Part shown: one piece after another, positions 1-64,000 of the stretch
How the letters are laid out: every line of letters begins with the position of its first letter
Numbering within the stretch: position 1 is the stretch's first letter
Assembly: GCA_044226625.1 (NCBI GenBank)
Contig: JBGAGQ010000013.1
Coordinates: 53,288-117,287 of the forward strand
Reading direction: 5' to 3'
Length of the DNA stretch: 64,000 nucleotides
DNA from: Thermoanaerobaculia bacterium
Lineage (GTDB): Bacteria; Acidobacteriota; Thermoanaerobaculia; Multivoradales; UBA5704
The notes under the pieces: generated by a model
Seen by the model: the letters and a program-made list of their open reading frames with translations, nothing else
Database searches by the model: none
What the model was told of the DNA's origin: nothing
Program-made: the position numbers and the translations under genes

Positions 1-2
1 CC

Positions 3-830
3 CGGGCGGAGGTGAAGAACCTCAATTCGTTTCGCAACCTCGCTCGGGCGATCGAGTTCGAGATCTCGCGGCAGATCGTGGTGATCGAGAGGGGCGGGCG
101 GGTGGTCCAGGAAACCCGCAGCTTCGATGCCGATCGAGGCGTGACCCGCACCCTTCGAAGCAAAGAAGAGGCGCACGACTATCGCTATTTCCCTGAGCCC
201 GACCTGCCTCCCCTGGTCATCGACGAGGATCGTCGGAAGGTGCTGATCGCGACGCTCCCCGAGCTTCCCTGGGCCCGCCGCGCGCGTCTTTCGGAACAGT
301 ACGCCTTGCCCGTCGCCGACGCCGAGCTACTCTCCGGCTCGCGCGAGCTTGCCGATTACTACGAGGCGGCCGTTGCGGCACTTCCCGAGGAGATTCGCGA
401 CCAGGGAGCGAAACCGGTCGCCAATTGGGTGATGGGGGAGGTCCTGCGCGAGCTCAAGGAACGCAAAGAGGGGCCCGAGCGCGCCATCGAGCCGGAACGG
501 CTCGCGGGCCTGGTCGCCGCGATCGAAGCCGGGAAGGTCTCTTCCACCGCGGCCAAGGAAGTGTTCGCGGCGATCTGGGAGAGCGGCGAGGAGCCTCTCG
601 CGGCGATCGACCGGCTCGGGCTCGGCCAGGTTTCGGATTCCGGCCAGATCGAGCTCTGGGTGCGTGAGGTGCTTGCCGAGTTCCCGGCCCAGGTGGCCCA
701 GTTGCGCGGAGGCAAGCAGCAAGTCCTCGGCTTTCTCGTCGGCCAGGTGATGAAGCGGTCGGCCGGGCGCGCCCAGCCGCCGGCCGTCCAGCAGGCGATG
801 CGCAGGGAGCTGGGCCTTCCCGAGGGCTGA
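3..830 (+). CDS. gatB: Asp-tRNA(Asn)/Glu-tRNA(Gln) amidotransferase subunit B, 5'-truncated by the window
   Basis: Motifs EVKNLNSF, QETRSFD, RSKEEAHDYRYFPEPDLP and C-terminal GFLVGQVMK. The frame is open to the window edge. Confidence 0.97.
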   Translation, partial: RAEVKNLNSFRNLARAIEFEISRQIVVIERGGRVVQETRSFDADRGVTRTLRSKEEAHDYRYFPEPDLPPLVIDEDRRKVLIATLPELPWARRARLSEQYALPVADAELLSGSRELADYYEAAVAALPEEIRDQGAKPVANWVMGEVLRELKERKEGPERAIEPERLAGLVAAIEAGKVSSTAAKEVFAAIWESGEEPLAAIDRLGLGQVSDSGQIELWVREVLAEFPAQVAQLRGGKQQVLGFLVGQVMKRSAGRAQPPAVQQAMRRELGLPEG

Positions 831-834
831 GTCT

Positions 835-1725
835 CTGATCCAGCTATTCCACGTCGCGAAGAACTATCCGGGAGGACAGGCCGCTCTATCGGACCTGACC
901 TTCGAGATTGCGCGCGGCCAATTCGTTTTCTTGACCGGCGCGAGCGGCGCGGGGAAGACCACGCTTCTTCGTCTCATTTTTCGCGAAGAGGTCCCCACCT
1001 CCGGCCAGATCCTCGTCAACGGGCGCAACGTCGCGTCGATTCCGCAGCGGAAGATCCCCTACCTCCGGCGCACGATGGGGGTGGTGTTTCAGGACTTCCG
1101 ACTCATCGCGCGGAAGACGGTGTTCGAAAACGTCAGCTACTTGCCTCGCCTGCTGGGGGTCGATCTGCGCGGGAGGAAGAAGCTCGCCTATAACGCCTTG
1201 CGGCGCGTGGGCCTCGCGCACCGCATGAACGCCTTTCCTCCTGAGCTCTCGGGTGGCGAACAACAGCGGGTGGCGATCGCGCGAGCGCTGATCAACGAGC
1301 CCGACATCCTGATCGCGGACGAGCCGACCGGCAATCTCGATCCCGATCTCGCGCGGGAAATCCTGCGCCTGTTCCTGAAGGTCAACCAGAGAGGCACGAC
1401 CGTGCTGCTCGCCACCCACGACCGCGACATGATCCATCGGGTGGGAGGCCGGGTCCTCACGCTCGACCGAGGGCGCCTGATCGCGGACCGTGAGGTCGTG
1501 GGAATCGAGAAGCCGGAAATTCGACTCGAGGACGACGAGAAAGAACTGGAGAATGAAGGGGAGGACGCGCCGCCGCGGGCTCCCGAACCCGGATTGGATC
1601 GCGCCGCGGCGGCAGAAATGGGCGGCGCGATCGGAAACCCGGTGGAAGAGCCCGGTGGAAACCTGACGGACTCGCCGGACGAGCTCGCCGCCAGGGTGTC
1701 CGACCGACCCGAGGAGGACGCGTGA
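835..1725 (+). CDS. ftsE: Cell division ABC ATPase FtsE (probable CTG start)
   Basis: GASGAGKT Walker [25 protein letters not shown] and DEPTGNLD. The typical N-terminus (M)[10 protein letters not shown] begins at in-frame CTG 835. Overlaps ftsX (GTGA). Confidence 0.92.
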
Positions 1726-2621
1726 GCTTTCTCCAGGCGCTCCGAACGTTTTTCCGCGATGCCACGGTCAATCTGGTCCGAGGCTGGAAGGTGAGCCTCG
1801 TGGCGGTGCTCACGATCGCCGTGAGCCTGTTTCTGTCCGGCGTTTTCCTTCTGGCCAGCCGTAACCTCGCACGGAGCGTCGAGCGCTGGCAGCGAGAGGC
1901 TCGAGTGGTCGTCTATCTCTCGCCACAGGCCGGGGCACCCGAGCTCGCGTCCTGGGTCCGGCGCGCCGCCGCCGAGCCGTGGGCGAAAGCGGTCCATCCG
2001 ATCGATCGGCAGAAGGCCCAGGAACGATTTCGGTCGATGTTCCCTAGCCTTGCCGATCTGGTTTCCGGGGGCTCGGAGGAGCCGCTGCCCGTTTCGATCG
2101 AAATCGAGGTCGAGGCGGCGGCACGCGGCTCACGGGAGAAGACCGCGGCGCTCGCCGCTTGGCGTGGCGCTCCCGGCGTAACGTTCGTCGACGACGACCG
2201 CGAGTGGCTGGCCCAAGTGGCGGGTCTGGTCGCCGTGATCCGCGGTGTGGGTTTGGTTCTCGGCCTCGTCCTCCTCGGCGCCGCGGTCTTCACGATCGGA
2301 AGCGTCATCCGCCTCGCGGCGTTCCTTCATGCTGAAGAGATCTCGATTCTCCGTCTCGTCGGCGCGACCGAGTTCTACATTCGCGGACCTTTCTATGCCG
2401 AGGGTCTGCTCCAGGGGACGTTGGGCGGCCTCCTCGCTGCCGGCGGGCTCTTCGGTTCTTGGCTCTTGATCCGACAGAAAGCGCAGGGAGCTTTGGTTCC
2501 GTCTCTCCTCGCCGCCGACTTCCTGGCCCCCGACCAACTCGTCGCTCTCGTGCTGCTCGGCTCCGCCGCGGGTTTGATCGGCGCGGTCACTTCGCTTCGG
2601 GGCGAGACGTTGCGTACCTGA
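1722..2621 (+). CDS. ftsX: Cell division permease FtsX
   Basis: Four-TM layout, [23 protein letters not shown] motif, directly follows ftsE. Confidence 0.92.
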
Positions 2622-2622
2622 G

Positions 2623-2656
2623 AAACAAAAGGGCTCCGCTCAGCGAGCGGAGCCCT
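2623..2656 (-). terminator. Intrinsic terminator of the OmpA-family gene
   Basis: 12-bp stem AGGGCTCCGCTC/GAGCGGAGCCCT followed on the minus strand by a T-rich tract, between convergent genes. Confidence 0.8.
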
Positions 2657-2677
2657 CGTCTTCGACCGGGCGACCGG

Positions 2678-3988
2678 TCAGCCGACCGAGAGGACGACCA
2701 CCGCGCGGCGATCCGACGCCGCGTCGCCGGTCGACTCGGACGAACCCCGTCCCTCCGTCTGGATACGGCTGGGATCGATCCCGTGGCGGGTCACCAGGTA
2801 GCTCTTGACCGCCTGGGCTCGCTGCTCGCTCAAGCGCTGGTTGGCGTCGCTCGAGCCGGACGGGTCGGAGTAGCCGATCACCAGAGCGCGAAGCTCCGGG
2901 TCCTGCTTCATGCGGAGCGCTACCTCATCGAGCTTCGCCTTGGCGATGTTCGAAATGCGAGCGCTACCGGGAGTGAAGTTCACCGTCACTCGCTGTTCCG
3001 GTTTCGGCGCGGGCGCCGGGGGAGGCGGCGGGGGTTGCGGAGCCGGCGGAGTGGGGGCCGGCGGCGGCGGGGCCGGTTCGGGCTCGGGCTCGGGGGCCGG
3101 CGGCGGCGGAGGCGGCGGAGGAGGGGTCGGACGGACGCGGAAGGCGGCCGGCATGTAGGTCAGGCCGACGAGGCCGCCCAGGGGGCAGTGTTCGTCGATC
3201 GAGTCCAGCTGGCCGAGGTCGGTGCGCAAGGCGAAGTTGAACGCCCAGTTCTGCTCTTCGCCGAGCCACAGGCGTCCACCGGAGGTCAGATCGTACGCAT
3301 CTTCCGGCAGTAGACCGTCGCCCGAGTAGCTGTGACCGACGACCTCGGTGATCCAGTCGAGCCGATCCGAAACCCGGCCCGCATAACCGATGCCTCCCGT
3401 GAACTCCCGATCGAGAATGGCGGGCCCGCTGTTGCGCGAGTCGTAGTAGCCCAGATTGAAGACCCAGTTCCGAACGCGCCAGTCGGCACCGACGCCCGCG
3501 CCGACCCGGTCGCTCGCGACCTTGTCATCGCCGGTCGGCGCTTCGATGAATGCGCTCAGCGCGAACGAGGAATCCTCACCCGGCTCGCCGTAGAGGCGGT
3601 ACTTGCCTCCCAGCCGTAGATTGCCGATGCCTGAGTCGTCGAGCCGAAGGCCCGGGAGGTCCCCTTCGTCGAAATCGAAGTCGTCGTAAGGAAGGGACAG
3701 CGCGATTTCGAACCGGTCGGTCACGCCGTAGCCGAGGCTCGCCGAAAGCCGATTCCAATCGAAGCTCAGCTCGTCGTTCCTACGTGTGGGAAAGTCCTTG
3801 ATGTCGATCAACCGATCCCAGTTGTTGTAGTACGTTCCGAAGGACCATTCGCCTCGAGGCAAAGTGTCTCCGGTAAACAAAGTGAAGAGGCCTGTTTCAC
3901 CCGTCGCGGTCGGGGCGTTCGCCTCGATGCCTGCGAACGCCGCGCCGGGAACCAGGCAGAGCGAGAGCCACAGAGCGGCTCGTTTCAT
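2678..3988 (-). CDS. OmpA-family outer membrane protein (barrel-like domain, Pro-rich linker, OmpA_C)
   Basis: Signal peptide, poly-Pro linker, NQRLSEQRAQAVKSYL and DRRAVV peptidoglycan-binding motifs, AAGGAG RBS. Confidence 0.9.
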   Translation of the reverse strand: MKRAALWLSLCLVPGAAFAGIEANAPTATGETGLFTLFTGDTLPRGEWSFGTYYNNWDRLIDIKDFPTRRNDELSFDWNRLSASLGYGVTDRFEIALSLPYDDFDFDEGDLPGLRLDDSGIGNLRLGGKYRLYGEPGEDSSFALSAFIEAPTGDDKVASDRVGAGVGADWRVRNWVFNLGYYDSRNSGPAILDREFTGGIGYAGRVSDRLDWITEVVGHSYSGDGLLPEDAYDLTSGGRLWLGEEQNWAFNFALRTDLGQLDSIDEHCPLGGLVGLTYMPAAFRVRPTPPPPPPPPPAPEPEPEPAPPPPAPTPPAPQPPPPPPAPAPKPEQRVTVNFTPGSARISNIAKAKLDEVALRMKQDPELRALVIGYSDPSGSSDANQRLSEQRAQAVKSYLVTRHGIDPSRIQTEGRGSSESTGDAASDRRAVVVLSVG

Positions 3989-4070
3989 GGGGTTATCTCC
4001 TTGGGGTCGTCTTCGTGGGTTGACTCATCGATGTTAAAGAATGTCCGCGCATGTTGGCAACGCGTACTCT

Positions 4071-4493
4071 TCAGGAGAGCTGCCTTTCATAGCGTCCCGG
4101 CCCCACCCGATGGGTTTGGATGAGGTGAGGATCGATCTCCTCGCCGAGGCCGAGCACGCGCGCTGCGATCCAGGCAATCGTGAGAGTCGGGATCGGACCG
4201 GTGAACGGCAGGAAGGCCTCGAAGGTCGCGACGTTCCGCAGGCCAGGCAAGCGGAGTCGATCGAGGATGATCCACTCGATCGGCGCGGCGAACGAGTCGA
4301 GGCCGAGGTCGAGCAAGTCGAGCCCGACCACCAAGGCCAACGGCACGGCCCGAATCGTGGTGAAAAAATCCGCGTCTTCCGGTACGCGAATCTTCTTGAG
4401 CCGGCGGTAGGCCAAACCGAGGACGAGCACCCCGAGGAGCAACGAGGCGAACATGATCCCACCGACGACGAAGGCGAAGCTTTTGAGCGACAC
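4071..4493 (-). CDS. Small membrane protein, unknown function
   Basis: GGAGGAGG RBS before GTG, hydrophobic segments, coding-like composition. Confidence 0.7.
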   Translation of the reverse strand: MSLKSFAFVVGGIMFASLLLGVLVLGLAYRRLKKIRVPEDADFFTTIRAVPLALVVGLDLLDLGLDSFAAPIEWIILDRLRLPGLRNVATFEAFLPFTGPIPTLTIAWIAARVLGLGEEIDPHLIQTHRVGPGRYERQLS

Positions 4494-4592
4494 CGTCTGA
4501 ACCTCCTCCGTATGAAGCTTTGGAAAGCCGGAAAAATCCGGGCGAGAGAGGATTCAAGCATAAATCGCGCCCGCAGCTGTTCCGGCGGGGAG

Positions 4593-6311
4593 GTGCGGCT
4601 GGGAAGGACCTCCAGAGCGGCGGTGGGATGGCGGGCGATGGCCCTGTCGCTGGGGTTGGGTCTTGCGGCGTGCGGAACCGTCGGAGTGCGCTCCGCGGCC
4701 GCTCCTCACCCCTCGGAGGTGACCGGGCAACGGGCCGATCGATCGGGCCTCTATCTGCTCTACGCCTACCAGGGATTTCTTCGCGACGAGAGCGATGGCT
4801 CGGAGCCGCTCGATAGCTCCCGTTGGGCCAAAGGCGCGCTCGCGGCCGCGGCGCTGGCGAAAGACGGCTTTCCGGGCACCGCCTCCGATGCCGCGAGGTG
4901 GACGGCGGCCGCGCTCGAAGATTGCGGTTCCCAGACCTTCCGCTGCCAGAACACGCAGCTCACGCTGGGGCGCCTCCTGCTCCAATTCCCGGATGTTCTT
5001 CCGCCGGATCTGCGCTCGCGGGTCCGCCTCGCGGTCTCCCGTGGCGCGCCTCCTCCCGGCCCGGACCAGGTGTCCAATCCCTGGCGATTCACCGAAACCG
5101 AAAACCAGCGCGTGGTCGAAGCGGCGCGGAGCGTGGTGGCTGAGAGCGTCGGGGGGAGAGCCGATTCGGCAGCTATGGCAGGGTGGACCGACTATCTGCG
5201 CGCATTTTTTGCCGTTCACGAGCAGCAGGGGTGGTACGAGGCCGAGAGCCCGGGCTATCTGGCGATCTCGATGACCGCCCTGCTGCAAATCGCTGATTTT
5301 GCGCCCGACGAAGAGTTGCGTGCGGCGGCCCGCCGGGAGCTCGATCGGCTGTTCCTCGCCTGGGCGCGCGAGCAGGCGGGTGGGTTTCCCGCCGGGGCGA
5401 AGAGCCGGACCTACGTCCACTGGGCGCTCGGTGCGACCAATACCCCCTGGCAGGCATGGGCCTGGCTGCTCGCCGGAATCGGAGAACCGGAGCGCATTCG
5501 CTTCGTCGACGCGCCGCAGCTCGCGGTGAGCCGCTACCGGCCGCCCTCCCGAGCGGTTCGGGCGCTCGCGACCCGTCGCTTCCTGCCGCCTTACGAGATC
5601 CGCGCCCGGCGCAGTCTGCAGACCGGCCGGCGTCGGCCGCTCGACCTCGCCCGAACCTCTTGGGCGACGCCCGACTATGTGCTCGGCGCCGCGCAATCGA
5701 TCGCCGGGCTCTCGATTGGAATCTCCGGCGGACAGGAGATCGTGGCGGCTCTCTTCCCCGAGGGAGGGGGATTCGCCCCTCTTTACCTGTGGAGCCGGAA
5801 CCGCAACCCCCACGAGGACCGATGGAAGAGCTGGGTCGGCCAGGATTTCGCGGTCGCCTCGAGAAACCGGGTCGTCGCGCGGTTGGGTCGCACCGACTCC
5901 GTTCCGGCTGACCTCGGACACGCCTATCTCGCCCCCGGATGGAGCCGCCCGATTCCCGTCTCGGATTCGGTCGTCGTCGCCCGCCGGGGTCCCGTCTACG
6001 CGGCCCTGGTGACCTCCGGAGGCTGGCGCGTGGCACGAGCGGCGGAGCGGTTTCCCGAGTATTTCGGAGGCGATCCTGCGTACTCGCTGGCCTGGGTGGC
6101 GGTGCCCGAACGGCAGCCGGCCGCGATCGCGTTGATCGTGGGAAGGAGGGCCGAGGACGGCGACTTCTCGACGTTCGCCGCGGCGGTCGCCGCGCGCGCG
6201 AGCCTGCGGGTGGTGGGTCGAGAGATCGAGCTGATCGAGGTTGGAGCCGAACGCCTATCCTTTTCGCCCGGAGAATACGCTTATCTCGGTGGACGGTTCC
6301 TCTCGCCCTAG
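4593..6311 (+). CDS. Putative lipoprotein, possibly related to heparinase II/III or polysaccharide-lyase-like proteins
   Basis: Lipobox LAAC after a hydrophobic stretch; motifs TENQ and GWYEAESPGY. Start uncertain (GTG 4593 or ATG 4638). The stop TAG coincides with the repeat at 6308. Confidence 0.6.
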   Translation: MRLGRTSRAAVGWRAMALSLGLGLAACGTVGVRSAAAPHPSEVTGQRADRSGLYLLYAYQGFLRDESDGSEPLDSSRWAKGALAAAALAKDGFPGTASDAARWTAAALEDCGSQTFRCQNTQLTLGRLLLQFPDVLPPDLRSRVRLAVSRGAPPPGPDQVSNPWRFTETENQRVVEAARSVVAESVGGRADSAAMAGWTDYLRAFFAVHEQQGWYEAESPGYLAISMTALLQIADFAPDEELRAAARRELDRLFLAWAREQAGGFPAGAKSRTYVHWALGATNTPWQAWAWLLAGIGEPERIRFVDAPQLAVSRYRPPSRAVRALATRRFLPPYEIRARRSLQTGRRRPLDLARTSWATPDYVLGAAQSIAGLSIGISGGQEIVAALFPEGGGFAPLYLWSRNRNPHEDRWKSWVGQDFAVASRNRVVARLGRTDSVPADLGHAYLAPGWSRPIPVSDSVVVARRGPVYAALVTSGGWRVARAAERFPEYFGGDPAYSLAWVAVPERQPAAIALIVGRRAEDGDFSTFAAAVAARASLRVVGREIELIEVGAERLSFSPGEYAYLGGRFLSP

Positions 6312-6491
6312 CCCGAACTTCTCACCGGGTTTCTGCTGCGGCGGAAAATCTGCCGTCGCCTGCTGCGTTGCGCTAGTTCGGACTCCTCGACGGAGTGTCA
6401 ACTACGCCTACGTCGTCCCCCCTTCGCGCGCCTTGCATTCACCGGCATCTCTTCCGCCTCGCCACGAAACCCGGTGAGAATTTCGGGCTAG
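6308..6491. mobile_element. 184-bp MITE-like palindromic element, copy 1
   Basis: Ends CTAGCCCGAACTTCTCACCGGGTTTC and GAAACCCGGTGAGAATTTCGGGCTAG form inverted repeats. Near-identical to 21150-21333. Confidence 0.85.
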
Positions 6492-6513
6492 GGACCTCGA
6501 CGAAAGGCGAGCG

Positions 6514-6544
6514 AAAAAAAACGGGGCCGCCGAAGCGGCCCCGT
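6514..6544 (-). terminator. Intrinsic terminator of the TonB-dependent receptor gene
   Basis: Stem ACGGGGCCGC/GCGGCCCCGT with a UUCG loop and a U-tract on the minus strand. Confidence 0.9.
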
Positions 6545-6567
6545 CGTTCTTCCGGTCGAGAGAGGGC

Positions 6568-9465
6568 TTAGAACTTCACCCGAACGCCGATCTGGGTAAG
6601 GCGCTGCTCGCCCTGGCCCGGGTCGCCGGCGAAAGCGGTGGCCTGCCGATAGTTGTTCGCCGTCCGCGTACCGTTGAAGCTGGACGGGTTCTTCGAGTTG
6701 GTGACGTTGAACATCTCGGCGAGAAGCTCGATGCCGAAGTGGCCGCCGAAGGTGAACTCTTTGGCGATGCGGATGTCGAGCTGCTTGAACGCGGCGCCGC
6801 GCAGGCTGTTCGGCTTCGAGACACCCGGCGCGAGGTCGAGCCGGAAGCCGTCGCCGTTCAGGTCGAGACCCGAGATGTCGGAGTACGGAAGCGCCGAGCG
6901 ATACCGGAAGGTACCGGCGACGTTGATCCCCCAGGGCGCGCGATAGATGCCGCCCAGCGTGAAGCGGTGACGGGCGTCGGTGTTGAGCGGACCTTCGCAG
7001 ACGCCGCCGCAGATCGGATTGAGCGGGTTGAACGAAACGTCGCGGCCGGCCGTCAGGTCGGGCTGGTGGTCGGTCACCGTGAGACGGAACTCATCAGCGC
7101 CGCCGAGCACGTTCCCCTCGGCCTTCGAATAGGTGTAGAAACCCTGGAACTCGAACTTGCCCTTCGGGTCACGAGCGCGGAAACCGATGTTCGCGCCGCG
7201 GTAGGTCGCCTTGCCGTTGCCGTACCAGATCCGGAAGTTGCTGAACTGGGGGAAGCGGCGCGCGCCGGTCGCCGGATCGCGCGGGTTGGCGCGGAACCGG
7301 AACGGAATGTCCTCGTAGTTGACCGAGACGGCTTCGAAGTTGAATCCGAGCCACTCGTTGGCCTGGAGCGAATAGCCGAGCGAGATCTGGTCGGAGTACG
7401 GGGTTGCGAGCGTCGGCGAAGCGACGTCGTTCTCCGGCGGAATCGCCGCACCCGGCAGCTGGTTCGGCGGCAGCGGCTGCCCGACGCGGTAGAAGGAACC
7501 GTCGGGGTTGCGGATGCCGTTGGGGTTGTTGTTGTTGTAGACCGCGCCGAACCGCGACTGTGCCGCGAGCGCCGGGAAGAGGATCGTGGCGTTGGTGTAC
7601 GGGAAGTCGTAGTAGCGACCGAGACCGCCGCGCAGCAGGTGCTTGCCGTCCGACTTGATGTCCCAGGTGAAGCCGAGGCGCGGCGCCCAGTTGTTGTCGT
7701 CGTTCTCGAGCTTGCCGCCCTTTCCGCCCTGGAAGTCGCGCAGATAGCTCTCGTTGTAACGGGTCTGGCTCGACAGCGTCTGCCAGAGAGTGCTCGAGCG
7801 CTGGTCGAGGTCGAAGCCGTCGTTGTAGTCGTAGCGCAGCCCGAGGTTCAGCGTCAGGTTGTCGCTGAACGACCAGTCATCCTGGAAGTAGACGCCGTAC
7901 TGCTTGATCGGCGTTTTGTTGCCCGAGAAACCGCCGTTGAAAGTGATGTCCGTGACCGGCGAGTTGAGGTCGTCGCGCAGGAGCGAGAACTGCCCGTTCA
8001 GGCCGGTCGAGAAATCGCCGCCCAGGGTCGGCTCGTCGACGTAAGCGACGCCGGTCTTGAAGTCATGGCGCCGTCCGCCGAGCGTGCGCGAGAAGCTGAA
8101 GTCGTCCTTGTACTGGTACTTCGTCTGGTTCGTGGTCTGCGGCGTGTTGATGTTCTGGCCGACCGTAACCCCAGACGGGAAGTACAGGAACGGATCGTTC
8201 GAGTCCGCGGTGATCGAGTTCTGGAACTTGGTGTACTGGAAGACCGCTTCGTTCAAGGAGTCTGCGCCGAGCTGGGCGGTATGGCCGACCAGAATCGACT
8301 TGTAATCGTTGCTCACGGTGCCGAGCGAGCTGGGCGCCGCCAGCGGGTTCTGGCCGTACTTGTCGCTGTTCTGCTGGAAGCCGTAGCGAACCTGAAGGAA
8401 CTGCTTCGGGGTGACGTCCCAGGAGGCTTTGGCCTGGCCGAGCTCGTCCTCGAACGGCACGACGATCGACTGGCCGTCGAGCGTCGGCAAGACGCCGCCG
8501 GTGTTGACCGTGTAGGCGGTATCGCGCTTGGTCTTCTCGTAGGTGGCGAAGAAGTGGGCCTTGTCCTTGATGATCGGCCCGCCGATCGAAGCGCCGTACT
8601 GCTTGCGCTTGTAGGCTTGCTTGCCGGCCCCGGACTGGTTTTCGGTCTCGGTCTCGGAATTCAGGCTCTTGTCGCGGAAGAAGCCATAGGCGCTACCCTG
8701 AAACTGATTCGTGCCCGACTTCGTGACGACCGACAAGACGCCGCCCGTGGTGCGTCCGTACTCGGCCTTGTACTGCTGGGTCTGGATTTTGAACTCCTGT
8801 ACGGACTCGAGCGGGAAGTTCTGGAGCGCGCCGCCGATCGTGTCGTCCGTATTGTCGCCGCCGTCCACAACATAGTTGACGTTACGTCCGAAACCGCCGT
8901 TGAGCTGCACGACCAGCTGGCCCGGTTTGGTGGGGTCCGTGTTGTAGCCGAGTGTGGTGCCCGGAGCGAGGACCGCGAGGTTCGCGAATTGACGGCCGTT
9001 GAGCGGCAGGTTCTGCAGCTCTTCCTGGCTCACCACCGCGCCGATCGCGGGAGTGTTCGAAACCAGGGGCGCCTCGTCGACGACCGTGATCGATTCCTCG
9101 ACCGCGGCCGGCTTGAGCGTGACCGAAAGGTCGCGTTCTGAAGCCACCGAGATCCCGACGTTCTCCACGTTGACCGTCGAGAAGCCGGAAAGCTCGGCGA
9201 CGACTTTGTAGGTTCCGGCCGGCAGGGCCGCGAAGCGGAACGAGCCGTCTTCGCCGGAGACGGTGAGCCGGGAGGAGCCGGTCTCGTTGTTGGTCGCGGT
9301 CACCGAGACGCCCGGCAGCCCTGCGCCGGCTTCGTCGACGATGCGTCCGATCAGGCTGCCCGCGGCCGACTGCGCGCCCGCAGGTGCTGCGAGAACCCCC
9401 AAGAGGGCCGCTACGGCGCAGAGGACGGTAAGCCCACGCCGCAGCAAGTATGCCTTGCCTGTCAT
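6568..9465 (-). CDS. TonB-dependent receptor, Oar-like, with N-terminal carboxypeptidase-regulatory-like domain
   Basis: Signal peptide, LPLNGRQFANLA, SVQEFKIQT, KSGTNQFQGS, DNNWAPRLGFTWD and C-terminal Phe. AAGGAGA RBS before ATG 9465. Confidence 0.93.
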   Translation of the reverse strand: MTGKAYLLRRGLTVLCAVAALLGVLAAPAGAQSAAGSLIGRIVDEAGAGLPGVSVTATNNETGSSRLTVSGEDGSFRFAALPAGTYKVVAELSGFSTVNVENVGISVASERDLSVTLKPAAVEESITVVDEAPLVSNTPAIGAVVSQEELQNLPLNGRQFANLAVLAPGTTLGYNTDPTKPGQLVVQLNGGFGRNVNYVVDGGDNTDDTIGGALQNFPLESVQEFKIQTQQYKAEYGRTTGGVLSVVTKSGTNQFQGSAYGFFRDKSLNSETETENQSGAGKQAYKRKQYGASIGGPIIKDKAHFFATYEKTKRDTAYTVNTGGVLPTLDGQSIVVPFEDELGQAKASWDVTPKQFLQVRYGFQQNSDKYGQNPLAAPSSLGTVSNDYKSILVGHTAQLGADSLNEAVFQYTKFQNSITADSNDPFLYFPSGVTVGQNINTPQTTNQTKYQYKDDFSFSRTLGGRRHDFKTGVAYVDEPTLGGDFSTGLNGQFSLLRDDLNSPVTDITFNGGFSGNKTPIKQYGVYFQDDWSFSDNLTLNLGLRYDYNDGFDLDQRSSTLWQTLSSQTRYNESYLRDFQGGKGGKLENDDNNWAPRLGFTWDIKSDGKHLLRGGLGRYYDFPYTNATILFPALAAQSRFGAVYNNNNPNGIRNPDGSFYRVGQPLPPNQLPGAAIPPENDVASPTLATPYSDQISLGYSLQANEWLGFNFEAVSVNYEDIPFRFRANPRDPATGARRFPQFSNFRIWYGNGKATYRGANIGFRARDPKGKFEFQGFYTYSKAEGNVLGGADEFRLTVTDHQPDLTAGRDVSFNPLNPICGGVCEGPLNTDARHRFTLGGIYRAPWGINVAGTFRYRSALPYSDISGLDLNGDGFRLDLAPGVSKPNSLRGAAFKQLDIRIAKEFTFGGHFGIELLAEMFNVTNSKNPSSFNGTRTANNYRQATAFAGDPGQGEQRLTQIGVRVKF

Positions 9466-9593
9466 CGCTGCAATCTCCTTTGGAAGAACGTCAAGGGACG
9501 TTACTACATAGACTACGCCAACCTGAACGGAGGGTCGAGAGGGCCCGTCCCGCACGGAAAATCCCCCGCGTTCGGTAACTTTTGGAGCCGCTA

Positions 9594-11759
9594 TCACCCG
9601 CCGAGGCGGCCGAGCAACTGCAGGGCGGCTCGCCTCTGGTCGGCCCAGGCGGGGGTGGTTCCGGCGGCCTGGAGAAAGGCGCGGTAGCTCTCGGCCGCGG
9701 CGTTGCGGTCGCCCGCCATTTCGAGGGCGATCCCCCGATTGATCCACGTTTCCAAGTTCGCCGGGGCGAGCTCCCGCGCGCGGTCGAAGCAGTCGACGGC
9801 CTCTCTCGCGCGGCTCGTTTCCACCAACAAAGCGCCGAGGCCGTTCCACGGCTCGGCATATCGAGGCGCGGCGGCGATCGCCCTACGGTAGGCGCCTTCC
9901 GCCTCGGCCGTTCGGCCGAGCGACCTCGAGGCGTTGCCCAGGTTATTGAGCGCGACGGCATTGCGGGGATCGATCTCCGCCGCTCGTTCGAACTCCCGCC
10001 GGGCCTCTTCGCTTCGCCCTTCCTGGAGTAGCAGCAGGCCTAGGGTGTTGTGCGGCTCGGGTCGCTTCTCGTCGAGCGCGATCGCGCGCGTGATCGCGGC
10101 GCGTGCCTCGGAACCTCGGCCCCCCTCCTCGAGCGCCACGGCGAGGTCATACCAGACGTCGGCATCCCCGGGAGCGGCGAGCGCCGCTTGGCGAAGCACC
10201 GGAATCGCCTCGGCGCGCCGGCCGTTCTCGCGCAGCGCCTGGGCCAGGCGGCTGCGGAACGTCGCATTACTGGGATCGGCGGCGGCGAGCGCCGAAAGCC
10301 CGCGGACGGCCCTTGGCGCGTCGCCCGTGCGGAGCGCGAGCGCCGCCTGCTCGAAGCGTTGGAACAGCTCGATCCGGTCTTTGGGATCGGGCCGCCCACC
10401 TGCGCTCCCGGAAGCCTTGGCGGCCGCGTCGCTCCCGCCCGCAACGTAGCCGAGGCTCGCGAGCCGCTTCGCGGTCTCCGCGTCGGTCGCGGCGTCGGCC
10501 GCAGGCGCCGCAACCGCTCCGGCCTCGATCTCGGCCAGGCGCGCGGCGAATCCCGCGCCCGAATTCGGTCGTTGGTCCGAGAGGAGGTTTCTGGATTCGC
10601 CCGGATCGCGAGCCAGGTCATAGAGCTCCGGCCGCGGTGCCGAGATGTATTTCGCTTCCCGGCGGCGGAGCATGGAAAGCGGGCTCCAACCGAAGATCTC
10701 GGGGTAGCGGGTCTCGGCATACACCTCGGCGGCTGAAATCTCGTGACCCGCGCGGAGGGGGGCCGAGAGGTCGCGGCCGTCGAGGGCGCCGGCCGTCGCG
10801 GGGAACGGATGGCCGAGCAGGCCCGCGAGGGTCGGAGCCAGATCGCACAAGCCGACCGGCGTCGAGATCGCCCGCGGTACGAGGCCCGGTCCGCGCAGGA
10901 GGAGGGGGACCGCGAGCGTCGATTCGTAGATCAACATGCCGTGGGTCGCTTCGCCGTGCTCGCCCAATCCTTCGCCGTGATCGGCGGCCAGTGCGATCAG
11001 CGTCGCCGAGGCGAGACCTCGATGCTCGAGCCGATCGAGCAGACGGCCGACCTGGGCATCGGCATACGCGATCTCGCCGCGGTAGGGGTCCTGGGCGAAC
11101 CGCTCACGGAACGGCGAAGGCGCCGCGTAGGGAGCGTGAGGATCGTAGAGGTGGATCCAGAGGAAGAAAGGCGGAACCTCGGTCCGATCTCCTTGCGCAC
11201 CGGCCCCGAGGCCGTCGAGCCAGGCGAGGGCGCGATCCATGACCTGGCTCGCGGGGCGCTCCGCCTCGAGTGGGGCCGAGCCCGCCACGCCTCGTTCGAT
11301 CTCATCGTCGTAGGTCTCGAAACCGCGGTTCAGACCGAAACGCCGATCGAGCACGAAGGCCGCGACGAAAGCGGCCGTCTTCACACCTTGTGCGGAAAGC
11401 ACCGTCGCCAGCGTCTCGCGGTCGGAGGGGAACGTGCCGGCTCCGTTGTTACGTAGTCCGTGATGCGGCGGCAGTAGGCCGGACAACAGGCTCGAATGGG
11501 AAACCAGGGTGAGCGGCGCGTTGGCCGTCGCGGCGTCGAAACGGATGCCCTCCCGGGCCAGCCGGTCGAGCGCCGGAGTTTGGGCGCGGCGGTCGCCATA
11601 GGCGCCGACGTGGTCCCTCCGCAAGGTGTCGATCGTGACCAGGACGAGGTTCTTCGCCCGGGGCTCCGAGACCCCTGGACCGGAGCAAGCGGCCAGAGCA
11701 CCGAGAGCCGAGGCCACGGCGAGCCGAACCAGGAAGATGGAATGGCGCGGGGTTCGCAT
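9594..11759 (-). CDS. Sulfatase-like hydrolase fused to TPR repeats (lipoprotein)
   Basis: Lipobox LAAC, VTIDTLRRD, HLYDPHAPY, ADHGEGLGEHGE, ELYDL and C-terminal TPRs. Confidence 0.9.
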   Translation of the reverse strand: MRTPRHSIFLVRLAVASALGALAACSGPGVSEPRAKNLVLVTIDTLRRDHVGAYGDRRAQTPALDRLAREGIRFDAATANAPLTLVSHSSLLSGLLPPHHGLRNNGAGTFPSDRETLATVLSAQGVKTAAFVAAFVLDRRFGLNRGFETYDDEIERGVAGSAPLEAERPASQVMDRALAWLDGLGAGAQGDRTEVPPFFLWIHLYDPHAPYAAPSPFRERFAQDPYRGEIAYADAQVGRLLDRLEHRGLASATLIALAADHGEGLGEHGEATHGMLIYESTLAVPLLLRGPGLVPRAISTPVGLCDLAPTLAGLLGHPFPATAGALDGRDLSAPLRAGHEISAAEVYAETRYPEIFGWSPLSMLRRREAKYISAPRPELYDLARDPGESRNLLSDQRPNSGAGFAARLAEIEAGAVAAPAADAATDAETAKRLASLGYVAGGSDAAAKASGSAGGRPDPKDRIELFQRFEQAALALRTGDAPRAVRGLSALAAADPSNATFRSRLAQALRENGRRAEAIPVLRQAALAAPGDADVWYDLAVALEEGGRGSEARAAITRAIALDEKRPEPHNTLGLLLLQEGRSEEARREFERAAEIDPRNAVALNNLGNASRSLGRTAEAEGAYRRAIAAAPRYAEPWNGLGALLVETSRAREAVDCFDRARELAPANLETWINRGIALEMAGDRNAAAESYRAFLQAAGTTPAWADQRRAALQLLGRLGG

Positions 11760-12011
11760 GAGCGCGAGGTCAAGGATAGCGAATCCGGATTTCGAAGCGG
11801 CTCGTTTCTCTCTTCTGGCGCACTTATCCGTGGGAAGCGAGGGGCGCGGTCGAGAAGGGCGAAGGGGTCGAGACCGGAACGAGACGCTCGAGCCGGAGCC
11901 CGTAACGTCCCGGCGGGCTTCGTCGCCAGGGAAGTCATGCTGATGGTCGAAGGCGAGCGGTACGCGAGGGAAGCGGCGCTACAATACGCGCTGGTTTCGA
12001 ACGGAGGGGCG

Positions 12012-14057
12012 ATGGGCGAAAGCCCGCGGGACATCGGCTCGGTTCTCGAGGGCAAGTACGAGATCGTACGCCCCTTGGGAGCCGGCGGCATGGGCGAGGT
12101 CTACCTCGTCCGCCACCTGCACTTGCAAGAGCTGCGGGTGGTCAAGATCTTGCGCCAAGATCTCGCGACCGACCCGGTGGCGCAGGCGCGATTCCTGCGC
12201 GAGGCCCGTCTGGCGACCCAGATCAAGCATCCGAACGTCGCGATTCTCTACGACTATTCGCGCCTCTCCGACGGCAGCTTCTACATGGTCTGGGAATACA
12301 TCGAGGGGCAGGACATCGGCGACCGATTGCGCAGAGAGGGACCGTTCCCGGTGGCCGTGGCGGTCCAGCTCGGAATTCAGACGCTCCGCGGGCTCGAGGC
12401 CATCCACTCGACCGGCGTGATCCATCGCGATCTCTCGCCGGACAACCTGATGATCACCGAGGATCGCCGCGGTCAGCTGCGGGTCAAGATCATCGACCTC
12501 GGCCTGGCGCGCGACCCCGGACCCGATCCGAACCTCGAGATCACGAAGGCCGGCATGTTCATGGGCAAGCTTCAATATTGCTCCCCCGAGCAGGCCGGAC
12601 CCGGGGCGAGCGAAGCGAGCCTGGATCGAAGGAGCGACCTCTACTCGTTCTCTTTGGTGCTCTACGAGATGGTCTGCGGGCGTCCGCCGTTCGATTCGGA
12701 AAGCCCCCATGGCTTCATCTTCAAGCGCCTCTCGGAAGATCCTCTCCCGCTGTCCGGCCGCAACCCGGCCATCACCGTGCCGACGGAGCTCGACCGGGTG
12801 ATCCGTCGCGGCCTCGAGCGCGACCGCGACGAGCGCTTCCCCGACGCGGTGAGCTTCATCCTGGCGCTCGAAAAGGTCGGGCACGGCCTCAGCCCCGCGG
12901 CGACCCAGGAGATTCAGATCCCCGGCCAAATCCCGAAACTGCCTCCGGCCCCTCGCTCCCAGGCGGCGGTCGCCGTTCCGAAGCCGCGCAGCTCCTCCGA
13001 GCTGACGCGGGAAGAGCGGATGGAGCTGCTCGCCCAGATCGAAAAGGCGGCGGCGCGCGCGAGAGAGGGCGACCAGATGGTTTCGCGGGCGCGGGAGGCG
13101 ATCGCGGCCGGACGATTGGAACAGGGAGCGGAGATGGTGCAGAGGCTCGAACAGACGAATCCCCAAGCGCCGGGACTCGAGTCGGTGCGCCAGAGTCTCG
13201 CGGAAGCCGAGGCGAAGAATCAGGCCGGCGCCAACCTGCGCGAGATCGAGCGGGTGCTCGACAGCTATCTCGCGAAGCGGCAGCTCGCGTTGGCGCGGTT
13301 CGCGCTCGAAAGCCTGCTCGAGCTCGCGCCCACTTATGCGAAGAGGAGCGAGGTCGAAGCGCGGATCTCGAATCTCGCCGAGGAGATCGAGCGCGACAGC
13401 CGAATCGACGAGGTGCTCGAGCAGGGGCGCGCCGCGCTCGCCCGAGGCGACCTGCGCACGGCTCGCGGTCAGGTGGAGATCGTCTTGCGGATCGGCGGTA
13501 CGCGCGAGCGGGTTGCGTCGCTCGAGCAGGCGATCGTCGCAGCGGAGCGCGAAGACCGCGACGCGGTCGATCTCGCGGTCCGTCGGCGCCGGCTTGAGAC
13601 ACTGCTCGCGAACCGCAAGATCGCCGAGGCGGAGCGGGAGCTAGCCGATCTCGCCCGCCTCGACGTGCCGAGGGTGACGCTCGACTCTTACCGCGAACGG
13701 ATCGACGCGGCCCGGGCGACGCTCGGCAGCGAGGCGCTCGCGGCGGAGCTCGCTCGCAGGGCGGTCGACGCCGCGGCGGCGAAAGACTTCCTCTCCGCCC
13801 GCGATGCGGCCCATGAGCTGGCCCGTCTTGCCGAGGGCGCGGAGCGCGGCGCCGAGCTACTCGCCGAGATCGACCGCGCCGAGACGGCACATCGCCGGCA
13901 GGAGTCGATCGAGCAAGGGGTCCGCCAGGTCGAGGCTTTCCTAGCCCAGGGGCAGGCGAGCTCCGCCGAGCTTGCGCTCAAGATCCTGGTCCAGATGGAC
14001 CCCGACAACCGTCACCGCAAGAGGCTGGAAAAGCAGCTCAAGGCGCTCGCCTCCTGA
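12012..14057 (+). CDS. Cytoplasmic Ser/Thr protein kinase with helical C-terminal region
   Basis: LGAGGMGEVY, VVK, HRDLSPDN, DLG, YCSPEQ and SDLYS. GGAGGG RBS before ATG 12012. Confidence 0.92.
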   Translation: MGESPRDIGSVLEGKYEIVRPLGAGGMGEVYLVRHLHLQELRVVKILRQDLATDPVAQARFLREARLATQIKHPNVAILYDYSRLSDGSFYMVWEYIEGQDIGDRLRREGPFPVAVAVQLGIQTLRGLEAIHSTGVIHRDLSPDNLMITEDRRGQLRVKIIDLGLARDPGPDPNLEITKAGMFMGKLQYCSPEQAGPGASEASLDRRSDLYSFSLVLYEMVCGRPPFDSESPHGFIFKRLSEDPLPLSGRNPAITVPTELDRVIRRGLERDRDERFPDAVSFILALEKVGHGLSPAATQEIQIPGQIPKLPPAPRSQAAVAVPKPRSSSELTREERMELLAQIEKAAARAREGDQMVSRAREAIAAGRLEQGAEMVQRLEQTNPQAPGLESVRQSLAEAEAKNQAGANLREIERVLDSYLAKRQLALARFALESLLELAPTYAKRSEVEARISNLAEEIERDSRIDEVLEQGRAALARGDLRTARGQVEIVLRIGGTRERVASLEQAIVAAEREDRDAVDLAVRRRRLETLLANRKIAEAERELADLARLDVPRVTLDSYRERIDAARATLGSEALAAELARRAVDAAAAKDFLSARDAAHELARLAEGAERGAELLAEIDRAETAHRRQESIEQGVRQVEAFLAQGQASSAELALKILVQMDPDNRHRKRLEKQLKALAS

Positions 14058-14122
14058 GGCCTTCCGCCGCCCTGTCGAGATCGCCGAGGCTCCCGCGGGC
14101 CTCCTGCTAGACTCCCGCCGCC

Positions 14123-16249
14123 ATGGCGATCTCCGCTGCCCTTCCCGACCCCCCCGTGTCCTCTACGACCGATTCGACCACTCTTCCAGCCTCTCCTTCC
14201 CAGTCGACCGACTCGCGGGCGCGCTTGCTGCGCTACGCGTTCATGAAGCTCACGCGCGATTTCGACGCGCGATTCGAAAATCTGCTCAAGACCGGCCGTG
14301 TCTCAAAGTGGTATAGCGAGGTGGGCAACGAGGCGACGACGATTCCCGCCGGCCTCGCCCTCGGTCCGGGAGACGCCCTCTGCACCCTCCATCGCGACCT
14401 CGGCGCGATCTTGCCGGTTTATCTGGACCCGGCGCGGATCTTCCCCGGGCTCGGTTTCGGCGAGCCGGACGGGCGGCGGCCGGAGCCGGAGGAGGTACTC
14501 ACCCGGCTGGCGTGCCAACTGCTGGGCAAGGCGCCCGGCTTTTCGCAAGGCTTCGAACGGTCGTTCCATTACGGCTATCTCGCGCCCGAGCACGGCATTC
14601 TTCACGTCGGGATGATCAGCCATCTCGGCGCCATGATCCCGGTTGCGGCCGGTTGCGCGTTCGCGTTCAAGCAGGACGGCAGCGACCGGGTGGCGATCAA
14701 CTTCATCGGCGAGGGGGCGACCTCGACCGGCGACTTCCACGAGGGGCTGAACATCGCCGCGGTCTGGAAGCTGCCGATGGTGCTGGTGATCGAAAACAAC
14801 CGCTATGCCTTTTCCACCCCGGCCGCGCTCCAGTACGCGGCGGCGAAGCTCTCCGATCGAGGCATCGGCTACGGCATGGCGGCCGAGACGGTGGACGGTA
14901 ACGATCCCGACGCGATGGCCGCGGCGCTCGACCGTGCGGTCGCACGGGCACGGGCGGGAGAAGGGCCGACGCTCCTCGAGGCGATGCTGGGCCGCATGCG
15001 CGGACACAGCGAGGGCGACGACTCGCTCAAAGTGGTTCCCAAGGACGAGCTGGCGGCCTACGTCGCCGCCGATCCGGTCCCCGCTTATGCCCGACGCCTC
15101 GCGAACGAAGGCGTCCTGACTCCGGAGATCCGCGAGCGCCTCGAGGCGCGCGTCGCCGAGCTGGTCGAGACCGCGATCTCGCGCGCGCTCGAAGCGCCGG
15201 CCCCCGATCCGCGGACCGCGCTACGTCCGGCGCTCGCTCCGGCTCCGGTGATTTCGGAAAACGCCACCCCACCCGCCGAGCGGGAGGTCGCCTACGTCGA
15301 CGCGATCAACCAGGCACTCGGCGAGGAGATGGAGCGCGATTCGTCGGTGGTCCTGATGGGACAGGACATCGGAGCTTTCGAAGGCCCGTTCCGCACCACG
15401 AAGGGTCTTTTCGCGCGCTGGCCGAAGCGGGTCCTCGACACGCCGATCGCCGAGAGCGGCACGATCGGGATCGCGATCGGCGCCGCCCTGATGGGCTACC
15501 GGCCGGTGATCGAGATGCAGTTCGGCGACTTCGTCTCCTGTGGCTTCAACCAACTGGCGAACGTGGCGGCCAAGCTCTATTACCGTTGGCAGGTGCCTTG
15601 CCCGATCGTCGTCCGTTGCCCTTCGGGCGGCGGGGTCGGCGCCGGGCCGTTCCACTCCCAGAACCCGGAGGGTTGGTTCGCCCATACCGCGGGCTTGAAG
15701 GTGGTCTGCCCGGCGAGCGCCGCCGACGCCCGAGCGCTGCTCAAAGCGGCGATCCGGGACCCCAACCCGGTCCTGTTCTTCGAGCACAAGTTCCTCTATC
15801 GGCGCATCAAGGAGCGTCTCCCCGAAGGGGACGACGCGGCGCCGCTCGGGATCGCGAGGGTCGTCCGTCCCGGTCGCCATTTGACGCTCGTCGGTTATGG
15901 AGCGACCACTTGGACCTGCCTCGAAGCGTCCGAAGCCCTCGCCTGCGAGGGGGTCGAAGCCGAAGTGATCGACCTGCGGACCTTGATCCCTTACGACGAG
16001 GAGACGGTGCTCGCCTCGGTCCGAAAGACCGGGCGAGCGTTGATCGTCCACGAGGCTCCGATGACCCTAGGCTTCGGCGCGGAGGTGGCGGCGCGGCTCG
16101 CGGACGCCGCCTTCCCCTGGCTGGACGCGCCGATCCGGCGCCTGGCCTATCCGGACCGGCCGGTTCCCTACTCGAAGGTGTTGGAGCAGGAGCTCCTGCC
16201 GAGCGCCGAAAGAGTGAGCGCCGCGGCTCGGGAGCTGATGGCCTACTAG
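14123..16249 (+). CDS. Fused 2-oxoacid dehydrogenase E1 alpha/beta (branched-chain-like)
   Basis: TPP motif GEGATSTGDFHE...ENNRYA, DTPIAESG, EMQFGDF, GPFHSQ and EVIDLRTL. Confidence 0.92.
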   Translation: MAISAALPDPPVSSTTDSTTLPASPSQSTDSRARLLRYAFMKLTRDFDARFENLLKTGRVSKWYSEVGNEATTIPAGLALGPGDALCTLHRDLGAILPVYLDPARIFPGLGFGEPDGRRPEPEEVLTRLACQLLGKAPGFSQGFERSFHYGYLAPEHGILHVGMISHLGAMIPVAAGCAFAFKQDGSDRVAINFIGEGATSTGDFHEGLNIAAVWKLPMVLVIENNRYAFSTPAALQYAAAKLSDRGIGYGMAAETVDGNDPDAMAAALDRAVARARAGEGPTLLEAMLGRMRGHSEGDDSLKVVPKDELAAYVAADPVPAYARRLANEGVLTPEIRERLEARVAELVETAISRALEAPAPDPRTALRPALAPAPVISENATPPAEREVAYVDAINQALGEEMERDSSVVLMGQDIGAFEGPFRTTKGLFARWPKRVLDTPIAESGTIGIAIGAALMGYRPVIEMQFGDFVSCGFNQLANVAAKLYYRWQVPCPIVVRCPSGGGVGAGPFHSQNPEGWFAHTAGLKVVCPASAADARALLKAAIRDPNPVLFFEHKFLYRRIKERLPEGDDAAPLGIARVVRPGRHLTLVGYGATTWTCLEASEALACEGVEAEVIDLRTLIPYDEETVLASVRKTGRALIVHEAPMTLGFGAEVAARLADAAFPWLDAPIRRLAYPDRPVPYSKVLEQELLPSAERVSAAARELMAY

Positions 16250-16255
16250 CTTCGG

Positions 16256-16936
16256 CTACCTCTTTTCGAGCAGCTTCTCGAGCTCGGCGATGCGCTTCTC
16301 GAGCTCTTTCATGCGGGCCTCGAGCTCGGAGCTGCGGGGGCGCGCGATCGCTCTGCCGTCCCTGGGCCCATGTCCCGGCGCGAGAAGCCGATCTCGCATC
16401 GCGCCGCGGCGTTCGGGATCGAGCTCGAGCACCACGTCTCGGCCGTCGCGCCGCTTGAGGAACATCGGCGCGAGGTCGAACTCGGCCCTCTCGCGCTCGG
16501 CGATCGTGGCGGTCAAGCGCTGGACCTTGCCGCCGCGCCAGAGCTCGATCGTCGCGCCCTCACCCCCGTCCTTGTGGCGGATCTGGCGCTGGACGTCCCA
16601 GGAAGATTGGACTGCTTCGCCATCGATCTCAGTGACCACGTCGCCGGGTTGGATCCCCGCCTTGTCGGCCGGGCTGCCGGTCTCGACGTGGGAGACCATG
16701 ACCCCGGTGCCCGCCTTGACGTTGAAATGATCGAGCAGATCCGGAGTGAGCTCGATCAGGCTCACCCCGAGGAACCCCTTGCCGATCGGCCAGTTTTGAC
16801 CGTCGCCTCGAGGCCCATGGATCCTCATGACCTCGATCCTGCGTTCTTTGACGGGAGGCGCCTCCTCGGCGAAGAGCGGTGCCAGGCCCAGGGCAAGCAC
16901 TCCCACGGCGAAGGCGATGCGGACTCGATGGCTCAT
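16256..16936 (-). CDS. Secreted PDZ-domain protein
   Basis: Signal peptide, GFLGV and GSPADKAGIQPGDVV, C-terminal coiled coil. Confidence 0.88.
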   Translation of the reverse strand: MSHRVRIAFAVGVLALGLAPLFAEEAPPVKERRIEVMRIHGPRGDGQNWPIGKGFLGVSLIELTPDLLDHFNVKAGTGVMVSHVETGSPADKAGIQPGDVVTEIDGEAVQSSWDVQRQIRHKDGGEGATIELWRGGKVQRLTATIAERERAEFDLAPMFLKRRDGRDVVLELDPERRGAMRDRLLAPGHGPRDGRAIARPRSSELEARMKELEKRIAELEKLLEKR

Positions 16937-16963
16937 CTCTTTCTCCTTTGAAAAGGGAACATC

Positions 16964-17422
16964 TCAGGATCGGTTGCGGGCGGCTTGGGGAACGGAAGCT
17001 TGACCCTGCGTCTCATCGACCGAGCTCAAGTCGACGAAGTAATCGGCCTGGTCGTCGCCGCCCAGGTAGAGCACGCCCGGGTCGCGCCCGACCGGCAGCT
17101 GCCGAATCTGTTCGATCTCCGCCGCGATCGCCCGGTGCTCGCTCCGGATCTGGGCCAGGGCGCGCCGCGCGGAGTCGAGCCTCCGACGTTCGTCGAGATC
17201 GTGAGAGAGGACCGCTCCGGCGATCAGCGCCGCGAATCCCGCGGCGACCGAAGCGCCGAGGAACCAGCGCGCCGAGGAAGGCCGACGTTCGTCGAGCCTC
17301 GCGATCACCCGGCTTGCAAACCCCGGCCGCGACGTTTCGCGCGACAACGAGCGCAGCAGCTCGCCTAGGCGTCGATCGTCGAAAAGGCCGTCGGTGCCGG
17401 GCTCTCTTCGTTCGTTCGCCAT
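16964..17422 (-). CDS. Putative membrane anti-sigma factor
   Basis: Single TM helix, PGFASRVIARL motif, downstream of an ECF gene, GGAGG RBS before ATG 17422. Confidence 0.65.
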   Translation of the reverse strand: MANERREPGTDGLFDDRRLGELLRSLSRETSRPGFASRVIARLDERRPSSARWFLGASVAAGFAALIAGAVLSHDLDERRRLDSARRALAQIRSEHRAIAAEIEQIRQLPVGRDPGVLYLGGDDQADYFVDLSSVDETQGQASVPQAARNRS

Positions 17423-18000
17423 GTCATACCTCCAGACCAGTAGGGTTCGAGTCGCGCGCGCAGAGCCAGCCGGCCTCGATGGATGCGCGACTTGACGGTT
17501 CCCTCGCGGCAACCTAGGTGTCGGGCGACGTCGGAGTAGGGCCACCCCTGGATCTCATGCAGGACGAGCGGCACGCGTAGCCGGAGGGGAAGCGCGGCGA
17601 CCGCCGCGGCAACCTCGTCACGGGTTTCGTTCTCCAACATTCTTCGTGGGGCGGACGGTTCCTCGTGCTCCTCCGGCGTCCACAGGAAGGACAGCATCCT
17701 CGCCCGGCGCTCGCGCCGTTCTTCGCTACGGAGCAGGTTCGTTGCGATCCGGAAGAGATAGGCGACCAGATGTCCTTCGCCCCGATAACGATCCCGCGCG
17801 CGGAAGAGGCGTAGGAACGTCTCCTGGCCGAGATCCTCCGCCCGATCGCGCGATCCGGTGAGGCGGGCCAGATAGCCGACGACCGCATCCCCGTGACGTT
17901 CGATCAGAGCCGAAAAAGCGCCCCGGTCGTTGCCGGCCGCGAGGGCCATGAGCTCGTCGTCGCCCGGAGCGAGGTCAGGAGCGGGGAGCGGGAGGTTCAT
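17365..18000 (-). CDS. ECF RNA polymerase sigma factor
   Basis: AEDLGQETFLRL (region 2) and GTVKSRIHRGR (region 4). Start at 18000 preferred because of the promoter position. Confidence 0.92.
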   Translation of the reverse strand: MNLPLPAPDLAPGDDELMALAAGNDRGAFSALIERHGDAVVGYLARLTGSRDRAEDLGQETFLRLFRARDRYRGEGHLVAYLFRIATNLLRSEERRERRARMLSFLWTPEEHEEPSAPRRMLENETRDEVAAAVAALPLRLRVPLVLHEIQGWPYSDVARHLGCREGTVKSRIHRGRLALRARLEPYWSGGMTWRTNEESPAPTAFSTIDA

Positions 18001-18023
18001 CGATCGACCCACATCGCCATACA

Positions 18024-18049
18024 TAACGCGACGAGGGGCTTCGAGTTCC
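18024..18049 (-). promoter_or_regulatory. ECF-type promoter GGAAC-N16-CGTT upstream of the ECF operon
   Basis: Minus strand GGAACTcgaagcccctcgtcgCGTTA; ECF genes are commonly autoregulated. Confidence 0.65.
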
Positions 18050-18107
18050 CACGTTCCTATCGGATCGGGTGGAGCCGGCCGACCCGCGAGGGGGTGTGGA
18101 GGGAAAG

Positions 18108-18626
18108 TCAGCCTTCCGTCACGCGGCGCAACAGGCGGCCGGCGTCCCGCAACGCGGAGCTGCCCGTCGCCTCGAGCAGCAGCGCGAGGCTGGCCGGACT
18201 GCGGGTGAGGTAGGCCGCCACGTGGATCGCCTCTTCGAGCGGCTGGTCGAAATGCCGCAGATGCCCTTCGACCGCGCCGTCCGCCCCATGGAGAGGAAAG
18301 CCTTCCTCCGAGCCGTCGGGGTCGAGGCGGAGCAGGAGATCTCGTCCGGTCGCCGGCAGAACGGCCGCGGCGAGTAGAGCCAGCTCCCGCCGGCCAAACC
18401 GGGCGACCGGGACGCCGCCGCGCTCCGCTCCGGCCGAGGCGTGGAAGACGCCCCAGGTCTCCGTCTCGGCTCCACCGGGGCCGGACCGGAGGCGTTCGAC
18501 TCGCCAGGGCCCTGCCGCTTCGGCCTCAGCGGACCCGAGGGGCTCGTCGAAACGGTCGAGCTCGCCAAGGAAGGACTCGTCGAAGGCATTGGACGATACG
18601 CGGTGGGGGCGAAGAGGGCGGCTCAT
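18108..18626 (-). CDS. Hypothetical protein
   Basis: 172-aa ORF with coding-like composition and GGAG RBS, filling the intergenic space. Confidence 0.65.
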   Translation of the reverse strand: MSRPLRPHRVSSNAFDESFLGELDRFDEPLGSAEAEAAGPWRVERLRSGPGGAETETWGVFHASAGAERGGVPVARFGRRELALLAAAVLPATGRDLLLRLDPDGSEEGFPLHGADGAVEGHLRHFDQPLEEAIHVAAYLTRSPASLALLLEATGSSALRDAGRLLRRVTEG

Positions 18627-18768
18627 ACGTTGATCTCCGAAGGAGGGCTTTCTCAGCGATCGTAGGCGCTAACAGGGCGTAAGTCAAGCGACGAAGCGGC
18701 ATCTTTGACAGGATGCGCCCCCCGCCGCGCTTCCGCGTAGCGGCGGGCGGATCGGAGGAGCTCGAGGC

Positions 18769-21153
18769 ATGGGAATGGAGATCGCGTTGGAAGGGGCTTT
18801 CGTGGCGGTGATCGCCGGAGAGATCGGCTGTCGCCCCGCTCAAGTCGAGGCGGCGGCCGCGCTGTTCGCCGAGGGTGCGACGGTTCCGTTCGTCGCGCGC
18901 TACCGGAAGGAGGCGACCGGCGGGCTGGACGACGGCCAGCTCGAAAGCCTGTTCAAGCGCCGCAGCTATTTTCTCGAGCTCGCCGCGCGGCGTGACGCGA
19001 TCCTTGCGAGCATCGCCGAGCAAGGAAAGCTGACCCCGGAGCTCGAAACCGCGATCCGTTCGACGTTGGCCAAGCAGGAGCTCGAAGATCTCTACCTGCC
19101 CTATCGGCCCAAGCGGCGGACCCGGGCTCAGATCGCTCGGGAGCGCGGGCTCGAGCCGCTCGCCGATGCTCTCCTCGAAGCGGCCTCCGGCACATCCGCC
19201 GCGGCCGACGTAGCCGCCCCGTTCGTTCAACCGGAACTCGGCGTCCAGGACGCGGCGGCGGCGCTCGGGGGGGCGCGCGACATCCTGGCCGAGCGCCTCT
19301 CGGAGACCGCCGAGTTGCGCTCCGCGCTGCGCCGGACGCTCGCGCTCGAAGGTATCTTCAAAGTTCAGGTCCTCCCCGGCAAGGAAACCGCCGAAGAGGC
19401 CGCGGTCTACCGCGACTACTTCGCCTATTCCGAGCGAGCCCGGGACGCCAAGTCCCACCGCCTGCTGGCGATCCTCCGCAGCGAGCGCGAAGGTTTCCTG
19501 ATCTCCGATCTCTCGATCCCCGACGAGCCGGAAGTCGAGCGCCTCGCGCGGTGGTTCGGCGTTCCCCTCGACACTCCCTGCGGCCGCGAGGTGGCGGCGG
19601 CCGCCGCGGACGGGTACAAGCGCCTGCTCCGCCCGTCGCTGACCAATGAGGTGCGAAGCGAGCTGCGCGAGCGGGCGGAAGCCGAGGCGATCGCGGTCTT
19701 CCGGGTGAATCTCGAGGCGCTGCTCCTCCAGCCGCCGCTCGGACAGGTCCCGGTGATCGGCCTCGATCCCGGCTTGCGGACCGGCTGCAAGCTGGCTCTG
19801 GTCGACGGGACGGGGAGAGTTCTCGCGACCGAGGTCCTGCGCCCTCTGCCGCCGCACTCCGACGTTGCGGGCTCCGCACGGGCGCTCGTTGGGCTGATCG
19901 CCCGCCATGGCGTGAAAGCGGTGGCCATCGGCAACGGCACGGCCGGGCGGGAGACCGAACGTTTCGCCCGCACCGCGATCGAGGAAGCGGGAATTTCCGG
20001 CGTGACGGTCGCGATCGTGCCGGAGACCGGCGCTTCGATCTACTCCGCGTCGGGGGTCGCCCGCGAAGAGCTTCCCGATCTCGACGTCTCTCTGCGGGGT
20101 GCGGTCTCGATCGCCCGGCGGCTCCAGGACCCGCTCGCCGAGCTGGTGAAGATCGAGCCTCGCTCGCTCGGAGTCGGCCAGTATCAACACGACGTCGACC
20201 AGCGAGCTCTGGAGACCGAGCTCGACGCGGCGGTCGAAGGGGCGGTCAACCGCGTCGGCGTCGAGCTCAACACGGCGTCGGCGCCGCTGCTCCGGAGAGT
20301 GTCCGGCCTCTCGGAACGGATCGCGCGCTCGATCGTCTCCTACCGCGACGCGCAGGGGGCGTTTCCGTCTCGGCGAAAGCTGCTCGAGGTCGCCGGGTTC
20401 GGGGCGAAGACCTTCGAGCTGGCCGCCGGCTTCCTGCGAATCCGCGAGGGGAGCCATCCCCTCGATCGGACCGCCGTCCATCCCGAGCGGTACCCGGTCG
20501 TCGAGCGAATGGCCAAGGAGCTCGGCGTGCCTCTGACCGAGCTGGTCGGAAATCCCCACATGGCGGCGAAGGTCGAGATCGCCCGTTTTCTCGATGCTTC
20601 CAGCGGTCTGGGCACCTTCACCTTGGCGGACATCCAGACCGAGCTCGCCCGGCCCGGCCGGGATCCGCGACCGGAGTTTTCGGTACCGGAGTGGCGCGCG
20701 GACGTGACCTCGATCGACGACCTCGTGACCGGCATGGTGCTCGAGGGGCGCGTCTCCAACGTCACCAATTTCGGCGCGTTCGTCGACGTAGGGATCAAGC
20801 GCGACGGTCTGGTCCACGTTTCCGAGCTCAGCCATCGCTTCATCGCCGATCCGCGCGAGGCGGTCAAGGTGGGGGACGTGGTGAAAGCGCAGGTGATGGA
20901 GGTCGACAAGGCCCGCGGCCGCTTCGGTTTGTCGATCAAGGCGCTCCTGCCGCCGCCGGCCGAGATACCTCGGTCGACCACCGGCAGCGCCGATCGGAGC
21001 GGGGCGCATCGGACCCGCGGCCCGGTGCCTGCGCCTCAGCCGGTCGGAGCGCCGTCGCCCCCGCGCCGAAATCCGGCCGCTAAGGCTCCGGTTTCGCCGG
21101 CCGTTCCCGCGCCGACCCTGGACGACCTCAAGAAGAAGTTTCGCCGCGTCTAG
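18769..21153 (+). CDS. tex: Tex-family transcription accessory protein with S1 domain
   Basis: TVPFVARYRKEATG, EDLYLPYRPKRRT, GLDPGLRTGCK, GVGQYQHDV and S1 NFGAFVDVG. Confidence 0.96.
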   Translation: MGMEIALEGAFVAVIAGEIGCRPAQVEAAAALFAEGATVPFVARYRKEATGGLDDGQLESLFKRRSYFLELAARRDAILASIAEQGKLTPELETAIRSTLAKQELEDLYLPYRPKRRTRAQIARERGLEPLADALLEAASGTSAAADVAAPFVQPELGVQDAAAALGGARDILAERLSETAELRSALRRTLALEGIFKVQVLPGKETAEEAAVYRDYFAYSERARDAKSHRLLAILRSEREGFLISDLSIPDEPEVERLARWFGVPLDTPCGREVAAAAADGYKRLLRPSLTNEVRSELRERAEAEAIAVFRVNLEALLLQPPLGQVPVIGLDPGLRTGCKLALVDGTGRVLATEVLRPLPPHSDVAGSARALVGLIARHGVKAVAIGNGTAGRETERFARTAIEEAGISGVTVAIVPETGASIYSASGVAREELPDLDVSLRGAVSIARRLQDPLAELVKIEPRSLGVGQYQHDVDQRALETELDAAVEGAVNRVGVELNTASAPLLRRVSGLSERIARSIVSYRDAQGAFPSRRKLLEVAGFGAKTFELAAGFLRIREGSHPLDRTAVHPERYPVVERMAKELGVPLTELVGNPHMAAKVEIARFLDASSGLGTFTLADIQTELARPGRDPRPEFSVPEWRADVTSIDDLVTGMVLEGRVSNVTNFGAFVDVGIKRDGLVHVSELSHRFIADPREAVKVGDVVKAQVMEVDKARGRFGLSIKALLPPPAEIPRSTTGSADRSGAHRTRGPVPAPQPVGAPSPPRRNPAAKAPVSPAVPAPTLDDLKKKFRRV

Positions 21154-21333
21154 CCCGAACTTCTCACCGGGTTTCTGCTGCGGCGGAACATCTGCCGGCG
21201 TCTGCTGCGTTGCGCTCGTTCGGACTCCTCGACGGAGTGTCAACTACGCCTACGTCGTCCTCCCTTCGCGCGCCTTGCATTCACCGGCATCTTTTCCGCC
21301 TCGCGACGAAGCCCGGTGAGAAATCCGGGCTAG
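21150..21333. mobile_element. 184-bp MITE-like palindromic element, copy 2
   Basis: About 10 mismatches to 6308-6491 by eye. CTAG at both ends; the left TAG is the tex stop codon. Confidence 0.85.
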
Positions 21334-21344
21334 CGAGCGGACGG

Positions 21345-23972
21345 TCAGCGCACCAGGCGCTCGGTGCCCCCAACGCGGGTGAGTCGCACCGAAGTCCGCG
21401 ACTCGTGGCCGGAGAAATCGGTGGCCACGGCGATCACCTCGATCGCCTCGTTGCGGTGGATGCTCGGGGGGATTTCGACCTCGTAGCGCAGGCCGATCTT
21501 TTCCGCCTTCAACCGGCGGCGGCCGGCGAAGATCTCGACGTTGGCGACCCGGAAATCGTCGGTCACGTGGAAACCCAAGGTCGCCACCGTGCCGCGGAAA
21601 AAGCGGGTGTCGTAGCCGCCGGAGAGCTCGACCGCCGGAGGGTTGGCGTCGATGCGGGCCAGCATGTCGGTCAGCTTCTTTTCCGCGTCGGCAAAGCGCG
21701 CGGCGAGGTGAGGCGTGGGCGAGAACTTGCGCAGCTCGGCGAGGCCTTCGTCGGGGCGCCGGCGCGAGAGATAGCGCGGCACGGTCGTGAGGAAGGCCTC
21801 CTGGCCGGCTTCGAGGCTCTGCGCTTTTTGATAGCCGGCGATCCGCTCGCGCAGCCCAGAACGGTTCGGCCACTGGTTGAGCAGCGGCGAGAGGTCCGCC
21901 TGCGCTTGCGGGTACTCGCCGTTTGCGGCGTGGTCTTCGGCCCGGCGCTCGATCGCCTGCGCCGCCTGCTCGCGCAACCCGAACGCCGGGCTGTCCGTCG
22001 GCAGGAGCACCGCGAGCGGGGCAAAGCGCTCGAGCACTTGTTCGGGATGCCCGGCGGTCGAAGCCTGCTCGACCTCGCCGAACATCCGGACGATCTCGCG
22101 CGCTCGCGCGACATCGGCCGAAAAAGCCGGGCTCGTGCCGGGCAGGGCGGTCGGGTCGGGGACGGCGGAGAGGATTCGACGAAGGAGCTCGACGCTGCCG
22201 GTCTCGAGCGCGCGCGAGAGGTCGGCGGGGAGTTGCTCGGAAGCGACCCGCGGTACGGTCTCGGAGAGCACCTGGAGCTCCAGACAGCCGCGCGGTCCGA
22301 GCACACTCTGGTCCGCGACGTCAAAAGTTTCGAGCAGCTCGTGGGCTCGGCCGTAGTCCCCCTCGGCGAGCGCGCGTTTGGCCGCTTCCAGCCGGACCGT
22401 GGCGGGCTCTTTGGCGGGGGACTGTGGAAGCGCCGGAGGTGGCGGCGGCGGGGGCGGCGCGGGCTCTCGTTCAGGAAGCAGGCGCCAGACGAGCAAGCCG
22501 CCACCGATCAGGAGTACTGCTGCGCCTGCGCCGAGAGCCCACTTCGGAATTCGGATCGGCGGCTTGTCGGCGGCGGCCGCCGCGCGGAACGGTCCGCCGG
22601 TCTGCGGCGGCGGGACGGGCGCTTTCACCTCGGCCGTCTCGGTCACGGCTGCCGCGACGGCGGCTGGCAGCGGAGTGGGAGCCGGGGTGTAGTTGCCGAG
22701 CACGGCCGGGGGACCGAGCGCGTCGAAGTCGATGTCGGGAAGCAGGCTTCCCCCGCTCGCTTCGGTGGAGGCCTCCGTTGGAGCTGGAGCGGGCGTTAAA
22801 GAGGGTGTCGGGCGTTCGGCCGCGACGCCGACCGCCGGCCGCGAAACCGGCGGGAAAGTCGGCTCGGCCGGGGCGAGCCGCGGTGGCGTGGCGACCGGGG
22901 GAATCGGTCCCAGCGCGGCCGGGAACGCGAGAGGCGGCGGAGCGACCCGGCTCGGAACCAGGGGTTCCGGAAGCGGTCGCGCCTCGACCGGTTGCGTCTT
23001 GTCGAGCAGCGCCTCGGCGTCCGTCTCGACGTCGACCGCCGAAAGGAGAGGCTGGAGCGGCTCGTTCGGCTCGCCAGGCTCCGTCAACGCGGGGGCCGTG
23101 GGCGGCGGCGGAGCGGCAGCCGAGGTCGGCGCTTTCGGTTGTGGTTTGGGCCGCGGCGTCCAGGCTGGCTCGGGCTCGAAGCCTTTGCCGAGCGATCCCT
23201 TGAGGGCACGCCGGACCTCCTCCGCGGAGCCGGGGCGATCCTCGGGACGAGCCCGGAGGCAGGCGGCGAGGATGCTCTGCAAGAGGTCGGTGCGCTCGAT
23301 CTCGAAGCTGAAGGGCAAGGAGACGCGCGGCATCGGCCCTTCGGCGTCGGCGATCTCGGCTCCTAGAACCTCGGCGAGCGACCTCGCGAGCGAATAGAGA
23401 TCGCCGCGCAGGCTGGGCGCTCCGCCGGCTGCCTCCTCCGGAGCGCGAAAACGCGCGCCCGCCGTGCGGTCGGGCACGCCCGCGCGCCGGAAGGAGGCGG
23501 AGCCGAGGCCGGAAAGTCGGATTCTCTGGCCGACCGCTCCGGCGGGGATCTCGACCAGCAAGTTCTCCGGCGAGAGATTGCCGTGGGCGACGCCGTGTGC
23601 CGCGAGCGCCTCGATCCCCCCCAGGGCCTGCGTGGCAAGCGAGGTGATTCGACGGTGAGACGTGCCGGCGAGGCCGGCAAAACTCCGGCCGTCGATCAGC
23701 TCCAGGACCAGGAAGGCGAAGCCGTCGGTCGTGTATCCCCAGTCCGTCACCGCCGGGATCGAGGGCACGTCGATCGCCTCGACCGCCGTGGCGAACGCGG
23801 CGAATCGCTGGAGACCGGCAGGGTCGGAGCCGGGATTTAGCAGCTTCACCGCCACCGGCCGTCCGACCTCGGTGTCGACGGCCCGGAGCAGGGTTGCGCT
23901 GGCGCCCGACTTCAGGATTCGTTCCAGGCGGTAGCGGTCGGCGATCTCGCGCGGCGGACGGGGAAGGCTCAT
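21345..23972 (-). CDS. Membrane-anchored Ser/Thr kinase-like protein (probable pseudokinase)
   Basis: VAVK, HGNLSPEN, APEE and GDLYS, then a Pro-rich linker, one TM helix and an external helical domain. Confidence 0.82.
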   Translation of the reverse strand: MSLPRPPREIADRYRLERILKSGASATLLRAVDTEVGRPVAVKLLNPGSDPAGLQRFAAFATAVEAIDVPSIPAVTDWGYTTDGFAFLVLELIDGRSFAGLAGTSHRRITSLATQALGGIEALAAHGVAHGNLSPENLLVEIPAGAVGQRIRLSGLGSASFRRAGVPDRTAGARFRAPEEAAGGAPSLRGDLYSLARSLAEVLGAEIADAEGPMPRVSLPFSFEIERTDLLQSILAACLRARPEDRPGSAEEVRRALKGSLGKGFEPEPAWTPRPKPQPKAPTSAAAPPPPTAPALTEPGEPNEPLQPLLSAVDVETDAEALLDKTQPVEARPLPEPLVPSRVAPPPLAFPAALGPIPPVATPPRLAPAEPTFPPVSRPAVGVAAERPTPSLTPAPAPTEASTEASGGSLLPDIDFDALGPPAVLGNYTPAPTPLPAAVAAAVTETAEVKAPVPPPQTGGPFRAAAAADKPPIRIPKWALGAGAAVLLIGGGLLVWRLLPEREPAPPPPPPPPALPQSPAKEPATVRLEAAKRALAEGDYGRAHELLETFDVADQSVLGPRGCLELQVLSETVPRVASEQLPADLSRALETGSVELLRRILSAVPDPTALPGTSPAFSADVARAREIVRMFGEVEQASTAGHPEQVLERFAPLAVLLPTDSPAFGLREQAAQAIERRAEDHAANGEYPQAQADLSPLLNQWPNRSGLRERIAGYQKAQSLEAGQEAFLTTVPRYLSRRRPDEGLAELRKFSPTPHLAARFADAEKKLTDMLARIDANPPAVELSGGYDTRFFRGTVATLGFHVTDDFRVANVEIFAGRRRLKAEKIGLRYEVEIPPSIHRNEAIEVIAVATDFSGHESRTSVRLTRVGGTERLVR

Positions 23973-24130
23973 TGTTGTTTCTCGATGAACGCAAGCGGAG
24001 TCTAGCCGAAGGGCGACCGCCGGGCGAGATCGGACCCGGGTCGCGGGCGCGGCGCGGTCGGAAGCGATCGGCCAAAACCCTGTGCTACGCTCGGTTCAAG
24101 CGTTCTGCTTTCGTACTCAAGGAGGGTGAC

Positions 24131-24667
24131 ATGAAGGAGAGGTTTCCCCAGGAGGTCGTGCTGCGCAACGGCACGCGTCTGCTCTTACGCCTGTTCAAGG
24201 AGGGGGACGCCGAGTCCCTGTTCCAGTTCTTTCAGCGCCTGCCGGTCGACGTCCGGCGTTTCGCCTGGGACCGGATCGACAATCGGGCGCTCGTCGACCG
24301 CTGGGAGACCGAGCTCGACTACTCGAAGGTCCTTCCCATCCTCGCCTTCGACGGCCCGAAGGTCGTCGCCGACGCGACGCTCCATTTCCGCGACGGCGGT
24401 CCGTTGCGGCTGGTCGGCCGGATCAAGTGGCTGATCGACCCGGAGTACCGCGGTCATGGCCTCGGCACGGTGCTGGTCAACGACTTCATCCGGATCGCCC
24501 GGAGCAACGGCCTGCGCCACCTCACGTGCATGCTGATCTCCGACCTCGAGGCCGATGCCGTGGAGACCCTGGGCGGGCTGGGGTTCCAAAGCCATGTGAT
24601 CAGCGGCTACGGCACCGATCCGGATGGCAATCAGCACGACATGACCAAGATGGTGCTCAAGCTCTGA
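24131..24667 (+). CDS. GNAT-family acetyltransferase
   Basis: PEYRGHGLGT acetyl-CoA motif; AAGGAGGG RBS before ATG 24131. Confidence 0.88.
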   Translation: MKERFPQEVVLRNGTRLLLRLFKEGDAESLFQFFQRLPVDVRRFAWDRIDNRALVDRWETELDYSKVLPILAFDGPKVVADATLHFRDGGPLRLVGRIKWLIDPEYRGHGLGTVLVNDFIRIARSNGLRHLTCMLISDLEADAVETLGGLGFQSHVISGYGTDPDGNQHDMTKMVLKL

Positions 24668-24852
24668 TCTTCCGCAGGTCTCCGCGCCTTCATGGCCGCG
24701 CGGAGACCTCCTTCACCTCCGAGCGAAACCCGCAGTACCCCGTGGAGCGCCGCCCCTCGCGACGAGGGCTCGGGTAGAATCCTGCCCCCGCGAGCTCCGT
24801 CCCGCTCGCCCCCGCATTCCGAATCCGAAGAAGGGAAAGACGAAGGAGCACC

Positions 24853-26538
<1,686 letters not shown>

Positions 26539-26612
26539 GATTCCCGGCAGTCGAGCGACCTCCCGTCAGGCTCGGGCTTCGGAGCGCGTCTTCGGAGCCC
26601 GGCCGTCCAGCC

Positions 26613-29057
26613 TCAGAGCATCTCGAGGTTCGCGAATTTCGCGACCAGTTTGCGCTTGCCCGCCTTGTCGAAGAAGACGGTGATCTTCGCGTCTTCTCCC
26701 TGCCCGTCCATCTCGAGCACCACGCCTTGACCGAGCGTCGGATGGCGGACGCGGCTGCCGCGTTTGACCGGCCGGCGCGGCATGACGTCCGGGTCGGGCT
26801 CGAGAGTCCTCTCCCGAAATCCTGGAGGAGCCGCGGGCGGCTTTGAGGTGCCGGAGGGCCGGGACGGCGCGTAAGGCGGCGAGCTCGCGGGGCGTCCCGA
26901 ATAGCTCGAGCGAGAGGACTCTCCCGGACGCGCTCCTGCGGGGCTCCCGCCGTGTCCTCCGGAACGTGCGTCCGAGGGGTAGCGCGATTCGGGCACGGCC
27001 GGGGCGATCGGTCCGGCGGTTCCCCCCGTGTTCCCTTGGCCGAAGAAGGAGTAGATGCCCGCGCTCGCCTGGGAAAACTGCGGCGAGAAGCGCTCGCTGC
27101 CGAACAGCTCCGGGCTCCGGGTGACGATCAGGAGCTCCTCCGGGAGCTCGCCCAAGAACGCCGATTCGAGCTGATCCTGGTAACGCCCCGCGATCCGCCG
27201 CCGCCGGCAGCTGGTCAGGTAGAGCCGCTCGCGCGCCCGGGTCATTCCGACGTAGAGCAGCCGGCGTTCCTCTTCGAGGTTCTCGCGCGCGCCTTGCGAG
27301 TTGAAGTGGGGGAGCAGCCCGTCTTCGAGCCCCGCGACCACGACGGCTCGGAATTCGAGCCCCTTGGCGCTGTGGAGCGTCATCAGGGACACGCCTTTTT
27401 CCCCCTCCCAGCTGTCCAGGTCGGCGACCAGCGAGACGTGGTCCAGGAACGCGGTGAGGAGATCCTCGTCGGAGGCCGCGTTGTAGCCGTTCGCCTCGGT
27501 GAACTCCTGCGCCGCTGACAGGAACTCCTGGATGTTTTCCAGGCGCGCCTTGTCCTCGTCGTCCCCCCGCCCGTAGAGGTCGAGATAGCCGGTCGCCGCG
27601 AGCAGCCGGTCGAGCAGCGCGGGCAGCGGCAGCTCGGCGGCCGCCTTCTGCAAGCCGCGGATCAGGTCGCGGAACTTGGCGACCGCGGTGGCGCTCCGCG
27701 CCGGCAGGTGCCCGAGGTCGTCGAGCGCGATCACGTCCCAGAGCGGCTGAGAGAGCTCGGCCGCGCGTTGCTCGAGCATCCCCTGCGTCGACTTGCCGAG
27801 ACCGCGAGGCGGCTGGTTGAAGATCCGCCCGAGCGACAAGCTGTCGTGCGGGTTGCGCAGGACCTTCAAGTAGGCGACCAGGTCTTTGATCTCGGCGCGC
27901 TCGTAGAAGCGGGTACCGCCGACCAGGGTGTAGGGGATCGCCCGCTTGAGCAGCTCTTCCTCGATGGAACGGGTCTGGGCGTTCGTCCGCACCAGGACCG
28001 CGAGATCCTGCCAGCGCATCTGATCGCGCAGCTTCTGGAGCTTGCCGACCGTCCAGCGCGCTTCGTCCGACTCGTCGGCCGCCTTGTAGAGCTCGACTTT
28101 CGTTCCGGGCCCGGCCTCGGTCCAAAGCCGCTTGCCGCGCCGGTGGACGTTGTGGGCGACCAAGGCGCCGGAGATGTCGAGGATCGTCTGCGTCGAGCGG
28201 TAGTTCCGCTCCAGCTTGCGGATCGCCGCCCCCGGAAACGACCGCTCGAAATCGAGGATGTTGTCGATGTCCGCGCCGCGCCAGCGATAGATCCCCTGGT
28301 CCTCGTCGCCCACGGCGGTGAGGTTGCCGTCCTCGGCGATCAGCTCCTGGATCAATCGCAACTGAGCGTGGTTGGTGTCCTGATACTCGTCGACCAGCAG
28401 ATACCTCGTGCGCGCCCGGATCCGCTGGCGGAGCTCCTCCTCCCGAGACAGAAGCCGGACCGAGAGCGCGAGCATGTCGTCGAAATCGATTCCCCCCGCC
28501 TGTTGGAGCAACCCCTGGTAGCGCCGGTAGAGCTGGGCCACCTTGCGTTGGAAGAAATTGTCGACGGTCTTCTCGTAGGCCGCTGGGTCGAGCAGACGGT
28601 TCTTCGCCGAGCTGATCTCGGCGAGCACCGCGCGGGGCGCGAACGCCTTTTCCGAAAGCCCTTCGAGCGTGAGCGCCTGTTTGATCACGTTCTGCTGATC
28701 CTGAGTGTCCAGGATCGAAAAGTCGCGTCGCAGGCTCAGTCGCTCGCCATAGCGCCGGAGGAGGACGAGCGCGTAGCGGTGGAACGTCCCCACGAAGGTC
28801 GGGATGGGATGCATGCCGAGCAGGTCTTCCACCCGCTCCTTCATCTCCCCGGCGGCTTTGTTGGTGAAGGTCATCGCGACGATTTGCGAGGGATCGACCC
28901 CCATCTCGTCGGCGAGCCAGGCGATCCGGTAAGTGATCACCCGGGTCTTTCCCGAGCCGGCGCCCGCCAGGACCAGCTGCGGGCCTTCGCCGTGGGTGAC
29001 CGCGGCGATCTGCTCCGGGTTCAGCTGTCGTTCGAGGTCGAGCGGGCGTCCGCGCAT
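26613..29057 (-). CDS. pcrA: SF1 DNA helicase PcrA/UvrD
   Basis: AGAGSGKT, DEYQDTN, VGDEDQ, NYRST, TLHSAKGLEF, EERRLLYVGMTRA and a C-terminal Tudor-like domain. Confidence 0.93.
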   Translation of the reverse strand: MRGRPLDLERQLNPEQIAAVTHGEGPQLVLAGAGSGKTRVITYRIAWLADEMGVDPSQIVAMTFTNKAAGEMKERVEDLLGMHPIPTFVGTFHRYALVLLRRYGERLSLRRDFSILDTQDQQNVIKQALTLEGLSEKAFAPRAVLAEISSAKNRLLDPAAYEKTVDNFFQRKVAQLYRRYQGLLQQAGGIDFDDMLALSVRLLSREEELRQRIRARTRYLLVDEYQDTNHAQLRLIQELIAEDGNLTAVGDEDQGIYRWRGADIDNILDFERSFPGAAIRKLERNYRSTQTILDISGALVAHNVHRRGKRLWTEAGPGTKVELYKAADESDEARWTVGKLQKLRDQMRWQDLAVLVRTNAQTRSIEEELLKRAIPYTLVGGTRFYERAEIKDLVAYLKVLRNPHDSLSLGRIFNQPPRGLGKSTQGMLEQRAAELSQPLWDVIALDDLGHLPARSATAVAKFRDLIRGLQKAAAELPLPALLDRLLAATGYLDLYGRGDDEDKARLENIQEFLSAAQEFTEANGYNAASDEDLLTAFLDHVSLVADLDSWEGEKGVSLMTLHSAKGLEFRAVVVAGLEDGLLPHFNSQGARENLEEERRLLYVGMTRARERLYLTSCRRRRIAGRYQDQLESAFLGELPEELLIVTRSPELFGSERFSPQFSQASAGIYSFFGQGNTGGTAGPIAPAVPESRYPSDARSGGHGGSPAGARPGESSRSSYSGRPASSPPYAPSRPSGTSKPPAAPPGFRERTLEPDPDVMPRRPVKRGSRVRHPTLGQGVVLEMDGQGEDAKITVFFDKAGKRKLVAKFANLEML

Positions 29058-29115
29058 GAGGCCGGCAAGTCTCTCGGATGGGGGCGCGGAAGGCAAGGAC
29101 TTGGGCGATGAGACG

Positions 29116-29147
29116 AAAAAGGGCCGGAGCGGAAGACCGCTCCGGCC
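29116..29147 (-). terminator. Intrinsic terminator downstream of secreted paralog A
   Basis: 11-bp stem GGCCGGAGCGG/CCGCTCCGGCC plus a U-tract on the minus strand. Confidence 0.75.
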
Positions 29148-29241
29148 AGATCGATCCAACTTGCGCCCGCCCCTCCGAGAAAGGCCGTGATGACCGCCTG
29201 GGCAACCGCTTGGATCGAACCCTTCAGGCGAACGTACAGCC

Positions 29242-31041
29242 CTACTTCCGACCGCCTTTTTTCTGGTAACCGAACCCCATATGCGGCGTGGCGTTCAGGG
29301 TCAACGTGAGCGTCGCGGAATCTCCACCGGTGGTCGAGACCTTGCCGTAGAGCGGACCGCCGGGGGCGAAATTGTCGGCCGCGATGCGCACCTCATATCC
29401 GCCGAGCTCGTCGACCCCGAAGCAGACCAGGCCGTTCAAATCGGTGCCCCGCGCTGCGGCTGTGCAGGCGGTCCAGTCCGGGCTCGTCCGGTCACCGGTT
29501 CGGGTCGTGGCGAGAACCGCGCCGTCGCTCGGGCGGACGAGCTCGACTCGCACTCCGGCGATTCCGGAATCGGCCGGGTCCAGCCGGCCGACCTTGCCGC
29601 CGTCGGACCAGACGGTGCCGGTCACCACCTCGGCCGAGAGGTCGGGGCAGGCCGGTGCGGTCGGCACGTCGTCGAGATCCTCACCCGGAAGCGGCTCGCG
29701 GGTCGGACGGGTGGCGCAGATCGCGCCGTCCCACAGGACCGGGTTGCCGATGTCCAGGCCCACGATCTTCACCTTCCAGGTTCCGGCCGGCAACGTCGCC
29801 TCGCCGTACACGTGGTCCGCCATCGAAGCGACCGGCGAGGCCGAGCTGGCGATCAGGAACTGCTCCCACTCGTTCGAGCCGGAGGGATTGTCGTCGAAGT
29901 AGGTGTTTCCGAGCGGGTCGGTGACCTCGTAGCGCACGCAACCCACGCCGTTCGGATCGCCGATCTCGCCACGGCGGAGCTCGTCCATCGGGTTGTCGTC
30001 CGGCGGCGATCCGGGTCCCTGCGCGCCTTCGGCGGTTGCCTCATGGGTCACGAACGGGACGCCGTCGTAATCCGCCGCGGTGTCCGGGTCGTCGTCGTCC
30101 GTGCATGCGTCCAGCGAGATTCCCGAGGGATTCGCGACGAGCCCGTCCGTTCCGAAATCGAAGTCGCCGTCGAACGACCGAACCTCGGTCGCGCCCTCCG
30201 CCACCTCGAACGACATCTCGAACGTGCCGTCGTAGCTCACCGGGACCGGCGCCGAGGACGAGACGAGAGATTTCTTTCCGCCCCGATGGACCAGGGCTTC
30301 GTCGTCCACCGTCTGGCAGATTTCCCCCACCAGGCTGAAATGGTCGAGCCGCATCGTCGCCGGGGACGACACCGCAAGCTTGAAGTTGCTCTCCATCGCC
30401 TCGCCCGGATAGCAGTCGCCGTCGCTTTCGACGACCAGGTTGTAGAAGTAGTTCCCGCTCGGCGCTTCCGCCTCGACGGAAGGGGTGATCTCGAGCGACC
30501 ACCAGTCGTTGTCGGCCATCCAGGCCGAGGAGGCGGTCCAGGTCGAGCCCGTGGTGGGGTTCTCGGAGTTGCTGAACCATTCGCCGAGCAGGTTGGCGGG
30601 ATCCATGCTGCCCTGCCGGAGCGGATCGGCGTAGAGGGAGAATTTGATCGGATGGTTTCCGGCGTCCCAGTGCCGCTTGCTGAACACGTCGAAGTTTCCC
30701 GTATCGCCGTCGAACACGTTCAGCGTGAACGTCGTGGTACGTGCCGGAACGCCGAGCGTGATGCGCGGCCGCTGATCGATCGCCTCCGTGCTCGGACAGC
30801 CCAAGGTGAGGAACCGCGCGTCCGTCGTGCTCTGCGAGGGGAACGACGCGAACGGGGCGGTACCTTGTTGCGCCGTGAGGGGAGCGGCGGCGATCAGGCC
30901 GACGATGCCGAGGACCATGAGCGGCGACCTTCGGACTCGGACGGCCCGACGATCTTTGCTGCTCGGGTACGCGCGCTCCTCGGTAGTGCACGACACGCGA
31001 GCGAACCAATTGAAAACCGAAGAATTCCCGAGCTCTTTCAT
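29242..31041 (-). CDS. Secreted acidic protein of unknown family with C-terminal SdrD-B/CnaB-like domain (paralog A)
   Basis: GAGGAG RBS before ATG 31041, signal-like segment, end-to-end similarity to 44489-46258, GTVWSD...SGIAGVRVEL. Confidence 0.8.
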   Translation of the reverse strand: MKELGNSSVFNWFARVSCTTEERAYPSSKDRRAVRVRRSPLMVLGIVGLIAAAPLTAQQGTAPFASFPSQSTTDARFLTLGCPSTEAIDQRPRITLGVPARTTTFTLNVFDGDTGNFDVFSKRHWDAGNHPIKFSLYADPLRQGSMDPANLLGEWFSNSENPTTGSTWTASSAWMADNDWWSLEITPSVEAEAPSGNYFYNLVVESDGDCYPGEAMESNFKLAVSSPATMRLDHFSLVGEICQTVDDEALVHRGGKKSLVSSSAPVPVSYDGTFEMSFEVAEGATEVRSFDGDFDFGTDGLVANPSGISLDACTDDDDPDTAADYDGVPFVTHEATAEGAQGPGSPPDDNPMDELRRGEIGDPNGVGCVRYEVTDPLGNTYFDDNPSGSNEWEQFLIASSASPVASMADHVYGEATLPAGTWKVKIVGLDIGNPVLWDGAICATRPTREPLPGEDLDDVPTAPACPDLSAEVVTGTVWSDGGKVGRLDPADSGIAGVRVELVRPSDGAVLATTRTGDRTSPDWTACTAAARGTDLNGLVCFGVDELGGYEVRIAADNFAPGGPLYGKVSTTGGDSATLTLTLNATPHMGFGYQKKGGRK

Positions 31042-31108
31042 GACCATCTCCTCGAAGCAATTCACGATGGCAAGGTTTTTTGCGATCGCTTGCTGAACCC
31101 CGGACATC

Positions 31109-31123
31109 GCAAGCGGGATGCCA
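31109..31123 (-). promoter_or_regulatory. Sigma54 -24/-12 promoter of paralog A
   Basis: Minus strand TGGCATCCCGCTTGC, exact GG-N10-GC spacing. Confidence 0.8.
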
Positions 31124-31197
31124 CGGGGCACAAGGTCGAGAAAAGGGGGATTCCCCCGGGAAATGCACCGCGATAGGGCGTAACATCGCGTTCGGTC

Positions 31198-31250
31198 GTA
31201 CGGAAATCGGACCTCCGGTCTGGAGACCGGACAGATTCCGGACGCCGGCG
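31198..31250. promoter_or_regulatory. Candidate activator sites (UAS), GTCCG-N5-CGGAC-like
   Basis: GTACGGAAATCGGAC (31198), GTCTGGAGACCGGAC (31218) and a weaker TTCCGGACGCCGGCG (31236). Confidence 0.65.
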
Positions 31251-31376
31251 GGTTTCTGCTATCCAGAATCGACGATAGTGCTATCCTGATGGATGTCGTC
31301 AGCCGAATGACAATGCAGGGCGGGCCCTCGAAGGACCCTGCAGACGTCTCGCCCAAAAGAGGCGGATGGAGTTCGA

Positions 31377-32750
31377 ATGTCCCTTCCCAAGATCCTCATC
31401 GTCGACGATGAACCGGCGGTCCGCGTCGGCACGCGGATCTACCTCGAGGAGCATGGCTACCAGGCGCTCGAGGCTTCCACGATCGTCCAGGCTCGGATGC
31501 TGTTTCAGCGCGAGCGCCCGGATGCCGTGATCCTCGACTACTCGCTGCCCGACGGCACGACGCTCGGCATCCTGGACGAGATGCATTCGATCGATCCCCA
31601 CCTGCCCATCGTCATTCTGACCGGGCATGGGACGATTGACCTGGCAGTTCGGGCGATCAAGGACGGCGCGGAAAACTTCTTGACCAAGCCGGTCGAGCTG
31701 CCCGTGCTTCGAGTCATTTTGGAGAGAGCGCTCGAGAATCAACGGGCGCGCAGACGCCAAGTGGCTCAGACGGCGAACCGGCGCCGTAGCGGCTTTGATC
31801 CGTTCGTCGGAACGAGCAGCGCGATCCACCACTTCTCAGCCGAGGCGCAGTTCGCCCTCCGGTCCGACGGGCCGATCTTGATCCTCGGCGAGACTGGAAG
31901 CGGCAAAGGGGTACTGGCTCGCTGGTTTCACGAGGAGGGCGCTCGGCGTGACGAGTCGTTCGTCGACCTAAATTGCGCGGGTTTTTCCCGCGAGTTCCTC
32001 GAAAGCGAGCTGTTCGGCCACACCCGCGGCGCGTTTACTGGCGCGATTTCGGAAAAGAAGGGCCTTTTCGAGGTGGCGCACAAGGGGACGCTCTTCCTCG
32101 ACGAAGTCGGCGACTTCGATCTCGCCCTGCAGCCGAAGGTTTTGAAGGTGCTCGAGGAGAAACGCTTTCGGAAGATGGGCGAGGTCACCGACCGCGTCGC
32201 GGACGTGTTCCTGATCGCGGCGACCAACCACGACCTCCCGGTGCTCGTGCGGGAAGGTCGCTTCCGCAGCGACCTCTTCTTCCGCATCAGCACCTTCCCG
32301 ATCACCGTGCCGCCTTTGCGCGAGCGGGCCGAGGACATCCCGATGCTCGCCGACCAGCTGCTCAAGCAGCTACGCAGCGATCTGAGCCGTCCCTCTCTTC
32401 GCCTCACCCCCGCGGCCGTCGCCGCGCTCCGTGCCTACCGCTGGCCGGGCAACGTGAGAGAGCTGCGCAACGTTCTCGAACGCGCAGCGCTGCGCGCCGC
32501 CGACGGCGAGATCCAACCGAGCGATCTGAGCTTCGCCAACCTGCAGATGGATCCCACGACGGCGTCTCCCGCAGCGCGGGAGGGCGGAACTCTCGCCGAG
32601 ATCGAGCGGCGCGAGATCGAGCGCGCCCTCACCGAAGAGCAGGGGCGGGTCTCGGCCGCGGCGAAGCGTCTAGGACTCGCTCGAAGCACGCTCTACGACA
32701 AGCTCCGCGAACACGCGATCGATCTCGCGAAGTTCCAGAAGAAGCTTTGA
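31377..32750 (+). CDS. NtrC-family sigma54-dependent response regulator (REC-AAA+-HTH)
   Basis: GETGSGK, ESELFGH, intact GAFTGA, TLFLDEVG, WPGNVRELRN and a Fis-type HTH. Confidence 0.96.
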   Translation: MSLPKILIVDDEPAVRVGTRIYLEEHGYQALEASTIVQARMLFQRERPDAVILDYSLPDGTTLGILDEMHSIDPHLPIVILTGHGTIDLAVRAIKDGAENFLTKPVELPVLRVILERALENQRARRRQVAQTANRRRSGFDPFVGTSSAIHHFSAEAQFALRSDGPILILGETGSGKGVLARWFHEEGARRDESFVDLNCAGFSREFLESELFGHTRGAFTGAISEKKGLFEVAHKGTLFLDEVGDFDLALQPKVLKVLEEKRFRKMGEVTDRVADVFLIAATNHDLPVLVREGRFRSDLFFRISTFPITVPPLRERAEDIPMLADQLLKQLRSDLSRPSLRLTPAAVAALRAYRWPGNVRELRNVLERAALRAADGEIQPSDLSFANLQMDPTTASPAAREGGTLAEIERREIERALTEEQGRVSAAAKRLGLARSTLYDKLREHAIDLAKFQKKL

Positions 32751-32761
32751 GGCGCCGCGAG

Positions 32762-33850
32762 TCAGGAAGAGATCAGCCGGTTTTGCCCCCGCACCTCGAC
32801 GATCTCCGGCATCCGCGCCAAGAAGACGTCGAGCAAGTCGGGATCGAACTGGGTGCCACGCCCCTCCTCCATGATCCGCGCGGCTTCGCCGTCCGAGAGC
32901 GCCGGCCGGTACGGGCGATCGGAGGTGAGCGCGTCGAATACGTCGACGAGGGCGCAGAGGCGTCCGCCGAGGGGGATGCCCCTTCCGGCCAGACCGCGCG
33001 GATAGCCTGTGCCGTCCCAGCGCTCGTGATGGCTGAGAGCAATCACCTCGCCGGCTTGGAGTAGCTCGGACGACGAATCGGAGAGGATCTGGGCGCCGAT
33101 CACCGTATGGCGGTTCATGATCTCGCGTTCCGCCGGCGTCAAGGGGCCCTCCTTGAGCAGGATCGCGTCCGGGATGCCGAGCTTTCCCACGTCGTGCATG
33201 GGGATGGCATGGCGTAGGACGTCGATCTCGCGATCGGGAAGGTCTAGGGCACGCGCGAGGATCACGGCGTATTGGCTGAGCCTTTGGATGTGCTCGCCCG
33301 TGTAGCGATCTTTGTATTCCGCGGCGACCACCAGGCGACGGATCGTGTCGAGATGGGCGGCGTGCGTGTTGCGTTGTGCCTCGGCGGCCTCGGCGAGCGC
33401 CCGGCTGAGCGCCTCCGTCCTCAGGGCGACCTGACGCTCGAGATTGGCGCGCGCCGCCTTGAGCTCGTCGGAGGTCGCCTTGAGTCGAAGTTGAGACGCG
33501 AGTCTCACGGTGAGCTCGACCGCGTCGATCGGCTTGGCGATGAAATCGTTGACTCCCGTGGCGACGGCGCGAAGCCGATCCTCCCGGCTGTCGAGCGCGG
33601 TCACCAGGATGACGGGCAGCTCGAAGGGATCGACTCGCTCCCGAATGCGCCGGGTGACTTCGAAACCGTCGATGCCAGGCATCAAGACATCGAGGAGGAT
33701 CAGGTCGACGTCGAACGCCACCTCCAGCGCCTCGTTGCCGTCGCACGCCGTGGCGGTCGAGTAACCGAGCGACTGAACGATTTCCTCCATCAGCCGGCGA
33801 TTTTGCTCGCTGTCGTCGACGATCAGGATCTTGGATTCGGGATCCGGCAC
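32762..33850 (-). CDS. REC-HD-GYP cyclic-dinucleotide phosphodiesterase (RpfG-like)
   Basis: Receiver DVLMPGIDG, HDVGK, HHERWDGTGYP and DALTSDRPY. Confidence 0.93.
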   Translation of the reverse strand: MPDPESKILIVDDSEQNRRLMEEIVQSLGYSTATACDGNEALEVAFDVDLILLDVLMPGIDGFEVTRRIRERVDPFELPVILVTALDSREDRLRAVATGVNDFIAKPIDAVELTVRLASQLRLKATSDELKAARANLERQVALRTEALSRALAEAAEAQRNTHAAHLDTIRRLVVAAEYKDRYTGEHIQRLSQYAVILARALDLPDREIDVLRHAIPMHDVGKLGIPDAILLKEGPLTPAEREIMNRHTVIGAQILSDSSSELLQAGEVIALSHHERWDGTGYPRGLAGRGIPLGGRLCALVDVFDALTSDRPYRPALSDGEAARIMEEGRGTQFDPDLLDVFLARMPEIVEVRGQNRLISS

Positions 33851-33922
33851 CGCTCGACTCTAATGCCTAACGTACGTGACCACGACGATCTCGACGCAAA
33901 TTCGAGGTTGCGGTGGGCTCGC

Positions 33923-33960
33923 TTGTCCGAGGCTCGGACAAAGTCGTCCAGGTTTCGGAC
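33923..33960. promoter_or_regulatory. Candidate activator sites (UAS)
   Basis: Perfect palindrome TTGTCCGAGGCTCGGACAA (33923-33941) and GTCCAGGTTTCGGAC (33946), 21 bp apart. Confidence 0.7.
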
Positions 33961-34014
33961 AACGCATCGTGCCGAAGCCGTATGTTTTTCTCCGAAGACG
34001 CCGAGGAGCCGTCG

Positions 34015-34029
34015 CGGCATGCTTCTTGC
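34015..34029 (+). promoter_or_regulatory. Sigma54 -24/-12 promoter of the kinase operon
   Basis: CGGCATGCTTCTTGC, GG-N10-GC, ending 42 bp before ATG 34072. Confidence 0.75.
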
Positions 34030-34071
34030 CTTCGACGAAGTCTTTGTTCCTCTGCCGCAAGAGGGCCGATC

Positions 34072-35175
34072 ATGAACTTCGACTTGCCGACGTCGACCTC
34101 GACGGAGCTCGGGCGTGAAAGGGTTTTGATCGCGCTCGGCTCCGGCTTGGCGCATGAGATCAACAACCTCCTTTCGGCCATCATCATGTTGGTCGACCTA
34201 TGGTCCGGCAGGAATTCCTCCGATCGAGACCGCGAGCTGTTGGGAATGGTGGGCGAATCGGCTCGCAAGGGGGTCGCCCTCGTTCGCCAGCTGCACGGGC
34301 TGGCGCGCGCGACCGGGGGCGTATCGACGCCTTTCCAAGCGCGCCACCTGCTGGTGGACGTAGCGCGTTTCGCCGAGGCGGCGTTCGCTCCCCCGATCAG
34401 CGTCGAAGTGGATTTCTCCCCGGACCTCCGGCTGCTCGAGGCCGATCCGATCCCGGTCTACATTGCGTTGCTCGAGCTCTGTCAGATCTCACGCCGGCGC
34501 CTGCCGGCCGGAGGCGTGGTGGCCCTCGCCGTCCGCAACGTCGAGGTCGACGGGTTGGCGGCGGCCATGCGGTCCGGTCTCCTGCAAGGCGCCTATCTCG
34601 CGATCGAGCTGACGGTCGCCGCCGGCTCGGCGAAGGTCTCGGAGGAGGAACGGGCAACGGTCGCCGCATTGGGAGACTTCGCCGAGATCATCGCCGGTGA
34701 AGAATTGGACGAGACCCTCCGCGTCTACTTTCGCGCCGATCGCGAACCGGTCGGGTCGATCGAGCCGGCTCGTTCCGCGATCGCGCGGGTAGGGCACGGC
34801 GAGTTGATTCTGATCGCCGAGCCGTCCGCGATCGTCGGGGACGCGATGGCCCGAGCTCTCGAGGGGCACTCCTATGAAACGCTGATCGCTCGCGACGGCG
34901 CCGAGGCCCTCGCCCTGTTCGCCCGGCATTCCCCCACGGTCGCCCTCGTGATCGTCGGGTCCGGACTGCGCTTCCTCGACGGTCCGGATTGGGTCCTCGC
35001 CGCGCGGCATCTCAAGGAGAACGTGCCGGCGCTGCTCCTTCACGGCGAGGAGGCTTTGCCCGGGGCGGCCGAGCTCGCGCCGAAGGCGCGACTCCTCAAG
35101 AAACCCTTTTCGCTCGCCGACCTGCTCACCGCCGTTTCCGCGAGTCTCGCCTCGGCGAAAACGTTCGGTTCCTAG
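34072..35175 (+). CDS. Degenerate hybrid histidine kinase (H-box kept, ATPase and receiver decayed)
   Basis: GLAHEINNLL H-box, no N/G1/G2 boxes, receiver lacking acidic residues (LIAEPS, VIVGSG). Confidence 0.75.
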   Translation: MNFDLPTSTSTELGRERVLIALGSGLAHEINNLLSAIIMLVDLWSGRNSSDRDRELLGMVGESARKGVALVRQLHGLARATGGVSTPFQARHLLVDVARFAEAAFAPPISVEVDFSPDLRLLEADPIPVYIALLELCQISRRRLPAGGVVALAVRNVEVDGLAAAMRSGLLQGAYLAIELTVAAGSAKVSEEERATVAALGDFAEIIAGEELDETLRVYFRADREPVGSIEPARSAIARVGHGELILIAEPSAIVGDAMARALEGHSYETLIARDGAEALALFARHSPTVALVIVGSGLRFLDGPDWVLAARHLKENVPALLLHGEEALPGAAELAPKARLLKKPFSLADLLTAVSASLASAKTFGS

Positions 35176-35186
35176 GAGTGCGCGCA

Positions 35187-37118
35187 ATGCCCATCGAAGA
35201 GCGACAGCCGCAGGAAGCCTTTCTCGAAGCCCGGTTCAGCGACCTGTTGGAAGCCGCACCCGACGCGATCGTCATCGTGGGGGCGGACGGTAGGATCGTT
35301 CTGGTCAACGCCCAGGCCGAGACGCTGTTCGGTTATACCCGGAGCGAGTTGATCGGAGGGTCGCCGGACCTGCTGGTTCCTCGGCGTTTGCGCGACCGGC
35401 ATACGCGTCATCGGGCCGCCTATGCGAGAGAACCGAAGCTGCGGCCCATGGGCGCTGGAATGGATCTCTTCGGACTGCGCAAGGACGGTTCGGAGTTTCC
35501 GGTCGAGATCAGCCTCAGCCCGCTCGAAACTGACGAGGGTCTCCTGGTTTTTACCGCGATCCGCGACATCACGGAGCAACGGAATCTCCAGAGGGAATTG
35601 AGCGAGCAGTATCTCAGCCTCCAAACGGCAAACCGTCTGAAGAGCGAGTTCCTCGCGAACATGTCCCACGAGCTCCGCACGCCGCTCAACGCCATCATCG
35701 GCTTCAGCGAGCTGCTGCACGATGCTCGGGTCGGTCCGGTGACGACCGAACAGAGGGAATTCCTGGGAGACATCCTGGCGAGCTCGCGGCACCTTCTACA
35801 GCTGATCAACGACATTCTCGATCTCGCAAAGGTCGAGTCCGGTAGGATCGAGCTTGTTCCGGAGCCGATCGACCTGGGGCCGTTGATCGGCGAAGTGCGC
35901 GACATTCTGAGGACGATGGCCGCGCAGCGCAGGATTCGGATCGAGGTGCATGTAGCCCCGACTCTCACCGGCGTCGTCGCCGATGCCGCGAAGCTCAAAC
36001 AGGTGCTTTACAACTACCTGTCGAATGCTCTCAAGTTCTCTCCTGAGGGGGGCGTCATCGAGGTGCGGGTCCTGCCGGAAGGGACCGAGGAATTGCGGAT
36101 CGAAGTCGAAGACCGGGGAATCGGCATCCAACCGAAAGACATCGACCGGCTCTTCGTCGAGTTCCAGCAGCTGGACGCGAGCACCGCCAAGAAGTTCCAG
36201 GGCACCGGGTTGGGTCTCGCTCTCACTCGCCGCGTCGTCGAAGCGCAGGGCGGCCGGGTCGGAGTCGAGAGCACGCCCGGCGTGGGCAGCGTTTTCTACG
36301 CGGTATTGCCTCGGGTTTCGCCAGGGTCGGCGGATTACCGAGTCGAACCGCCGCCGGTCCAGGACGAAACGAGCTCGCGCCGGTTGTTGGTGATCGAGGA
36401 CGACGAAAACGACCGCGGCTGGCTGGTCCGCACGCTGGCCGACGCCGGGTACTCGGTGGACTCCGCGAGCGACGGTGCCGAAGCACTCCTTCGGTGTTGC
36501 GAGAGGGCCTACGACGCGATCACTCTCGACCTCATGCTCCCCGACATTCCGGGACGAAACGTGCTCCGTGCCGTCCGCGGCGGCGGGCTCAACCGAGGAA
36601 CCCCTGTCATCGTCGTCAGCGTGGTCGCTGAGCAGGGGATCGGACTCAGCTTTCCCGTCCACGACGTGTTCGAAAAGCCCGTACAGGCCGAGGAATTGTT
36701 GGCCTCGTTGAGCCGCGCAGCCGTCAAGCCTGAGGTGCGCCGGCCGGTGCTGGTCGTGGACGACGACGAAACGACTTTGAAGCTTGTCCAAGCGAAGCTC
36801 CTCCAGGAAGGGTACCGTCCGGTCTGCTGCTCGACCGGGCCCGCGGCGCTGAAGGCGGCCGCGGCCGAAATGCCGGCCGCTGTCGTGCTGGACATCGTGC
36901 TACCCGGTATGAGCGGATTCGAGTTCCTGCGGATCTTTCGCTCGACTCCCGAAGGGCGCCATACCCCCGTGATCGTCTGGACGGTCAAGGACCTGGTTCC
37001 TGCCGAACGCGAAGCGCTTCGCGCCTCGACTCGCGTCGTGCTCTCGAAAGGCGACGGTCTGGCGAGCTTGATCCAGGAGATCGAGAGTCTTTTCACGGAA
37101 CCCAAGGTGACATCGTAG
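35187..37118 (+). CDS. PAS-HK-REC-REC hybrid histidine kinase
   Basis: PAS (RKDGSEFPVEISLS), MSHELRTPL, NALKF, GTGLGL and two receivers. AGGAG RBS. Confidence 0.93.
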   Translation: MPIEERQPQEAFLEARFSDLLEAAPDAIVIVGADGRIVLVNAQAETLFGYTRSELIGGSPDLLVPRRLRDRHTRHRAAYAREPKLRPMGAGMDLFGLRKDGSEFPVEISLSPLETDEGLLVFTAIRDITEQRNLQRELSEQYLSLQTANRLKSEFLANMSHELRTPLNAIIGFSELLHDARVGPVTTEQREFLGDILASSRHLLQLINDILDLAKVESGRIELVPEPIDLGPLIGEVRDILRTMAAQRRIRIEVHVAPTLTGVVADAAKLKQVLYNYLSNALKFSPEGGVIEVRVLPEGTEELRIEVEDRGIGIQPKDIDRLFVEFQQLDASTAKKFQGTGLGLALTRRVVEAQGGRVGVESTPGVGSVFYAVLPRVSPGSADYRVEPPPVQDETSSRRLLVIEDDENDRGWLVRTLADAGYSVDSASDGAEALLRCCERAYDAITLDLMLPDIPGRNVLRAVRGGGLNRGTPVIVVSVVAEQGIGLSFPVHDVFEKPVQAEELLASLSRAAVKPEVRRPVLVVDDDETTLKLVQAKLLQEGYRPVCCSTGPAALKAAAAEMPAAVVLDIVLPGMSGFEFLRIFRSTPEGRHTPVIVWTVKDLVPAEREALRASTRVVLSKGDGLASLIQEIESLFTEPKVTS

Positions 37119-37127
37119 GGAGGACCC

Positions 37128-37508
37128 ATGGCCGGTGAATCGATCCTGATCGTCGACGACAACCTGGTGAACCTCAAGCTGGCGCGCGTTCTCCTCTCCT
37201 CGCACGGTTACGAAGTCCATACCGCGACGAACGCCGAGGACACCTTGGCGTTACTGCGGGCGAGCCGTCCGAAGATGATCGTCATGGACGTTCAACTGCC
37301 TGGGATGGATGGTCTGGAATTGACCCGCCGCCTAAAAGCCGATCCCTCTCTGAAGAGCGTGATCATCCTCGCCGTGACGGCCTACGCGATGAAAGGCGAC
37401 GAGGAAAAGGCCCGCGCCGCGGGCTGCGACGGATACGTCTCGAAGCCGCTCGACACCCGCCGCTTTCCAGTTGAGGTCGCGAGACTTCTTGGAACCACGG
37501 CGGAATGA
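37128..37508 (+). CDS. Single-domain response regulator (DivK-like)
   Basis: ILIVDDN, MDVQLPGMDG and AVTAYAMKGDEEKARAAGCDGYVSKP. Confidence 0.92.
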   Translation: MAGESILIVDDNLVNLKLARVLLSSHGYEVHTATNAEDTLALLRASRPKMIVMDVQLPGMDGLELTRRLKADPSLKSVIILAVTAYAMKGDEEKARAAGCDGYVSKPLDTRRFPVEVARLLGTTAE

Positions 37509-39871
37509 AGATCCTCGTCGTCGACGACCTCCCGGTCAATCGCAAGCTCCTGCGGATCACGCTCCGGGCCGGAGGGCACGAGCCGGTCGAAGCGGTCGAT
37601 GGTCTCGAGGCGCTCGAACGCCTTCGCCGTGAGGGTTTCGACGCGGTCATTACCGACGTTCTGATGCCGAGGATGGACGGGCATAGTCTTTGCCGAGAAA
37701 TCCGGCGTGATCCGGGCTTGATGCATCTTCCCGTGATCGTGACCAGCGCCACCTATCTCGCGGATTCCGATCAAGCTGTAGCCCTCGATTCCGGCGCGGA
37801 TGACTTCCTGCGTTTTCCCGCCGGTCCCGACCAGATTCTGGACGCGTTGCTCCGCGTCGTCCGCAAGCCGCGGTCAAACCCGGTCGGCCCACCGGTCAGC
37901 GACGCGATCAAGGAGTATAGCGAAGCCCTCGTTCGCGCGCTGGAGGCGAAGAACATCGAGCTCGAAGCGACCCGCTCGCGGCTGGCGGCCGCGAACGAGG
38001 CTCTGCACGAGTCCGAAGAGAGTTTTCGCCGGATTTTCCGGGTAAGCCCCGTCGCGGCGAGCCTTTCAGATGTCGAGACGGATCAGTTCGTGGACGTCAA
38101 CGAGCGGTTGAACGAGATGTTGGGCTATACGAGGGAGGAGCTCGTCGGCCGGACCTCGGTCGAGCTCGGCCTCTGGGTCGATCCCTCGGAGCGTGAAGAG
38201 ATGCTCTCGGCCGTCGTGGCCTCCGATTCCCTTCGCGACCGCGAGATTCGCCTTCGGACCAAGCTTGGGGAAATTCTTCATGCGTTGAAGTCGGTCGAGC
38301 TCGTAACCAGCGGCAGCAAACGGCTCCTGTTGTCGGCCTTTTACGACATCACGGAACGGCGTAAGGCTGAGGCGGCGCTGCGCGAAAGCGAAGCGCGCTA
38401 CCGGGCTCTTTTCGACCGCGGCCCCTTGCCGATGTGGATCTACGACTCGGATTCCTTGGCCTTTCTGGAAGTCAACGAGACCGCAATTCGAAGCTATGGC
38501 TACTCGAAAGAAGAGTTCTTGGCCATGACCCTCAGGGACATCCGTCCGCCGGAGGACATTCCGAAACTCCTCGCCGTCGTCCGCGGCTCTCCGAGGTCGG
38601 ACCACCCCGGGGTCTGGCGACACTGGAGGAAGGACGGTTCCGAGATCGAAGTCGAGGTCCACACCCACCAGATCGGCCTGACGACGAGCAACTTACGCAT
38701 CGCGGTCCTCCAAGACGTCACCGAGCAGAGGCGGCTCGAAAAGCAGCTGCGACATGCCCAGAAGATGGAGGCCGTAGGAACCTTGGTGAGTGGGATCGCA
38801 CACGATTTCAACAACCTCCTTACGCCGGTGCTCAGCTACTGCGACCTCCTAGAGGGCGAAATCGATGTTCAGTACCGAGATCAGATCCGAGAGATTCGGA
38901 AAGCGGGCGAGCGGGCTGCGACCATCACCCGGCAGCTCCTCGCATTCAGCAGGCAACAGGTACTGAGACCGGAGGTTCTCGACCTCAACGTCATCGTTCG
39001 CGAGATGGAGTCGATGCTCCGTCCCCTCCTGGGTGAAAACCTTGTGCTCCGAACGGTGCTGAGCCCCCGGCTTGGATACGTTGAAGCGGACCGCGGCCAG
39101 ATCGATCAAGTGCTCATGAACCTGGTGGTGAACGCGCGCGACGCAATGCCGTCCGGCGGGTATTTGACTATCGAGACTCGCGATGCCTCCATTGACGAAG
39201 TCTATGCGCAGCGAAGAGTCGGCATGCTGCCGGGTTCCTATGTGATGCTCTCCGTCACCGATACGGGCGTTGGAATGGACGAGGAGGTGAAGTCGCGGCT
39301 CTTCGAGCCGTTCTTCACGACCAAGGGTCCGGGGAAGGGGACGGGCCTCGGCCTCGCGACGCTCTACGGCATCGTCAAGCAGTCGAAGGGGCATGTCTGG
39401 GTCTACAGCGAGCTGGGCCACGGCTCGTCGTTCAAGGTGTACCTGCCGCGTTCGGGGGAGCCGATTCTCAAGACGGACTCCGTGCCCGTGATTGCGGTGC
39501 CCCCGACGTTGATTGGAGAAGAGACTATTCTGGTCGTAGAAGACGACGACGCAGTCCGCCTTGCCACCCAGATTGCGCTCGAGCGCTACGGCTATTCGGT
39601 CCTGGTCACCCGAGGCGGTGAGGAAGCCCTTGAGGTGGCAAGTCTTCATCAGGGAACAATCCACGCCATGGTGAGCGATGTGCTGATGTCGGGAATCAAC
39701 GGGCCGGAGCTCGCGGTCCGCATCGAGAATCTTCTCCCTGGAATCCGAGTAGTCCTGATGTCCGGCTACTCGGAACACACCCTAAGGTTGACGGGCGATT
39801 GGAGCATCCTCGAAAAGCCCTTCACGGCCGAGGCGTTGGCTCGAAAACTGCGGCAAGCTCTGGACGCTTAG
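37505..39871 (+). CDS. REC-PAS-PAS-HK-REC hybrid kinase (CckA-like core)
   Basis: AQKMEAVG...[17 protein letters not shown] and [18 protein letters not shown]. Confidence 0.93.
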
Positions 39872-41055
39872 CGAGGTCTCAACCGGATCAGAGGGTCGCT
39901 TCCGACGCTTTCGCCCTCGGCGGGTAAGCTGAAGCGGAAGGCGGCTCCGCGGTTGACTTCGGCGGTCGCCCAGACGTGGCCCCCGTGGCGCAAAACGATT
40001 CGGCGCACAAGGGAGAGACCGACACCAGTGCCCTCGAAATCGTCGGCGCGATGAAGGCGCTGGAACACGCCGAAAAGCGCATCTGCCTTCTGCTCATCGA
40101 AACCGACGCCATCGTCTCGAACGACGAAGACTAGGCGTTCACCCTCGTCGCAGCCGCTCACTTCGATCACGGCGCGCTCCTTCTTGGCGGTGAACTTCAA
40201 GGCGTTCGAGAGGAGATTTGCGAACACGTGTTTGAGCAGGGCTCGATCCGAGAAGGCATTCGGCAGCGGGCCCACGCGGATCTCGACGTACCGGCCAGAA
40301 TGCGAACCACGGAGTTCGGAGAGAACTTCTTGGACCAGATCCGTGACATCTACGGTCCGTTTGACGAGAGCCTGTTCGGTGGCCTGCGAGAAGCGGAAGA
40401 GGTCGTCGATCAGGCGGTTCATGCCTTCGGCCGCTCGGACCACCTCCTCTAGATAATCGCGACCGTCTTCGGGGAGGACCGTCGAGTGTCCTCGGATCAA
40501 CAGCCGTGTGAAGCCGATGACGGCTCCCAGCGGGCCGCGCAGCTCGTGAGCTACCGCGCGGGTAAAGGAGTCGAGTTCGCGATTCGCTGCTTCGAGTTCG
40601 TTCGCCCGCTCGTTCAGGCGGCGATGAAGCTCCTCGTTCTCCCGTCGAAGCTTCCGGATTGACAGGGCTCGCCCGAGCACCGGCAAGAGAGCGCTCAGTC
40701 GGAAGGGTTTCAGGATGAAGTCGAGCGCGCCAGCTTTCATCGCTTCGACGGCGTTCGAGATGGTACCCTCGCCGGTCATGATGATTCCGGCCAGGTCCGG
40801 GTCGGAGCGCTGAGCCGCCGCCAGGAGGGCGATACCGTCCATCTCCGGCATCGCCAGATCAGTCAGAAGGAGGTCGAATGCACCGGGCGTGAGGGTGTCG
40901 AGCGCCTCCTGCCCCGACGCGTAGCTCGCGGTCTCGAAGCCCTCGATCTCGAGCGCGTCGCACAGGGCCTTCCGGTGTGCCGCCTCGTCGTCGACGACGA
41001 GGAGCCGGACGATCGGTTTTCGGGAAGGGGAGCCGAAAGGGCCGCCGGCGGACAT
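39868..41055 (-). CDS. REC-HK protein
   Basis: Receiver DLAMPEMDG, AHELRGPL, NALKF and FEGTGVGL. ATG at 41055 just after the upstream stop. Confidence 0.9.
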   Translation of the reverse strand: MSAGGPFGSPSRKPIVRLLVVDDEAAHRKALCDALEIEGFETASYASGQEALDTLTPGAFDLLLTDLAMPEMDGIALLAAAQRSDPDLAGIIMTGEGTISNAVEAMKAGALDFILKPFRLSALLPVLGRALSIRKLRRENEELHRRLNERANELEAANRELDSFTRAVAHELRGPLGAVIGFTRLLIRGHSTVLPEDGRDYLEEVVRAAEGMNRLIDDLFRFSQATEQALVKRTVDVTDLVQEVLSELRGSHSGRYVEIRVGPLPNAFSDRALLKHVFANLLSNALKFTAKKERAVIEVSGCDEGERLVFVVRDDGVGFDEQKADALFGVFQRLHRADDFEGTGVGLSLVRRIVLRHGGHVWATAEVNRGAAFRFSLPAEGESVGSDPLIRLRPR

Positions 41056-41056
41056 T

Positions 41057-44000
41057 TCAGGCCGCACCCGCGCGAAAGCTCTGCAACAAGGTGTCGCGAA
41101 GCTCGCGAATCCTCGGGGGCTTGCTGAGAACGTGGTCGACATGCTGTGGCACGTCTCCTTCTTCCACGAGCCGCTGCCCCCAGCCGGTCAGTAGAATGAC
41201 CGGAGTTGAAGGCGAAGCCAGCTTGACGGCGCTCGCCACCTTGTTTCCGTCGACGTAGGGCATCCCGAGGTCGGTGATGACCACACCGAACGGCTCGCCA
41301 CGCGCCTTTGCGGCGATGAACTCGTCGATCCCCGCCTGGCCCTGGTTCGCGGCGAACACAAGGTGGCCGTCGACTTCCAGGATGTCGCGCAGGGACCGGA
41401 GCAACAACGGATCGTCGTCGACCACGAGGATGCGGAGGCGAGGCGGCACCGACATAGTTGGGGCGGCGGCGGAATCCGCTGACTTCGGGTCGGCCGCGGC
41501 GGCCGCGAACGTCAGGCGGACCGTCGTTCCGACGCCGACCGTGCTCTCGATGCCCAAGTCCGCGCTATGCCGCCTCGCCATTCCGTACACCATCGCAAGG
41601 CCCAGCCCGGTGCCGCGCTCACCCTTGGTGGTGAAGAACGGCTCCATGCACTTTTGCAGAACCTCTTTTGTCATACCGCAACCGGTATCGCCCACCTCGA
41701 GGTAGACCTGCCCTCCTCCGGAGCCGGTTCGGATCAAGAGTTTCCCGCCTTCCGGCATCGCGTCGACCGCGTTGAACACAAGGTTGATCAGGGACTCGCG
41801 GATCTCGCTCTCGACCCCCATGACCTCTGGAAGGTTCTGCTCGAGCTGCGTGTCGAGCTCAATAACGACACCCCGCATTTGCGGCATGTCGTGCCAGCGG
41901 GCGCGTGAGAGGTCGATCACTTGCCGGACCAGCCGATTGAAATCGAGCGAGGCGAGGACGAGCTGTGGCTCGCGTTGTCGGTAAAACTCCCGCATCCGGC
42001 CCACCGTCTGGCCGACGTCTTCGATCGCATGCTGGATCGTCAGTAGGAACTCGCGAGCTCGGACGCTCAAGTTCAGTTCCTGCTCAAGCAACAGCTCAGT
42101 GTAGAGGACCACGGGCGAAATGGCGTTGTTGATGTCATGGGCGATGCCGCTCGCCATCTGGCCGAGCGCCCGCAGCCTCTCTTGTTGCATCACGGCTTGC
42201 TGCGACTGGCGAAGGTCGTCATACGCCTGTTGCAGCGCCGTGTAGAGTTGGGCTTGATGGGCCGCGAGAGCGACGTGCTCGCCGAGCTGTTTGAGGAACT
42301 CGCACTCGCCGCTGTCGAAGGCGTCGGCGGCGGGCCGGGCCGCGACGAAGACGCCAAAAACCATGCTCTCGGCGGCGAGCGGCGCAAAGACGAGAGAGCG
42401 AAGCCCGCCGGCGGCGAGCCGCTGCGGAAATGGGAACGGTACCTGAGTGATGTCTGGCTCGTAGACGAGCCTGCCCGCGATGCATCGAGACAGGCCGTTG
42501 GCATCGACGGCGACGAGTGCCTGCTCGGGTAGCGCCAGGCTGCGGGCAAGAGAATCGCTCTTGACGCCGACCGCAGAGACGGTGAGGGTCCGGTCGGGAG
42601 CATCGTAAAGGCAGAGGCAACAGAAGTCGACCGGCAGGTTGTCCTCGACGGTGCGAATCACCACCTGGAAGATGCTGTGCAGGTCCTGGCGTTCCGAGAT
42701 GGCGCGCGTGATCTGGTTCAAGAGACTGAGTCGCTCGAGCTGGGCGCCGAGCTTCGACTCGGCTCTTTTCCTTTCGGCGACTTCGCTCTCCAGGCTCTTT
42801 GTCGTCTCGACCAGCTCGGCCGTACGCTGTTCGACGCGGATCTCGAGCAGATCGCGCGCCTTCCCTAGAGCTTGGGCCTGACTCTCGATCCTCTCCGCCA
42901 TTGCGTTGAAACTAGTGCCCAGCCGGCCGAGCTCGTCCGGAGGGCCGGCCGCTACCCGGGCGCCTAGATCGCCGTCGGCGATCCTTTCGGTCGCCGCTGA
43001 CAGCGAACGGATCGGTCGCAGGATAAGTGCGGCGAAACCTGCTCCCGCGAGGAGGGCGGCCAAGATGATCGGAGCGGCGACGAGCAGGTGCTCCCGCACG
43101 TGGCGGTCGATCTCGGCCCGAATCGTGACCTCCGGCAGCATGTAGAAGACCGTCCAGGGCACGGACTTGAAGCGGCGGGCGACGCCGTAGTTCCACTTGC
43201 CGTCGACCGGGGCGAAACCGCGAAAGACCCTCGGGTCGGGAGACGGCGAGCGGGAAAGCTCGAACAGCGCGGGAAAGGCCCGCACGTCCGCGAGCAACTC
43301 CCGAGTCTTCGGACCGAATCGCGACTCAGACACGAAGGTCTTGGCGACCGCGGGTTCCACCGCGCCGCCCGGATGGAAGACGATCTCGTCGCTGTAGGTA
43401 TGGGCGATCCGGATTCCGTACTGGTCGAACACGACCGCGAAACTACCCGGACCTGCGAGCGCGTTGGAAGTTTTCATCACGTCCCAAAGCGCCGCGGCCC
43501 GAGCCCAGATCGCGACGAGGCCCCGGACGTTCACCCCTTCCCGGATCGGCTCTAGGTAGGCGATGGTGGGAGCGTCCGCCGCATGAGGCTCGAGGTAGAC
43601 GTCGGAGATTACGGCGGTTCCTTCGAGGGCGTCCCGGACGAAACTATGGAAGGACAGGTCGACGCCGACGAGCTCCTTCTCGGTCGCGGCCACCACGGTT
43701 CCGGTCGAGTCGAGCACCGCCAAGCCGCGAACTCTAGAGTCGACCGCAGGCCTCGCGGCAAGCGTCGCTTCTACCTCCAAGCGAACCCTGTCGCCCGGCA
43801 CGCCTCGGCTGAGCGCCAAGACGCTGGGAAAGCGAGCGAAGCTTTTCGCCGTCCGCTGGATTCCAACGTGGAAAGTGTCCAGCTCGCGGGCCAACTGGTC
43901 GCCCCGGGCGGCCAGTTGGTTCTCGGCATTCGCGACGAGCTCGATGCGAGTCTCGCGGATGTCGAGAGATGCCGAGATGATGAGAGGTAAGAGCGACGCA

Positions 44001-44065
44001 AGCGCCAAGAGTGCCGCGATCTTTGCCCTTAGCGGCCAGCTCGCGACGGGTAGTAAGTACTTCAT
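41057..44065 (-). CDS. Membrane hybrid sensor kinase (Cache-like, HAMP, GAF, HK, REC)
   Basis: Two TM helices around a periplasmic domain, HAMP DELGRLGTSFNAM, GIAHDINN, PFFTTKGERGTGLGL and a receiver. AAGGAG RBS. Confidence 0.92.
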   Translation of the reverse strand: MKYLLPVASWPLRAKIAALLALASLLPLIISASLDIRETRIELVANAENQLAARGDQLARELDTFHVGIQRTAKSFARFPSVLALSRGVPGDRVRLEVEATLAARPAVDSRVRGLAVLDSTGTVVAATEKELVGVDLSFHSFVRDALEGTAVISDVYLEPHAADAPTIAYLEPIREGVNVRGLVAIWARAAALWDVMKTSNALAGPGSFAVVFDQYGIRIAHTYSDEIVFHPGGAVEPAVAKTFVSESRFGPKTRELLADVRAFPALFELSRSPSPDPRVFRGFAPVDGKWNYGVARRFKSVPWTVFYMLPEVTIRAEIDRHVREHLLVAAPIILAALLAGAGFAALILRPIRSLSAATERIADGDLGARVAAGPPDELGRLGTSFNAMAERIESQAQALGKARDLLEIRVEQRTAELVETTKSLESEVAERKRAESKLGAQLERLSLLNQITRAISERQDLHSIFQVVIRTVEDNLPVDFCCLCLYDAPDRTLTVSAVGVKSDSLARSLALPEQALVAVDANGLSRCIAGRLVYEPDITQVPFPFPQRLAAGGLRSLVFAPLAAESMVFGVFVAARPAADAFDSGECEFLKQLGEHVALAAHQAQLYTALQQAYDDLRQSQQAVMQQERLRALGQMASGIAHDINNAISPVVLYTELLLEQELNLSVRAREFLLTIQHAIEDVGQTVGRMREFYRQREPQLVLASLDFNRLVRQVIDLSRARWHDMPQMRGVVIELDTQLEQNLPEVMGVESEIRESLINLVFNAVDAMPEGGKLLIRTGSGGGQVYLEVGDTGCGMTKEVLQKCMEPFFTTKGERGTGLGLAMVYGMARRHSADLGIESTVGVGTTVRLTFAAAAADPKSADSAAAPTMSVPPRLRILVVDDDPLLLRSLRDILEVDGHLVFAANQGQAGIDEFIAAKARGEPFGVVITDLGMPYVDGNKVASAVKLASPSTPVILLTGWGQRLVEEGDVPQHVDHVLSKPPRIRELRDTLLQSFRAGAA

Positions 44066-44141
44066 GCTCCTTCTCTAGATCTCACCCTCAGGGTAACGGC
44101 GGGAACGCCGGTAGGGTGACGGATCGTCGTATCTGCCTTTT

Positions 44142-44170
44142 AGCATAGACCAAATACGTTTTACGCTCAA
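44142..44170 (-). promoter_or_regulatory. Sigma70-like promoter of the membrane sensor kinase
   Basis: TTGAGC-N17-TATGCT in an AT-rich patch. Confidence 0.55.
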
Positions 44171-44301
44171 CATCGAATCCGAGCGGGTCGGATACGGACG
44201 ACCGTGATGTGAGGAGGCGGCCGGGAGATTTCATGCCGTTGAAGGCGATCGATCGCTGCCTCGCCGATAGGCGCGATCCTGTCGGCTTCCGCTTCGAGAT
44301 C

Positions 44302-44337
44302 GTCGGCCTTTCGGAAAGAGTCGTCCGGTTCCCGGAC
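44302..44337. promoter_or_regulatory. Candidate activator sites (UAS)
   Basis: GTCGGCCTTTCGGAA (44302) and GTCCGGTTCCCGGAC (44323), 21 bp apart; a half-site GTCGG lies another 21 bp upstream at 44281. Confidence 0.7.
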
Positions 44338-44371
44338 CTCGAGGGCCATCGTCTTCTCCGACTCTTCGTGA

Positions 44372-44384
44372 AATCAACGACTTG
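44372..44384 (+). promoter_or_regulatory. IHF binding site
   Basis: AATCAACGACTTG matches WATCAANNNNTTR exactly, between the UAS and the sigma54 promoter. Confidence 0.7.
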
Positions 44385-44400
44385 ACTACGCCCTCCGTTC

Positions 44401-44415
44401 GGGCATGCCGCGTGC
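44401..44415 (+). promoter_or_regulatory. Sigma54 -24/-12 promoter of paralog B
   Basis: GGGCATGCCGCGTGC, GG-N10-GC, supported by the UAS and IHF context. Confidence 0.65.
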
Positions 44416-44488
44416 CTTCTACAGGTTTTCGGAAGGCATCCCGCCTCCCCTCGCTAGCTTCGAAAGCTTCTTTTTCAAGGAGGGCGCC

Positions 44489-46258
44489 ATGTCCCTTGAA
44501 CGACAGTTCTATCTTCACGTCATGAGCGGCCTTCGGGTCCGGTCGAGCCGAATCCACGGGCTCGTCTTCGCCTGGATCCTTTTCTCGTTCAGCTCGGTAG
44601 CCGCGTTCGCGCAAGCGGGCACCCCGCCCTTTGCCGCCTTCCCGACGCAGAACCCCACCGATGGACGTTTTCTCGGTTTCGGCTGCTCGGGCCTTTCGAC
44701 CCTCGAGCAGTCGGTCCACCTGACGATTGGCGCGCCCGCGAGCTCGACGACGTTCACCTTGAACGTCTTCGACGGCGAAACCGGCAGGCCGGATTCGAAC
44801 AACAAAGCGCATTGGGATCTCGGGTCCCGGCAGCTCAAGTTCGCCCTGTACGCGGATCCGCTCCGGACAGCCAACACGGACCCCGGCAATCTGATCGGCT
44901 CCTGGGTGGGCAACGGAACGAATCCGACCTCCGGCCCGCTCTGGACCGCGAGCTCCGCCACCATGGCCGACAACGATTGGTGGTCGGTCGAGTTGACGAA
45001 CTCGCCGCTCGCGCTCGCGCCGAGCGGAAACTACTCGTACAACCTGACGATCGGAACCGACGGCTCCTGCAATACCGGCGAGCAGCTGGAGAGCAGCCTC
45101 AAGATCGCGGTCTCGTCGCCCGCCTCGTTCCGCATCTACCACTTCGCCCTCGTGGCCGGTCTGCGCCAGGTCGCCAATGACGTGCCGATCATCTACCCAG
45201 GCTCGACGCCGACCGCCCCCGCGACCGGCAGCTTCCTCACCGCCCCGACGACCTACGACGGAACCTTCGATTTCTTCTTCACCTTGCCGGGTGGCGAATC
45301 GGCCTTGCGCCTGTTCGACGGAGACTTCGACTACGGGACGGGCAACCTCACGGGGAATCCTTCCGGCGTACCGCTCGACCCCTGCGTCGATCAGGACGAT
45401 CCGGACACGCCGGCCGACTACGCGGGCTTTCCGTTCGCGACGCCGGGAGCCAACCCGGAGGGAACACAGGGAGTCGGCGTTCCGCCGGACGACAACTACC
45501 GCGACATCTTCCGCCGGGGCGAGCTGGGTGACCCCGCCGCGGTCGGTTGCGTGCGCTACGAAGTGATGGATCCGGAAGGCAACGTCTATTCGAACGACAA
45601 CCCCTCGGGAAGCTCGGAGTGGGAGCAGTACCTGATCGCGAGCTCCTCCTCGCCCGACGCCTCGATGGCCGACGCCGTCTACTCCGGCGCGACCCTCCCC
45701 TCGGGAATGTGGAAGGTGCGAATCATCGGCCTCGACCTGGCGAACCTGAACCTCTGGTCGGGGGACTCCTGCTCGACGCGTCCCGAGCGTGATCCCCTTC
45801 CCGAAGAAGATCCGTACCTCGTCCCGCGCGTTGCCGCCTGCCCCGACGAGTCGGCCTTCATCCTGGGTGACACGGTGTGGGAAGACGCCGACGGTGACGG
45901 TTCTTTGTCCAGGAAGGAATCGGGAATCCCCAACGTGGCGATGGAGCTCGTGCGGCGGAGCGACGGCGCGGTCGTCGAGACGACGCTCACCGGAGACGTC
46001 CGGAATCCCAACTGGTCCTCCTGCCTCGCCCACAACACGGGCAACGACCTCCAGGGTCTCTACTGCTTCGGGGTCGCGAAAACCGGCGCCTACTTCGTCC
46101 GGGTCGCCGCGTCGAACTTCGCCCCGGGAGGTGCGCTCGAAGGCAAGCTCTCGACGGACGACTCGGCCGACAGCGTTCCGTCGGGCGGCCGGTCGAACGT
46201 GCTTTCCTACCGCTTCGGGTTCCGCGGCGATGGCGTCTCGAGCGTCGAGCTCAAGTAG
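44489..46258 (+). CDS. Secreted acidic protein of unknown family with C-terminal SdrD-B/CnaB-like domain (paralog B)
   Basis: AAGGAGGG RBS, signal peptide ending AFA, GDTVWEDADGDG...ESGIPNVAMEL, paralog of 29242-31041. Confidence 0.82.
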   Translation: MSLERQFYLHVMSGLRVRSSRIHGLVFAWILFSFSSVAAFAQAGTPPFAAFPTQNPTDGRFLGFGCSGLSTLEQSVHLTIGAPASSTTFTLNVFDGETGRPDSNNKAHWDLGSRQLKFALYADPLRTANTDPGNLIGSWVGNGTNPTSGPLWTASSATMADNDWWSVELTNSPLALAPSGNYSYNLTIGTDGSCNTGEQLESSLKIAVSSPASFRIYHFALVAGLRQVANDVPIIYPGSTPTAPATGSFLTAPTTYDGTFDFFFTLPGGESALRLFDGDFDYGTGNLTGNPSGVPLDPCVDQDDPDTPADYAGFPFATPGANPEGTQGVGVPPDDNYRDIFRRGELGDPAAVGCVRYEVMDPEGNVYSNDNPSGSSEWEQYLIASSSSPDASMADAVYSGATLPSGMWKVRIIGLDLANLNLWSGDSCSTRPERDPLPEEDPYLVPRVAACPDESAFILGDTVWEDADGDGSLSRKESGIPNVAMELVRRSDGAVVETTLTGDVRNPNWSSCLAHNTGNDLQGLYCFGVAKTGAYFVRVAASNFAPGGALEGKLSTDDSADSVPSGGRSNVLSYRFGFRGDGVSSVELK

Positions 46259-46456
46259 CGATCCGCGATGTCAGGCTCGCGCGCTTTCGCGACGCGGGCG
46301 GGAAGTGACGACGAGGGAATCGGCGGCAGTCGATCCCCTCGCCGCTGTCTTTGGGCGGCAGCGGATCGTACCGGCCGTCCGAAGCGTCTGAAAAATCTTC
46401 ACGCCGAATCCGCTTGTCTCCGGTAGAGGGCGATTCTCGCCCGTGGAGATCACGCG

Positions 46457-47881
46457 ATGCGGCACAGAGCTCGGAGTTGTTTCCTTCTCCTCTTCTTCTT
46501 CCTCGCCGGGGTTCTAGAGAGCCAAGCCCAAGGTGCGGCACCCGCTGCCTCGGGCGGTACCCTGGACGTAAGCTTCGGCGGCGGCACGGGGCTCGTGACG
46601 ACCGTCTTCCACCCGACGAGCCCGATCAATACCGACTATGCGTTCGATCTGGTCGTCCAGCCGGACGGCAAGCTGGTGGTCGCCGGCTGGGCGAGCGACG
46701 TCAGCGATCCGGCCGACTTTGCGCTCGCGCGCTACAACCCGGACGGATCGCTCGATGCCTCGTTCGGCGGCACTGGCAAGGTCCGCGCCGGGTTCGGCCC
46801 GTTCTCGATCGAGGAGGGCTTCGCGCTGCTGCGCGAGCCGAACGGCAAATTGGTCGTCGGCGGTTGGGCGGCCTCCTCGCCGCTCGATCCCGGTGTCGAT
46901 TTCGTCCTGATGCGGTTCCTGCCCACCGGCCAACCCGATCCCGCGTTCGGAAGCGGGGGCAAGGTGAAGGCCAACCTGGGTGCGGACGACTGGGTGCTCG
47001 TCCTGGCCCGCCAGGCCGACGGCAAGCTCCTCGCCGGCGGGAGATCGGGGCCCGTCGGGTCGCACGATTTCGCACTCGCTCGCTTCTTGCCGAACGGCTC
47101 GCTCGACACGACGTTCGGGACCGCCGGGAAGGTCACGGTCGATTTCTCCGGGCGGGACGATTCGATCGAGGCCCTGGCTCTTCTGGCCGACGGCAGGATC
47201 CTGGCCGCCGGGCCGTCCGGCATCGGGCCGAATGGCGGTCCGTTCAAGATGGCGTTCGCGCGCTTCACTCGACAGGGCAAGCCCGATCCGACGTTCGGCG
47301 TCTCCGGCAAGACCCTCTTGAGCTTCGGCCAGAGCTCCGCCGCGACGGCGCTCGCCCTCCTCCCCGGTGGAAAATTCTTGGTAGGAGGCGGCATCGCGTC
47401 GACCGGAGGCCCGGCCAACATGAACTTCGCCGTGCTGCGCTTCACCGCGAACGGCAAGCTCGATCCGACGTTCGGCACCGCCGGCCGGACGACGACCGAC
47501 TTCGCGCAGAAGTTCGACGGCGTCGACGACCTGCGGGTACTCGCGAACGGCGTGATCGTGGTGGCCGGTCAGATCGACGAAAGCCGACCCGGCGCCGGCG
47601 ACGGCGCGTTCGGTTTGGCCCGCTACAGCGCGAGCGGCCGGCTCGATGCATCGTTTGGAGAGGGCGGCAAGGTGCGTACGCGCTTTCCCGGAAGCGTCGG
47701 ATCGAGCGTCGAAGCGATGGAGATCCAACCCAACGGCCGCATCGTCGTGGCCGGTCCGGTTTTTCCCGCCTTCCCCGCGATCGGCGTTTCGTTCGGCGTC
47801 GCGCGCTATCTGAACGGTCCGGCCGGCTCCGCCCATCCGGTCGGCGAGGAAACCTTGGAATCCCTCGGTGAGGAAAGGTGA
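46457..47881 (+). CDS. Secreted delta-60 repeat beta-propeller protein
   Basis: Seven repeats of QPDGKLVVAG...FALARYNPDGSLDASFG; signal peptide. Confidence 0.9.
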   Translation: MRHRARSCFLLLFFFLAGVLESQAQGAAPAASGGTLDVSFGGGTGLVTTVFHPTSPINTDYAFDLVVQPDGKLVVAGWASDVSDPADFALARYNPDGSLDASFGGTGKVRAGFGPFSIEEGFALLREPNGKLVVGGWAASSPLDPGVDFVLMRFLPTGQPDPAFGSGGKVKANLGADDWVLVLARQADGKLLAGGRSGPVGSHDFALARFLPNGSLDTTFGTAGKVTVDFSGRDDSIEALALLADGRILAAGPSGIGPNGGPFKMAFARFTRQGKPDPTFGVSGKTLLSFGQSSAATALALLPGGKFLVGGGIASTGGPANMNFAVLRFTANGKLDPTFGTAGRTTTDFAQKFDGVDDLRVLANGVIVVAGQIDESRPGAGDGAFGLARYSASGRLDASFGEGGKVRTRFPGSVGSSVEAMEIQPNGRIVVAGPVFPAFPAIGVSFGVARYLNGPAGSAHPVGEETLESLGEER

Positions 47882-47892
47882 GGACCCCGACC

Positions 47893-49230
47893 ATGCTCGA
47901 CGCAACGAGGCATCGATCCGTCCCTCTCCTCCTCGCGGTGCTGTGGGCGGCCGGTCTGATGCCGGCCGCGATTCCGCCCGCTTACGGCTCCAGCCTGGAC
48001 GGCGCCGGCCGAATCGTCATCGTGCCGTACGTGGTCGCGGGGCTCGACCGCGAATCGACGGTCTACCTCACGAACCCGGGCACGGTCGCGATCCGGATCT
48101 TCGGCTCCTACGTCGGGGCGGACGGCACGCCGATGGCGGCCTCCACGGTCGGGATGCGGGTCTGCGCCGACGTGTCGCTCAGGGCCGGCGAGGCGCGGCA
48201 ATTCCTCCTATCTCAGCTGTGCCCGCTCGGCTCGCCGGACGTCGAGAACTTCGGCTACCTGGAATTGAGCGTCTTCGGTGGATTCGACACGAACCCTTTC
48301 TTCGCCTCGAGCGTCGTCGCCACGGCGAGCGGCGATCGATTCACCGTCGAAGGGATGCCGGTGGGCGCGCTGGACCCCGGGGCTCCGAGCCCGTCGCGAA
48401 AGGAGACGCTACGCGTCCTCGGCCTCGAGGGGACGATCCCCAGCCCGCCGACCGCCCTGGTCGACAAGGTGCCCCACTGTTATCTCGGCGCGCTCGGCGA
48501 GGACAAAGACGTCGCGGTCCAACTGATGAGCTACACGAGCGGCAGCGCGCGGCCGGTGGGGAGTCCGGTGAACGTCCACCTCCGGCGCCGTACGATGGTG
48601 AAGCTCACGAACCTCCTCGCCCTCGCGAACCTGCCGCCGCAGGTGTACACCAACTTGACCGCCGAGCTCTACGCCCTTCCCACGGGCGAGGGAGCCGATC
48701 TGGTCGCCGGCTGCAGCGTCGAGACGCTCGCGACCCGGACGGAGGACTTCCGGGTCGCGACGACCCCGCAGCCGAAAGATCGCTCGCGTTCGCGGTCGCC
48801 GGTGCGCGGCGACACCCGGCTCTTCGTCGGCTCGGCGAAGGTGGCGATCCTGATGAACCCGGGCGCCAAGTCTCGCCTGGCCTTCTACCTGCGGCACGAG
48901 GACCGCGCGCGATGCTGGATCGTGCCGTCGCTCGTCGCGCCCCAGGAGAATCCCGCTCCTTGGCAGGAGCTGCGGGTGCTTTCGCCCGACGGTTTGGTGG
49001 TCGCCGGGGGACGCGGCATCAGCGACACCGGCGTCTTTTCGACCGGCCTGAAGAACGAGGTGGGCCAAGGTGTGAACGGACGTTGGGTGGTGGAGGTCTC
49101 GTGGCGCGGAACTCCCAGCACCGGCTATCCCGCCTCCGGGCTCACGCCCGGCGCGTTCGGCGTGCTCTGCGAAAGCGCCGGCGGTATCTCCGCGATGCTG
49201 CCGCTCGACGTGGCGACCGACGACTTTTGA
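47893..49230 (+). CDS. Secreted hypothetical protein (paralog of 49247-50512)
   Basis: Signal peptide; shared Cys pattern and motifs with the next gene. Confidence 0.75.
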   Translation: MLDATRHRSVPLLLAVLWAAGLMPAAIPPAYGSSLDGAGRIVIVPYVVAGLDRESTVYLTNPGTVAIRIFGSYVGADGTPMAASTVGMRVCADVSLRAGEARQFLLSQLCPLGSPDVENFGYLELSVFGGFDTNPFFASSVVATASGDRFTVEGMPVGALDPGAPSPSRKETLRVLGLEGTIPSPPTALVDKVPHCYLGALGEDKDVAVQLMSYTSGSARPVGSPVNVHLRRRTMVKLTNLLALANLPPQVYTNLTAELYALPTGEGADLVAGCSVETLATRTEDFRVATTPQPKDRSRSRSPVRGDTRLFVGSAKVAILMNPGAKSRLAFYLRHEDRARCWIVPSLVAPQENPAPWQELRVLSPDGLVVAGGRGISDTGVFSTGLKNEVGQGVNGRWVVEVSWRGTPSTGYPASGLTPGAFGVLCESAGGISAMLPLDVATDDF

Positions 49231-49246
49231 CGACGAGAGGACGACG

Positions 49247-50512
49247 ATGAAAATCCGGCTTCCGCAGCTCCTCTGTTTCGGTTTCCTCTCGGCTTTGGCT
49301 CTCGATGTCCCGGCGGCGGCCATGAGCGCCGACAGCTCGGGATACGCGATCGTCCTCCCCTTCGTCGTCGACGCGCCGGCTTCGAACACCCGGACCCAGG
49401 TGTTCGTCGAGAATCACTTCTCGACCGCCGTCGGTCTGATCGCGTGGTACGTCGGCGAGCGGACGTCGGCCAACCCGGGCCTGTTCACCTGCGCCGAGAC
49501 CAGCGCGACCCCGGCGCCTCAGACTTTCGCCCTCACCGTGCCGGCCGACGGCGTCCTGCGCTTCGGTCTTCGGGAGCTGCTCGAGCAGAAATGCCGCGGT
49601 TCCATGCCGCCGGGGTCGCTCGGCGACCGCGGAACGCTCACCCTGTTCGTGAACCGGGGAGGCGCGTCGGTGCGCATCTCGGCCCTCGCCCGGATCGAAG
49701 CCGTCCCGGGCGTCGCCGGCGTTCCGGCGACCGGCTTCAGCGTTCCCGGGTTGCCGCTCGGCGCGCTCGAAGGCTCGACCCAGATCGTCACCGGCATCCA
49801 AAACGGGGCGTCCGGTTCGGTGATGCTCCGGACCGATTGCCTGATCGGAAGCTTTTACGACGTGGGCGCCACCGGCAACCTCTATCGCGTCTCGGTCAAG
49901 GACTCGAGCGGCGGCGTGTTGGGCAGCACCGTGATCCCGCTGGGACCCTGGTCGGCCGAGCTTCTGATCGACGTGTTTTCGCTCGTCGGGGTCGGCGGGA
50001 TGGTGATCGACGCCGCACGGGTCGAGGTCGAGCCTACGGCCAACGCTTCGAATCCTTCGCTGGTCGCCACCTGCCGGGTGATCGGCGGCTCGACGACGAA
50101 TTATCTGATGGGCAAGGTCTACGAGCCGAAGGACCTGCTGCGACAGCGGCGGGTGAGCGCGAACGCGACGGCGGGCTGGGGCGGATTCCTCTTCGTGCCC
50201 GGTTTCGGGCCCGAGCTCCACGCGATCTTCCTGCGCCACCCGGACCGGGTCCAGTGTTCGGTCGACAGCCCGCGGCTCGCACTCGAAGTCATCGCTCCGG
50301 ACGGCACGGTCGTGACCGGCGGCTTTCCCTCGACCCTCGAGTTTTCTACCCGCGAGCGCGAGTCGATCAACCACGGCGTCGCCGACGCCTGGATCCTCCG
50401 GGTGACCGAAAACGCCGCCAACCCGCCGCCGATGGGCTCGCCGCCGATCGCCTACCGACTGACCTGCGCGAGCGGCAACGGCATGTCGCCGATCGACAAG
50501 ATCAAGGGATAG
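49247..50512 (+). CDS. Secreted hypothetical protein (paralog of 47893-49230)
   Basis: GAGGA RBS, signal peptide, FLRHPDRVQC versus YLRHEDRARC. Confidence 0.78.
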   Translation: MKIRLPQLLCFGFLSALALDVPAAAMSADSSGYAIVLPFVVDAPASNTRTQVFVENHFSTAVGLIAWYVGERTSANPGLFTCAETSATPAPQTFALTVPADGVLRFGLRELLEQKCRGSMPPGSLGDRGTLTLFVNRGGASVRISALARIEAVPGVAGVPATGFSVPGLPLGALEGSTQIVTGIQNGASGSVMLRTDCLIGSFYDVGATGNLYRVSVKDSSGGVLGSTVIPLGPWSAELLIDVFSLVGVGGMVIDAARVEVEPTANASNPSLVATCRVIGGSTTNYLMGKVYEPKDLLRQRRVSANATAGWGGFLFVPGFGPELHAIFLRHPDRVQCSVDSPRLALEVIAPDGTVVTGGFPSTLEFSTRERESINHGVADAWILRVTENAANPPPMGSPPIAYRLTCASGNGMSPIDKIKG

Positions 50513-50539
50513 AAGGCCGATCCGAGCTGCTGCCGGGAT

Positions 50540-53082
<2,543 letters not shown>

Positions 53083-53086
<4 letters not shown>

Positions 53087-53709
53087 GGCGGCCCGCCCAG
53101 CTCCGTGGCGAGGAAGGCTTTCGCCGCGGTCCATTCGCGCCAGGCCGCCGCGGGGGAGATCGCGAGCGTTTCGGCCACCTCTTCGAGCGTCAGGCCGACG
53201 AAGAATCGAAGCTCGACCAGCGTGACCATCCGGGGGTCGATCGCGCCGAGCCGTTCGAGCGCCTCATGGACCGCGATCACCCGGTCCGCGTGCTCGCTTT
53301 CCGCTTGGCCCGCCGCCCCGTTCGCCGCCGGGGCTGCTACCGTATCGACGTCGTCGAGCGCCAGATGCCGCGCCCCGGCGCTCCGTTTTTGCGCTCCGCG
53401 CTCGCGCGCCCGATCGACCAGGATGAACCGCATCGCCTGCGCGGCGACGGCGAAGAAATGAGAGCGCGATTGGAACGGAACGCGAGAGCCGTCCACCAGC
53501 CGCAGGTAGGCCTCGTGGACGAGGGAGGTCGTTTCCAGGGTCTCCGCCGGGCCTTCGCCGCGCAGCCGCCGCGAGGCGATCCGGCGCAGCTCCGCATAGA
53601 CCAGAGGCACCAGGCGGTCGAAGGCGCGGCGATCTCCCTCGCCAAAGGCCGCCAGGAGCTCGGTCACTCCGTCTTTTCCAACCGGACCCGGCTCTTCCCC
53701 GGAAGGCAC
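53083..53709 (-). CDS. ECF sigma factor, TIGR02999/ECF43-like (kinase-associated)
   Basis: LVPLVYAELRRIA, TLETTSLVHEAYLRL, HFFAVAAQAMR and VELRFFVGLT. Confidence 0.9.
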
Positions 53710-53748
53710 GCGGAGATTCTAAACTTGCCTCAGGCTTTCCGATCTACG

Positions 53749-54096
53749 TCAGGCCGCCGCGGACCCTTGGGATTCGATGAGCTTTAAGCAAAGGGAATGC
53801 ATGGCGGCCAACTCTCGCTGGTATTCCTGATGCGCCTCTTCTGCCGGCAAGGTGTCAAACAGGTCCGGCAGCTGGACTCCGCGGCTCATGACCTCGTCGG
53901 CGTCCTCATGTCGCAGGCGCTCCCGGACGAAGAGGCAGTTGTCGGCGTGGAACAGAATGCGGATCGAGTCGCTGGCCCGGATTGCTCCGCTTACGAGCGA
54001 CTCGATGGCGCCTAGAGAGAGAAGGGCAAACCAGACGACCTTCTGCCGTGGGTCGGCGGTTTGGGAAAGCAGGCTCTCGAGGTCGATCGCTTTCAT
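53749..54096 (-). CDS. Small helical protein, DUF3969-like, possible immunity protein or antitoxin
   Basis: LGAIESL...ILF...GVQLPDL pattern, recalled similarity only. ATGA coupling with the extended upstream frame. Confidence 0.55.
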   Translation of the reverse strand: MKAIDLESLLSQTADPRQKVVWFALLSLGAIESLVSGAIRASDSIRILFHADNCLFVRERLRHEDADEVMSRGVQLPDLFDTLPAEEAHQEYQRELAAMHSLCLKLIESQGSAAA

Positions 54097-54338
54097 TTGG
54101 CGCTCTCGCGCGGGAAGAATTTCACTCCCGCAACCTGTCAAGACTCGTGCTCGAAATAGTGGATTTCTCCGAGATTGCCCTGCTTGATCACCTTCTGCCA
54201 ATTTCCGGGCAGTAGCTCACGAAGGTAAAGGCGAACGACCGAGTTGCGCACCGGGTATTTCAGGGCGCGAAGCGTTGCGTTCCAGCCCGAGGGTACCGAA
54301 CCTGAGGCAAGGACGTTCGGATACAGGTGTAGCGGCAT
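54093..54338 (-). pseudogene. Toxin-like small gene interrupted by an in-frame TGA at 54138-54140
   Basis: The frame reads IHYFEHES*QVAGVKFFPRESAK* and the second stop overlaps the next ATG. Confidence 0.55.
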
Positions 54339-54485
54339 GTCATCTTCGTCCAGCCATCGATCCCTGTTTCAGTTGACCGGCTTGGACCCCTCGATACGTA
54401 AAAAAGCTTAGCACGGTGGCAGGATGGAGGCTGTCGGGAGGCCCTCCGCGTCCCGCCGCTCCCTCCAGGCTAGAATGCCCCTTCC

Positions 54486-55505
54486 ATGTTGAGCGGAAAA
54501 CTCGTCTCCGGCGATCTGAGCAGCGAAGACCTGGGCGTCGAGGCGACGCTCCGGCCGCAGCGGCTGGAGGAGTACGTCGGCCAGGCGAAGATTCTCGACA
54601 ACCTTCGGGTCTTCATCCGCGCCGCGCGGGGCCGGGGAGAGTCGCTCGACCACGTGCTGCTGTTCGGCCCTCCGGGTCTCGGCAAGACGACGCTCGCGCA
54701 CATCATCGCGACCGAGATGGGGGCGCCGCTGCGGACGACCTCCGGCCCGGTCCTCGAACGCGCGGGCGACCTCGCGGCGATCCTCACGAACCTCGAAGCG
54801 GGGGAGGTCCTGTTCGTCGACGAGATCCACCGCCTGGGGCCCACGGTCGAGGAGATCCTCTATCCGGCGCTCGAGGACTACAACCTCGACCTCGTGATCG
54901 GCCAGGGACCGGCCGCCCGGACGGTGAAGATCGACCTGCCGCGCTTCACCCTGGTGGGCGCCACCACGCGCGCCGGGATGATCAGCTCTCCGCTGCGCGC
55001 CCGGTTCGGCATCGTCCACCGGCTCGACTTCTACCGGCCGGAGGAGCTGGCGCAGATCATCCACCGCTCCGCCCGCCTGCTCAACATCCCGATCGACGAC
55101 GACGGGGCCGCCGAGATCGCGCGGCGCAGCCGCGGCACCCCGCGCGTCGCGAACCGTCTGCTCCGCCGCGTGCGCGATTTCGCTGAGGTCCTGGGCGGCG
55201 GGTCGATCGATCGCGAGGTGGCGCACAAGGCGCTCACCCTGCTCGAGGTGGACCGCTACGGGTTCGACGACCTCGACCGCAAGATCCTCCACACGCTGAT
55301 CGAGCACTACGACGGCGGACCGGCCGGCCTGAAAGCGCTCGCCGCCGCGGTCGGCGAGGACTCCGGAACGATCGAGGATTTCTACGAGCCCTACCTGATC
55401 CAGGAAGGCTTCCTCCAGCGCACCCCCCGCGGCCGCGTGGCCACCCGCCGCGCCTACGAGCACCTCGGCTACGCGGCGCCCCCGGGCGAACGGCTGCTGT
55501 TCTAG
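54486..55505 (+). CDS. ruvB: Holliday junction helicase RuvB
   Basis: [46 protein letters not shown] and RTPRGR. Confidence 0.98.
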
Positions 55506-55577
55506 GGCGGCTGGCTTCCGCGCCTCGAAGCTCCCTCCGATTCGTAGAATCCAGAGCGAATCGGCGGACCCAAAAAC

Positions 55578-56465
55578 GTGCGCCCCGCGAGCCTGATCTA
55601 CAACCCCGCCGCCGGCCGGCATCGGCTCAAGGAGCGAGTCCCCGCGCTCCTTGCCGCCCTTCGCGAATCGGGCTTTGCCGCCGAGGCGCTTCCGACCGCC
55701 GGGCCGGGCGACGCCACCCGCCTCGCCCACGAGCGCGCGGCGGCGGGGGACGAGGCGGTCTTCGCCTTCGGCGGAGACGGAACGATCCGCGAAGCCGCGG
55801 CCGGTTTGATCGGGGGCGAGACGGCGCTGGGCATCCTCCCCGGCGGTACGACGAACGTGCTCGCCCGGGCGCTCCTCCTGCCGCTCGATCCGCTCGCCGT
55901 CGCGCGAGCCGCGGGGGGCTACCGAACGCTGCCGCTCGACGTCGGGATCTGCGACTCCGGCCAAGGGAGATTCCCGTTCCTCATGATGGTCTCCTGCGGT
56001 CTCGACGGCTGGCTTCTCGAAACGCTCGACCCCTGGATGAAGCGCCGCCTCGGCCGAATCGGAATCGGACTCCAGGCGCTCTCCGCCTGGTGGCGCTACG
56101 GCTACCCCGACGTTGAGGTCGAAGCGGTAGGAAAGCGCTACACCGCCTCGCTCGTTGCCGCCTGCAACATCCACCTCTACGGCGGCACCTACCGCCTCGC
56201 ACCATCCGCCCGCCCCGACGACGGCCGGCTGGAGCTGGTCCTCTTCGAAGGCAAGACCCGCGCGGCGACGCTAGCCTTCGCCCTAGCGCTTGCCCTGGGC
56301 AAGCACGTGACCCGCCGCGACGTGAAGATCCTCCCCGTCGAGGGAGAGATTCACATCCGCCTCCCCGAAGGCACTTGCGCCCAAATCGATGGTGACGCCT
56401 TTGCGGGTTGTCGGGAGCTGATCCTCTCGGTCGCGGCGGACAAGCTTCGGGTGCTCGGGCCGTAG
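55578..56465 (+). CDS. Diacylglycerol/lipid kinase family (YegS/DagK-like)
   Basis: IYNPAAG, GGDGT, LPGGTTNVLA and QIDGD. Confidence 0.92.
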   Translation: MRPASLIYNPAAGRHRLKERVPALLAALRESGFAAEALPTAGPGDATRLAHERAAAGDEAVFAFGGDGTIREAAAGLIGGETALGILPGGTTNVLARALLLPLDPLAVARAAGGYRTLPLDVGICDSGQGRFPFLMMVSCGLDGWLLETLDPWMKRRLGRIGIGLQALSAWWRYGYPDVEVEAVGKRYTASLVAACNIHLYGGTYRLAPSARPDDGRLELVLFEGKTRAATLAFALALALGKHVTRRDVKILPVEGEIHIRLPEGTCAQIDGDAFAGCRELILSVAADKLRVLGP

Positions 56466-56488
56466 AGCCTCGGATTTAAGTCCTACTC

Positions 56489-56517
56489 TTGACGGAGAGG
56501 ACAATCGTCTATACGTT
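56489..56517 (+). promoter_or_regulatory. Sigma70-like promoter of brnTA (probably leaderless)
   Basis: TTGACG-N17-TACGTT ending 7 bp before GTG 56525. Confidence 0.55.
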
Positions 56518-56524
56518 GGCTCTT

Positions 56525-56803
56525 GTGAAGATCGAGTGGGACCCGCTCAAAGCCGAAGCAAATCTCAAACGCCACGGGGTCCGATTTTCGGAGGCGGTGG
56601 CGGTCCTCGGCGATGAGTTCGCGATTTCTCGGGAAGACCCCGACGCCATCGGTGAGCAACGACTTGTAACCCTGGGGCTGAGCGCGGACGGCATCCTTCT
56701 CGTGGTGGTTTCAACAGACCGTGAGCCCGACACCGTCCGAATTATCTCGGCTTGGAGGGCAAACCAGCGACAGAGGCTCGAATATGAAAAAGGTCGATGC
56801 TGA
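56525..56803 (+). CDS. brnT: BrnT-family toxin
   Basis: EWDPLKAEANLKRHGVRF, EQR and RIISAWRA. Confidence 0.88.
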   Translation: MKIEWDPLKAEANLKRHGVRFSEAVAVLGDEFAISREDPDAIGEQRLVTLGLSADGILLVVVSTDREPDTVRIISAWRANQRQRLEYEKGRC

Positions 56804-57122
56804 ACCCTATCGAGATATCGACTTTTCGACCGGCACCCGCGGGCCCGTGATTGCTCTCGATCCGGGGAAGACCAAGATCTCGATCCGCCTGGATAACCGG
56901 GTTCTGGAGCATTTCCGTGGGCTCGTCGAACAGGCTGGGGGAGGGAACTACCAGACCCTGATCAACGACGCCCTCGTGGATTACCTACGCCAGAGCTCCA
57001 TGCTCGATGCGGTGCGCCAAGTTTTCCGCGAGGAGATCTCCGGAGGCAAACCTAGGCAATCTGCGCGGCGCCGCGCGACCAACGCCGCGGGCCGAAAGGC
57101 GTCGGCCACCAGGCTCGGATAA
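56784..57122 (+). CDS. brnA: BrnA-family antitoxin
   Basis: KTKISIRLDNRVLEHFR...NYQTLINDAL; overlaps brnT. Confidence 0.88.
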   Translation: MKKVDAEPYRDIDFSTGTRGPVIALDPGKTKISIRLDNRVLEHFRGLVEQAGGGNYQTLINDALVDYLRQSSMLDAVRQVFREEISGGKPRQSARRRATNAAGRKASATRLG

Positions 57123-57196
57123 ACACCTCCTTCTAGCAGACCAGCTGTGCTGGGCGCAGTGTACAATCCAGGTGCGAACACAATCGCGAGCACAAA

Positions 57197-57688
57197 ATGA
57201 CCCGGGACGAGTACGAAGAGCGTAAACGCCGGATCGAAGCGCACCACCGGTTCAGCCAGGAGCTGATCGATGCCGCGCGGCTCCAGGAGCTTCGCGCGTT
57301 GGAGCTGGTCTGGATGACGACGGCCGAAGGGCCGTTCGGTCAAATCCTTCCGGCGATGCCGTCGGAGCAGGGAAGCGAGCTTCCGGCGTCTCTGTCCGTC
57401 CCCGTCCAACCGGCGATTCCGTCCCTTCCGCCGAAGCGCTCCCTTGGGGAAATGCTTGAGGAGGTGGAAGTTCTGCTTCCGGACCTTCCGGAACCGTTCG
57501 ACCGGAACGACGTTTGTCGTGCCCTCGGCTACGAAGCGGATCGCGGGACGTTGTACCGGGTGCTCGAACGCCTCTTGGAGGAGAGGCGCATCAAGATCGT
57601 GGTCCACGGCGAAGGACGGTCGCCTTCGCAGTACCAACGATTCGAGCGCGAAGGCGCGCCAGTCGGCGAATCGATCCGGGAACCGTAA
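57197..57688 (+). CDS. Hypothetical protein with possible C-terminal winged helix
   Basis: Charged N-terminal helix, Pro-rich linker, DRGTLYRVLERL...IKIVVHGEGR. Confidence 0.65.
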   Translation: MTRDEYEERKRRIEAHHRFSQELIDAARLQELRALELVWMTTAEGPFGQILPAMPSEQGSELPASLSVPVQPAIPSLPPKRSLGEMLEEVEVLLPDLPEPFDRNDVCRALGYEADRGTLYRVLERLLEERRIKIVVHGEGRSPSQYQRFEREGAPVGESIREP

Positions 57689-57689
57689 C

Positions 57690-58142
57690 CGCGAGCCCGA
57701 GAGGCTCTCCGCGGAAAGCAAGAACCGGTGCACCGAGCACAAAACCCGGTGACAAAGCACTGTGCAGTGGTGCGCGGGGACAATGCACCGGTGCACGAGT
57801 GCTATGCACGAGTGTTCCGAACAAAAACACCTGTTCTCCGAACGCGAACATCACTCCTCCGAGCACGAACAGCGGTCCCCGAGTACGACTAACGCTTGAC
57901 CAGCATCGTAACGGTGCTCCTTGAACGAAATGTGCCGGTTCACGGTGCACGCGCTCGGGTGTTTTGTGTTCGGCGAGGAGTTTTTTGTTCGCGGGAAGGG
58001 GTGCGTAGTGACTTTGTACTTGTGCTTTGTGTTTGCGCACTGGTGCACAGTGCTCGGGTCGTGGTGTTGTGTTCGCTGGGGCTGCTGCGCCGCTCCTGAA
58101 TACCGTACCGGTGTGCTCGGGGGAGAGGCGCTGGGGTTCGCG
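57690..58142. repeat. Degenerate ~200-bp inverted repeat pair with 21-bp periodicity
   Basis: CCGARC units at 57733, 57817, 57838 and 57859. The left arm aligns to the reverse complement of about 57935-58142. Confidence 0.6.
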
Positions 58143-58312
58143 AACCGCTGCTGGCCGAAGATCGGCTGCTATCCTGGGTTCGGACGCCGGTGTTGTTCCG
58201 GACGACCGCGCGGCACAAAGCTCGACGAGTTTGGGAGGGACGTGCGTAACCCTGCCGAAGGCGTCCGCTGGCGGGGTTCGGCTGATCTTCAGTCCTCCAC
58301 TCCTTGGGGCAT

Positions 58313-58855
58313 CTATGGAATCCTTGGGCTGGCCTCGGGTTCGAGTTTGGCCATTACGCGAGTTGGAACTCCCTCTTTCACGAGCAAATGTCGGCTCCAT
58401 TTGACGAATCCTGGTCCAACAACTTCTAGAAGGTGGTCCCCTGGAGGGACTCCGTAATTCGGGAGAGGTGTGCTGCCCACGAACGAACCATCGAGATGCA
58501 CTTCCGCCCCGTCAGGCTCAGACTCGACCGACACAGGAACCAGTTCTTCCTTCGTTAGCGGCTCAGTGGGCTCAACACAACTGAACTCGACCTCAGCTCG
58601 GGGAAAGTTTCCGAGCAGGTAGGGCGGTTTCGTCTCAGTGGTACGCACCACCGAAAGGCCCTTTCTCTGGCCCGCGCAGTAACGCCTTGCCTCTTCCAGC
58701 GCATCTGCCTTGAGCGTGCCCAGGCCTGAAAATCCCGTGGCTGCCTGCCTAGAAACCATGAAGGTATTTGGCGCAACGGGTTGAACTCCGGAGTTCGATG
58801 CACATCCCGAAAGGCTGAGGCCTGTGAAAAGGAACAGTGAGAGGTGTCGTTTCAT
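58313..58855 (-). CDS. Lipoprotein with C-terminal PEGA domain
   Basis: Lipobox LSGC; SVESEPDGAEVHLDGSFVGSTPL; lower GC. Confidence 0.82.
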   Translation of the reverse strand: MKRHLSLFLFTGLSLSGCASNSGVQPVAPNTFMVSRQAATGFSGLGTLKADALEEARRYCAGQRKGLSVVRTTETKPPYLLGNFPRAEVEFSCVEPTEPLTKEELVPVSVESEPDGAEVHLDGSFVGSTPLPNYGVPPGDHLLEVVGPGFVKWSRHLLVKEGVPTRVMAKLEPEASPRIP

Positions 58856-58870
58856 GGCCAATCCGGGTCG

Positions 58871-59608
58871 TCAGTGAGGCGCAAAAACTCTCGCCTTGAT
58901 TTTCTCTGCCATTCGATCCGCCAGGCGTACCGTCTGGCGTTCAAAGTTGACTGTCCAGGCGAACCCGACCTTCTCAGACCAGAGCCTTTGGCCCTGTTCG
59001 TCGATGAAGTCCACTTCCATCGTGTCGTGATTTAGATCGGGTGTCATATTGACGACAACGAGGTTCAGGCCCGAGAGAGCGCTCGTTTCGGAATAGGTTC
59101 CATCAAAGACTTGGAGCGATCCGAGCAGAATCCTAATTCGATCGCAGGCCATCCGGTCCCATCCGTCGTCGGACATCGGAACTAGCAGAGTTGAACCGAC
59201 GGGATACCTTCTGGTTGGGTAGAGCTTGAGAAGCTCATCGGTGGCGACTCTGAGAATCGTCTCGCGTGCCTCTCCTTCAACCTTTTCTGCCGATTGGATC
59301 AGGAGCACGACGCGATCCATTGCGGCGGCCTTGGCGGCTTGCTGTGTTTGGGTTCTCAAGAGGTCGGCCTGTGCGTGCATCGCATCCGCGATGGCTCGAT
59401 TGCGCTGAATAGAGCTGGCGTCAGCGGCTGTTTCAAGGAGTACCTGGGCAAAGGACTTCTGAGGGTAGAGGGTCTGCTGCCCCGAACAGCTGACCGTGCC
59501 GCTGATTGGGTCGGCGCGACATTGGGTTGTGCCCACCGAATAAACCTGACTAGCCGTGGGGCCTGCGATCAGCGCAAGGAATCCAAACGACAGAAGGCGA
59601 GAATTCAT
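58871..59608 (-). CDS. Secreted hypothetical protein
   Basis: GGAGG RBS, signal peptide, lower GC than the flanks. Confidence 0.72.
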   Translation of the reverse strand: MNSRLLSFGFLALIAGPTASQVYSVGTTQCRADPISGTVSCSGQQTLYPQKSFAQVLLETAADASSIQRNRAIADAMHAQADLLRTQTQQAAKAAAMDRVVLLIQSAEKVEGEARETILRVATDELLKLYPTRRYPVGSTLLVPMSDDGWDRMACDRIRILLGSLQVFDGTYSETSALSGLNLVVVNMTPDLNHDTMEVDFIDEQGQRLWSEKVGFAWTVNFERQTVRLADRMAEKIKARVFAPH

Positions 59609-59855
59609 CGGGGTTCCTCCCTTCTTGCGGCTCAACGATTTCTACCGCCAACGGAACTCGCGTGAACAGTGAATTCAGCGCTATCGAGCGCCCCAGGAGA
59701 ACTTGTCGGCCGCCCAGGGTCTCGCCCATTTGGTGAAAAGCTCTTGCAACGATATGCCCGCCGCGCCACGTGGCGCAACTTCCTTTGCTCGAACGTAGGA
59801 CGCCTCCGACATCGTGGGAGGTTCCCCACCCCCTATGACAAACTCCCCATCAACC

Positions 59856-61976
59856 ATGCCCTCAGACATTCGCCCGGACCGGCCTCTCGATCCTCTGTTC
59901 TCTCCTCGTTCGATCGCGGTGATCGGCGCTTCGCGCCGGCGCGATTCGATCGGGTATTCGCTGCTCCACAACCTGGTCGTGAACGAGTTCGCGGGCGCGA
60001 TCTTCCCGGTGAATCCGCTCGCCAAGGCGATCCATTCGCTGCGCTGTTATCCGACGATCGACGCGATCCCCGATCCGGTCGACCTCGCCGTGATCGTGGT
60101 GCCGAAGGAGGCCGTGGGCGGCGCGGTCGACGAGTGCCTCAAACACGGCGTGAAGGGGTTGGTGGTGATCACCGCCGGATTTGCCGAGACGGGCGCCGAG
60201 GGAGCCGAGCGCGAGCGGGCGTTGCGCGAGAAGGTGCGCGAGGCGGGCGTTCGGATGATCGGTCCGAACTGCATGGGGATCATCAACACCGATCCCAAGG
60301 TGAGCCTGAACGCAACGTTCGCCCCGACCCCCGCGCGGAAGGGGTCGATCGGCTTCGTGTCGCAGTCCGGCGCGCTCGGGGTGGCGATCCTGAACGTCGC
60401 GGGCGACCTGGGGATCGGCCTCACGCAATTCGCCTCGATGGGCAACAAGGCGGACGTGTCGGGCAACGACCTGATCGAGCACTGGGAGGGCGACCCGGAG
60501 ACCCGCGTGATCGCGATGTACCTCGAATCGTTCGGCAACCCGCGACGATTCGCGGAGATCGCGAAGCGCGTCTCGCGGAAGAAGCCGATCCTGGTGGTCA
60601 AATCGGGCCGCACCGCGGCGGGCGCGCGGGCGGCCAGCTCGCACACCGGGGCGATCGCCGGGGCGGACGTGGCGGTCTCGGCGATCCTCGACCAGTCGGG
60701 GGTCCTGCGCGCCGACACGATCGAGCAGCTGTTCGACGTTGCCCGAGCGCTCGACGCCTGCCCGCTGCCGGAAGGGAACCGGGTGGCGATCCTCACCAAC
60801 GCGGGCGGACCGGGGATCATGGCGACCGACGCCTGCGTGAACCTCGGACTCGAGATCGCCGAGCTCTCCGCCGCGACGAAAGATCACCTCCGCTCGTTCC
60901 TGCCGGCCGAAGCGAGCGTCGCGAACCCGGTCGACATGATCGCCTCGGCGAACGCCGAGCAGTACGGCCGCTCGCTCTCGGCGATCCTCGACGATCCGCA
61001 CGTGGACATGGCGATCGCGATCAACGTGACCCCTCTCCTTTCGAGCCCGATCGACGTGCTCGAGGCGATCGACGGCGCGGCGCGCGAGAGGCACAAGCCG
61101 GTGCTCGCGGTGATGATGGCGACCGACGAGTTCTACGAGACGATCAAGCTCCGCCCGGGGCTGCCGCCGGTCTATCGCTTTCCGGAATCGGCCGCCGGGG
61201 CGCTGCAGCAGCTCTCCCGCTACGCCGCCTGGCGCCGCCGGCCGGACGAGCCGCTGCCGGCGCCGTTTCCGGTCGACGACGCGGCGATCGCGGCGATCCT
61301 CGCCCGCACCGGCTCGGGATACCTGCCGCCGGGCGACGCCTTCCGGGTGCTCGACCTCTACGGCATTCCGGTCGCCCGCTACGAGGTCGCCGCCACGCGG
61401 GAAGAGGCGTTGCTCGCCGCGCGGCGGATCGGCTATCCGGTGGTGGCGAAGGCGATCGCGGTCGACCTGATCCACAAGAGTGAAGCGGGCGCGATCCGGC
61501 TCGACGTGCGCGATCCCGTGCAGCTTTCGGACGCGCTGACCGCCATGGAGGCGCGAATTCAGGCGAGCGGCGGCAAGATCGAAGGCTTTCTGATCCAAGA
61601 GATGGCGAGCGGCGGACGGGAGATCATCTTCGGCCTCTCGTCCGAGCCGAAGGTCGGACCGGTGCTGATGTTCGGCCTGGGGGGCAAGTACGTCGAGGTG
61701 TTCCGCGACGTGCGCTTCGGCGTCCCGCCGCTCACCTCTTTCGAGGCGCGCGAGGTGATCCGCGGAATTCGCGGGTTCCCGCTGCTCGCCGGGGTCCGCG
61801 GCGATGCGCCGGCCGACCTCGAAACGCTCGAAGAGGTCCTGCTCCGCCTCGCCCAGCTCGCCGAGCGGCACCCGACGATCCGCGAGCTCGACGTGAATCC
61901 GTTCCTCGCGGGAACCGACCGCGCGGGATCGAAGGCGTTGGACGTGCGGATTCGGGTGGAGGTGGAGGGGGCGTGA
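59856..61976 (+). CDS. ADP-forming acyl-CoA/acetate-CoA ligase, fused alpha/beta
   Basis: SIAVIGAS, GPNCMG, SQSGA, SSHTGA catalytic His, TNAGGPG, NPVD and ATP-grasp HKSE. Start could be 59835. Confidence 0.92.
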   Translation: MPSDIRPDRPLDPLFSPRSIAVIGASRRRDSIGYSLLHNLVVNEFAGAIFPVNPLAKAIHSLRCYPTIDAIPDPVDLAVIVVPKEAVGGAVDECLKHGVKGLVVITAGFAETGAEGAERERALREKVREAGVRMIGPNCMGIINTDPKVSLNATFAPTPARKGSIGFVSQSGALGVAILNVAGDLGIGLTQFASMGNKADVSGNDLIEHWEGDPETRVIAMYLESFGNPRRFAEIAKRVSRKKPILVVKSGRTAAGARAASSHTGAIAGADVAVSAILDQSGVLRADTIEQLFDVARALDACPLPEGNRVAILTNAGGPGIMATDACVNLGLEIAELSAATKDHLRSFLPAEASVANPVDMIASANAEQYGRSLSAILDDPHVDMAIAINVTPLLSSPIDVLEAIDGAARERHKPVLAVMMATDEFYETIKLRPGLPPVYRFPESAAGALQQLSRYAAWRRRPDEPLPAPFPVDDAAIAAILARTGSGYLPPGDAFRVLDLYGIPVARYEVAATREEALLAARRIGYPVVAKAIAVDLIHKSEAGAIRLDVRDPVQLSDALTAMEARIQASGGKIEGFLIQEMASGGREIIFGLSSEPKVGPVLMFGLGGKYVEVFRDVRFGVPPLTSFEAREVIRGIRGFPLLAGVRGDAPADLETLEEVLLRLAQLAERHPTIRELDVNPFLAGTDRAGSKALDVRIRVEVEGA

Positions 61977-62013
61977 TAAGGGCTCGAGGAAGGGCTCGGA
62001 ACGCGTAGGGCGC

Positions 62014-63636
62014 CTACCCCGTCCGCAAGAAATGCCACCGCAGATCCCCGGCCATGGGCTGGAAGACCTCCGGTTGGATCTTCGCCTCGAAGCGGCGGAG
62101 GAGGGCGGAGAGGTGCTCGCCTCGGGCGGCGCGTTCCAGGACTTCGGCCGCGTCGCTGCCGGCTTTGCTGATGTAGGTCTGCCAGACCGCTTCGCGGACG
62201 GAGAGCGAGCCCATCGAGACGTTCGGCATCTTCGCCGCGCCGCGCTTCAAGAGGGAGACCTTCTCGTTCAGGCTCGCGACCGAGTCCATCGGCTCGCGCT
62301 GCCACGGCGTGTAGGGCTTCGGCACGAGGACGTTCACGCCGAGGTGGATGTGGCCGATCGTGCCGGTCTTGGCGCTCTCTTCGAGCATCACGCGATGGGC
62401 GCGCGCGGTGAGCTCGAGAATCCCTTGAACGTCGTCCATCGTCTCGCCCGGCAGGCCCACCAGGAAGTAGAGCTTCAGCTGGGTGAAGCGGTGGCGGAAG
62501 ATCAGCCGGATCTTCTCGAGCAGGAAATCGTTCGGGATCGGCTTGCCCATCTTCACCCGCAGCTCGTCCGTGCCGGTCTCGGGAGCGAGCGTGATCGAGC
62601 GGTCACCCGAGGCGTGGAGGGCGTCGAGCACCCCCTCGGTCACCGCCGGGATGCGAATCGAGGAGACGGAGGTTCGGAAACCGATCCGCGTCGCTTCGCG
62701 CAGGATGCGCTCGATCTCCGGATGGTCGCCCACGGCGGTCGCGACGAAGCCGAGCTGATCGGTGACGGAGCGCGCGCGGTCGATCGCGCCCAGGATCGCC
62801 TCGGTCGGATGCCAGCGGAACTTCCCCATGCCGAAGGTCGCCCAGCAGTACTTGCACTTCTCGGGGCAGCCGCGCGACATCTCGATCAGGAACTTGTCCG
62901 CGAACTCGGTCCGCGGCGTGACGATCACGGTCGAGGGGAGGTGGCCGGGGAGCTTCATCTGCTCGTCGGTGAGCTCCAGCTTCCGCAGCTTGCCGAGGGC
63001 GTCCCCTTCCGCTTCCGGCTGATGGTAGGCGGGGACGTAGAACCCGGGGGTCGCGGCGAGCCGGGCGAGCACCGCCTCGCGGTCGGGCTCCTCTTCGAGG
63101 GCGGAGAGCAGGGCGGGCAGCACGTTCTCCGCCGCGCCGAGCGGGAAGAAATCGACGAATTCCGCCATCGGCAGCGGGTTGATCATCGCGCACGAGCCGC
63201 CCATCGCGATCAGGGGATCGAACGGCCGGCGGTCGCTCCGGCGCAGCGGAATCCCCGCCCGATCGAGCATCTGGAGCAGGTGGACGTAGTCGTTCTCGAA
63301 CGAGACGGAGAAGCAGACGCAGGAGTACTCGTCGATCGGCCGGCCGGTCTCGACCGAGCGCGGCATGCCGGCGCCGTCGAGGAAGAAGCGGTCGCAGGTC
63401 CAGCCCGGAGCGTCGTGGACCAGGTCGTAGACGCGCTGGAACCCGAGGCTCGACATGCCGATGTGGTAGCTGTTCGCGTAGGCGAGCGCGAGCCGGTGCT
63501 CGGCGTGCGGCGAGAACTTCCGGATCGGCCGCTCGTCTGCGCGGAACGGCGCCCAATCGTGGGTTTTCTCCCGCATCCTGCCCGGCGCGGAGCCGTTGCC
63601 TCGAAAAGTGCGATCGGTCGTGGGGCGGCGTTTCAT
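62014..63636 (-). CDS. Radical SAM protein with N-terminal B12-binding-like domain
   Basis: SRGCPEKCKYC, YHIGMSSLGFQ, TLAPETG, KLYFLVGLPGET and VPKPYTP. Confidence 0.9.
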   Translation of the reverse strand: MKRRPTTDRTFRGNGSAPGRMREKTHDWAPFRADERPIRKFSPHAEHRLALAYANSYHIGMSSLGFQRVYDLVHDAPGWTCDRFFLDGAGMPRSVETGRPIDEYSCVCFSVSFENDYVHLLQMLDRAGIPLRRSDRRPFDPLIAMGGSCAMINPLPMAEFVDFFPLGAAENVLPALLSALEEEPDREAVLARLAATPGFYVPAYHQPEAEGDALGKLRKLELTDEQMKLPGHLPSTVIVTPRTEFADKFLIEMSRGCPEKCKYCWATFGMGKFRWHPTEAILGAIDRARSVTDQLGFVATAVGDHPEIERILREATRIGFRTSVSSIRIPAVTEGVLDALHASGDRSITLAPETGTDELRVKMGKPIPNDFLLEKIRLIFRHRFTQLKLYFLVGLPGETMDDVQGILELTARAHRVMLEESAKTGTIGHIHLGVNVLVPKPYTPWQREPMDSVASLNEKVSLLKRGAAKMPNVSMGSLSVREAVWQTYISKAGSDAAEVLERAARGEHLSALLRRFEAKIQPEVFQPMAGDLRWHFLRTG

Positions 63637-63727
63637 ACGCAGTCGATCCTACCTTGAGCGTCTCACCGGGGTTTTGCTGCTTCGGCGGTGGGCGGTGGGC
63701 ACTCGGCGGTGGGCAGTCGGCGGTCCG

Positions 63728-63982
63728 CGATCGTCCGTGCCAGGGTGCGGCCCAACGGGCCGCTAGAAATCAGCCTACGATTCCGTGGGTCTTGCGCCTC
63801 GGCCCTGGGCTGGATCCTCTCGGCCTTCGAGCGCTTCATGGGTTTTCCGCTTCGGGAGTCGACGATCGTCCGAGCCCAGGCGCGGCCCAACGGGCCGCTA
63901 GAAATCAGCCTAGGGCTGAGGCCGAAGGCCGATGCCCTAGGTTACAAGAGCGCGGGAAACCTGCGGCCTGAAAGGCCGCTAG
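63728..63982. repeat. REP/BIME-like palindromic repeats
   Basis: GCGGCCCAACGGGCCGCTAGAAATCAGCCTA at 63747 and 63882; variant GCGGCCTGAAAGGCCGCTAGA at 63963. Confidence 0.75.
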
Positions 63983-64000
63983 AGCGAGGGCTCGTCTCCT

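Follow-up and report, generated by a model that had tools for sequence, protein, structure and literature searches.

A signalling cluster that probably switches on two neighbouring secreted-type proteins through sigma-54 promoters in a Thermoanaerobaculia-like genome

In a 64-kb stretch of DNA (the window) from an environmental Thermoanaerobaculia-like genome (Acidobacteriota), Pfam searches and a paralogue alignment revealed eight signalling genes between two outward-pointing paralogues of secreted type, secA and secB, which together span positions 29242–46258 (Table 1) and of which the latter two are 53% identical over 578 residues. This gene content agrees with an earlier note on the same DNA, which had described twin secreted proteins bracketing an NtrC-type activator (bEBP), a REC-HD-GYP protein, a degenerate kinase, three hybrid kinases, a REC-kinase and a lone receiver.

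Table 1. Genes and putative regulatory elements of the cluster, in window coordinates.
Feature	Position	Strand	Remarks
Intrinsic terminator-like hairpin 3′ of secA	29122..29147	-	11-pair stem (10 G-C), then CTTTTTCGTC
secA	29242..31041	-	599 aa, secreted-type; N-terminal all-beta domain, weak SdrD_B-like C-terminal domain
secA -24/-12 sigma-54-type promoter	31108..31123	-	TGGCATCCCGCTTGCG; GG 81 nt before ATG
Tandem palindromes, putative activator sites	31198..31232		GTACGGAAATCGGAC, GTCTGGAGACCGGAC; 1 mismatch each, 20 bp apart
NtrC-type response regulator / sigma-54 activator (bEBP)	31377..32750	+	Pfam
REC-HD-GYP response regulator	32762..33850	-	Cyclic-dinucleotide phosphodiesterase type; Pfam
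Tandem palindromes	33925..33960		GTCCGAGGCTCGGAC (0 mismatches), GTCCAGGTTTCGGAC (1 mismatch), 21 bp apart
Relay-operon -24/-12 sigma-54-type promoter	34015..34030	+	CGGCATGCTTCTTGCC; pattern match
Pseudo-kinase, candidate histidine phosphotransferase	34072..35175 (long ORF from 33913)	+	DHp His kept; ATP-binding domain and receiver degenerate
PAS-HisKA-HATPase_c-REC-REC hybrid kinase	35187..37118 (long ORF from 34989)	+	Pfam
Single-domain receiver	37128..37508	+	REC 9.1e-27 (Pfam)
REC-PAS-PAS-HisKA-HATPase_c-REC hybrid kinase	37505..39871	+	CckA-like H-box; Pfam
REC-HisKA-HATPase_c kinase	39868..41055 (or start 41142)	-	Pfam
Membrane hybrid kinase	41057..44065	-	TM-periplasmic ~290 aa-TM-HAMP-GAF-HisKA-HATPase_c-REC; Pfam and hydrophobic segments
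Tandem palindromes, one strong, one weak	44302..44337		GTCGGCCTTTCGGAA (2 mismatches), GTCCGGTTCCCGGAC (0 mismatches), 21 bp apart
secB -24/-12 sigma-54-type promoter	44401..44416	+	GGGCATGCCGCGTGCC; weaker, quasi-palindromic; GG 87 nt before ATG 44489
secB	44489..46258	+	589 aa, secreted-type; N-terminal all-beta domain and SdrD_B domain

The only DNA-binding domain that Pfam detected in the cluster belongs to the activator, which combines REC, Sigma54_activat (1.4e-56), AAA_lid_14 and HTH_8 domains. Its sequence contains the receiver Asp54, a Walker A motif (GETGSGKG) and, at residues 218–223, the intact GAFTGA motif that the earlier note had reported; no NCBIfam equivalog reached its cut-off. 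The window does not include rpoN, so that sigma-54 in this genome is implied only by the GAFTGA activator. The REC-HD-GYP protein (HD_5, 6.3e-36; REC, 1.5e-26 in Pfam) retains both motifs intact, HD at 219 and GYP at 282.

The pseudo-kinase aligns end to end with the 37505–39871 kinase; its N, G1 and G2 boxes and the receiver Asp are gone, and its H-box (LAHEINNLL) is retained. Pfam recognized HisKA alone (27.7 bits) plus a weak REC, and no HATPase_c even at E ≤ 10; NCBIfam gave weak matches to CckA (1e-19) and ChpT (7.6e-4), both under cut-off. That pseudo-kinases can act as phosphotransferases is established, according to the portion available of PMC9981736. Since the cluster encodes three hybrid kinases, none of its ten proteins has an Hpt domain (Pfam, E ≤ 0.01), and the pseudo-kinase kept its histidine but lost the ATP site, we regard it as a likely phosphotransferase. 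The 37505–39871 kinase itself scored 413.6 bits against NCBIfam CckA, below the 1000 cut-off. The ATG of the 35187 hybrid kinase lies 9 nt after an AGGAG that overlaps the preceding stop codon, and the candidate ATG 41055 of the REC-kinase follows the upstream gene's stop codon by 1 nt. In the membrane kinase, hydrophobic segments at residues ∼11–35 and 323–350 flank the periplasmic part. For its earlier description as Cache-like, Pfam returned no match in the periplasmic part even at E ≤ 10; the description draws on language-model features, which resembled dCache_1 clusters (0.98), and on the two hydrophobic segments.

Each of three intergenic regions contains a −24/−12 element of the form GGCAT-N6-TGC. 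The less strict pattern GGCAY-N6-TGC occurs eight times on the two strands of the window, versus 3.06 ± 1.81 expected, and the secA, relay-operon and secB promoters account for three of these eight, with the pattern itself at 31109–31122 (−), 34016–34029 (+) and 44402–44415 (+). Each of the three points to its gene, 43–74 nt 5′ of the start codon. The secB element is the weak one: it fits the full consensus at 4/7 non-core positions, with GTGC at −12 and the T missing at −26, and the minus strand gives a match too. The relay-operon promoter falls inside the long ORF starting at 33913, and the true pseudo-kinase start is therefore most likely ATG 34072, after AGAGGG. Translation of secA would begin at ATG 31041, 6 nt after GAGGAG, and that of secB at ATG 44489, after AAGGAGG. 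A strong terminator-like hairpin follows secA, which argues for a monocistronic transcript. On its other strand, each region leads into the activator gene, the REC-HD-GYP gene or the membrane kinase/REC-kinase pair, respectively, none of which has a −24/−12 element.

All three regions also carry pairs of GTCCG-N5-CGGAC palindromes ∼60–110 bp upstream of the −24/−12 elements, on the side away from the gene start. Relative to the promoter GG, they are at −110 and −90 for secA (31198/31218), −91 and −70 for the relay operon (33925/33946), and −100 and −79 for secB (44302/44323). The common promoter-plus-palindrome architecture claimed earlier for three divergent regions was thus found in all of them, weakly as regards the secB element. 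A scan of the whole window allowing ≤ 1 mismatch yielded 11 palindromes versus 10.9 by chance, but these were clustered: the three regions, 979 nt in all, hold five of the 11, and the remaining 63,021 nt hold six (Poisson P = 5.4e-8).

Because three promoters share one architecture and the activator is the sole DNA-binding protein of the cluster, the most economical reading is a local sigma-54 regulon of secA, secB and the four-gene relay operon; the signalling cluster probably switches on its two neighbours through these promoters. We infer that the activator binds the palindromes and that transcription depends on RpoN. Phosphorylated on Asp54, the activator would assemble as dimers on the tandem sites, two helical turns apart, and turn on the three promoters from this upstream position. 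Two of them would yield monocistronic secA and secB, and the third an operon of pseudo-kinase, PAS hybrid kinase, single receiver and REC-PAS hybrid kinase. By driving the relay operon, the third promoter would let the switch reinforce part of its own input (positive feedback). The constitutive part would presumably consist of the activator and the REC-HD-GYP protein, together with the membrane dCache-like kinase and its REC-kinase partner. The pseudo-kinase would probably transfer phosphoryl groups, ChpT-style, from the hybrid-kinase receivers to the activator, and the REC-HD-GYP protein would provide a second output by lowering a cyclic dinucleotide. That the relay starts with the Cache kinase and ends on the activator is pure conjecture. 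Cell-exterior functions are typically tied to sigma-54, as stated in the part available of PMC3162934.

SecA and SecB belong to an uncharacterised family. Both begin with a hydrophobic segment followed by A-x-A/Q, and this pattern and its conservation in the family alignment predict secretion. The two are old paralogues, in which an acidic-loop-rich head of two beta-sandwiches would sit on an SdrD-B-like stalk domain. The SdrD_B score was above the 29.7-bit cut-off for SecB (38.9 bits) and below it for SecA (21.4 bits); the region matched PDB 10ps at 1e-11, and SdrD and UafA were its top Foldseek matches. The all-beta N-terminal domain (∼410 residues) had no relative in Pfam, NCBIfam or PDB; for the SecB model of this domain (pLDDT 91.7), the best Foldseek probability against the PDB was 0.25–0.5, with TM ≤ 0.2. 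Species-representative genomes contained 287 relatives, some of 2,102–2,486 aa with the same head and 7–10 SdrD_B repeats, an arrangement that suits a head borne on a stalk. The likeliest role that we can suggest is that of calcium-binding adhesins, with an adhesin-like head carried by a stalk, or of matrix proteins.

For comparison we kept 80 of the 287 relatives, representing 71 loci, and searched up to 10 kb of flank per side (tblastn, E ≤ 1e-3). A sigma-54 AAA+ domain occurred at 0/71 loci and an HD-GYP domain at one (L056). The tandem pair was found in 0/88 homologue upstream regions, a single palindrome in 6/88 versus ∼5 by chance, and sigma-54-like matches were at background level (∼0.39 per 510 nt). 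Such signs were absent even at the relatives with which secA groups most closely (L004:8246, L005:10001 and L006:10001; tree support 1.0). The linkage to bEBP and HD-GYP genes and the shared upstream motif that the earlier note looked for in homologues therefore did not materialize; its dedicated switch holds within the window, as the most economical local regulon, but not as a conserved system. Rather, relatives lacking activator and motif indicate that the sigma-54 wiring is lineage-specific. The regulator with which the family shows conserved linkage is a ∼770-aa BTAD + AAA_16 activator, encoded at 37/71 loci, usually divergently and directly upstream of the family gene; at four loci (L004, L005, L008, L011) the gene lies near a GAF-HisKA_3/REC-GerE pair. 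This is a local rewiring, the relatives using a different regulator. Taken as a whole, a lineage-specific sigma-54 regulon is the reading that we hold with moderate confidence.

The activator has relatives in ∼70 clusters at 61–68% identity, and none was seen near a secreted-family member beyond the window's own contig, so this lineage normally has other targets; for one relative (P0082), a contig shared with a family locus (L035) is a candidate, the activator lying outside the fetched 17 kb. The widespread occurrence of the activator lineage away from the family is also what one would expect if a mobile or recently inserted module had split an ancestral secA-secB tandem, its own regulatory motif spreading to the edges, the secreted proteins being passengers and the main output lying in distant targets or in the second-messenger branch of the HD-GYP protein. 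In favour of this, L004, L005 and L006 each have two family genes, one of them A-type, side by side in the same orientation, and secA groups with the A-type genes as their orthologue-like sister (support 1.0); the G+C content of the cluster is also lower, at 0.61–0.65, than the 0.66–0.72 of the flanks. For the pseudo-kinase a single near relative emerged (P0180, 43%); it is a candidate for the same contig as an activator orthologue (P0089), to which contig no listed secreted-family member could be assigned. However, that linkage is indirect, secA and secB each have their own promoter and tandem sites rather than read-through from the cluster, and there was no sign of a transposase, integrase, tRNA or flanking repeat; we consider such an insertion unlikely.

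The GGCAT-N6-TGC elements could, alternatively, be fortuitous and secA and secB be read by a sigma-70- or ECF-type holoenzyme, as their homologues presumably are; the palindromes would then be bound by a regulator whose gene lies elsewhere, or serve the activator to autoregulate the divergent signalling genes only. This would suit the weak secB element and the homologues, which lack both motifs and accompany other regulators, and all three pairs lie in divergent regions, so that the opposite-strand genes could equally be served; but the correct placement and orientation of three of the eight matches, the lack of sigma-70-like promoters in 28900–46700 (a crude consensus scan, and Acidobacteriota promoters may differ) and of a BTAD-AAA_16 homologue in the window make it quite improbable.

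The local sigma-54 regulon that we favour appears ordinary in kind when set beside known systems such as Syp/SypG and PrsK/PrsR, whose logic its architecture matches, even though the earlier note had not recognized it. [quoted passage not shown] As in that account, several hybrid kinases would converge via a phosphotransfer step on a receiver-bearing NtrC-type activator, which would turn on sigma-54 promoters of its own locus for a surface or matrix product (PMC10162802). Here, in contrast, the output would be two secreted proteins instead of a polysaccharide, the phosphotransferase a separate pseudo-kinase instead of an HPt domain, and an HD-GYP receiver is present; homology is limited to generic domains, and relatives do not share the wiring. 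A shared upstream sequence, the 'Syp enhancer', reportedly figures in the title of Ray et al. 2013.

PrsK/PrsR offers a second parallel: its NtrC-type sigma-54 activator controls secreted, RpoN-dependent PEP-CTERM proteins without known biochemical function that are tied to aggregation (PMC9850573 and PMC1569441, as far as available), and PEP_resp_reg (TIGR02915) tops the NCBIfam matches of our activator, albeit at 343.7 bits against a cut-off of 502.6 and hardly above NtrC (340.9). Unlike PEP-CTERM proteins, SecA and SecB have neither a PEP motif nor a membrane helix at the C-terminus, and no exosortase was seen in the window. With SdrD and other MSCRAMM adhesins they share the SdrD_B domain, and relatives place several B repeats behind the same head; yet this head does not resemble the MSCRAMM A region, the LPXTG anchor is absent and the host belongs to a diderm lineage. 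The use of a pseudo-kinase as phosphotransferase recalls the CckA-ChpT concept (PMC9981736, same portion). The likely acceptor here is a sigma-54 activator rather than CtrA, and the pseudo-kinase differs from ChpT in its score (19 bits on the ChpT model, cut-off 225) and its extra degenerate receiver; but, as in CckA-ChpT-CtrA/CpdR, a DHp-plus-degenerate-CA protein adjoins CckA-like hybrid kinases, with the common H-box AH(D/E)(F/I)NN.

We read the stretch from 29242 to 46258 as a genuine and clearly marked local regulon whose kind is already known, and its outputs belong to an uncharacterised protein family. Ten genes lie in it (table), and Pfam matches together with motif inspection bore out the gene list that the earlier note had drawn up. 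Curated NCBIfam models all scored below their own cut-offs on the eight signalling proteins, which are therefore generic two-component proteins; nine receivers occur in the cluster. The activator carries a receiver (Response_reg, 1.2e-23) in which D10, D11, D54 and K104 can be read from the sequence, an AAA+ domain (PF00158, 191.2 bits) with GAFTGA at 218-223 and a Walker A motif GETGSGKG, and a C-terminal Fis-type HTH (HTH_8, 1.7e-11). With putative sites upstream of its candidate promoters, this build is that of an NtrC-type bacterial enhancer-binding protein (bEBP), a class whose sites are expected some 80-150 bp ahead of -24/-12 promoters; rpoN was not among the genes of the window. Likewise, the REC-HD_5 protein (HD_5 124.1 bits, REC 93.1 bits), with HD at 219 and an HHERWDGTGYP motif ending at 284, reads as an HD-GYP response regulator of the RpfG type.

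The evidence that ties these genes together lies in the intergenic regions upstream of secA, of the operon opened by the degenerate kinase, and of secB. The core GGCAY-N6-TGC occurs eight times on both strands of the window (expected, 3.06 +/- 1.81), and three of these matches each face a gene start, the ATG lying 81, 56 and 87 nt past the GG that starts the element (43-74 nt past the element). Allowing one mismatch, the palindrome GTCCG-N5-CGGAC is present 11 times, as many as chance predicts across the window, but 5 of the 11 fall within the 979 nt that the three regions span (Poisson P = 5.4e-8). They form tandem pairs spaced by 20-21 bp, at -110/-90, -91/-70 and -100 (weak)/-79 from GG, and these pairs, 60-110 bp upstream of GG in all three regions, are the putative activator sites. 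The shared layout of promoter and palindromes that the earlier note had described for three divergent regions was thus present in each of them, and from their sequence and placement we regard these cis elements as real. The promoter at 34015 falls within a long ORF that opens at 33913, so that the ATG at 34072 is the most likely start codon of the degenerate kinase. A strong hairpin-plus-T terminator follows secA.

The secB element (44401-44417) is weak, with GTGC at -12, and quasi-palindromic. Its reverse strand, GGCACGCGGCATGC, is also a -24/-12 core match and is aimed at the membrane kinase operon; under that reading the palindromes would sit downstream of the promoter. Between the palindromes and the activator gene start, a direct repeat (TGCTATCCAGA / TGCTATCCTGA, 22 bp apart, 31257-31289) might serve as a further operator or belong to the promoter of the activator gene itself. 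Single palindrome-like sites with one mismatch each were seen at 53863 and 56579 in other intergenic regions, and one GGCATAGTCTTTGC within the REC-PAS-PAS-kinase-REC gene at 37680-37693. We rejected all three as marks of further regulon members in the window, each being without the combination of promoter and tandem sites. The leaders showed no riboswitch or other RNA element, as no Rfam model reached its gathering score in the window, and the window holds no tRNA.

Features of the sigma-54 cluster, its flanks and the compared loci (L numbers are loci around relatives of secA and secB in species-representative genomes; positions without a prefix are those of the window)
Feature	Position	Strand	Basis or remark
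secA	29242-31041	-	secreted family
NtrC-type activator	31377-32750	+	Pfam REC, Sigma54_activat (1.4e-56), AAA_lid_14, HTH_8
REC-HD_5 protein	32762-33850	-	Pfam; HD and GYP motifs intact
Degenerate kinase	34072-35175	+	Pfam and motif inspection
PAS-kinase with two receivers	35187-37118	+	Pfam
Lone receiver	37128-37508	+	Pfam
REC-PAS-PAS-kinase-REC protein	37505-39871	+	Pfam
REC-kinase	39868-41055	-	Pfam
Membrane kinase with HAMP, GAF, kinase core, receiver	41057-44065	-	Pfam
secB	44489-46258	+	secreted family
-24/-12 core element, secA	31109-31122	-	GGCAY-N6-TGC
-24/-12 core element, degenerate kinase	34016-34029	+	GGCAY-N6-TGC
-24/-12 core element, secB	44402-44415	+	GGCAY-N6-TGC
BTAD + AAA_16 gene	L001:1378-3693	-	33 further loci beyond these four
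BTAD + AAA_16 gene	L002:7402-9717	-	
BTAD + AAA_16 gene	L003:506-2752	-	
BTAD + AAA_16 gene	L009:7422-9773	-	
A-type gene and second family gene	L004:8147-11710	one strand	tandem
A-type gene and second family gene	L005:9995-13133	one strand	tandem
A-type gene and second family gene	L006:9959-13167	one strand	tandem
Long ORF opening with head	L001:3984-11444		2,486 aa
Long ORF opening with head	L003:5100-11408		2,102 aa
Long ORF opening with head	L002:10070-16621		
Long ORF opening with head	L003:11816-17524		
Long ORF opening with head	L009:9995-13813		
Genes directly downstream of secB	46457-50512	+	three proteins
Ser/Thr protein kinase gene	11496-14057		flank
Ser/Thr protein kinase gene	21345-23972		flank
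Ser/Thr protein kinase gene	50540-53134		flank
ECF-type sigma factor	17365-18024		flank

How phosphoryl groups might reach the activator is suggested by the degenerate kinase. Three of the ten proteins are hybrid kinases, and none of the ten contains an Hpt domain at E<=0.01 (Pfam). Over its full length the degenerate kinase can be aligned with the CckA-like REC-PAS-PAS-kinase-REC protein (24% identity), and it keeps the H-box histidine, H28 (LAHEINNLL; HisKA, 28 bits); in the same alignment it is without the N, G1 and G2 boxes, HATPase_c gave no Pfam match even at E<=10, and its receiver has lost the acidic pair and the acceptor Asp. Its sequence has a ChpT-like build, with a DHp domain that retains its His and a CA-like domain that lacks the boxes for ATP binding. 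By profile it does not belong to the ChpT family itself (NF046025, 19 bits where the cut-off is 225, E = 7.6e-4), though the protein may still work like ChpT. Given the kept His, the lost ATP boxes, the lack of Hpt domains and the precedent of pseudo-kinases such as ChpT, which are described as histidine phosphotransferases (PMC9981736), we propose that it would act as a phosphotransferase, shuttling phosphoryl groups to the activator. At the sensory end, the membrane kinase carries a domain of ~290 residues flanked by two hydrophobic segments. The earlier note had called this kinase Cache-like; the periplasmic domain matched no Pfam family, Cache included, at E<=10, but by Atlas language-model features it resembles dCache_1 clusters (0.98; 10 of the 10 best matches in one clan), so that the label is plausible. 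The only near relative of the degenerate kinase in the protein collection (P0180, 43% identical, 360 aa) and an orthologue of the activator (P0089, 66%) both come from contigs of 53,440 nt, which hints that the signalling module is present elsewhere without the secreted genes.

To place the outputs, we surveyed the relatives of secA and secB. The protein collection holds 56 cluster representatives, unnamed or called 'SdrD B-like' and mostly from Thermoanaerobaculia/Acidobacteriota MAGs; the closest (P0004-P0007, 63-68%) lie on metagenome contigs. Species-representative genomes yielded 287 relatives, also in Holophagales, Chloroflexota and Armatimonadota, of which 80 were kept, corresponding to 71 loci with flanks of up to 10 kb on each side. 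The earlier note had asked whether homologues stay linked to such regulators and share the upstream motif, and neither held. Within these flanks (tblastn, E<=1e-3), a sigma-54 AAA+ domain was found in 0/71 loci and an HD-GYP domain in one (L056). The upstream scan covered 88 regions in 70 loci (L048, whose match starts at query residue 99, was omitted): the tandem palindrome pair was found in none of the 88, a single site in six (~5 expected), and sigma-54-like matches stayed at background level, with only L014 and L064 scoring at least 6, far upstream. Relatives of the activator form about 70 clusters at 61-68% identity. Beyond the window's own contig, an activator relative and a family member share only one contig size, 69,638 (L035), where the activator lies outside the 17 kb fetched.

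Instead, the conserved and usual partner of the family is a regulator of ~770 aa with BTAD and AAA_16 domains (Pfam), present in 37/71 loci; among the 34 loci that lack it, 10 are covered by under 3 kb on the upstream side. In 33 loci its gene lies at most 1.5 kb upstream of the family member, divergently in 28 and on the same strand in 5. The window contains no such gene. A GAF-HisKA_3 kinase and a REC-GerE regulator were seen a few kb off in L004, L005, L008 and L011.

The two secreted proteins are 53% identical over 578 residues, and each opens with a hydrophobic segment followed by an A-x-A/Q-type site. Their sole Pfam match is SdrD_B near the C-terminus, at 38.9 bits in secB against a cut-off of 29.7, and at 21.4 bits, under the cut-off, in secA. 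A first model of the whole protein was mediocre (pLDDT 70.8), its Foldseek matches concerning the B domain only. When residues 44-455 of secB were folded by themselves with 87 rows, the result was a confident model of an all-beta head (pLDDT 91.7, pTM 0.91), predicted to be a double beta-sandwich. Foldseek found nothing convincing for this head in the PDB (best probability 0.25-0.5, TM <= 0.2); the weak matches are two-jelly-roll proteins, namely viral major capsid proteins, PNGase F and peptidylglycine monooxygenase. A sequence search of the PDB with the family profile matched only the SdrD B domain, and the head had no Pfam, NCBIfam or PDB relative. A likeness to LipL32 (Atlas clusters 0.90, 162 shared features; Foldseek probability 0.54) was too weak to use. 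Invariant residues of the family are mostly Asp, Asn, Gly and Trp, in the motifs DGDFD.GT, DDPDT, PPDD and NPSG..EWE, and the alignment has no invariant His or Cys; this pattern is more in keeping with a structural or binding domain that takes up calcium than with a hydrolase. Ten SdrD_B repeats follow the head in L001 and seven in L003, which is the head-on-stalk layout of adhesins. Long ORFs opening with the head recur in several relatives (up to 2,486 aa; table), and these two, the ones scanned for domains, also carry CarboxypepD_reg-type domains.

Among 87 head domains placed in a tree, secA falls together with members at L004:8246, L005:10001 and L006:10001 (support 1.0); secB takes the basal position in a 16-leaf clade. 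In these three loci an A-type gene, sister to secA, has a second family gene immediately after it on the same strand. These separate positions rule out a recent duplication of the 'twins', and together with the tandem pairs in L004, L005 and L006 they argue that secA and secB are old paralogues that lie adjacent in relatives. In the window, 13.4 kb of signalling genes separate the two, which point outward. G+C in the cluster (30000-46000) is 0.61-0.65 as against 0.66-0.73 in most other parts of the window (overall range, 0.59-0.73), and no mobility genes lie near it.

The logic of the cluster matches that of two known systems. In the Syp system of Vibrio fischeri, four hybrid kinases and an HPt step feed a sigma-54 response regulator, SypG, that acts on its own locus (PMC10162802), and PrsK/PrsR governs RpoN-dependent PEP-CTERM proteins (PMC9850573, PMC1569441). 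The activator did not qualify as PrsR (TIGR02915, 343.7 bits against a cut-off of 502.6), and a PEP-CTERM tag on secA or secB was rejected, no C-terminal hydrophobic segment being present. The regulon also fits the general tie of sigma-54 to the cell exterior put forward in PMC3162934. With SdrD and other MSCRAMM adhesins, secB shares the B-type repeat, secA falling below the cut-off; membership was rejected since the head model has no match to the SdrD A region, which binds ligands through IgG-like folds, and the sequences of secA and secB contain no LPXTG. Our literature search on sigma-54 in Thermoanaerobaculia found nothing related.

The regulatory part adds little that is new, multi-kinase-fed sigma-54 activators of cell-exterior genes being well known. 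The value of the locus lies in the outputs, a sizeable secreted family from poorly studied soil phyla with a confidently modelled head that lacks database relatives, and in the family's usual private activator having been swapped in the window for one of another class. Because the cis elements are so clear, the locus, which comes from a non-pathogenic environmental organism, would be a convenient handle on when proteins of this family are made. A further reading, which we consider rather unlikely, is that the head defines a new structural class of secreted acidic-loop proteins, probably calcium-binding, in Acidobacteriota, Chloroflexota and Armatimonadota, each gene standing under its own dedicated activator, mostly of the BTAD-AAA_16 STAND type and in the window a sigma-54 phosphorelay. 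The product would then be so costly or dangerous that it has to stand behind a private on-switch, as might an adhesin induced by contact or by a signal, an aggregation factor or an antagonistic effector, and the window would show a regulator replaced in nature while its output stayed the same.

Around the cluster, the genes directly downstream of secB encode a DUF5122 beta-propeller protein (474 aa) and two related proteins of 450 and 421 aa, about 26% identical and with no Pfam match; the 198-nt gap after secB contains a weak hairpin. The stretch 56175-59813 has a G+C of 0.59-0.62; only one of its ORFs (56981-57796) passes the filter on third-position G+C, and it also holds several short overlapping ORFs. 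The flanks further carry three genes for Ser/Thr protein kinases and one for an ECF-type sigma factor (table); L001, L002 and L009 likewise have a kinase gene close to the BTAD regulator.

Follow-up and report, generated by a model that had tools for sequence, protein, structure and literature searches.

Tandem GTCCG-N5-CGGAC palindromes as putative upstream activating sequences of an NtrC-family response regulator in a Thermoanaerobaculia bacterium

Enteric NtrC (NR-I) binds as dimers to paired sites at glnAp2, which read TGCACC-N5-GGTGCA and lie on one helix face approximately 100-140 bp upstream. It oligomerises on this enhancer and reaches sigma-54 polymerase through a DNA loop. In Aquifex aeolicus, NtrC1 and NtrC4 likewise use palindromes arranged in tandem upstream of a -24/-12 promoter, and the receiver domain of NtrC1 acts negatively. 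Activator-specific palindromes upstream of -24/-12 promoters, beside the activator gene, are described in comparative reconstructions of sigma-54 regulons, for example in Clostridiales (PMC6615313).

We analyzed a stretch of 64,000 nucleotides (the window) from a Thermoanaerobaculia bacterium, which encodes an activator (bEBP) of the NtrC family. The preliminary description of this DNA had claimed six GTCCG-N5-CGGAC sites, arranged in pairs with 20-21 bp spacing and including two perfect matches. It had also placed here an IHF consensus and three sigma-54-type promoters, whose GG lies 75, 55 and 64 bp away from the proximal site. We located all of these elements exactly where they had been reported; the perfect sites are those at 33925 and 44323. 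The features are as follows.

29242..31041, minus strand: target 1, 599 aa; hydrophobic segment near the N terminus, weak SdrD_B-like match at the C terminus; shares 55% identity with target 3
31109..31123, minus strand: sigma-54-type promoter P1, TGGCATcccgcTTGC; 75 bp from proximal site
31198..31212, unstranded: operator site 1 proximal to P1, GTaCGgaaatCGGAC; 1 mismatch to GTCCG-N5-CGGAC
31218..31232, unstranded: operator site 1 distal, GTCtGgagacCGGAC; 1 mismatch
31377..32750, plus strand: bEBP, with REC (D54), AAA+ sigma-54 interaction domain with GAFTGA, and Fis-type HTH
32762..33850, minus strand: REC-HD-GYP (HD_5) response regulator, divergent from P2
33925..33939, unstranded: operator site 2 distal, GTCCGaggctCGGAC; 0 mismatches
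33946..33960, unstranded: operator site 2 proximal, GTCCaggtttCGGAC; 1 mismatch
34015..34029, plus strand: sigma-54-type promoter P2, cGGCATgcttcTTGC (GGCATgcttcTTGC = 34016-34029); 55 bp from proximal site; quasi-palindromic
34072..39871, plus strand: target 2, four-gene signalling operon, intergenic gaps 11, 9 and -4 bp
34072-35175, plus strand: target 2 gene 1, HisKA + REC-like
35187-37118, plus strand: target 2 gene 2, PAS-HK-REC-REC
37128-37508, plus strand: target 2 gene 3, REC
37505-39871, plus strand: target 2 gene 4, REC-PAS-HK
44302..44316, unstranded: operator site 3 distal, GTCgGcctttCGGAa; 2 mismatches, weakest of the six sites
44323..44337, unstranded: operator site 3 proximal, GTCCGgttccCGGAC; 0 mismatches
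44372..44384, plus strand: IHF consensus, AATCAACGACTTG fits WATCAANNNNTTR; between operator 3 and P3
44401..44415, plus strand: sigma-54-type promoter P3, gGGCATgccgcGTGC (GGCATgccgcGTGC = 44402-44415); 64 bp from proximal site; quasi-palindromic
44489..46258, plus strand: target 3, a 589-aa secreted paralogue of target 1; SdrD_B match

The spacings within the pairs are 20, 21 and 21 bp (31198/31218, 33925/33946 and 44302/44323, respectively), and an extra CCGGAC half-site is present at 31238-31243, beyond the distal site of the first pair. When the three operator/promoter regions of the window were aligned, little was kept outside the sites and promoters. Each pair has a strict sigma-54 pattern 55-75 bp off, which is aimed at a gene start 57-73 bp beyond. 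This pattern (GGCA[CT]-N5-[TG]TGC) occurs just 143 times in the whole genome, counted on both strands. A ribosome-binding site and a start codon follow downstream of each of P1, P2 and P3. By arithmetic from the gaps, approximately 87-127 bp separate the operator centres from the expected start sites downstream, inside the range of about 80-150 bp used for dyad-symmetric sites. The reverse strands of P2 and P3 also match GG-N10-GC, a point missed earlier; therefore the direction of these two promoters is read from where the genes lie and by analogy with P1.

The IHF consensus was detected 20 times in the genome. It lies within 120 bp upstream of only one of the 143 strict promoters, namely P3; among P1-P3 it is present at P3 only. 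The IHF-beta cut-off was passed by one gene (120.9 vs 115 bits), and no gene reached that for IHF-alpha (best 73-94 vs cut-off 111 bits). The three gaps had also been read as one-turn steps. Taken alone they are weak evidence for phasing. Pooled with the gaps of relatives (n = 21, 3 here and 18 from orthologue loci, not independent), they gave a Rayleigh R of 0.56-0.57 at period 10.5-11. This value was reached by 30 of 20000 random sets, and by 246 of 20000 when the 13 distinct gap values alone were used.

The architecture of the bEBP is complete (REC, Sigma54_activat, AAA_lid, HTH_8). The PF00158 match has E 1.4e-56, and both GAFTGA and Walker A GETGSGKG are visible in the translation. The receiver (PF00072) covers residues 6-113, with D10, D11 and D54 visible and the acceptor assigned by position only, and the Fis-type HTH (PF02954) covers residues 405-445 (E 1.7e-11). 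The nearest solved structures, annotated 'Transcriptional regulator (NtrC family)', are 4l4u, 3dzd and 1ny5 (residues 5-448 matched, E 1.9e-81), which we take to be NtrC1 and NtrC4 of Aquifex aeolicus. The best NCBIfam match is the PEP-CTERM-box response regulator TIGR02915 (343.7 bits, below the cut-off of 502.6), and the NtrC (NR-I) equivalog TIGR01818 gave 340.9 bits, below the cut-off of 558.6. Sigma-54 itself is encoded by one rpoN (PF04552 match 222.9 bits, contig C76). We found no adjacent kinase gene sharing an operon with the bEBP in this genome.

Lone GTCCG-N5-CGGAC sites are at chance frequency. There were 11 single sites with at most 1 mismatch in the window vs 10.9 expected from shuffles, and 30 perfect sites in the genome vs approximately 29.5 expected by arithmetic from base composition. 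The preliminary description had proposed a genome-wide motif search with a GC-matched background; in our genome-wide count the pairs were above background, though single sites were not. At spacing 20-21 and summed mismatch of at most 2 we detected 3 pairs in the 6.6-Mb genome, all of them the window pairs, within 13 kb; the other 44 spacings in the range 15-60 gave 9 pairs in total, approximately 0.2 per spacing.

Further searches yielded weaker candidates. A possible fourth target, the pair 42875/42896 on contig C24 (3 mismatches), was discarded, since neither of its sites keeps the invariant T2/C3 and a terminator separates the sites from the promoter. Five more pairs obtained in the genome under a relaxed consensus were at background level. 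A family-wide search that tolerated 3 mismatches at spacing 21 was swamped by chance, its counts being not above the reversed-pattern control. Other repeat families were exposed by the same search.

We compared the locus with those of relatives. Reciprocal-best orthologues of the bEBP, with 61-68% identity, are present in three other genera, and for nine proteins of relatives the bEBP was the best match in this genome (64-68% identity vs approximately 50% for the next). In the first 40 relatives searched, the 65-67% matches lay directly 3' of a kinase gene; flanks of 1.5 kb were too short for pairs, and wider flanks revealed pairs at these matches. Tandem GTCCR-N5-YGGAC with spacing 19-21 bp was identified in 10 of 11 orthologue loci (at least 61% identity) and in 2 of 9 loci with 53-57% homologues. 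Orthologue locus L276 had no pair in the 20 kb covered. The 8 orthologue loci of genus g5 (125,006 bp) contained 14 pairs at spacing 20 and 1 at 21, when at most 1 mismatch per site of GTCCR-N5-YGGAC was allowed, and all remaining spacings in the range 15-60 gave 4 pairs together. A sigma-54-like element lies 34-73 bp from 13 of these 15 pairs by regular expression, and for the remaining two pairs such an element was recognised by eye.

Whole genomes gave a similar picture. All 5 pattern matches of the complete genome G071 fell within 11.3 kb around the orthologue (reversed-pattern control, 0), which is again the sole protein with a DNA-binding domain at its locus. Beside the orthologue lay 3 of 4 matches in G056, and 2 of 3 flanked it in G020. 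As a control, 2.12 Mb around distant bEBP homologues contained a single pair at spacing 21 and none at 20. Within the genus itself, the 7 further genomes contain no orthologue (best match 47% identity) and therefore give no close-range footprint of these very promoters. In the databases of genome contigs and metagenome contigs the best matches to the bEBP had 55% and 52% identity, respectively, with no convincing pairs. An odd 22-bp direct repeat at locus L124 is unrelated to the operator.

The 38 sites compared vary hardly at all at T2, C3 and C4 and at the mirrors of these positions. The sites of relatives read GTCCAGA (G071-type operator GTCCAGAnTCTGGAC), whereas those of the window read GTCCGR (GTCCGRnnnYCGGAC), and therefore the two proteins need not share identical specificity. 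The recognition helix of the HTH is PRSTLYQKIKE in relatives and ARSTLYDKLRE in this genome.

Because of this comparison with relatives, we assign the sites to the bEBP: the three pairs are very probably upstream activating sequences of the response regulator at 31377-32750. The earlier proposal that they form the operator of the adjacent activator is thus supported as far as sequence analysis reaches. The pairs are unique, within the 29-47 kb cluster a DNA-binding domain was recognised in the bEBP alone, and its last 63 residues, which contain the HTH, have no close paralogue in the genome (next best 46% identity, E 2.7e-7). In addition, the orthologues in other genera are accompanied by tandem sites that have the same core. 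The motif had been presented as new, and we found no earlier description in the literature searched: none of its papers contains GTCCG-N5-CGGAC in any of five spellings, and where half-sites were combined with sigma54 or 'enhancer-binding protein', the matches, judged by title and abstract, read as primer noise. The general type of switch is ordinary; the particular operator is, in the literature searched, undescribed.

We infer that the targets in this genome would be the two paralogous secreted proteins and the kinase/receiver operon. The secreted proteins (targets 1 and 3) matched neither an NCBIfam family nor a PDB relative, and the Atlas gave no usable match. There is no terminator-like site between target 3 and the next gene, at 46457. 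No pair with summed mismatch of at most 2 was present in 28 loci of relatives encoding homologues of the secreted proteins, and a pair with 3 mismatches at one of them, L006, looked like chance. Elsewhere, this family adjoins a SARP-like activator with CCTGACG direct repeats. In relatives, the inferred targets comprise proteins of the GGDEF, EAL and PilZ types along with a secreted protease. One metatranscriptome, available as contigs only, contains pieces of the signalling, bEBP and REC-HD-GYP genes at 90-99% likeness; these contigs show no transcript starts and give no cover over 44.0-44.6 kb.

The location of the first pair had led to the suggestion that the bEBP is autoregulated. This was not borne out in this genome, where neither a convincing -24/-12 element nor a sigma-70-like match faces the bEBP gene. 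By analogy, autoregulation is still plausible here, because in the relative G071 the kinase-bEBP operon is preceded by its own tandem pair and by the promoter TGGCACGCGGGATGCA. That operon also bears on another explanation, in which the pairs mainly operate the divergent genes (bEBP, REC-HD-GYP, HAMP-GAF kinase) by repression or autoregulation and not as enhancers. All three pairs sit in divergent intergenic regions, P2 and P3 are quasi-palindromic, and some pairs of relatives serve promoters to both sides. However, besides the lack of a promoter element facing the bEBP gene, the gaps to P1-P3 fall in the same phased classes as those of relatives. We consider such a role very unlikely as the main one; it is compatible with the enhancer function that we prefer.

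Assignment of the sites to a different bEBP, or to a protein of another type, with closeness reflecting coincidence or co-regulation, is also unlikely, if slightly less so. The first search returned 112 candidate stretches for the bEBP, so paralogous activators are numerous in the genome, the recognition helix RSTLY-K of Fis type recurs widely among them, and sequence alone cannot pin a site on a protein. However, in four genera with differing neighbourhoods the tandem sites are grouped about the orthologous gene, the bEBP is the only DNA-binding protein common to those loci, and pairs are rare beside more distant homologues. The least probable explanation, to which we give hardly any weight, is that the pairs arose by chance or are short remnants of a repeat family, and have no regulatory role. 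It would fit the chance frequency of single sites and the arrays of similar units with 20-21-bp period that occur at C93:63727-63890 in this genome, in G004 and in genomes of genus g8. Yet the units of these arrays are not palindromic and differ at 3 of 10 fixed positions, whereas the pairs outnumber those at other spacings, lie three within 13 kb, are each coupled to a rare promoter pattern and are conserved beside orthologues.

For the preferred reading, in which the bEBP acts from the pairs as enhancers, established knowledge of NtrC, NtrC1 and DctD-type activators provides the template. One dimer would bind each 15-bp palindrome through its C-terminal Fis-type HTH, with half-site centres 10 bp apart, and two dimers, 20-21 bp (two helical turns) apart, would occupy the same side of the helix. 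Once D54 was phosphorylated by a kinase, the AAA+ domains could form an active ring, which DNA looping, perhaps aided by IHF at P3, would carry to sigma-54 RNA polymerase at the -24/-12 element. The promoter would be opened by ATP hydrolysis. The output of the kinase/receiver operon (target 2) would feed back on signalling.

It is possible, although we advance it tentatively and would not yet favour it, that the locus is one part of a family-wide sigma-54 regulon in at least 4 genera, where a single lineage of activators would control proteins of c-di-GMP turnover (GGDEF, EAL, PilZ and HD-GYP neighbours) and secreted proteins, as well as its own signalling kinases. The link to GGDEF, EAL, PilZ and HD-GYP proteins, and to secreted ones, suggests control of surface or biofilm state. 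Operator and recognition helix may have drifted together (GTCCAGA/PRSTLYQKIKE vs GTCCGR/ARSTLYDKLRE), and in this genome two of the family of secreted proteins appear to have been rewired so as to answer to sigma-54. If these two points were true, the finding would be more than a routine operator. The understanding of sigma-54 activation is unchanged by it. What is gained is a precise, cheaply testable cis-element and regulon for one among many uncharacterised sigma-54 activators in a GC-rich, poorly studied lineage. The variation between genera (GTCCAGA vs GTCCGR, 20 vs 21 bp spacing, promoter gaps shifting by whole helical turns) could be used to map HTH residues to the bases that they read.

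In summary, the locus resembles several described systems. The comparative regulon reconstructions, as in Clostridiales, follow the same logic in a different lineage and with a different motif (PMC6615313). The PEP-CTERM-box response regulator (TIGR02915) has the same overall domain order as the bEBP, but no PEP-CTERM tail was noticed by eye in the C-terminal translations here. With NtrC1 and NtrC4 of Aquifex aeolicus the bEBP shares the REC / AAA+ / Fis-HTH architecture, and it differs from them in operator sequence and targets. Paired sites, oligomerisation and looping are common to enteric NtrC at glnAp2 and the system proposed here, whereas the site GTCCG-N5-CGGAC, the two-turn spacing, targets without a nitrogen link and a protein that is not an NtrC equivalog set the bEBP apart.

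We read the three intergenic regions with the paired palindromes, and the coordinates of sites and promoters in the preliminary description all matched. The features used below are:

31198 and 31218: first tandem pair, 1 and 1 mismatches to GTCCG-N5-CGGAC
31123-31109, minus strand: promoter P1, GG-N10-GC element TGGCATcccgcTTGC
31041, minus strand: start codon after P1, for a 599-aa secreted protein with a weak SdrD_B-like C-terminal match
33925 and 33946: second tandem pair, 0 and 1 mismatches
34016-34029, plus strand: promoter P2, GG-N10-GC element GGCATgcttcTTGC
34072: start codon after P2, preceding four closely packed signalling genes (HisKA plus REC-like, PAS-HK-REC-REC, REC, REC-PAS-HK)
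44302 and 44323: third tandem pair, 2 and 0 mismatches
44372-44384: AATCAACGACTTG, which fits the IHF consensus claimed for it
44402-44415, plus strand: promoter P3, GG-N10-GC element GGCATgccgcGTGC
44489: start codon after P3, for a 589-aa paralogue of the 599-aa protein, with an SdrD_B-like C-terminal match

The pairs have spacings of 20, 21 and 21 bp. The proximal site and the GG are 75 bp apart for P1, 55 bp for P2 and 64 bp for P3, and a ribosome-binding site with a start codon lies 57-73 bp past each promoter. The divergent partners of the three regions are the gene of the sigma-54 activator (bEBP), a REC-HD-GYP regulator and a HAMP-GAF hybrid kinase. We noted that P2 (34015-34031) and P3 (44401-44417) are quasi-palindromic, so that the reverse strand likewise reads GG-N10-GC; for P3 the opposite strand fits the consensus slightly better (9/12 positions vs 8/12 forward). 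The forward direction is nevertheless the preferred and probable one for both, because of the gene starts and the analogy with P1.

The product of 31377-32750 belongs to the NtrC family of activators, and Pfam finds its domain set complete (REC, AAA+ sigma-54 interaction, lid, Fis-type HTH); its translation shows GAFTGA, a Walker A motif and D54. It scored below every NCBIfam equivalog cut-off; the best score was that of the PEP-CTERM-box regulator (343.7 bits, cut-off 502.6), and NtrC gave 340.9 bits (cut-off 558.6). For its last 63 residues the genome contains no close paralogue (runner-up 46% identical). Between 29 and 47 kb no other protein has a DNA-binding domain recognised by Pfam. The genome has one rpoN and four HU/IHF-family genes, one of them above the IHF-beta cut-off of NCBIfam. 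The two secreted proteins gave no further family in Pfam or NCBIfam, no PDB relative and no usable Atlas match.

We analyzed how often such sites occur in the genome (6.6 Mb, 67.7% G+C). Single sites are at chance level: if one mismatch is allowed, the window contains 11 (10.9 expected from shuffles), and the genome 30 perfect sites (approximately 29.5 expected by arithmetic from base composition). Pairs at spacing 20-21 stand out. When the two sites may have no more than 2 mismatches in sum, the whole genome has three such pairs, all of them the window's own and all inside 13 kb, while the remaining 44 spacings within 15-60 gave nine pairs in total. The non-chance signal lies in the pairing of sites, not in single sites. 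The genome has just 143 occurrences of the promoter pattern GGCA[CT]-N5-[TG]TGC (both strands), and one faces each window pair. The IHF consensus occurs 20 times, and only one of these 143 promoters, namely P3, has it at most 120 bp upstream. Alignment of the three regions revealed little conservation besides sites and promoter, despite two of the downstream genes being paralogues (55% protein identity).

In the seven other genomes of the same genus the bEBP orthologue was absent (best match 47% identical), and scans of genome and metagenome collections gave nothing above 55% and 52% identity, respectively. A DNA search of all 92 family genomes detected relatives in three other genera, full-length and 61-68% identical. 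In the reverse search, the window bEBP gene was the best match of the nine relatives tested (64-68% identity vs approximately 50% for the runner-up). In eight orthologue loci of genus g5 (125,006 bp) we counted pairs of GTCCR-N5-YGGAC, allowing each site one mismatch. Spacing 20 gave 14 pairs and spacing 21 one, and the rest of the 15-60 range gave 4 in total. For 13 of these 15 pairs a regular expression found a sigma-54-type element 34-73 bp off, aimed at a gene; for the other two it was found by eye (TGGCACGCGGGATGCA and TGGCCCGCGCCTTGC).

Whole-genome pattern searches in the relatives gave the same picture as in the window's genome. In the complete genome G071, all 5 matches fall in 11.3 kb surrounding the orthologue, against 0 for the reversed-pattern control. 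Matches adjoin the orthologue in G056 (3/4) and G079 (1/4) and flank it in G020 (2/3); the sole match in G012 is 11 kb from it on the same contig, with one match in the control also. Wider flanks of the g4 and g6 orthologues contained 4 pairs in G020, 2 in G012 and 1 in G106. Overall, where the orthologue was at least 61% identical, 10 of 11 loci had pairs, the exception (L276) having only a single perfect site at the stretch edge; with homologues of 53-57%, 2/9 loci did. The surroundings of distant bEBP homologues (2.12 Mb), taken as control, gave 0 pairs at spacing 20 and one at 21. Homologues of the secreted proteins, found in 25/41 related genomes, had no such site pairs. The Pfam-matched proteins of the G071 locus are a PAS kinase, the bEBP, a REC protein, REC-GGDEF, REC-PAS-GGDEF-EAL, PAS-GGDEF, PilZ and a secreted M10 peptidase; as in the window, the bEBP is the only DNA-binding protein among them. 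We also observed single tandem pairs between two divergent sigma-54-type promoters (L272 3761-3795 and 13785-13819; L279 3409-3443), with gaps of 44 and 68, 42 and 68, and 46 and 43 bp. Therefore the relatives' enhancers may act in both directions.

The symmetrised consensus of 32 relatives' sites is cGTCCAGAnTCTGGACg. Their half-sites have T2 in 64/64, C3 in 64/64 and C4 in 63/64; the half-sites of the six window sites have T2 in 12/12, C3 in 11/12 and C4 in 10/12. Positions 5-6 are G then R in the window and A then G in the relatives, and the recognition helix differs in parallel (LGLARSTLYDKLREH in the window protein vs LGIPRSTLYQKIKE). From this parallel we infer that the two changes may be linked.

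The gaps from proximal site to GG fall into classes of 41-46 bp (11), 53-55 bp (2), 64-68 bp (4) and 73-75 bp (2), with one of 34 bp. Across genomes the same promoter has its gap shifted by about two or three turns, as in the REC-GGDEF gene (42, 43, 65 and 73 bp). Rayleigh R was 0.56-0.57 at periods of 10.5-11, a value reached by 30/20000 random sets, or by 246/20000 if only the 13 distinct gap values are used. Since the gaps are not independent, the helical phasing is supportive rather than decisive.

The best reading of the pairs and promoters, with the sequence features and gene co-occurrence as its observed part, would be the textbook NtrC-type mechanism. Two HTH dimers of the bEBP would sit on the same helix face, and assembly of the AAA+ ring would be governed by phosphorylation. 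A DNA loop, probably assisted by IHF at P3, would then bring the ring to the closed sigma-54 complex, and ATP would drive promoter opening. We infer the binding by the bEBP, the kinase and the signal. The suggested autoregulation of the bEBP is not supported here, because in the window's genome its gene is faced by neither a -24/-12 element nor a sigma-70-like match. In G071 the kinase-bEBP operon has its own site pair and promoter.

Several other elements were observed. A third secreted-protein paralogue in the window's genome (L003, contig C96; 71% identical) is without operator or sigma-54 promoter. Most homologues, including this one, adjoin a divergent gene whose product start is SARP/BTAD-type activator-like, and have direct repeats CCTGACG-N4-CCTGACG approximately 100 bp upstream (L003 1330-1380; also L004-L010 and L029). 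Therefore the two window copies look rewired to sigma-54 control. On contig C24 of the window's genome (42573-42697; L260 774-898, minus strand) a sigma-54-type promoter of good quality, GGCACGGTAATTGC, precedes a strong intrinsic terminator by approximately 85-110 nt, with no ORF between them and no Rfam match; this could be a sigma-54-dependent small RNA. Tandem arrays with eight or nine copies of a 20-bp unit resembling GTCCCGGAWTCCGAATTTCC, operator-like yet distinct from the operator, occur on contig C93 of the window's genome (63727-63890; L261 1228-1391) and in G004 (C42; L246 1870-2060). The latter adjoins repeats resembling DnaA boxes (TTATCCAC) and therefore may be origin-associated. 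In genus g8 (G043, G014), a repeat family consists of arrays of a 21-bp unit, GTCCGAAAGGCGTACGCCGCG, dispersed over many loci (L252 2020-2180, L253 2118-2280, L254 2100-2430, L255 1985-2250, L258, L259). In genus g2 a conserved element, GTCCGnTTCnGGGAC-N6-TTCCCGCAAnCGGAC (L251 1982-2119; L249 1953-2079; L250 1029-1155), has a sigma-54-type promoter, GGCATGGCCCGTGC, approximately 78-91 bp downstream, and genes for an HlyD-like adaptor and an ABC ATPase follow that promoter. The element resembles an enhancer belonging to another activator, one with a related half-site. A Vicinamibacteria MAG (L124 6888-6930) has two intergenic copies of a directly repeated 22-bp sequence, GTGCnAnnTTCGGACTGA, and no sigma-54 promoter is evident near them. 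In one biofilm metatranscriptome, contigs match parts of the bEBP, REC-HD-GYP, kinase and receiver genes (window 31667-32002, 32766-33449 and 35124-41919), with 31 differences in 336 bases for the bEBP gene and 1-6 per 300-570 bases for kinase and receiver genes. Therefore the RNA library contains a close relative.

In the literature searched we found no GTCCG-N5-CGGAC motif in any of five spellings, and at the level of titles and abstracts, matches to the half-sites combined with sigma54 or 'enhancer-binding protein' look like primer noise. The interest lies in a clean, testable regulon tied to c-di-GMP enzymes and secreted proteins, and in the natural variation of operator and helix across genera. 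Among solved structures, those closest to the bEBP are the NtrC-family REC-AAA+ proteins 4l4u, 3dzd and 1ny5, and the window pairs are the standard enhancer type of a sigma-54 activator.
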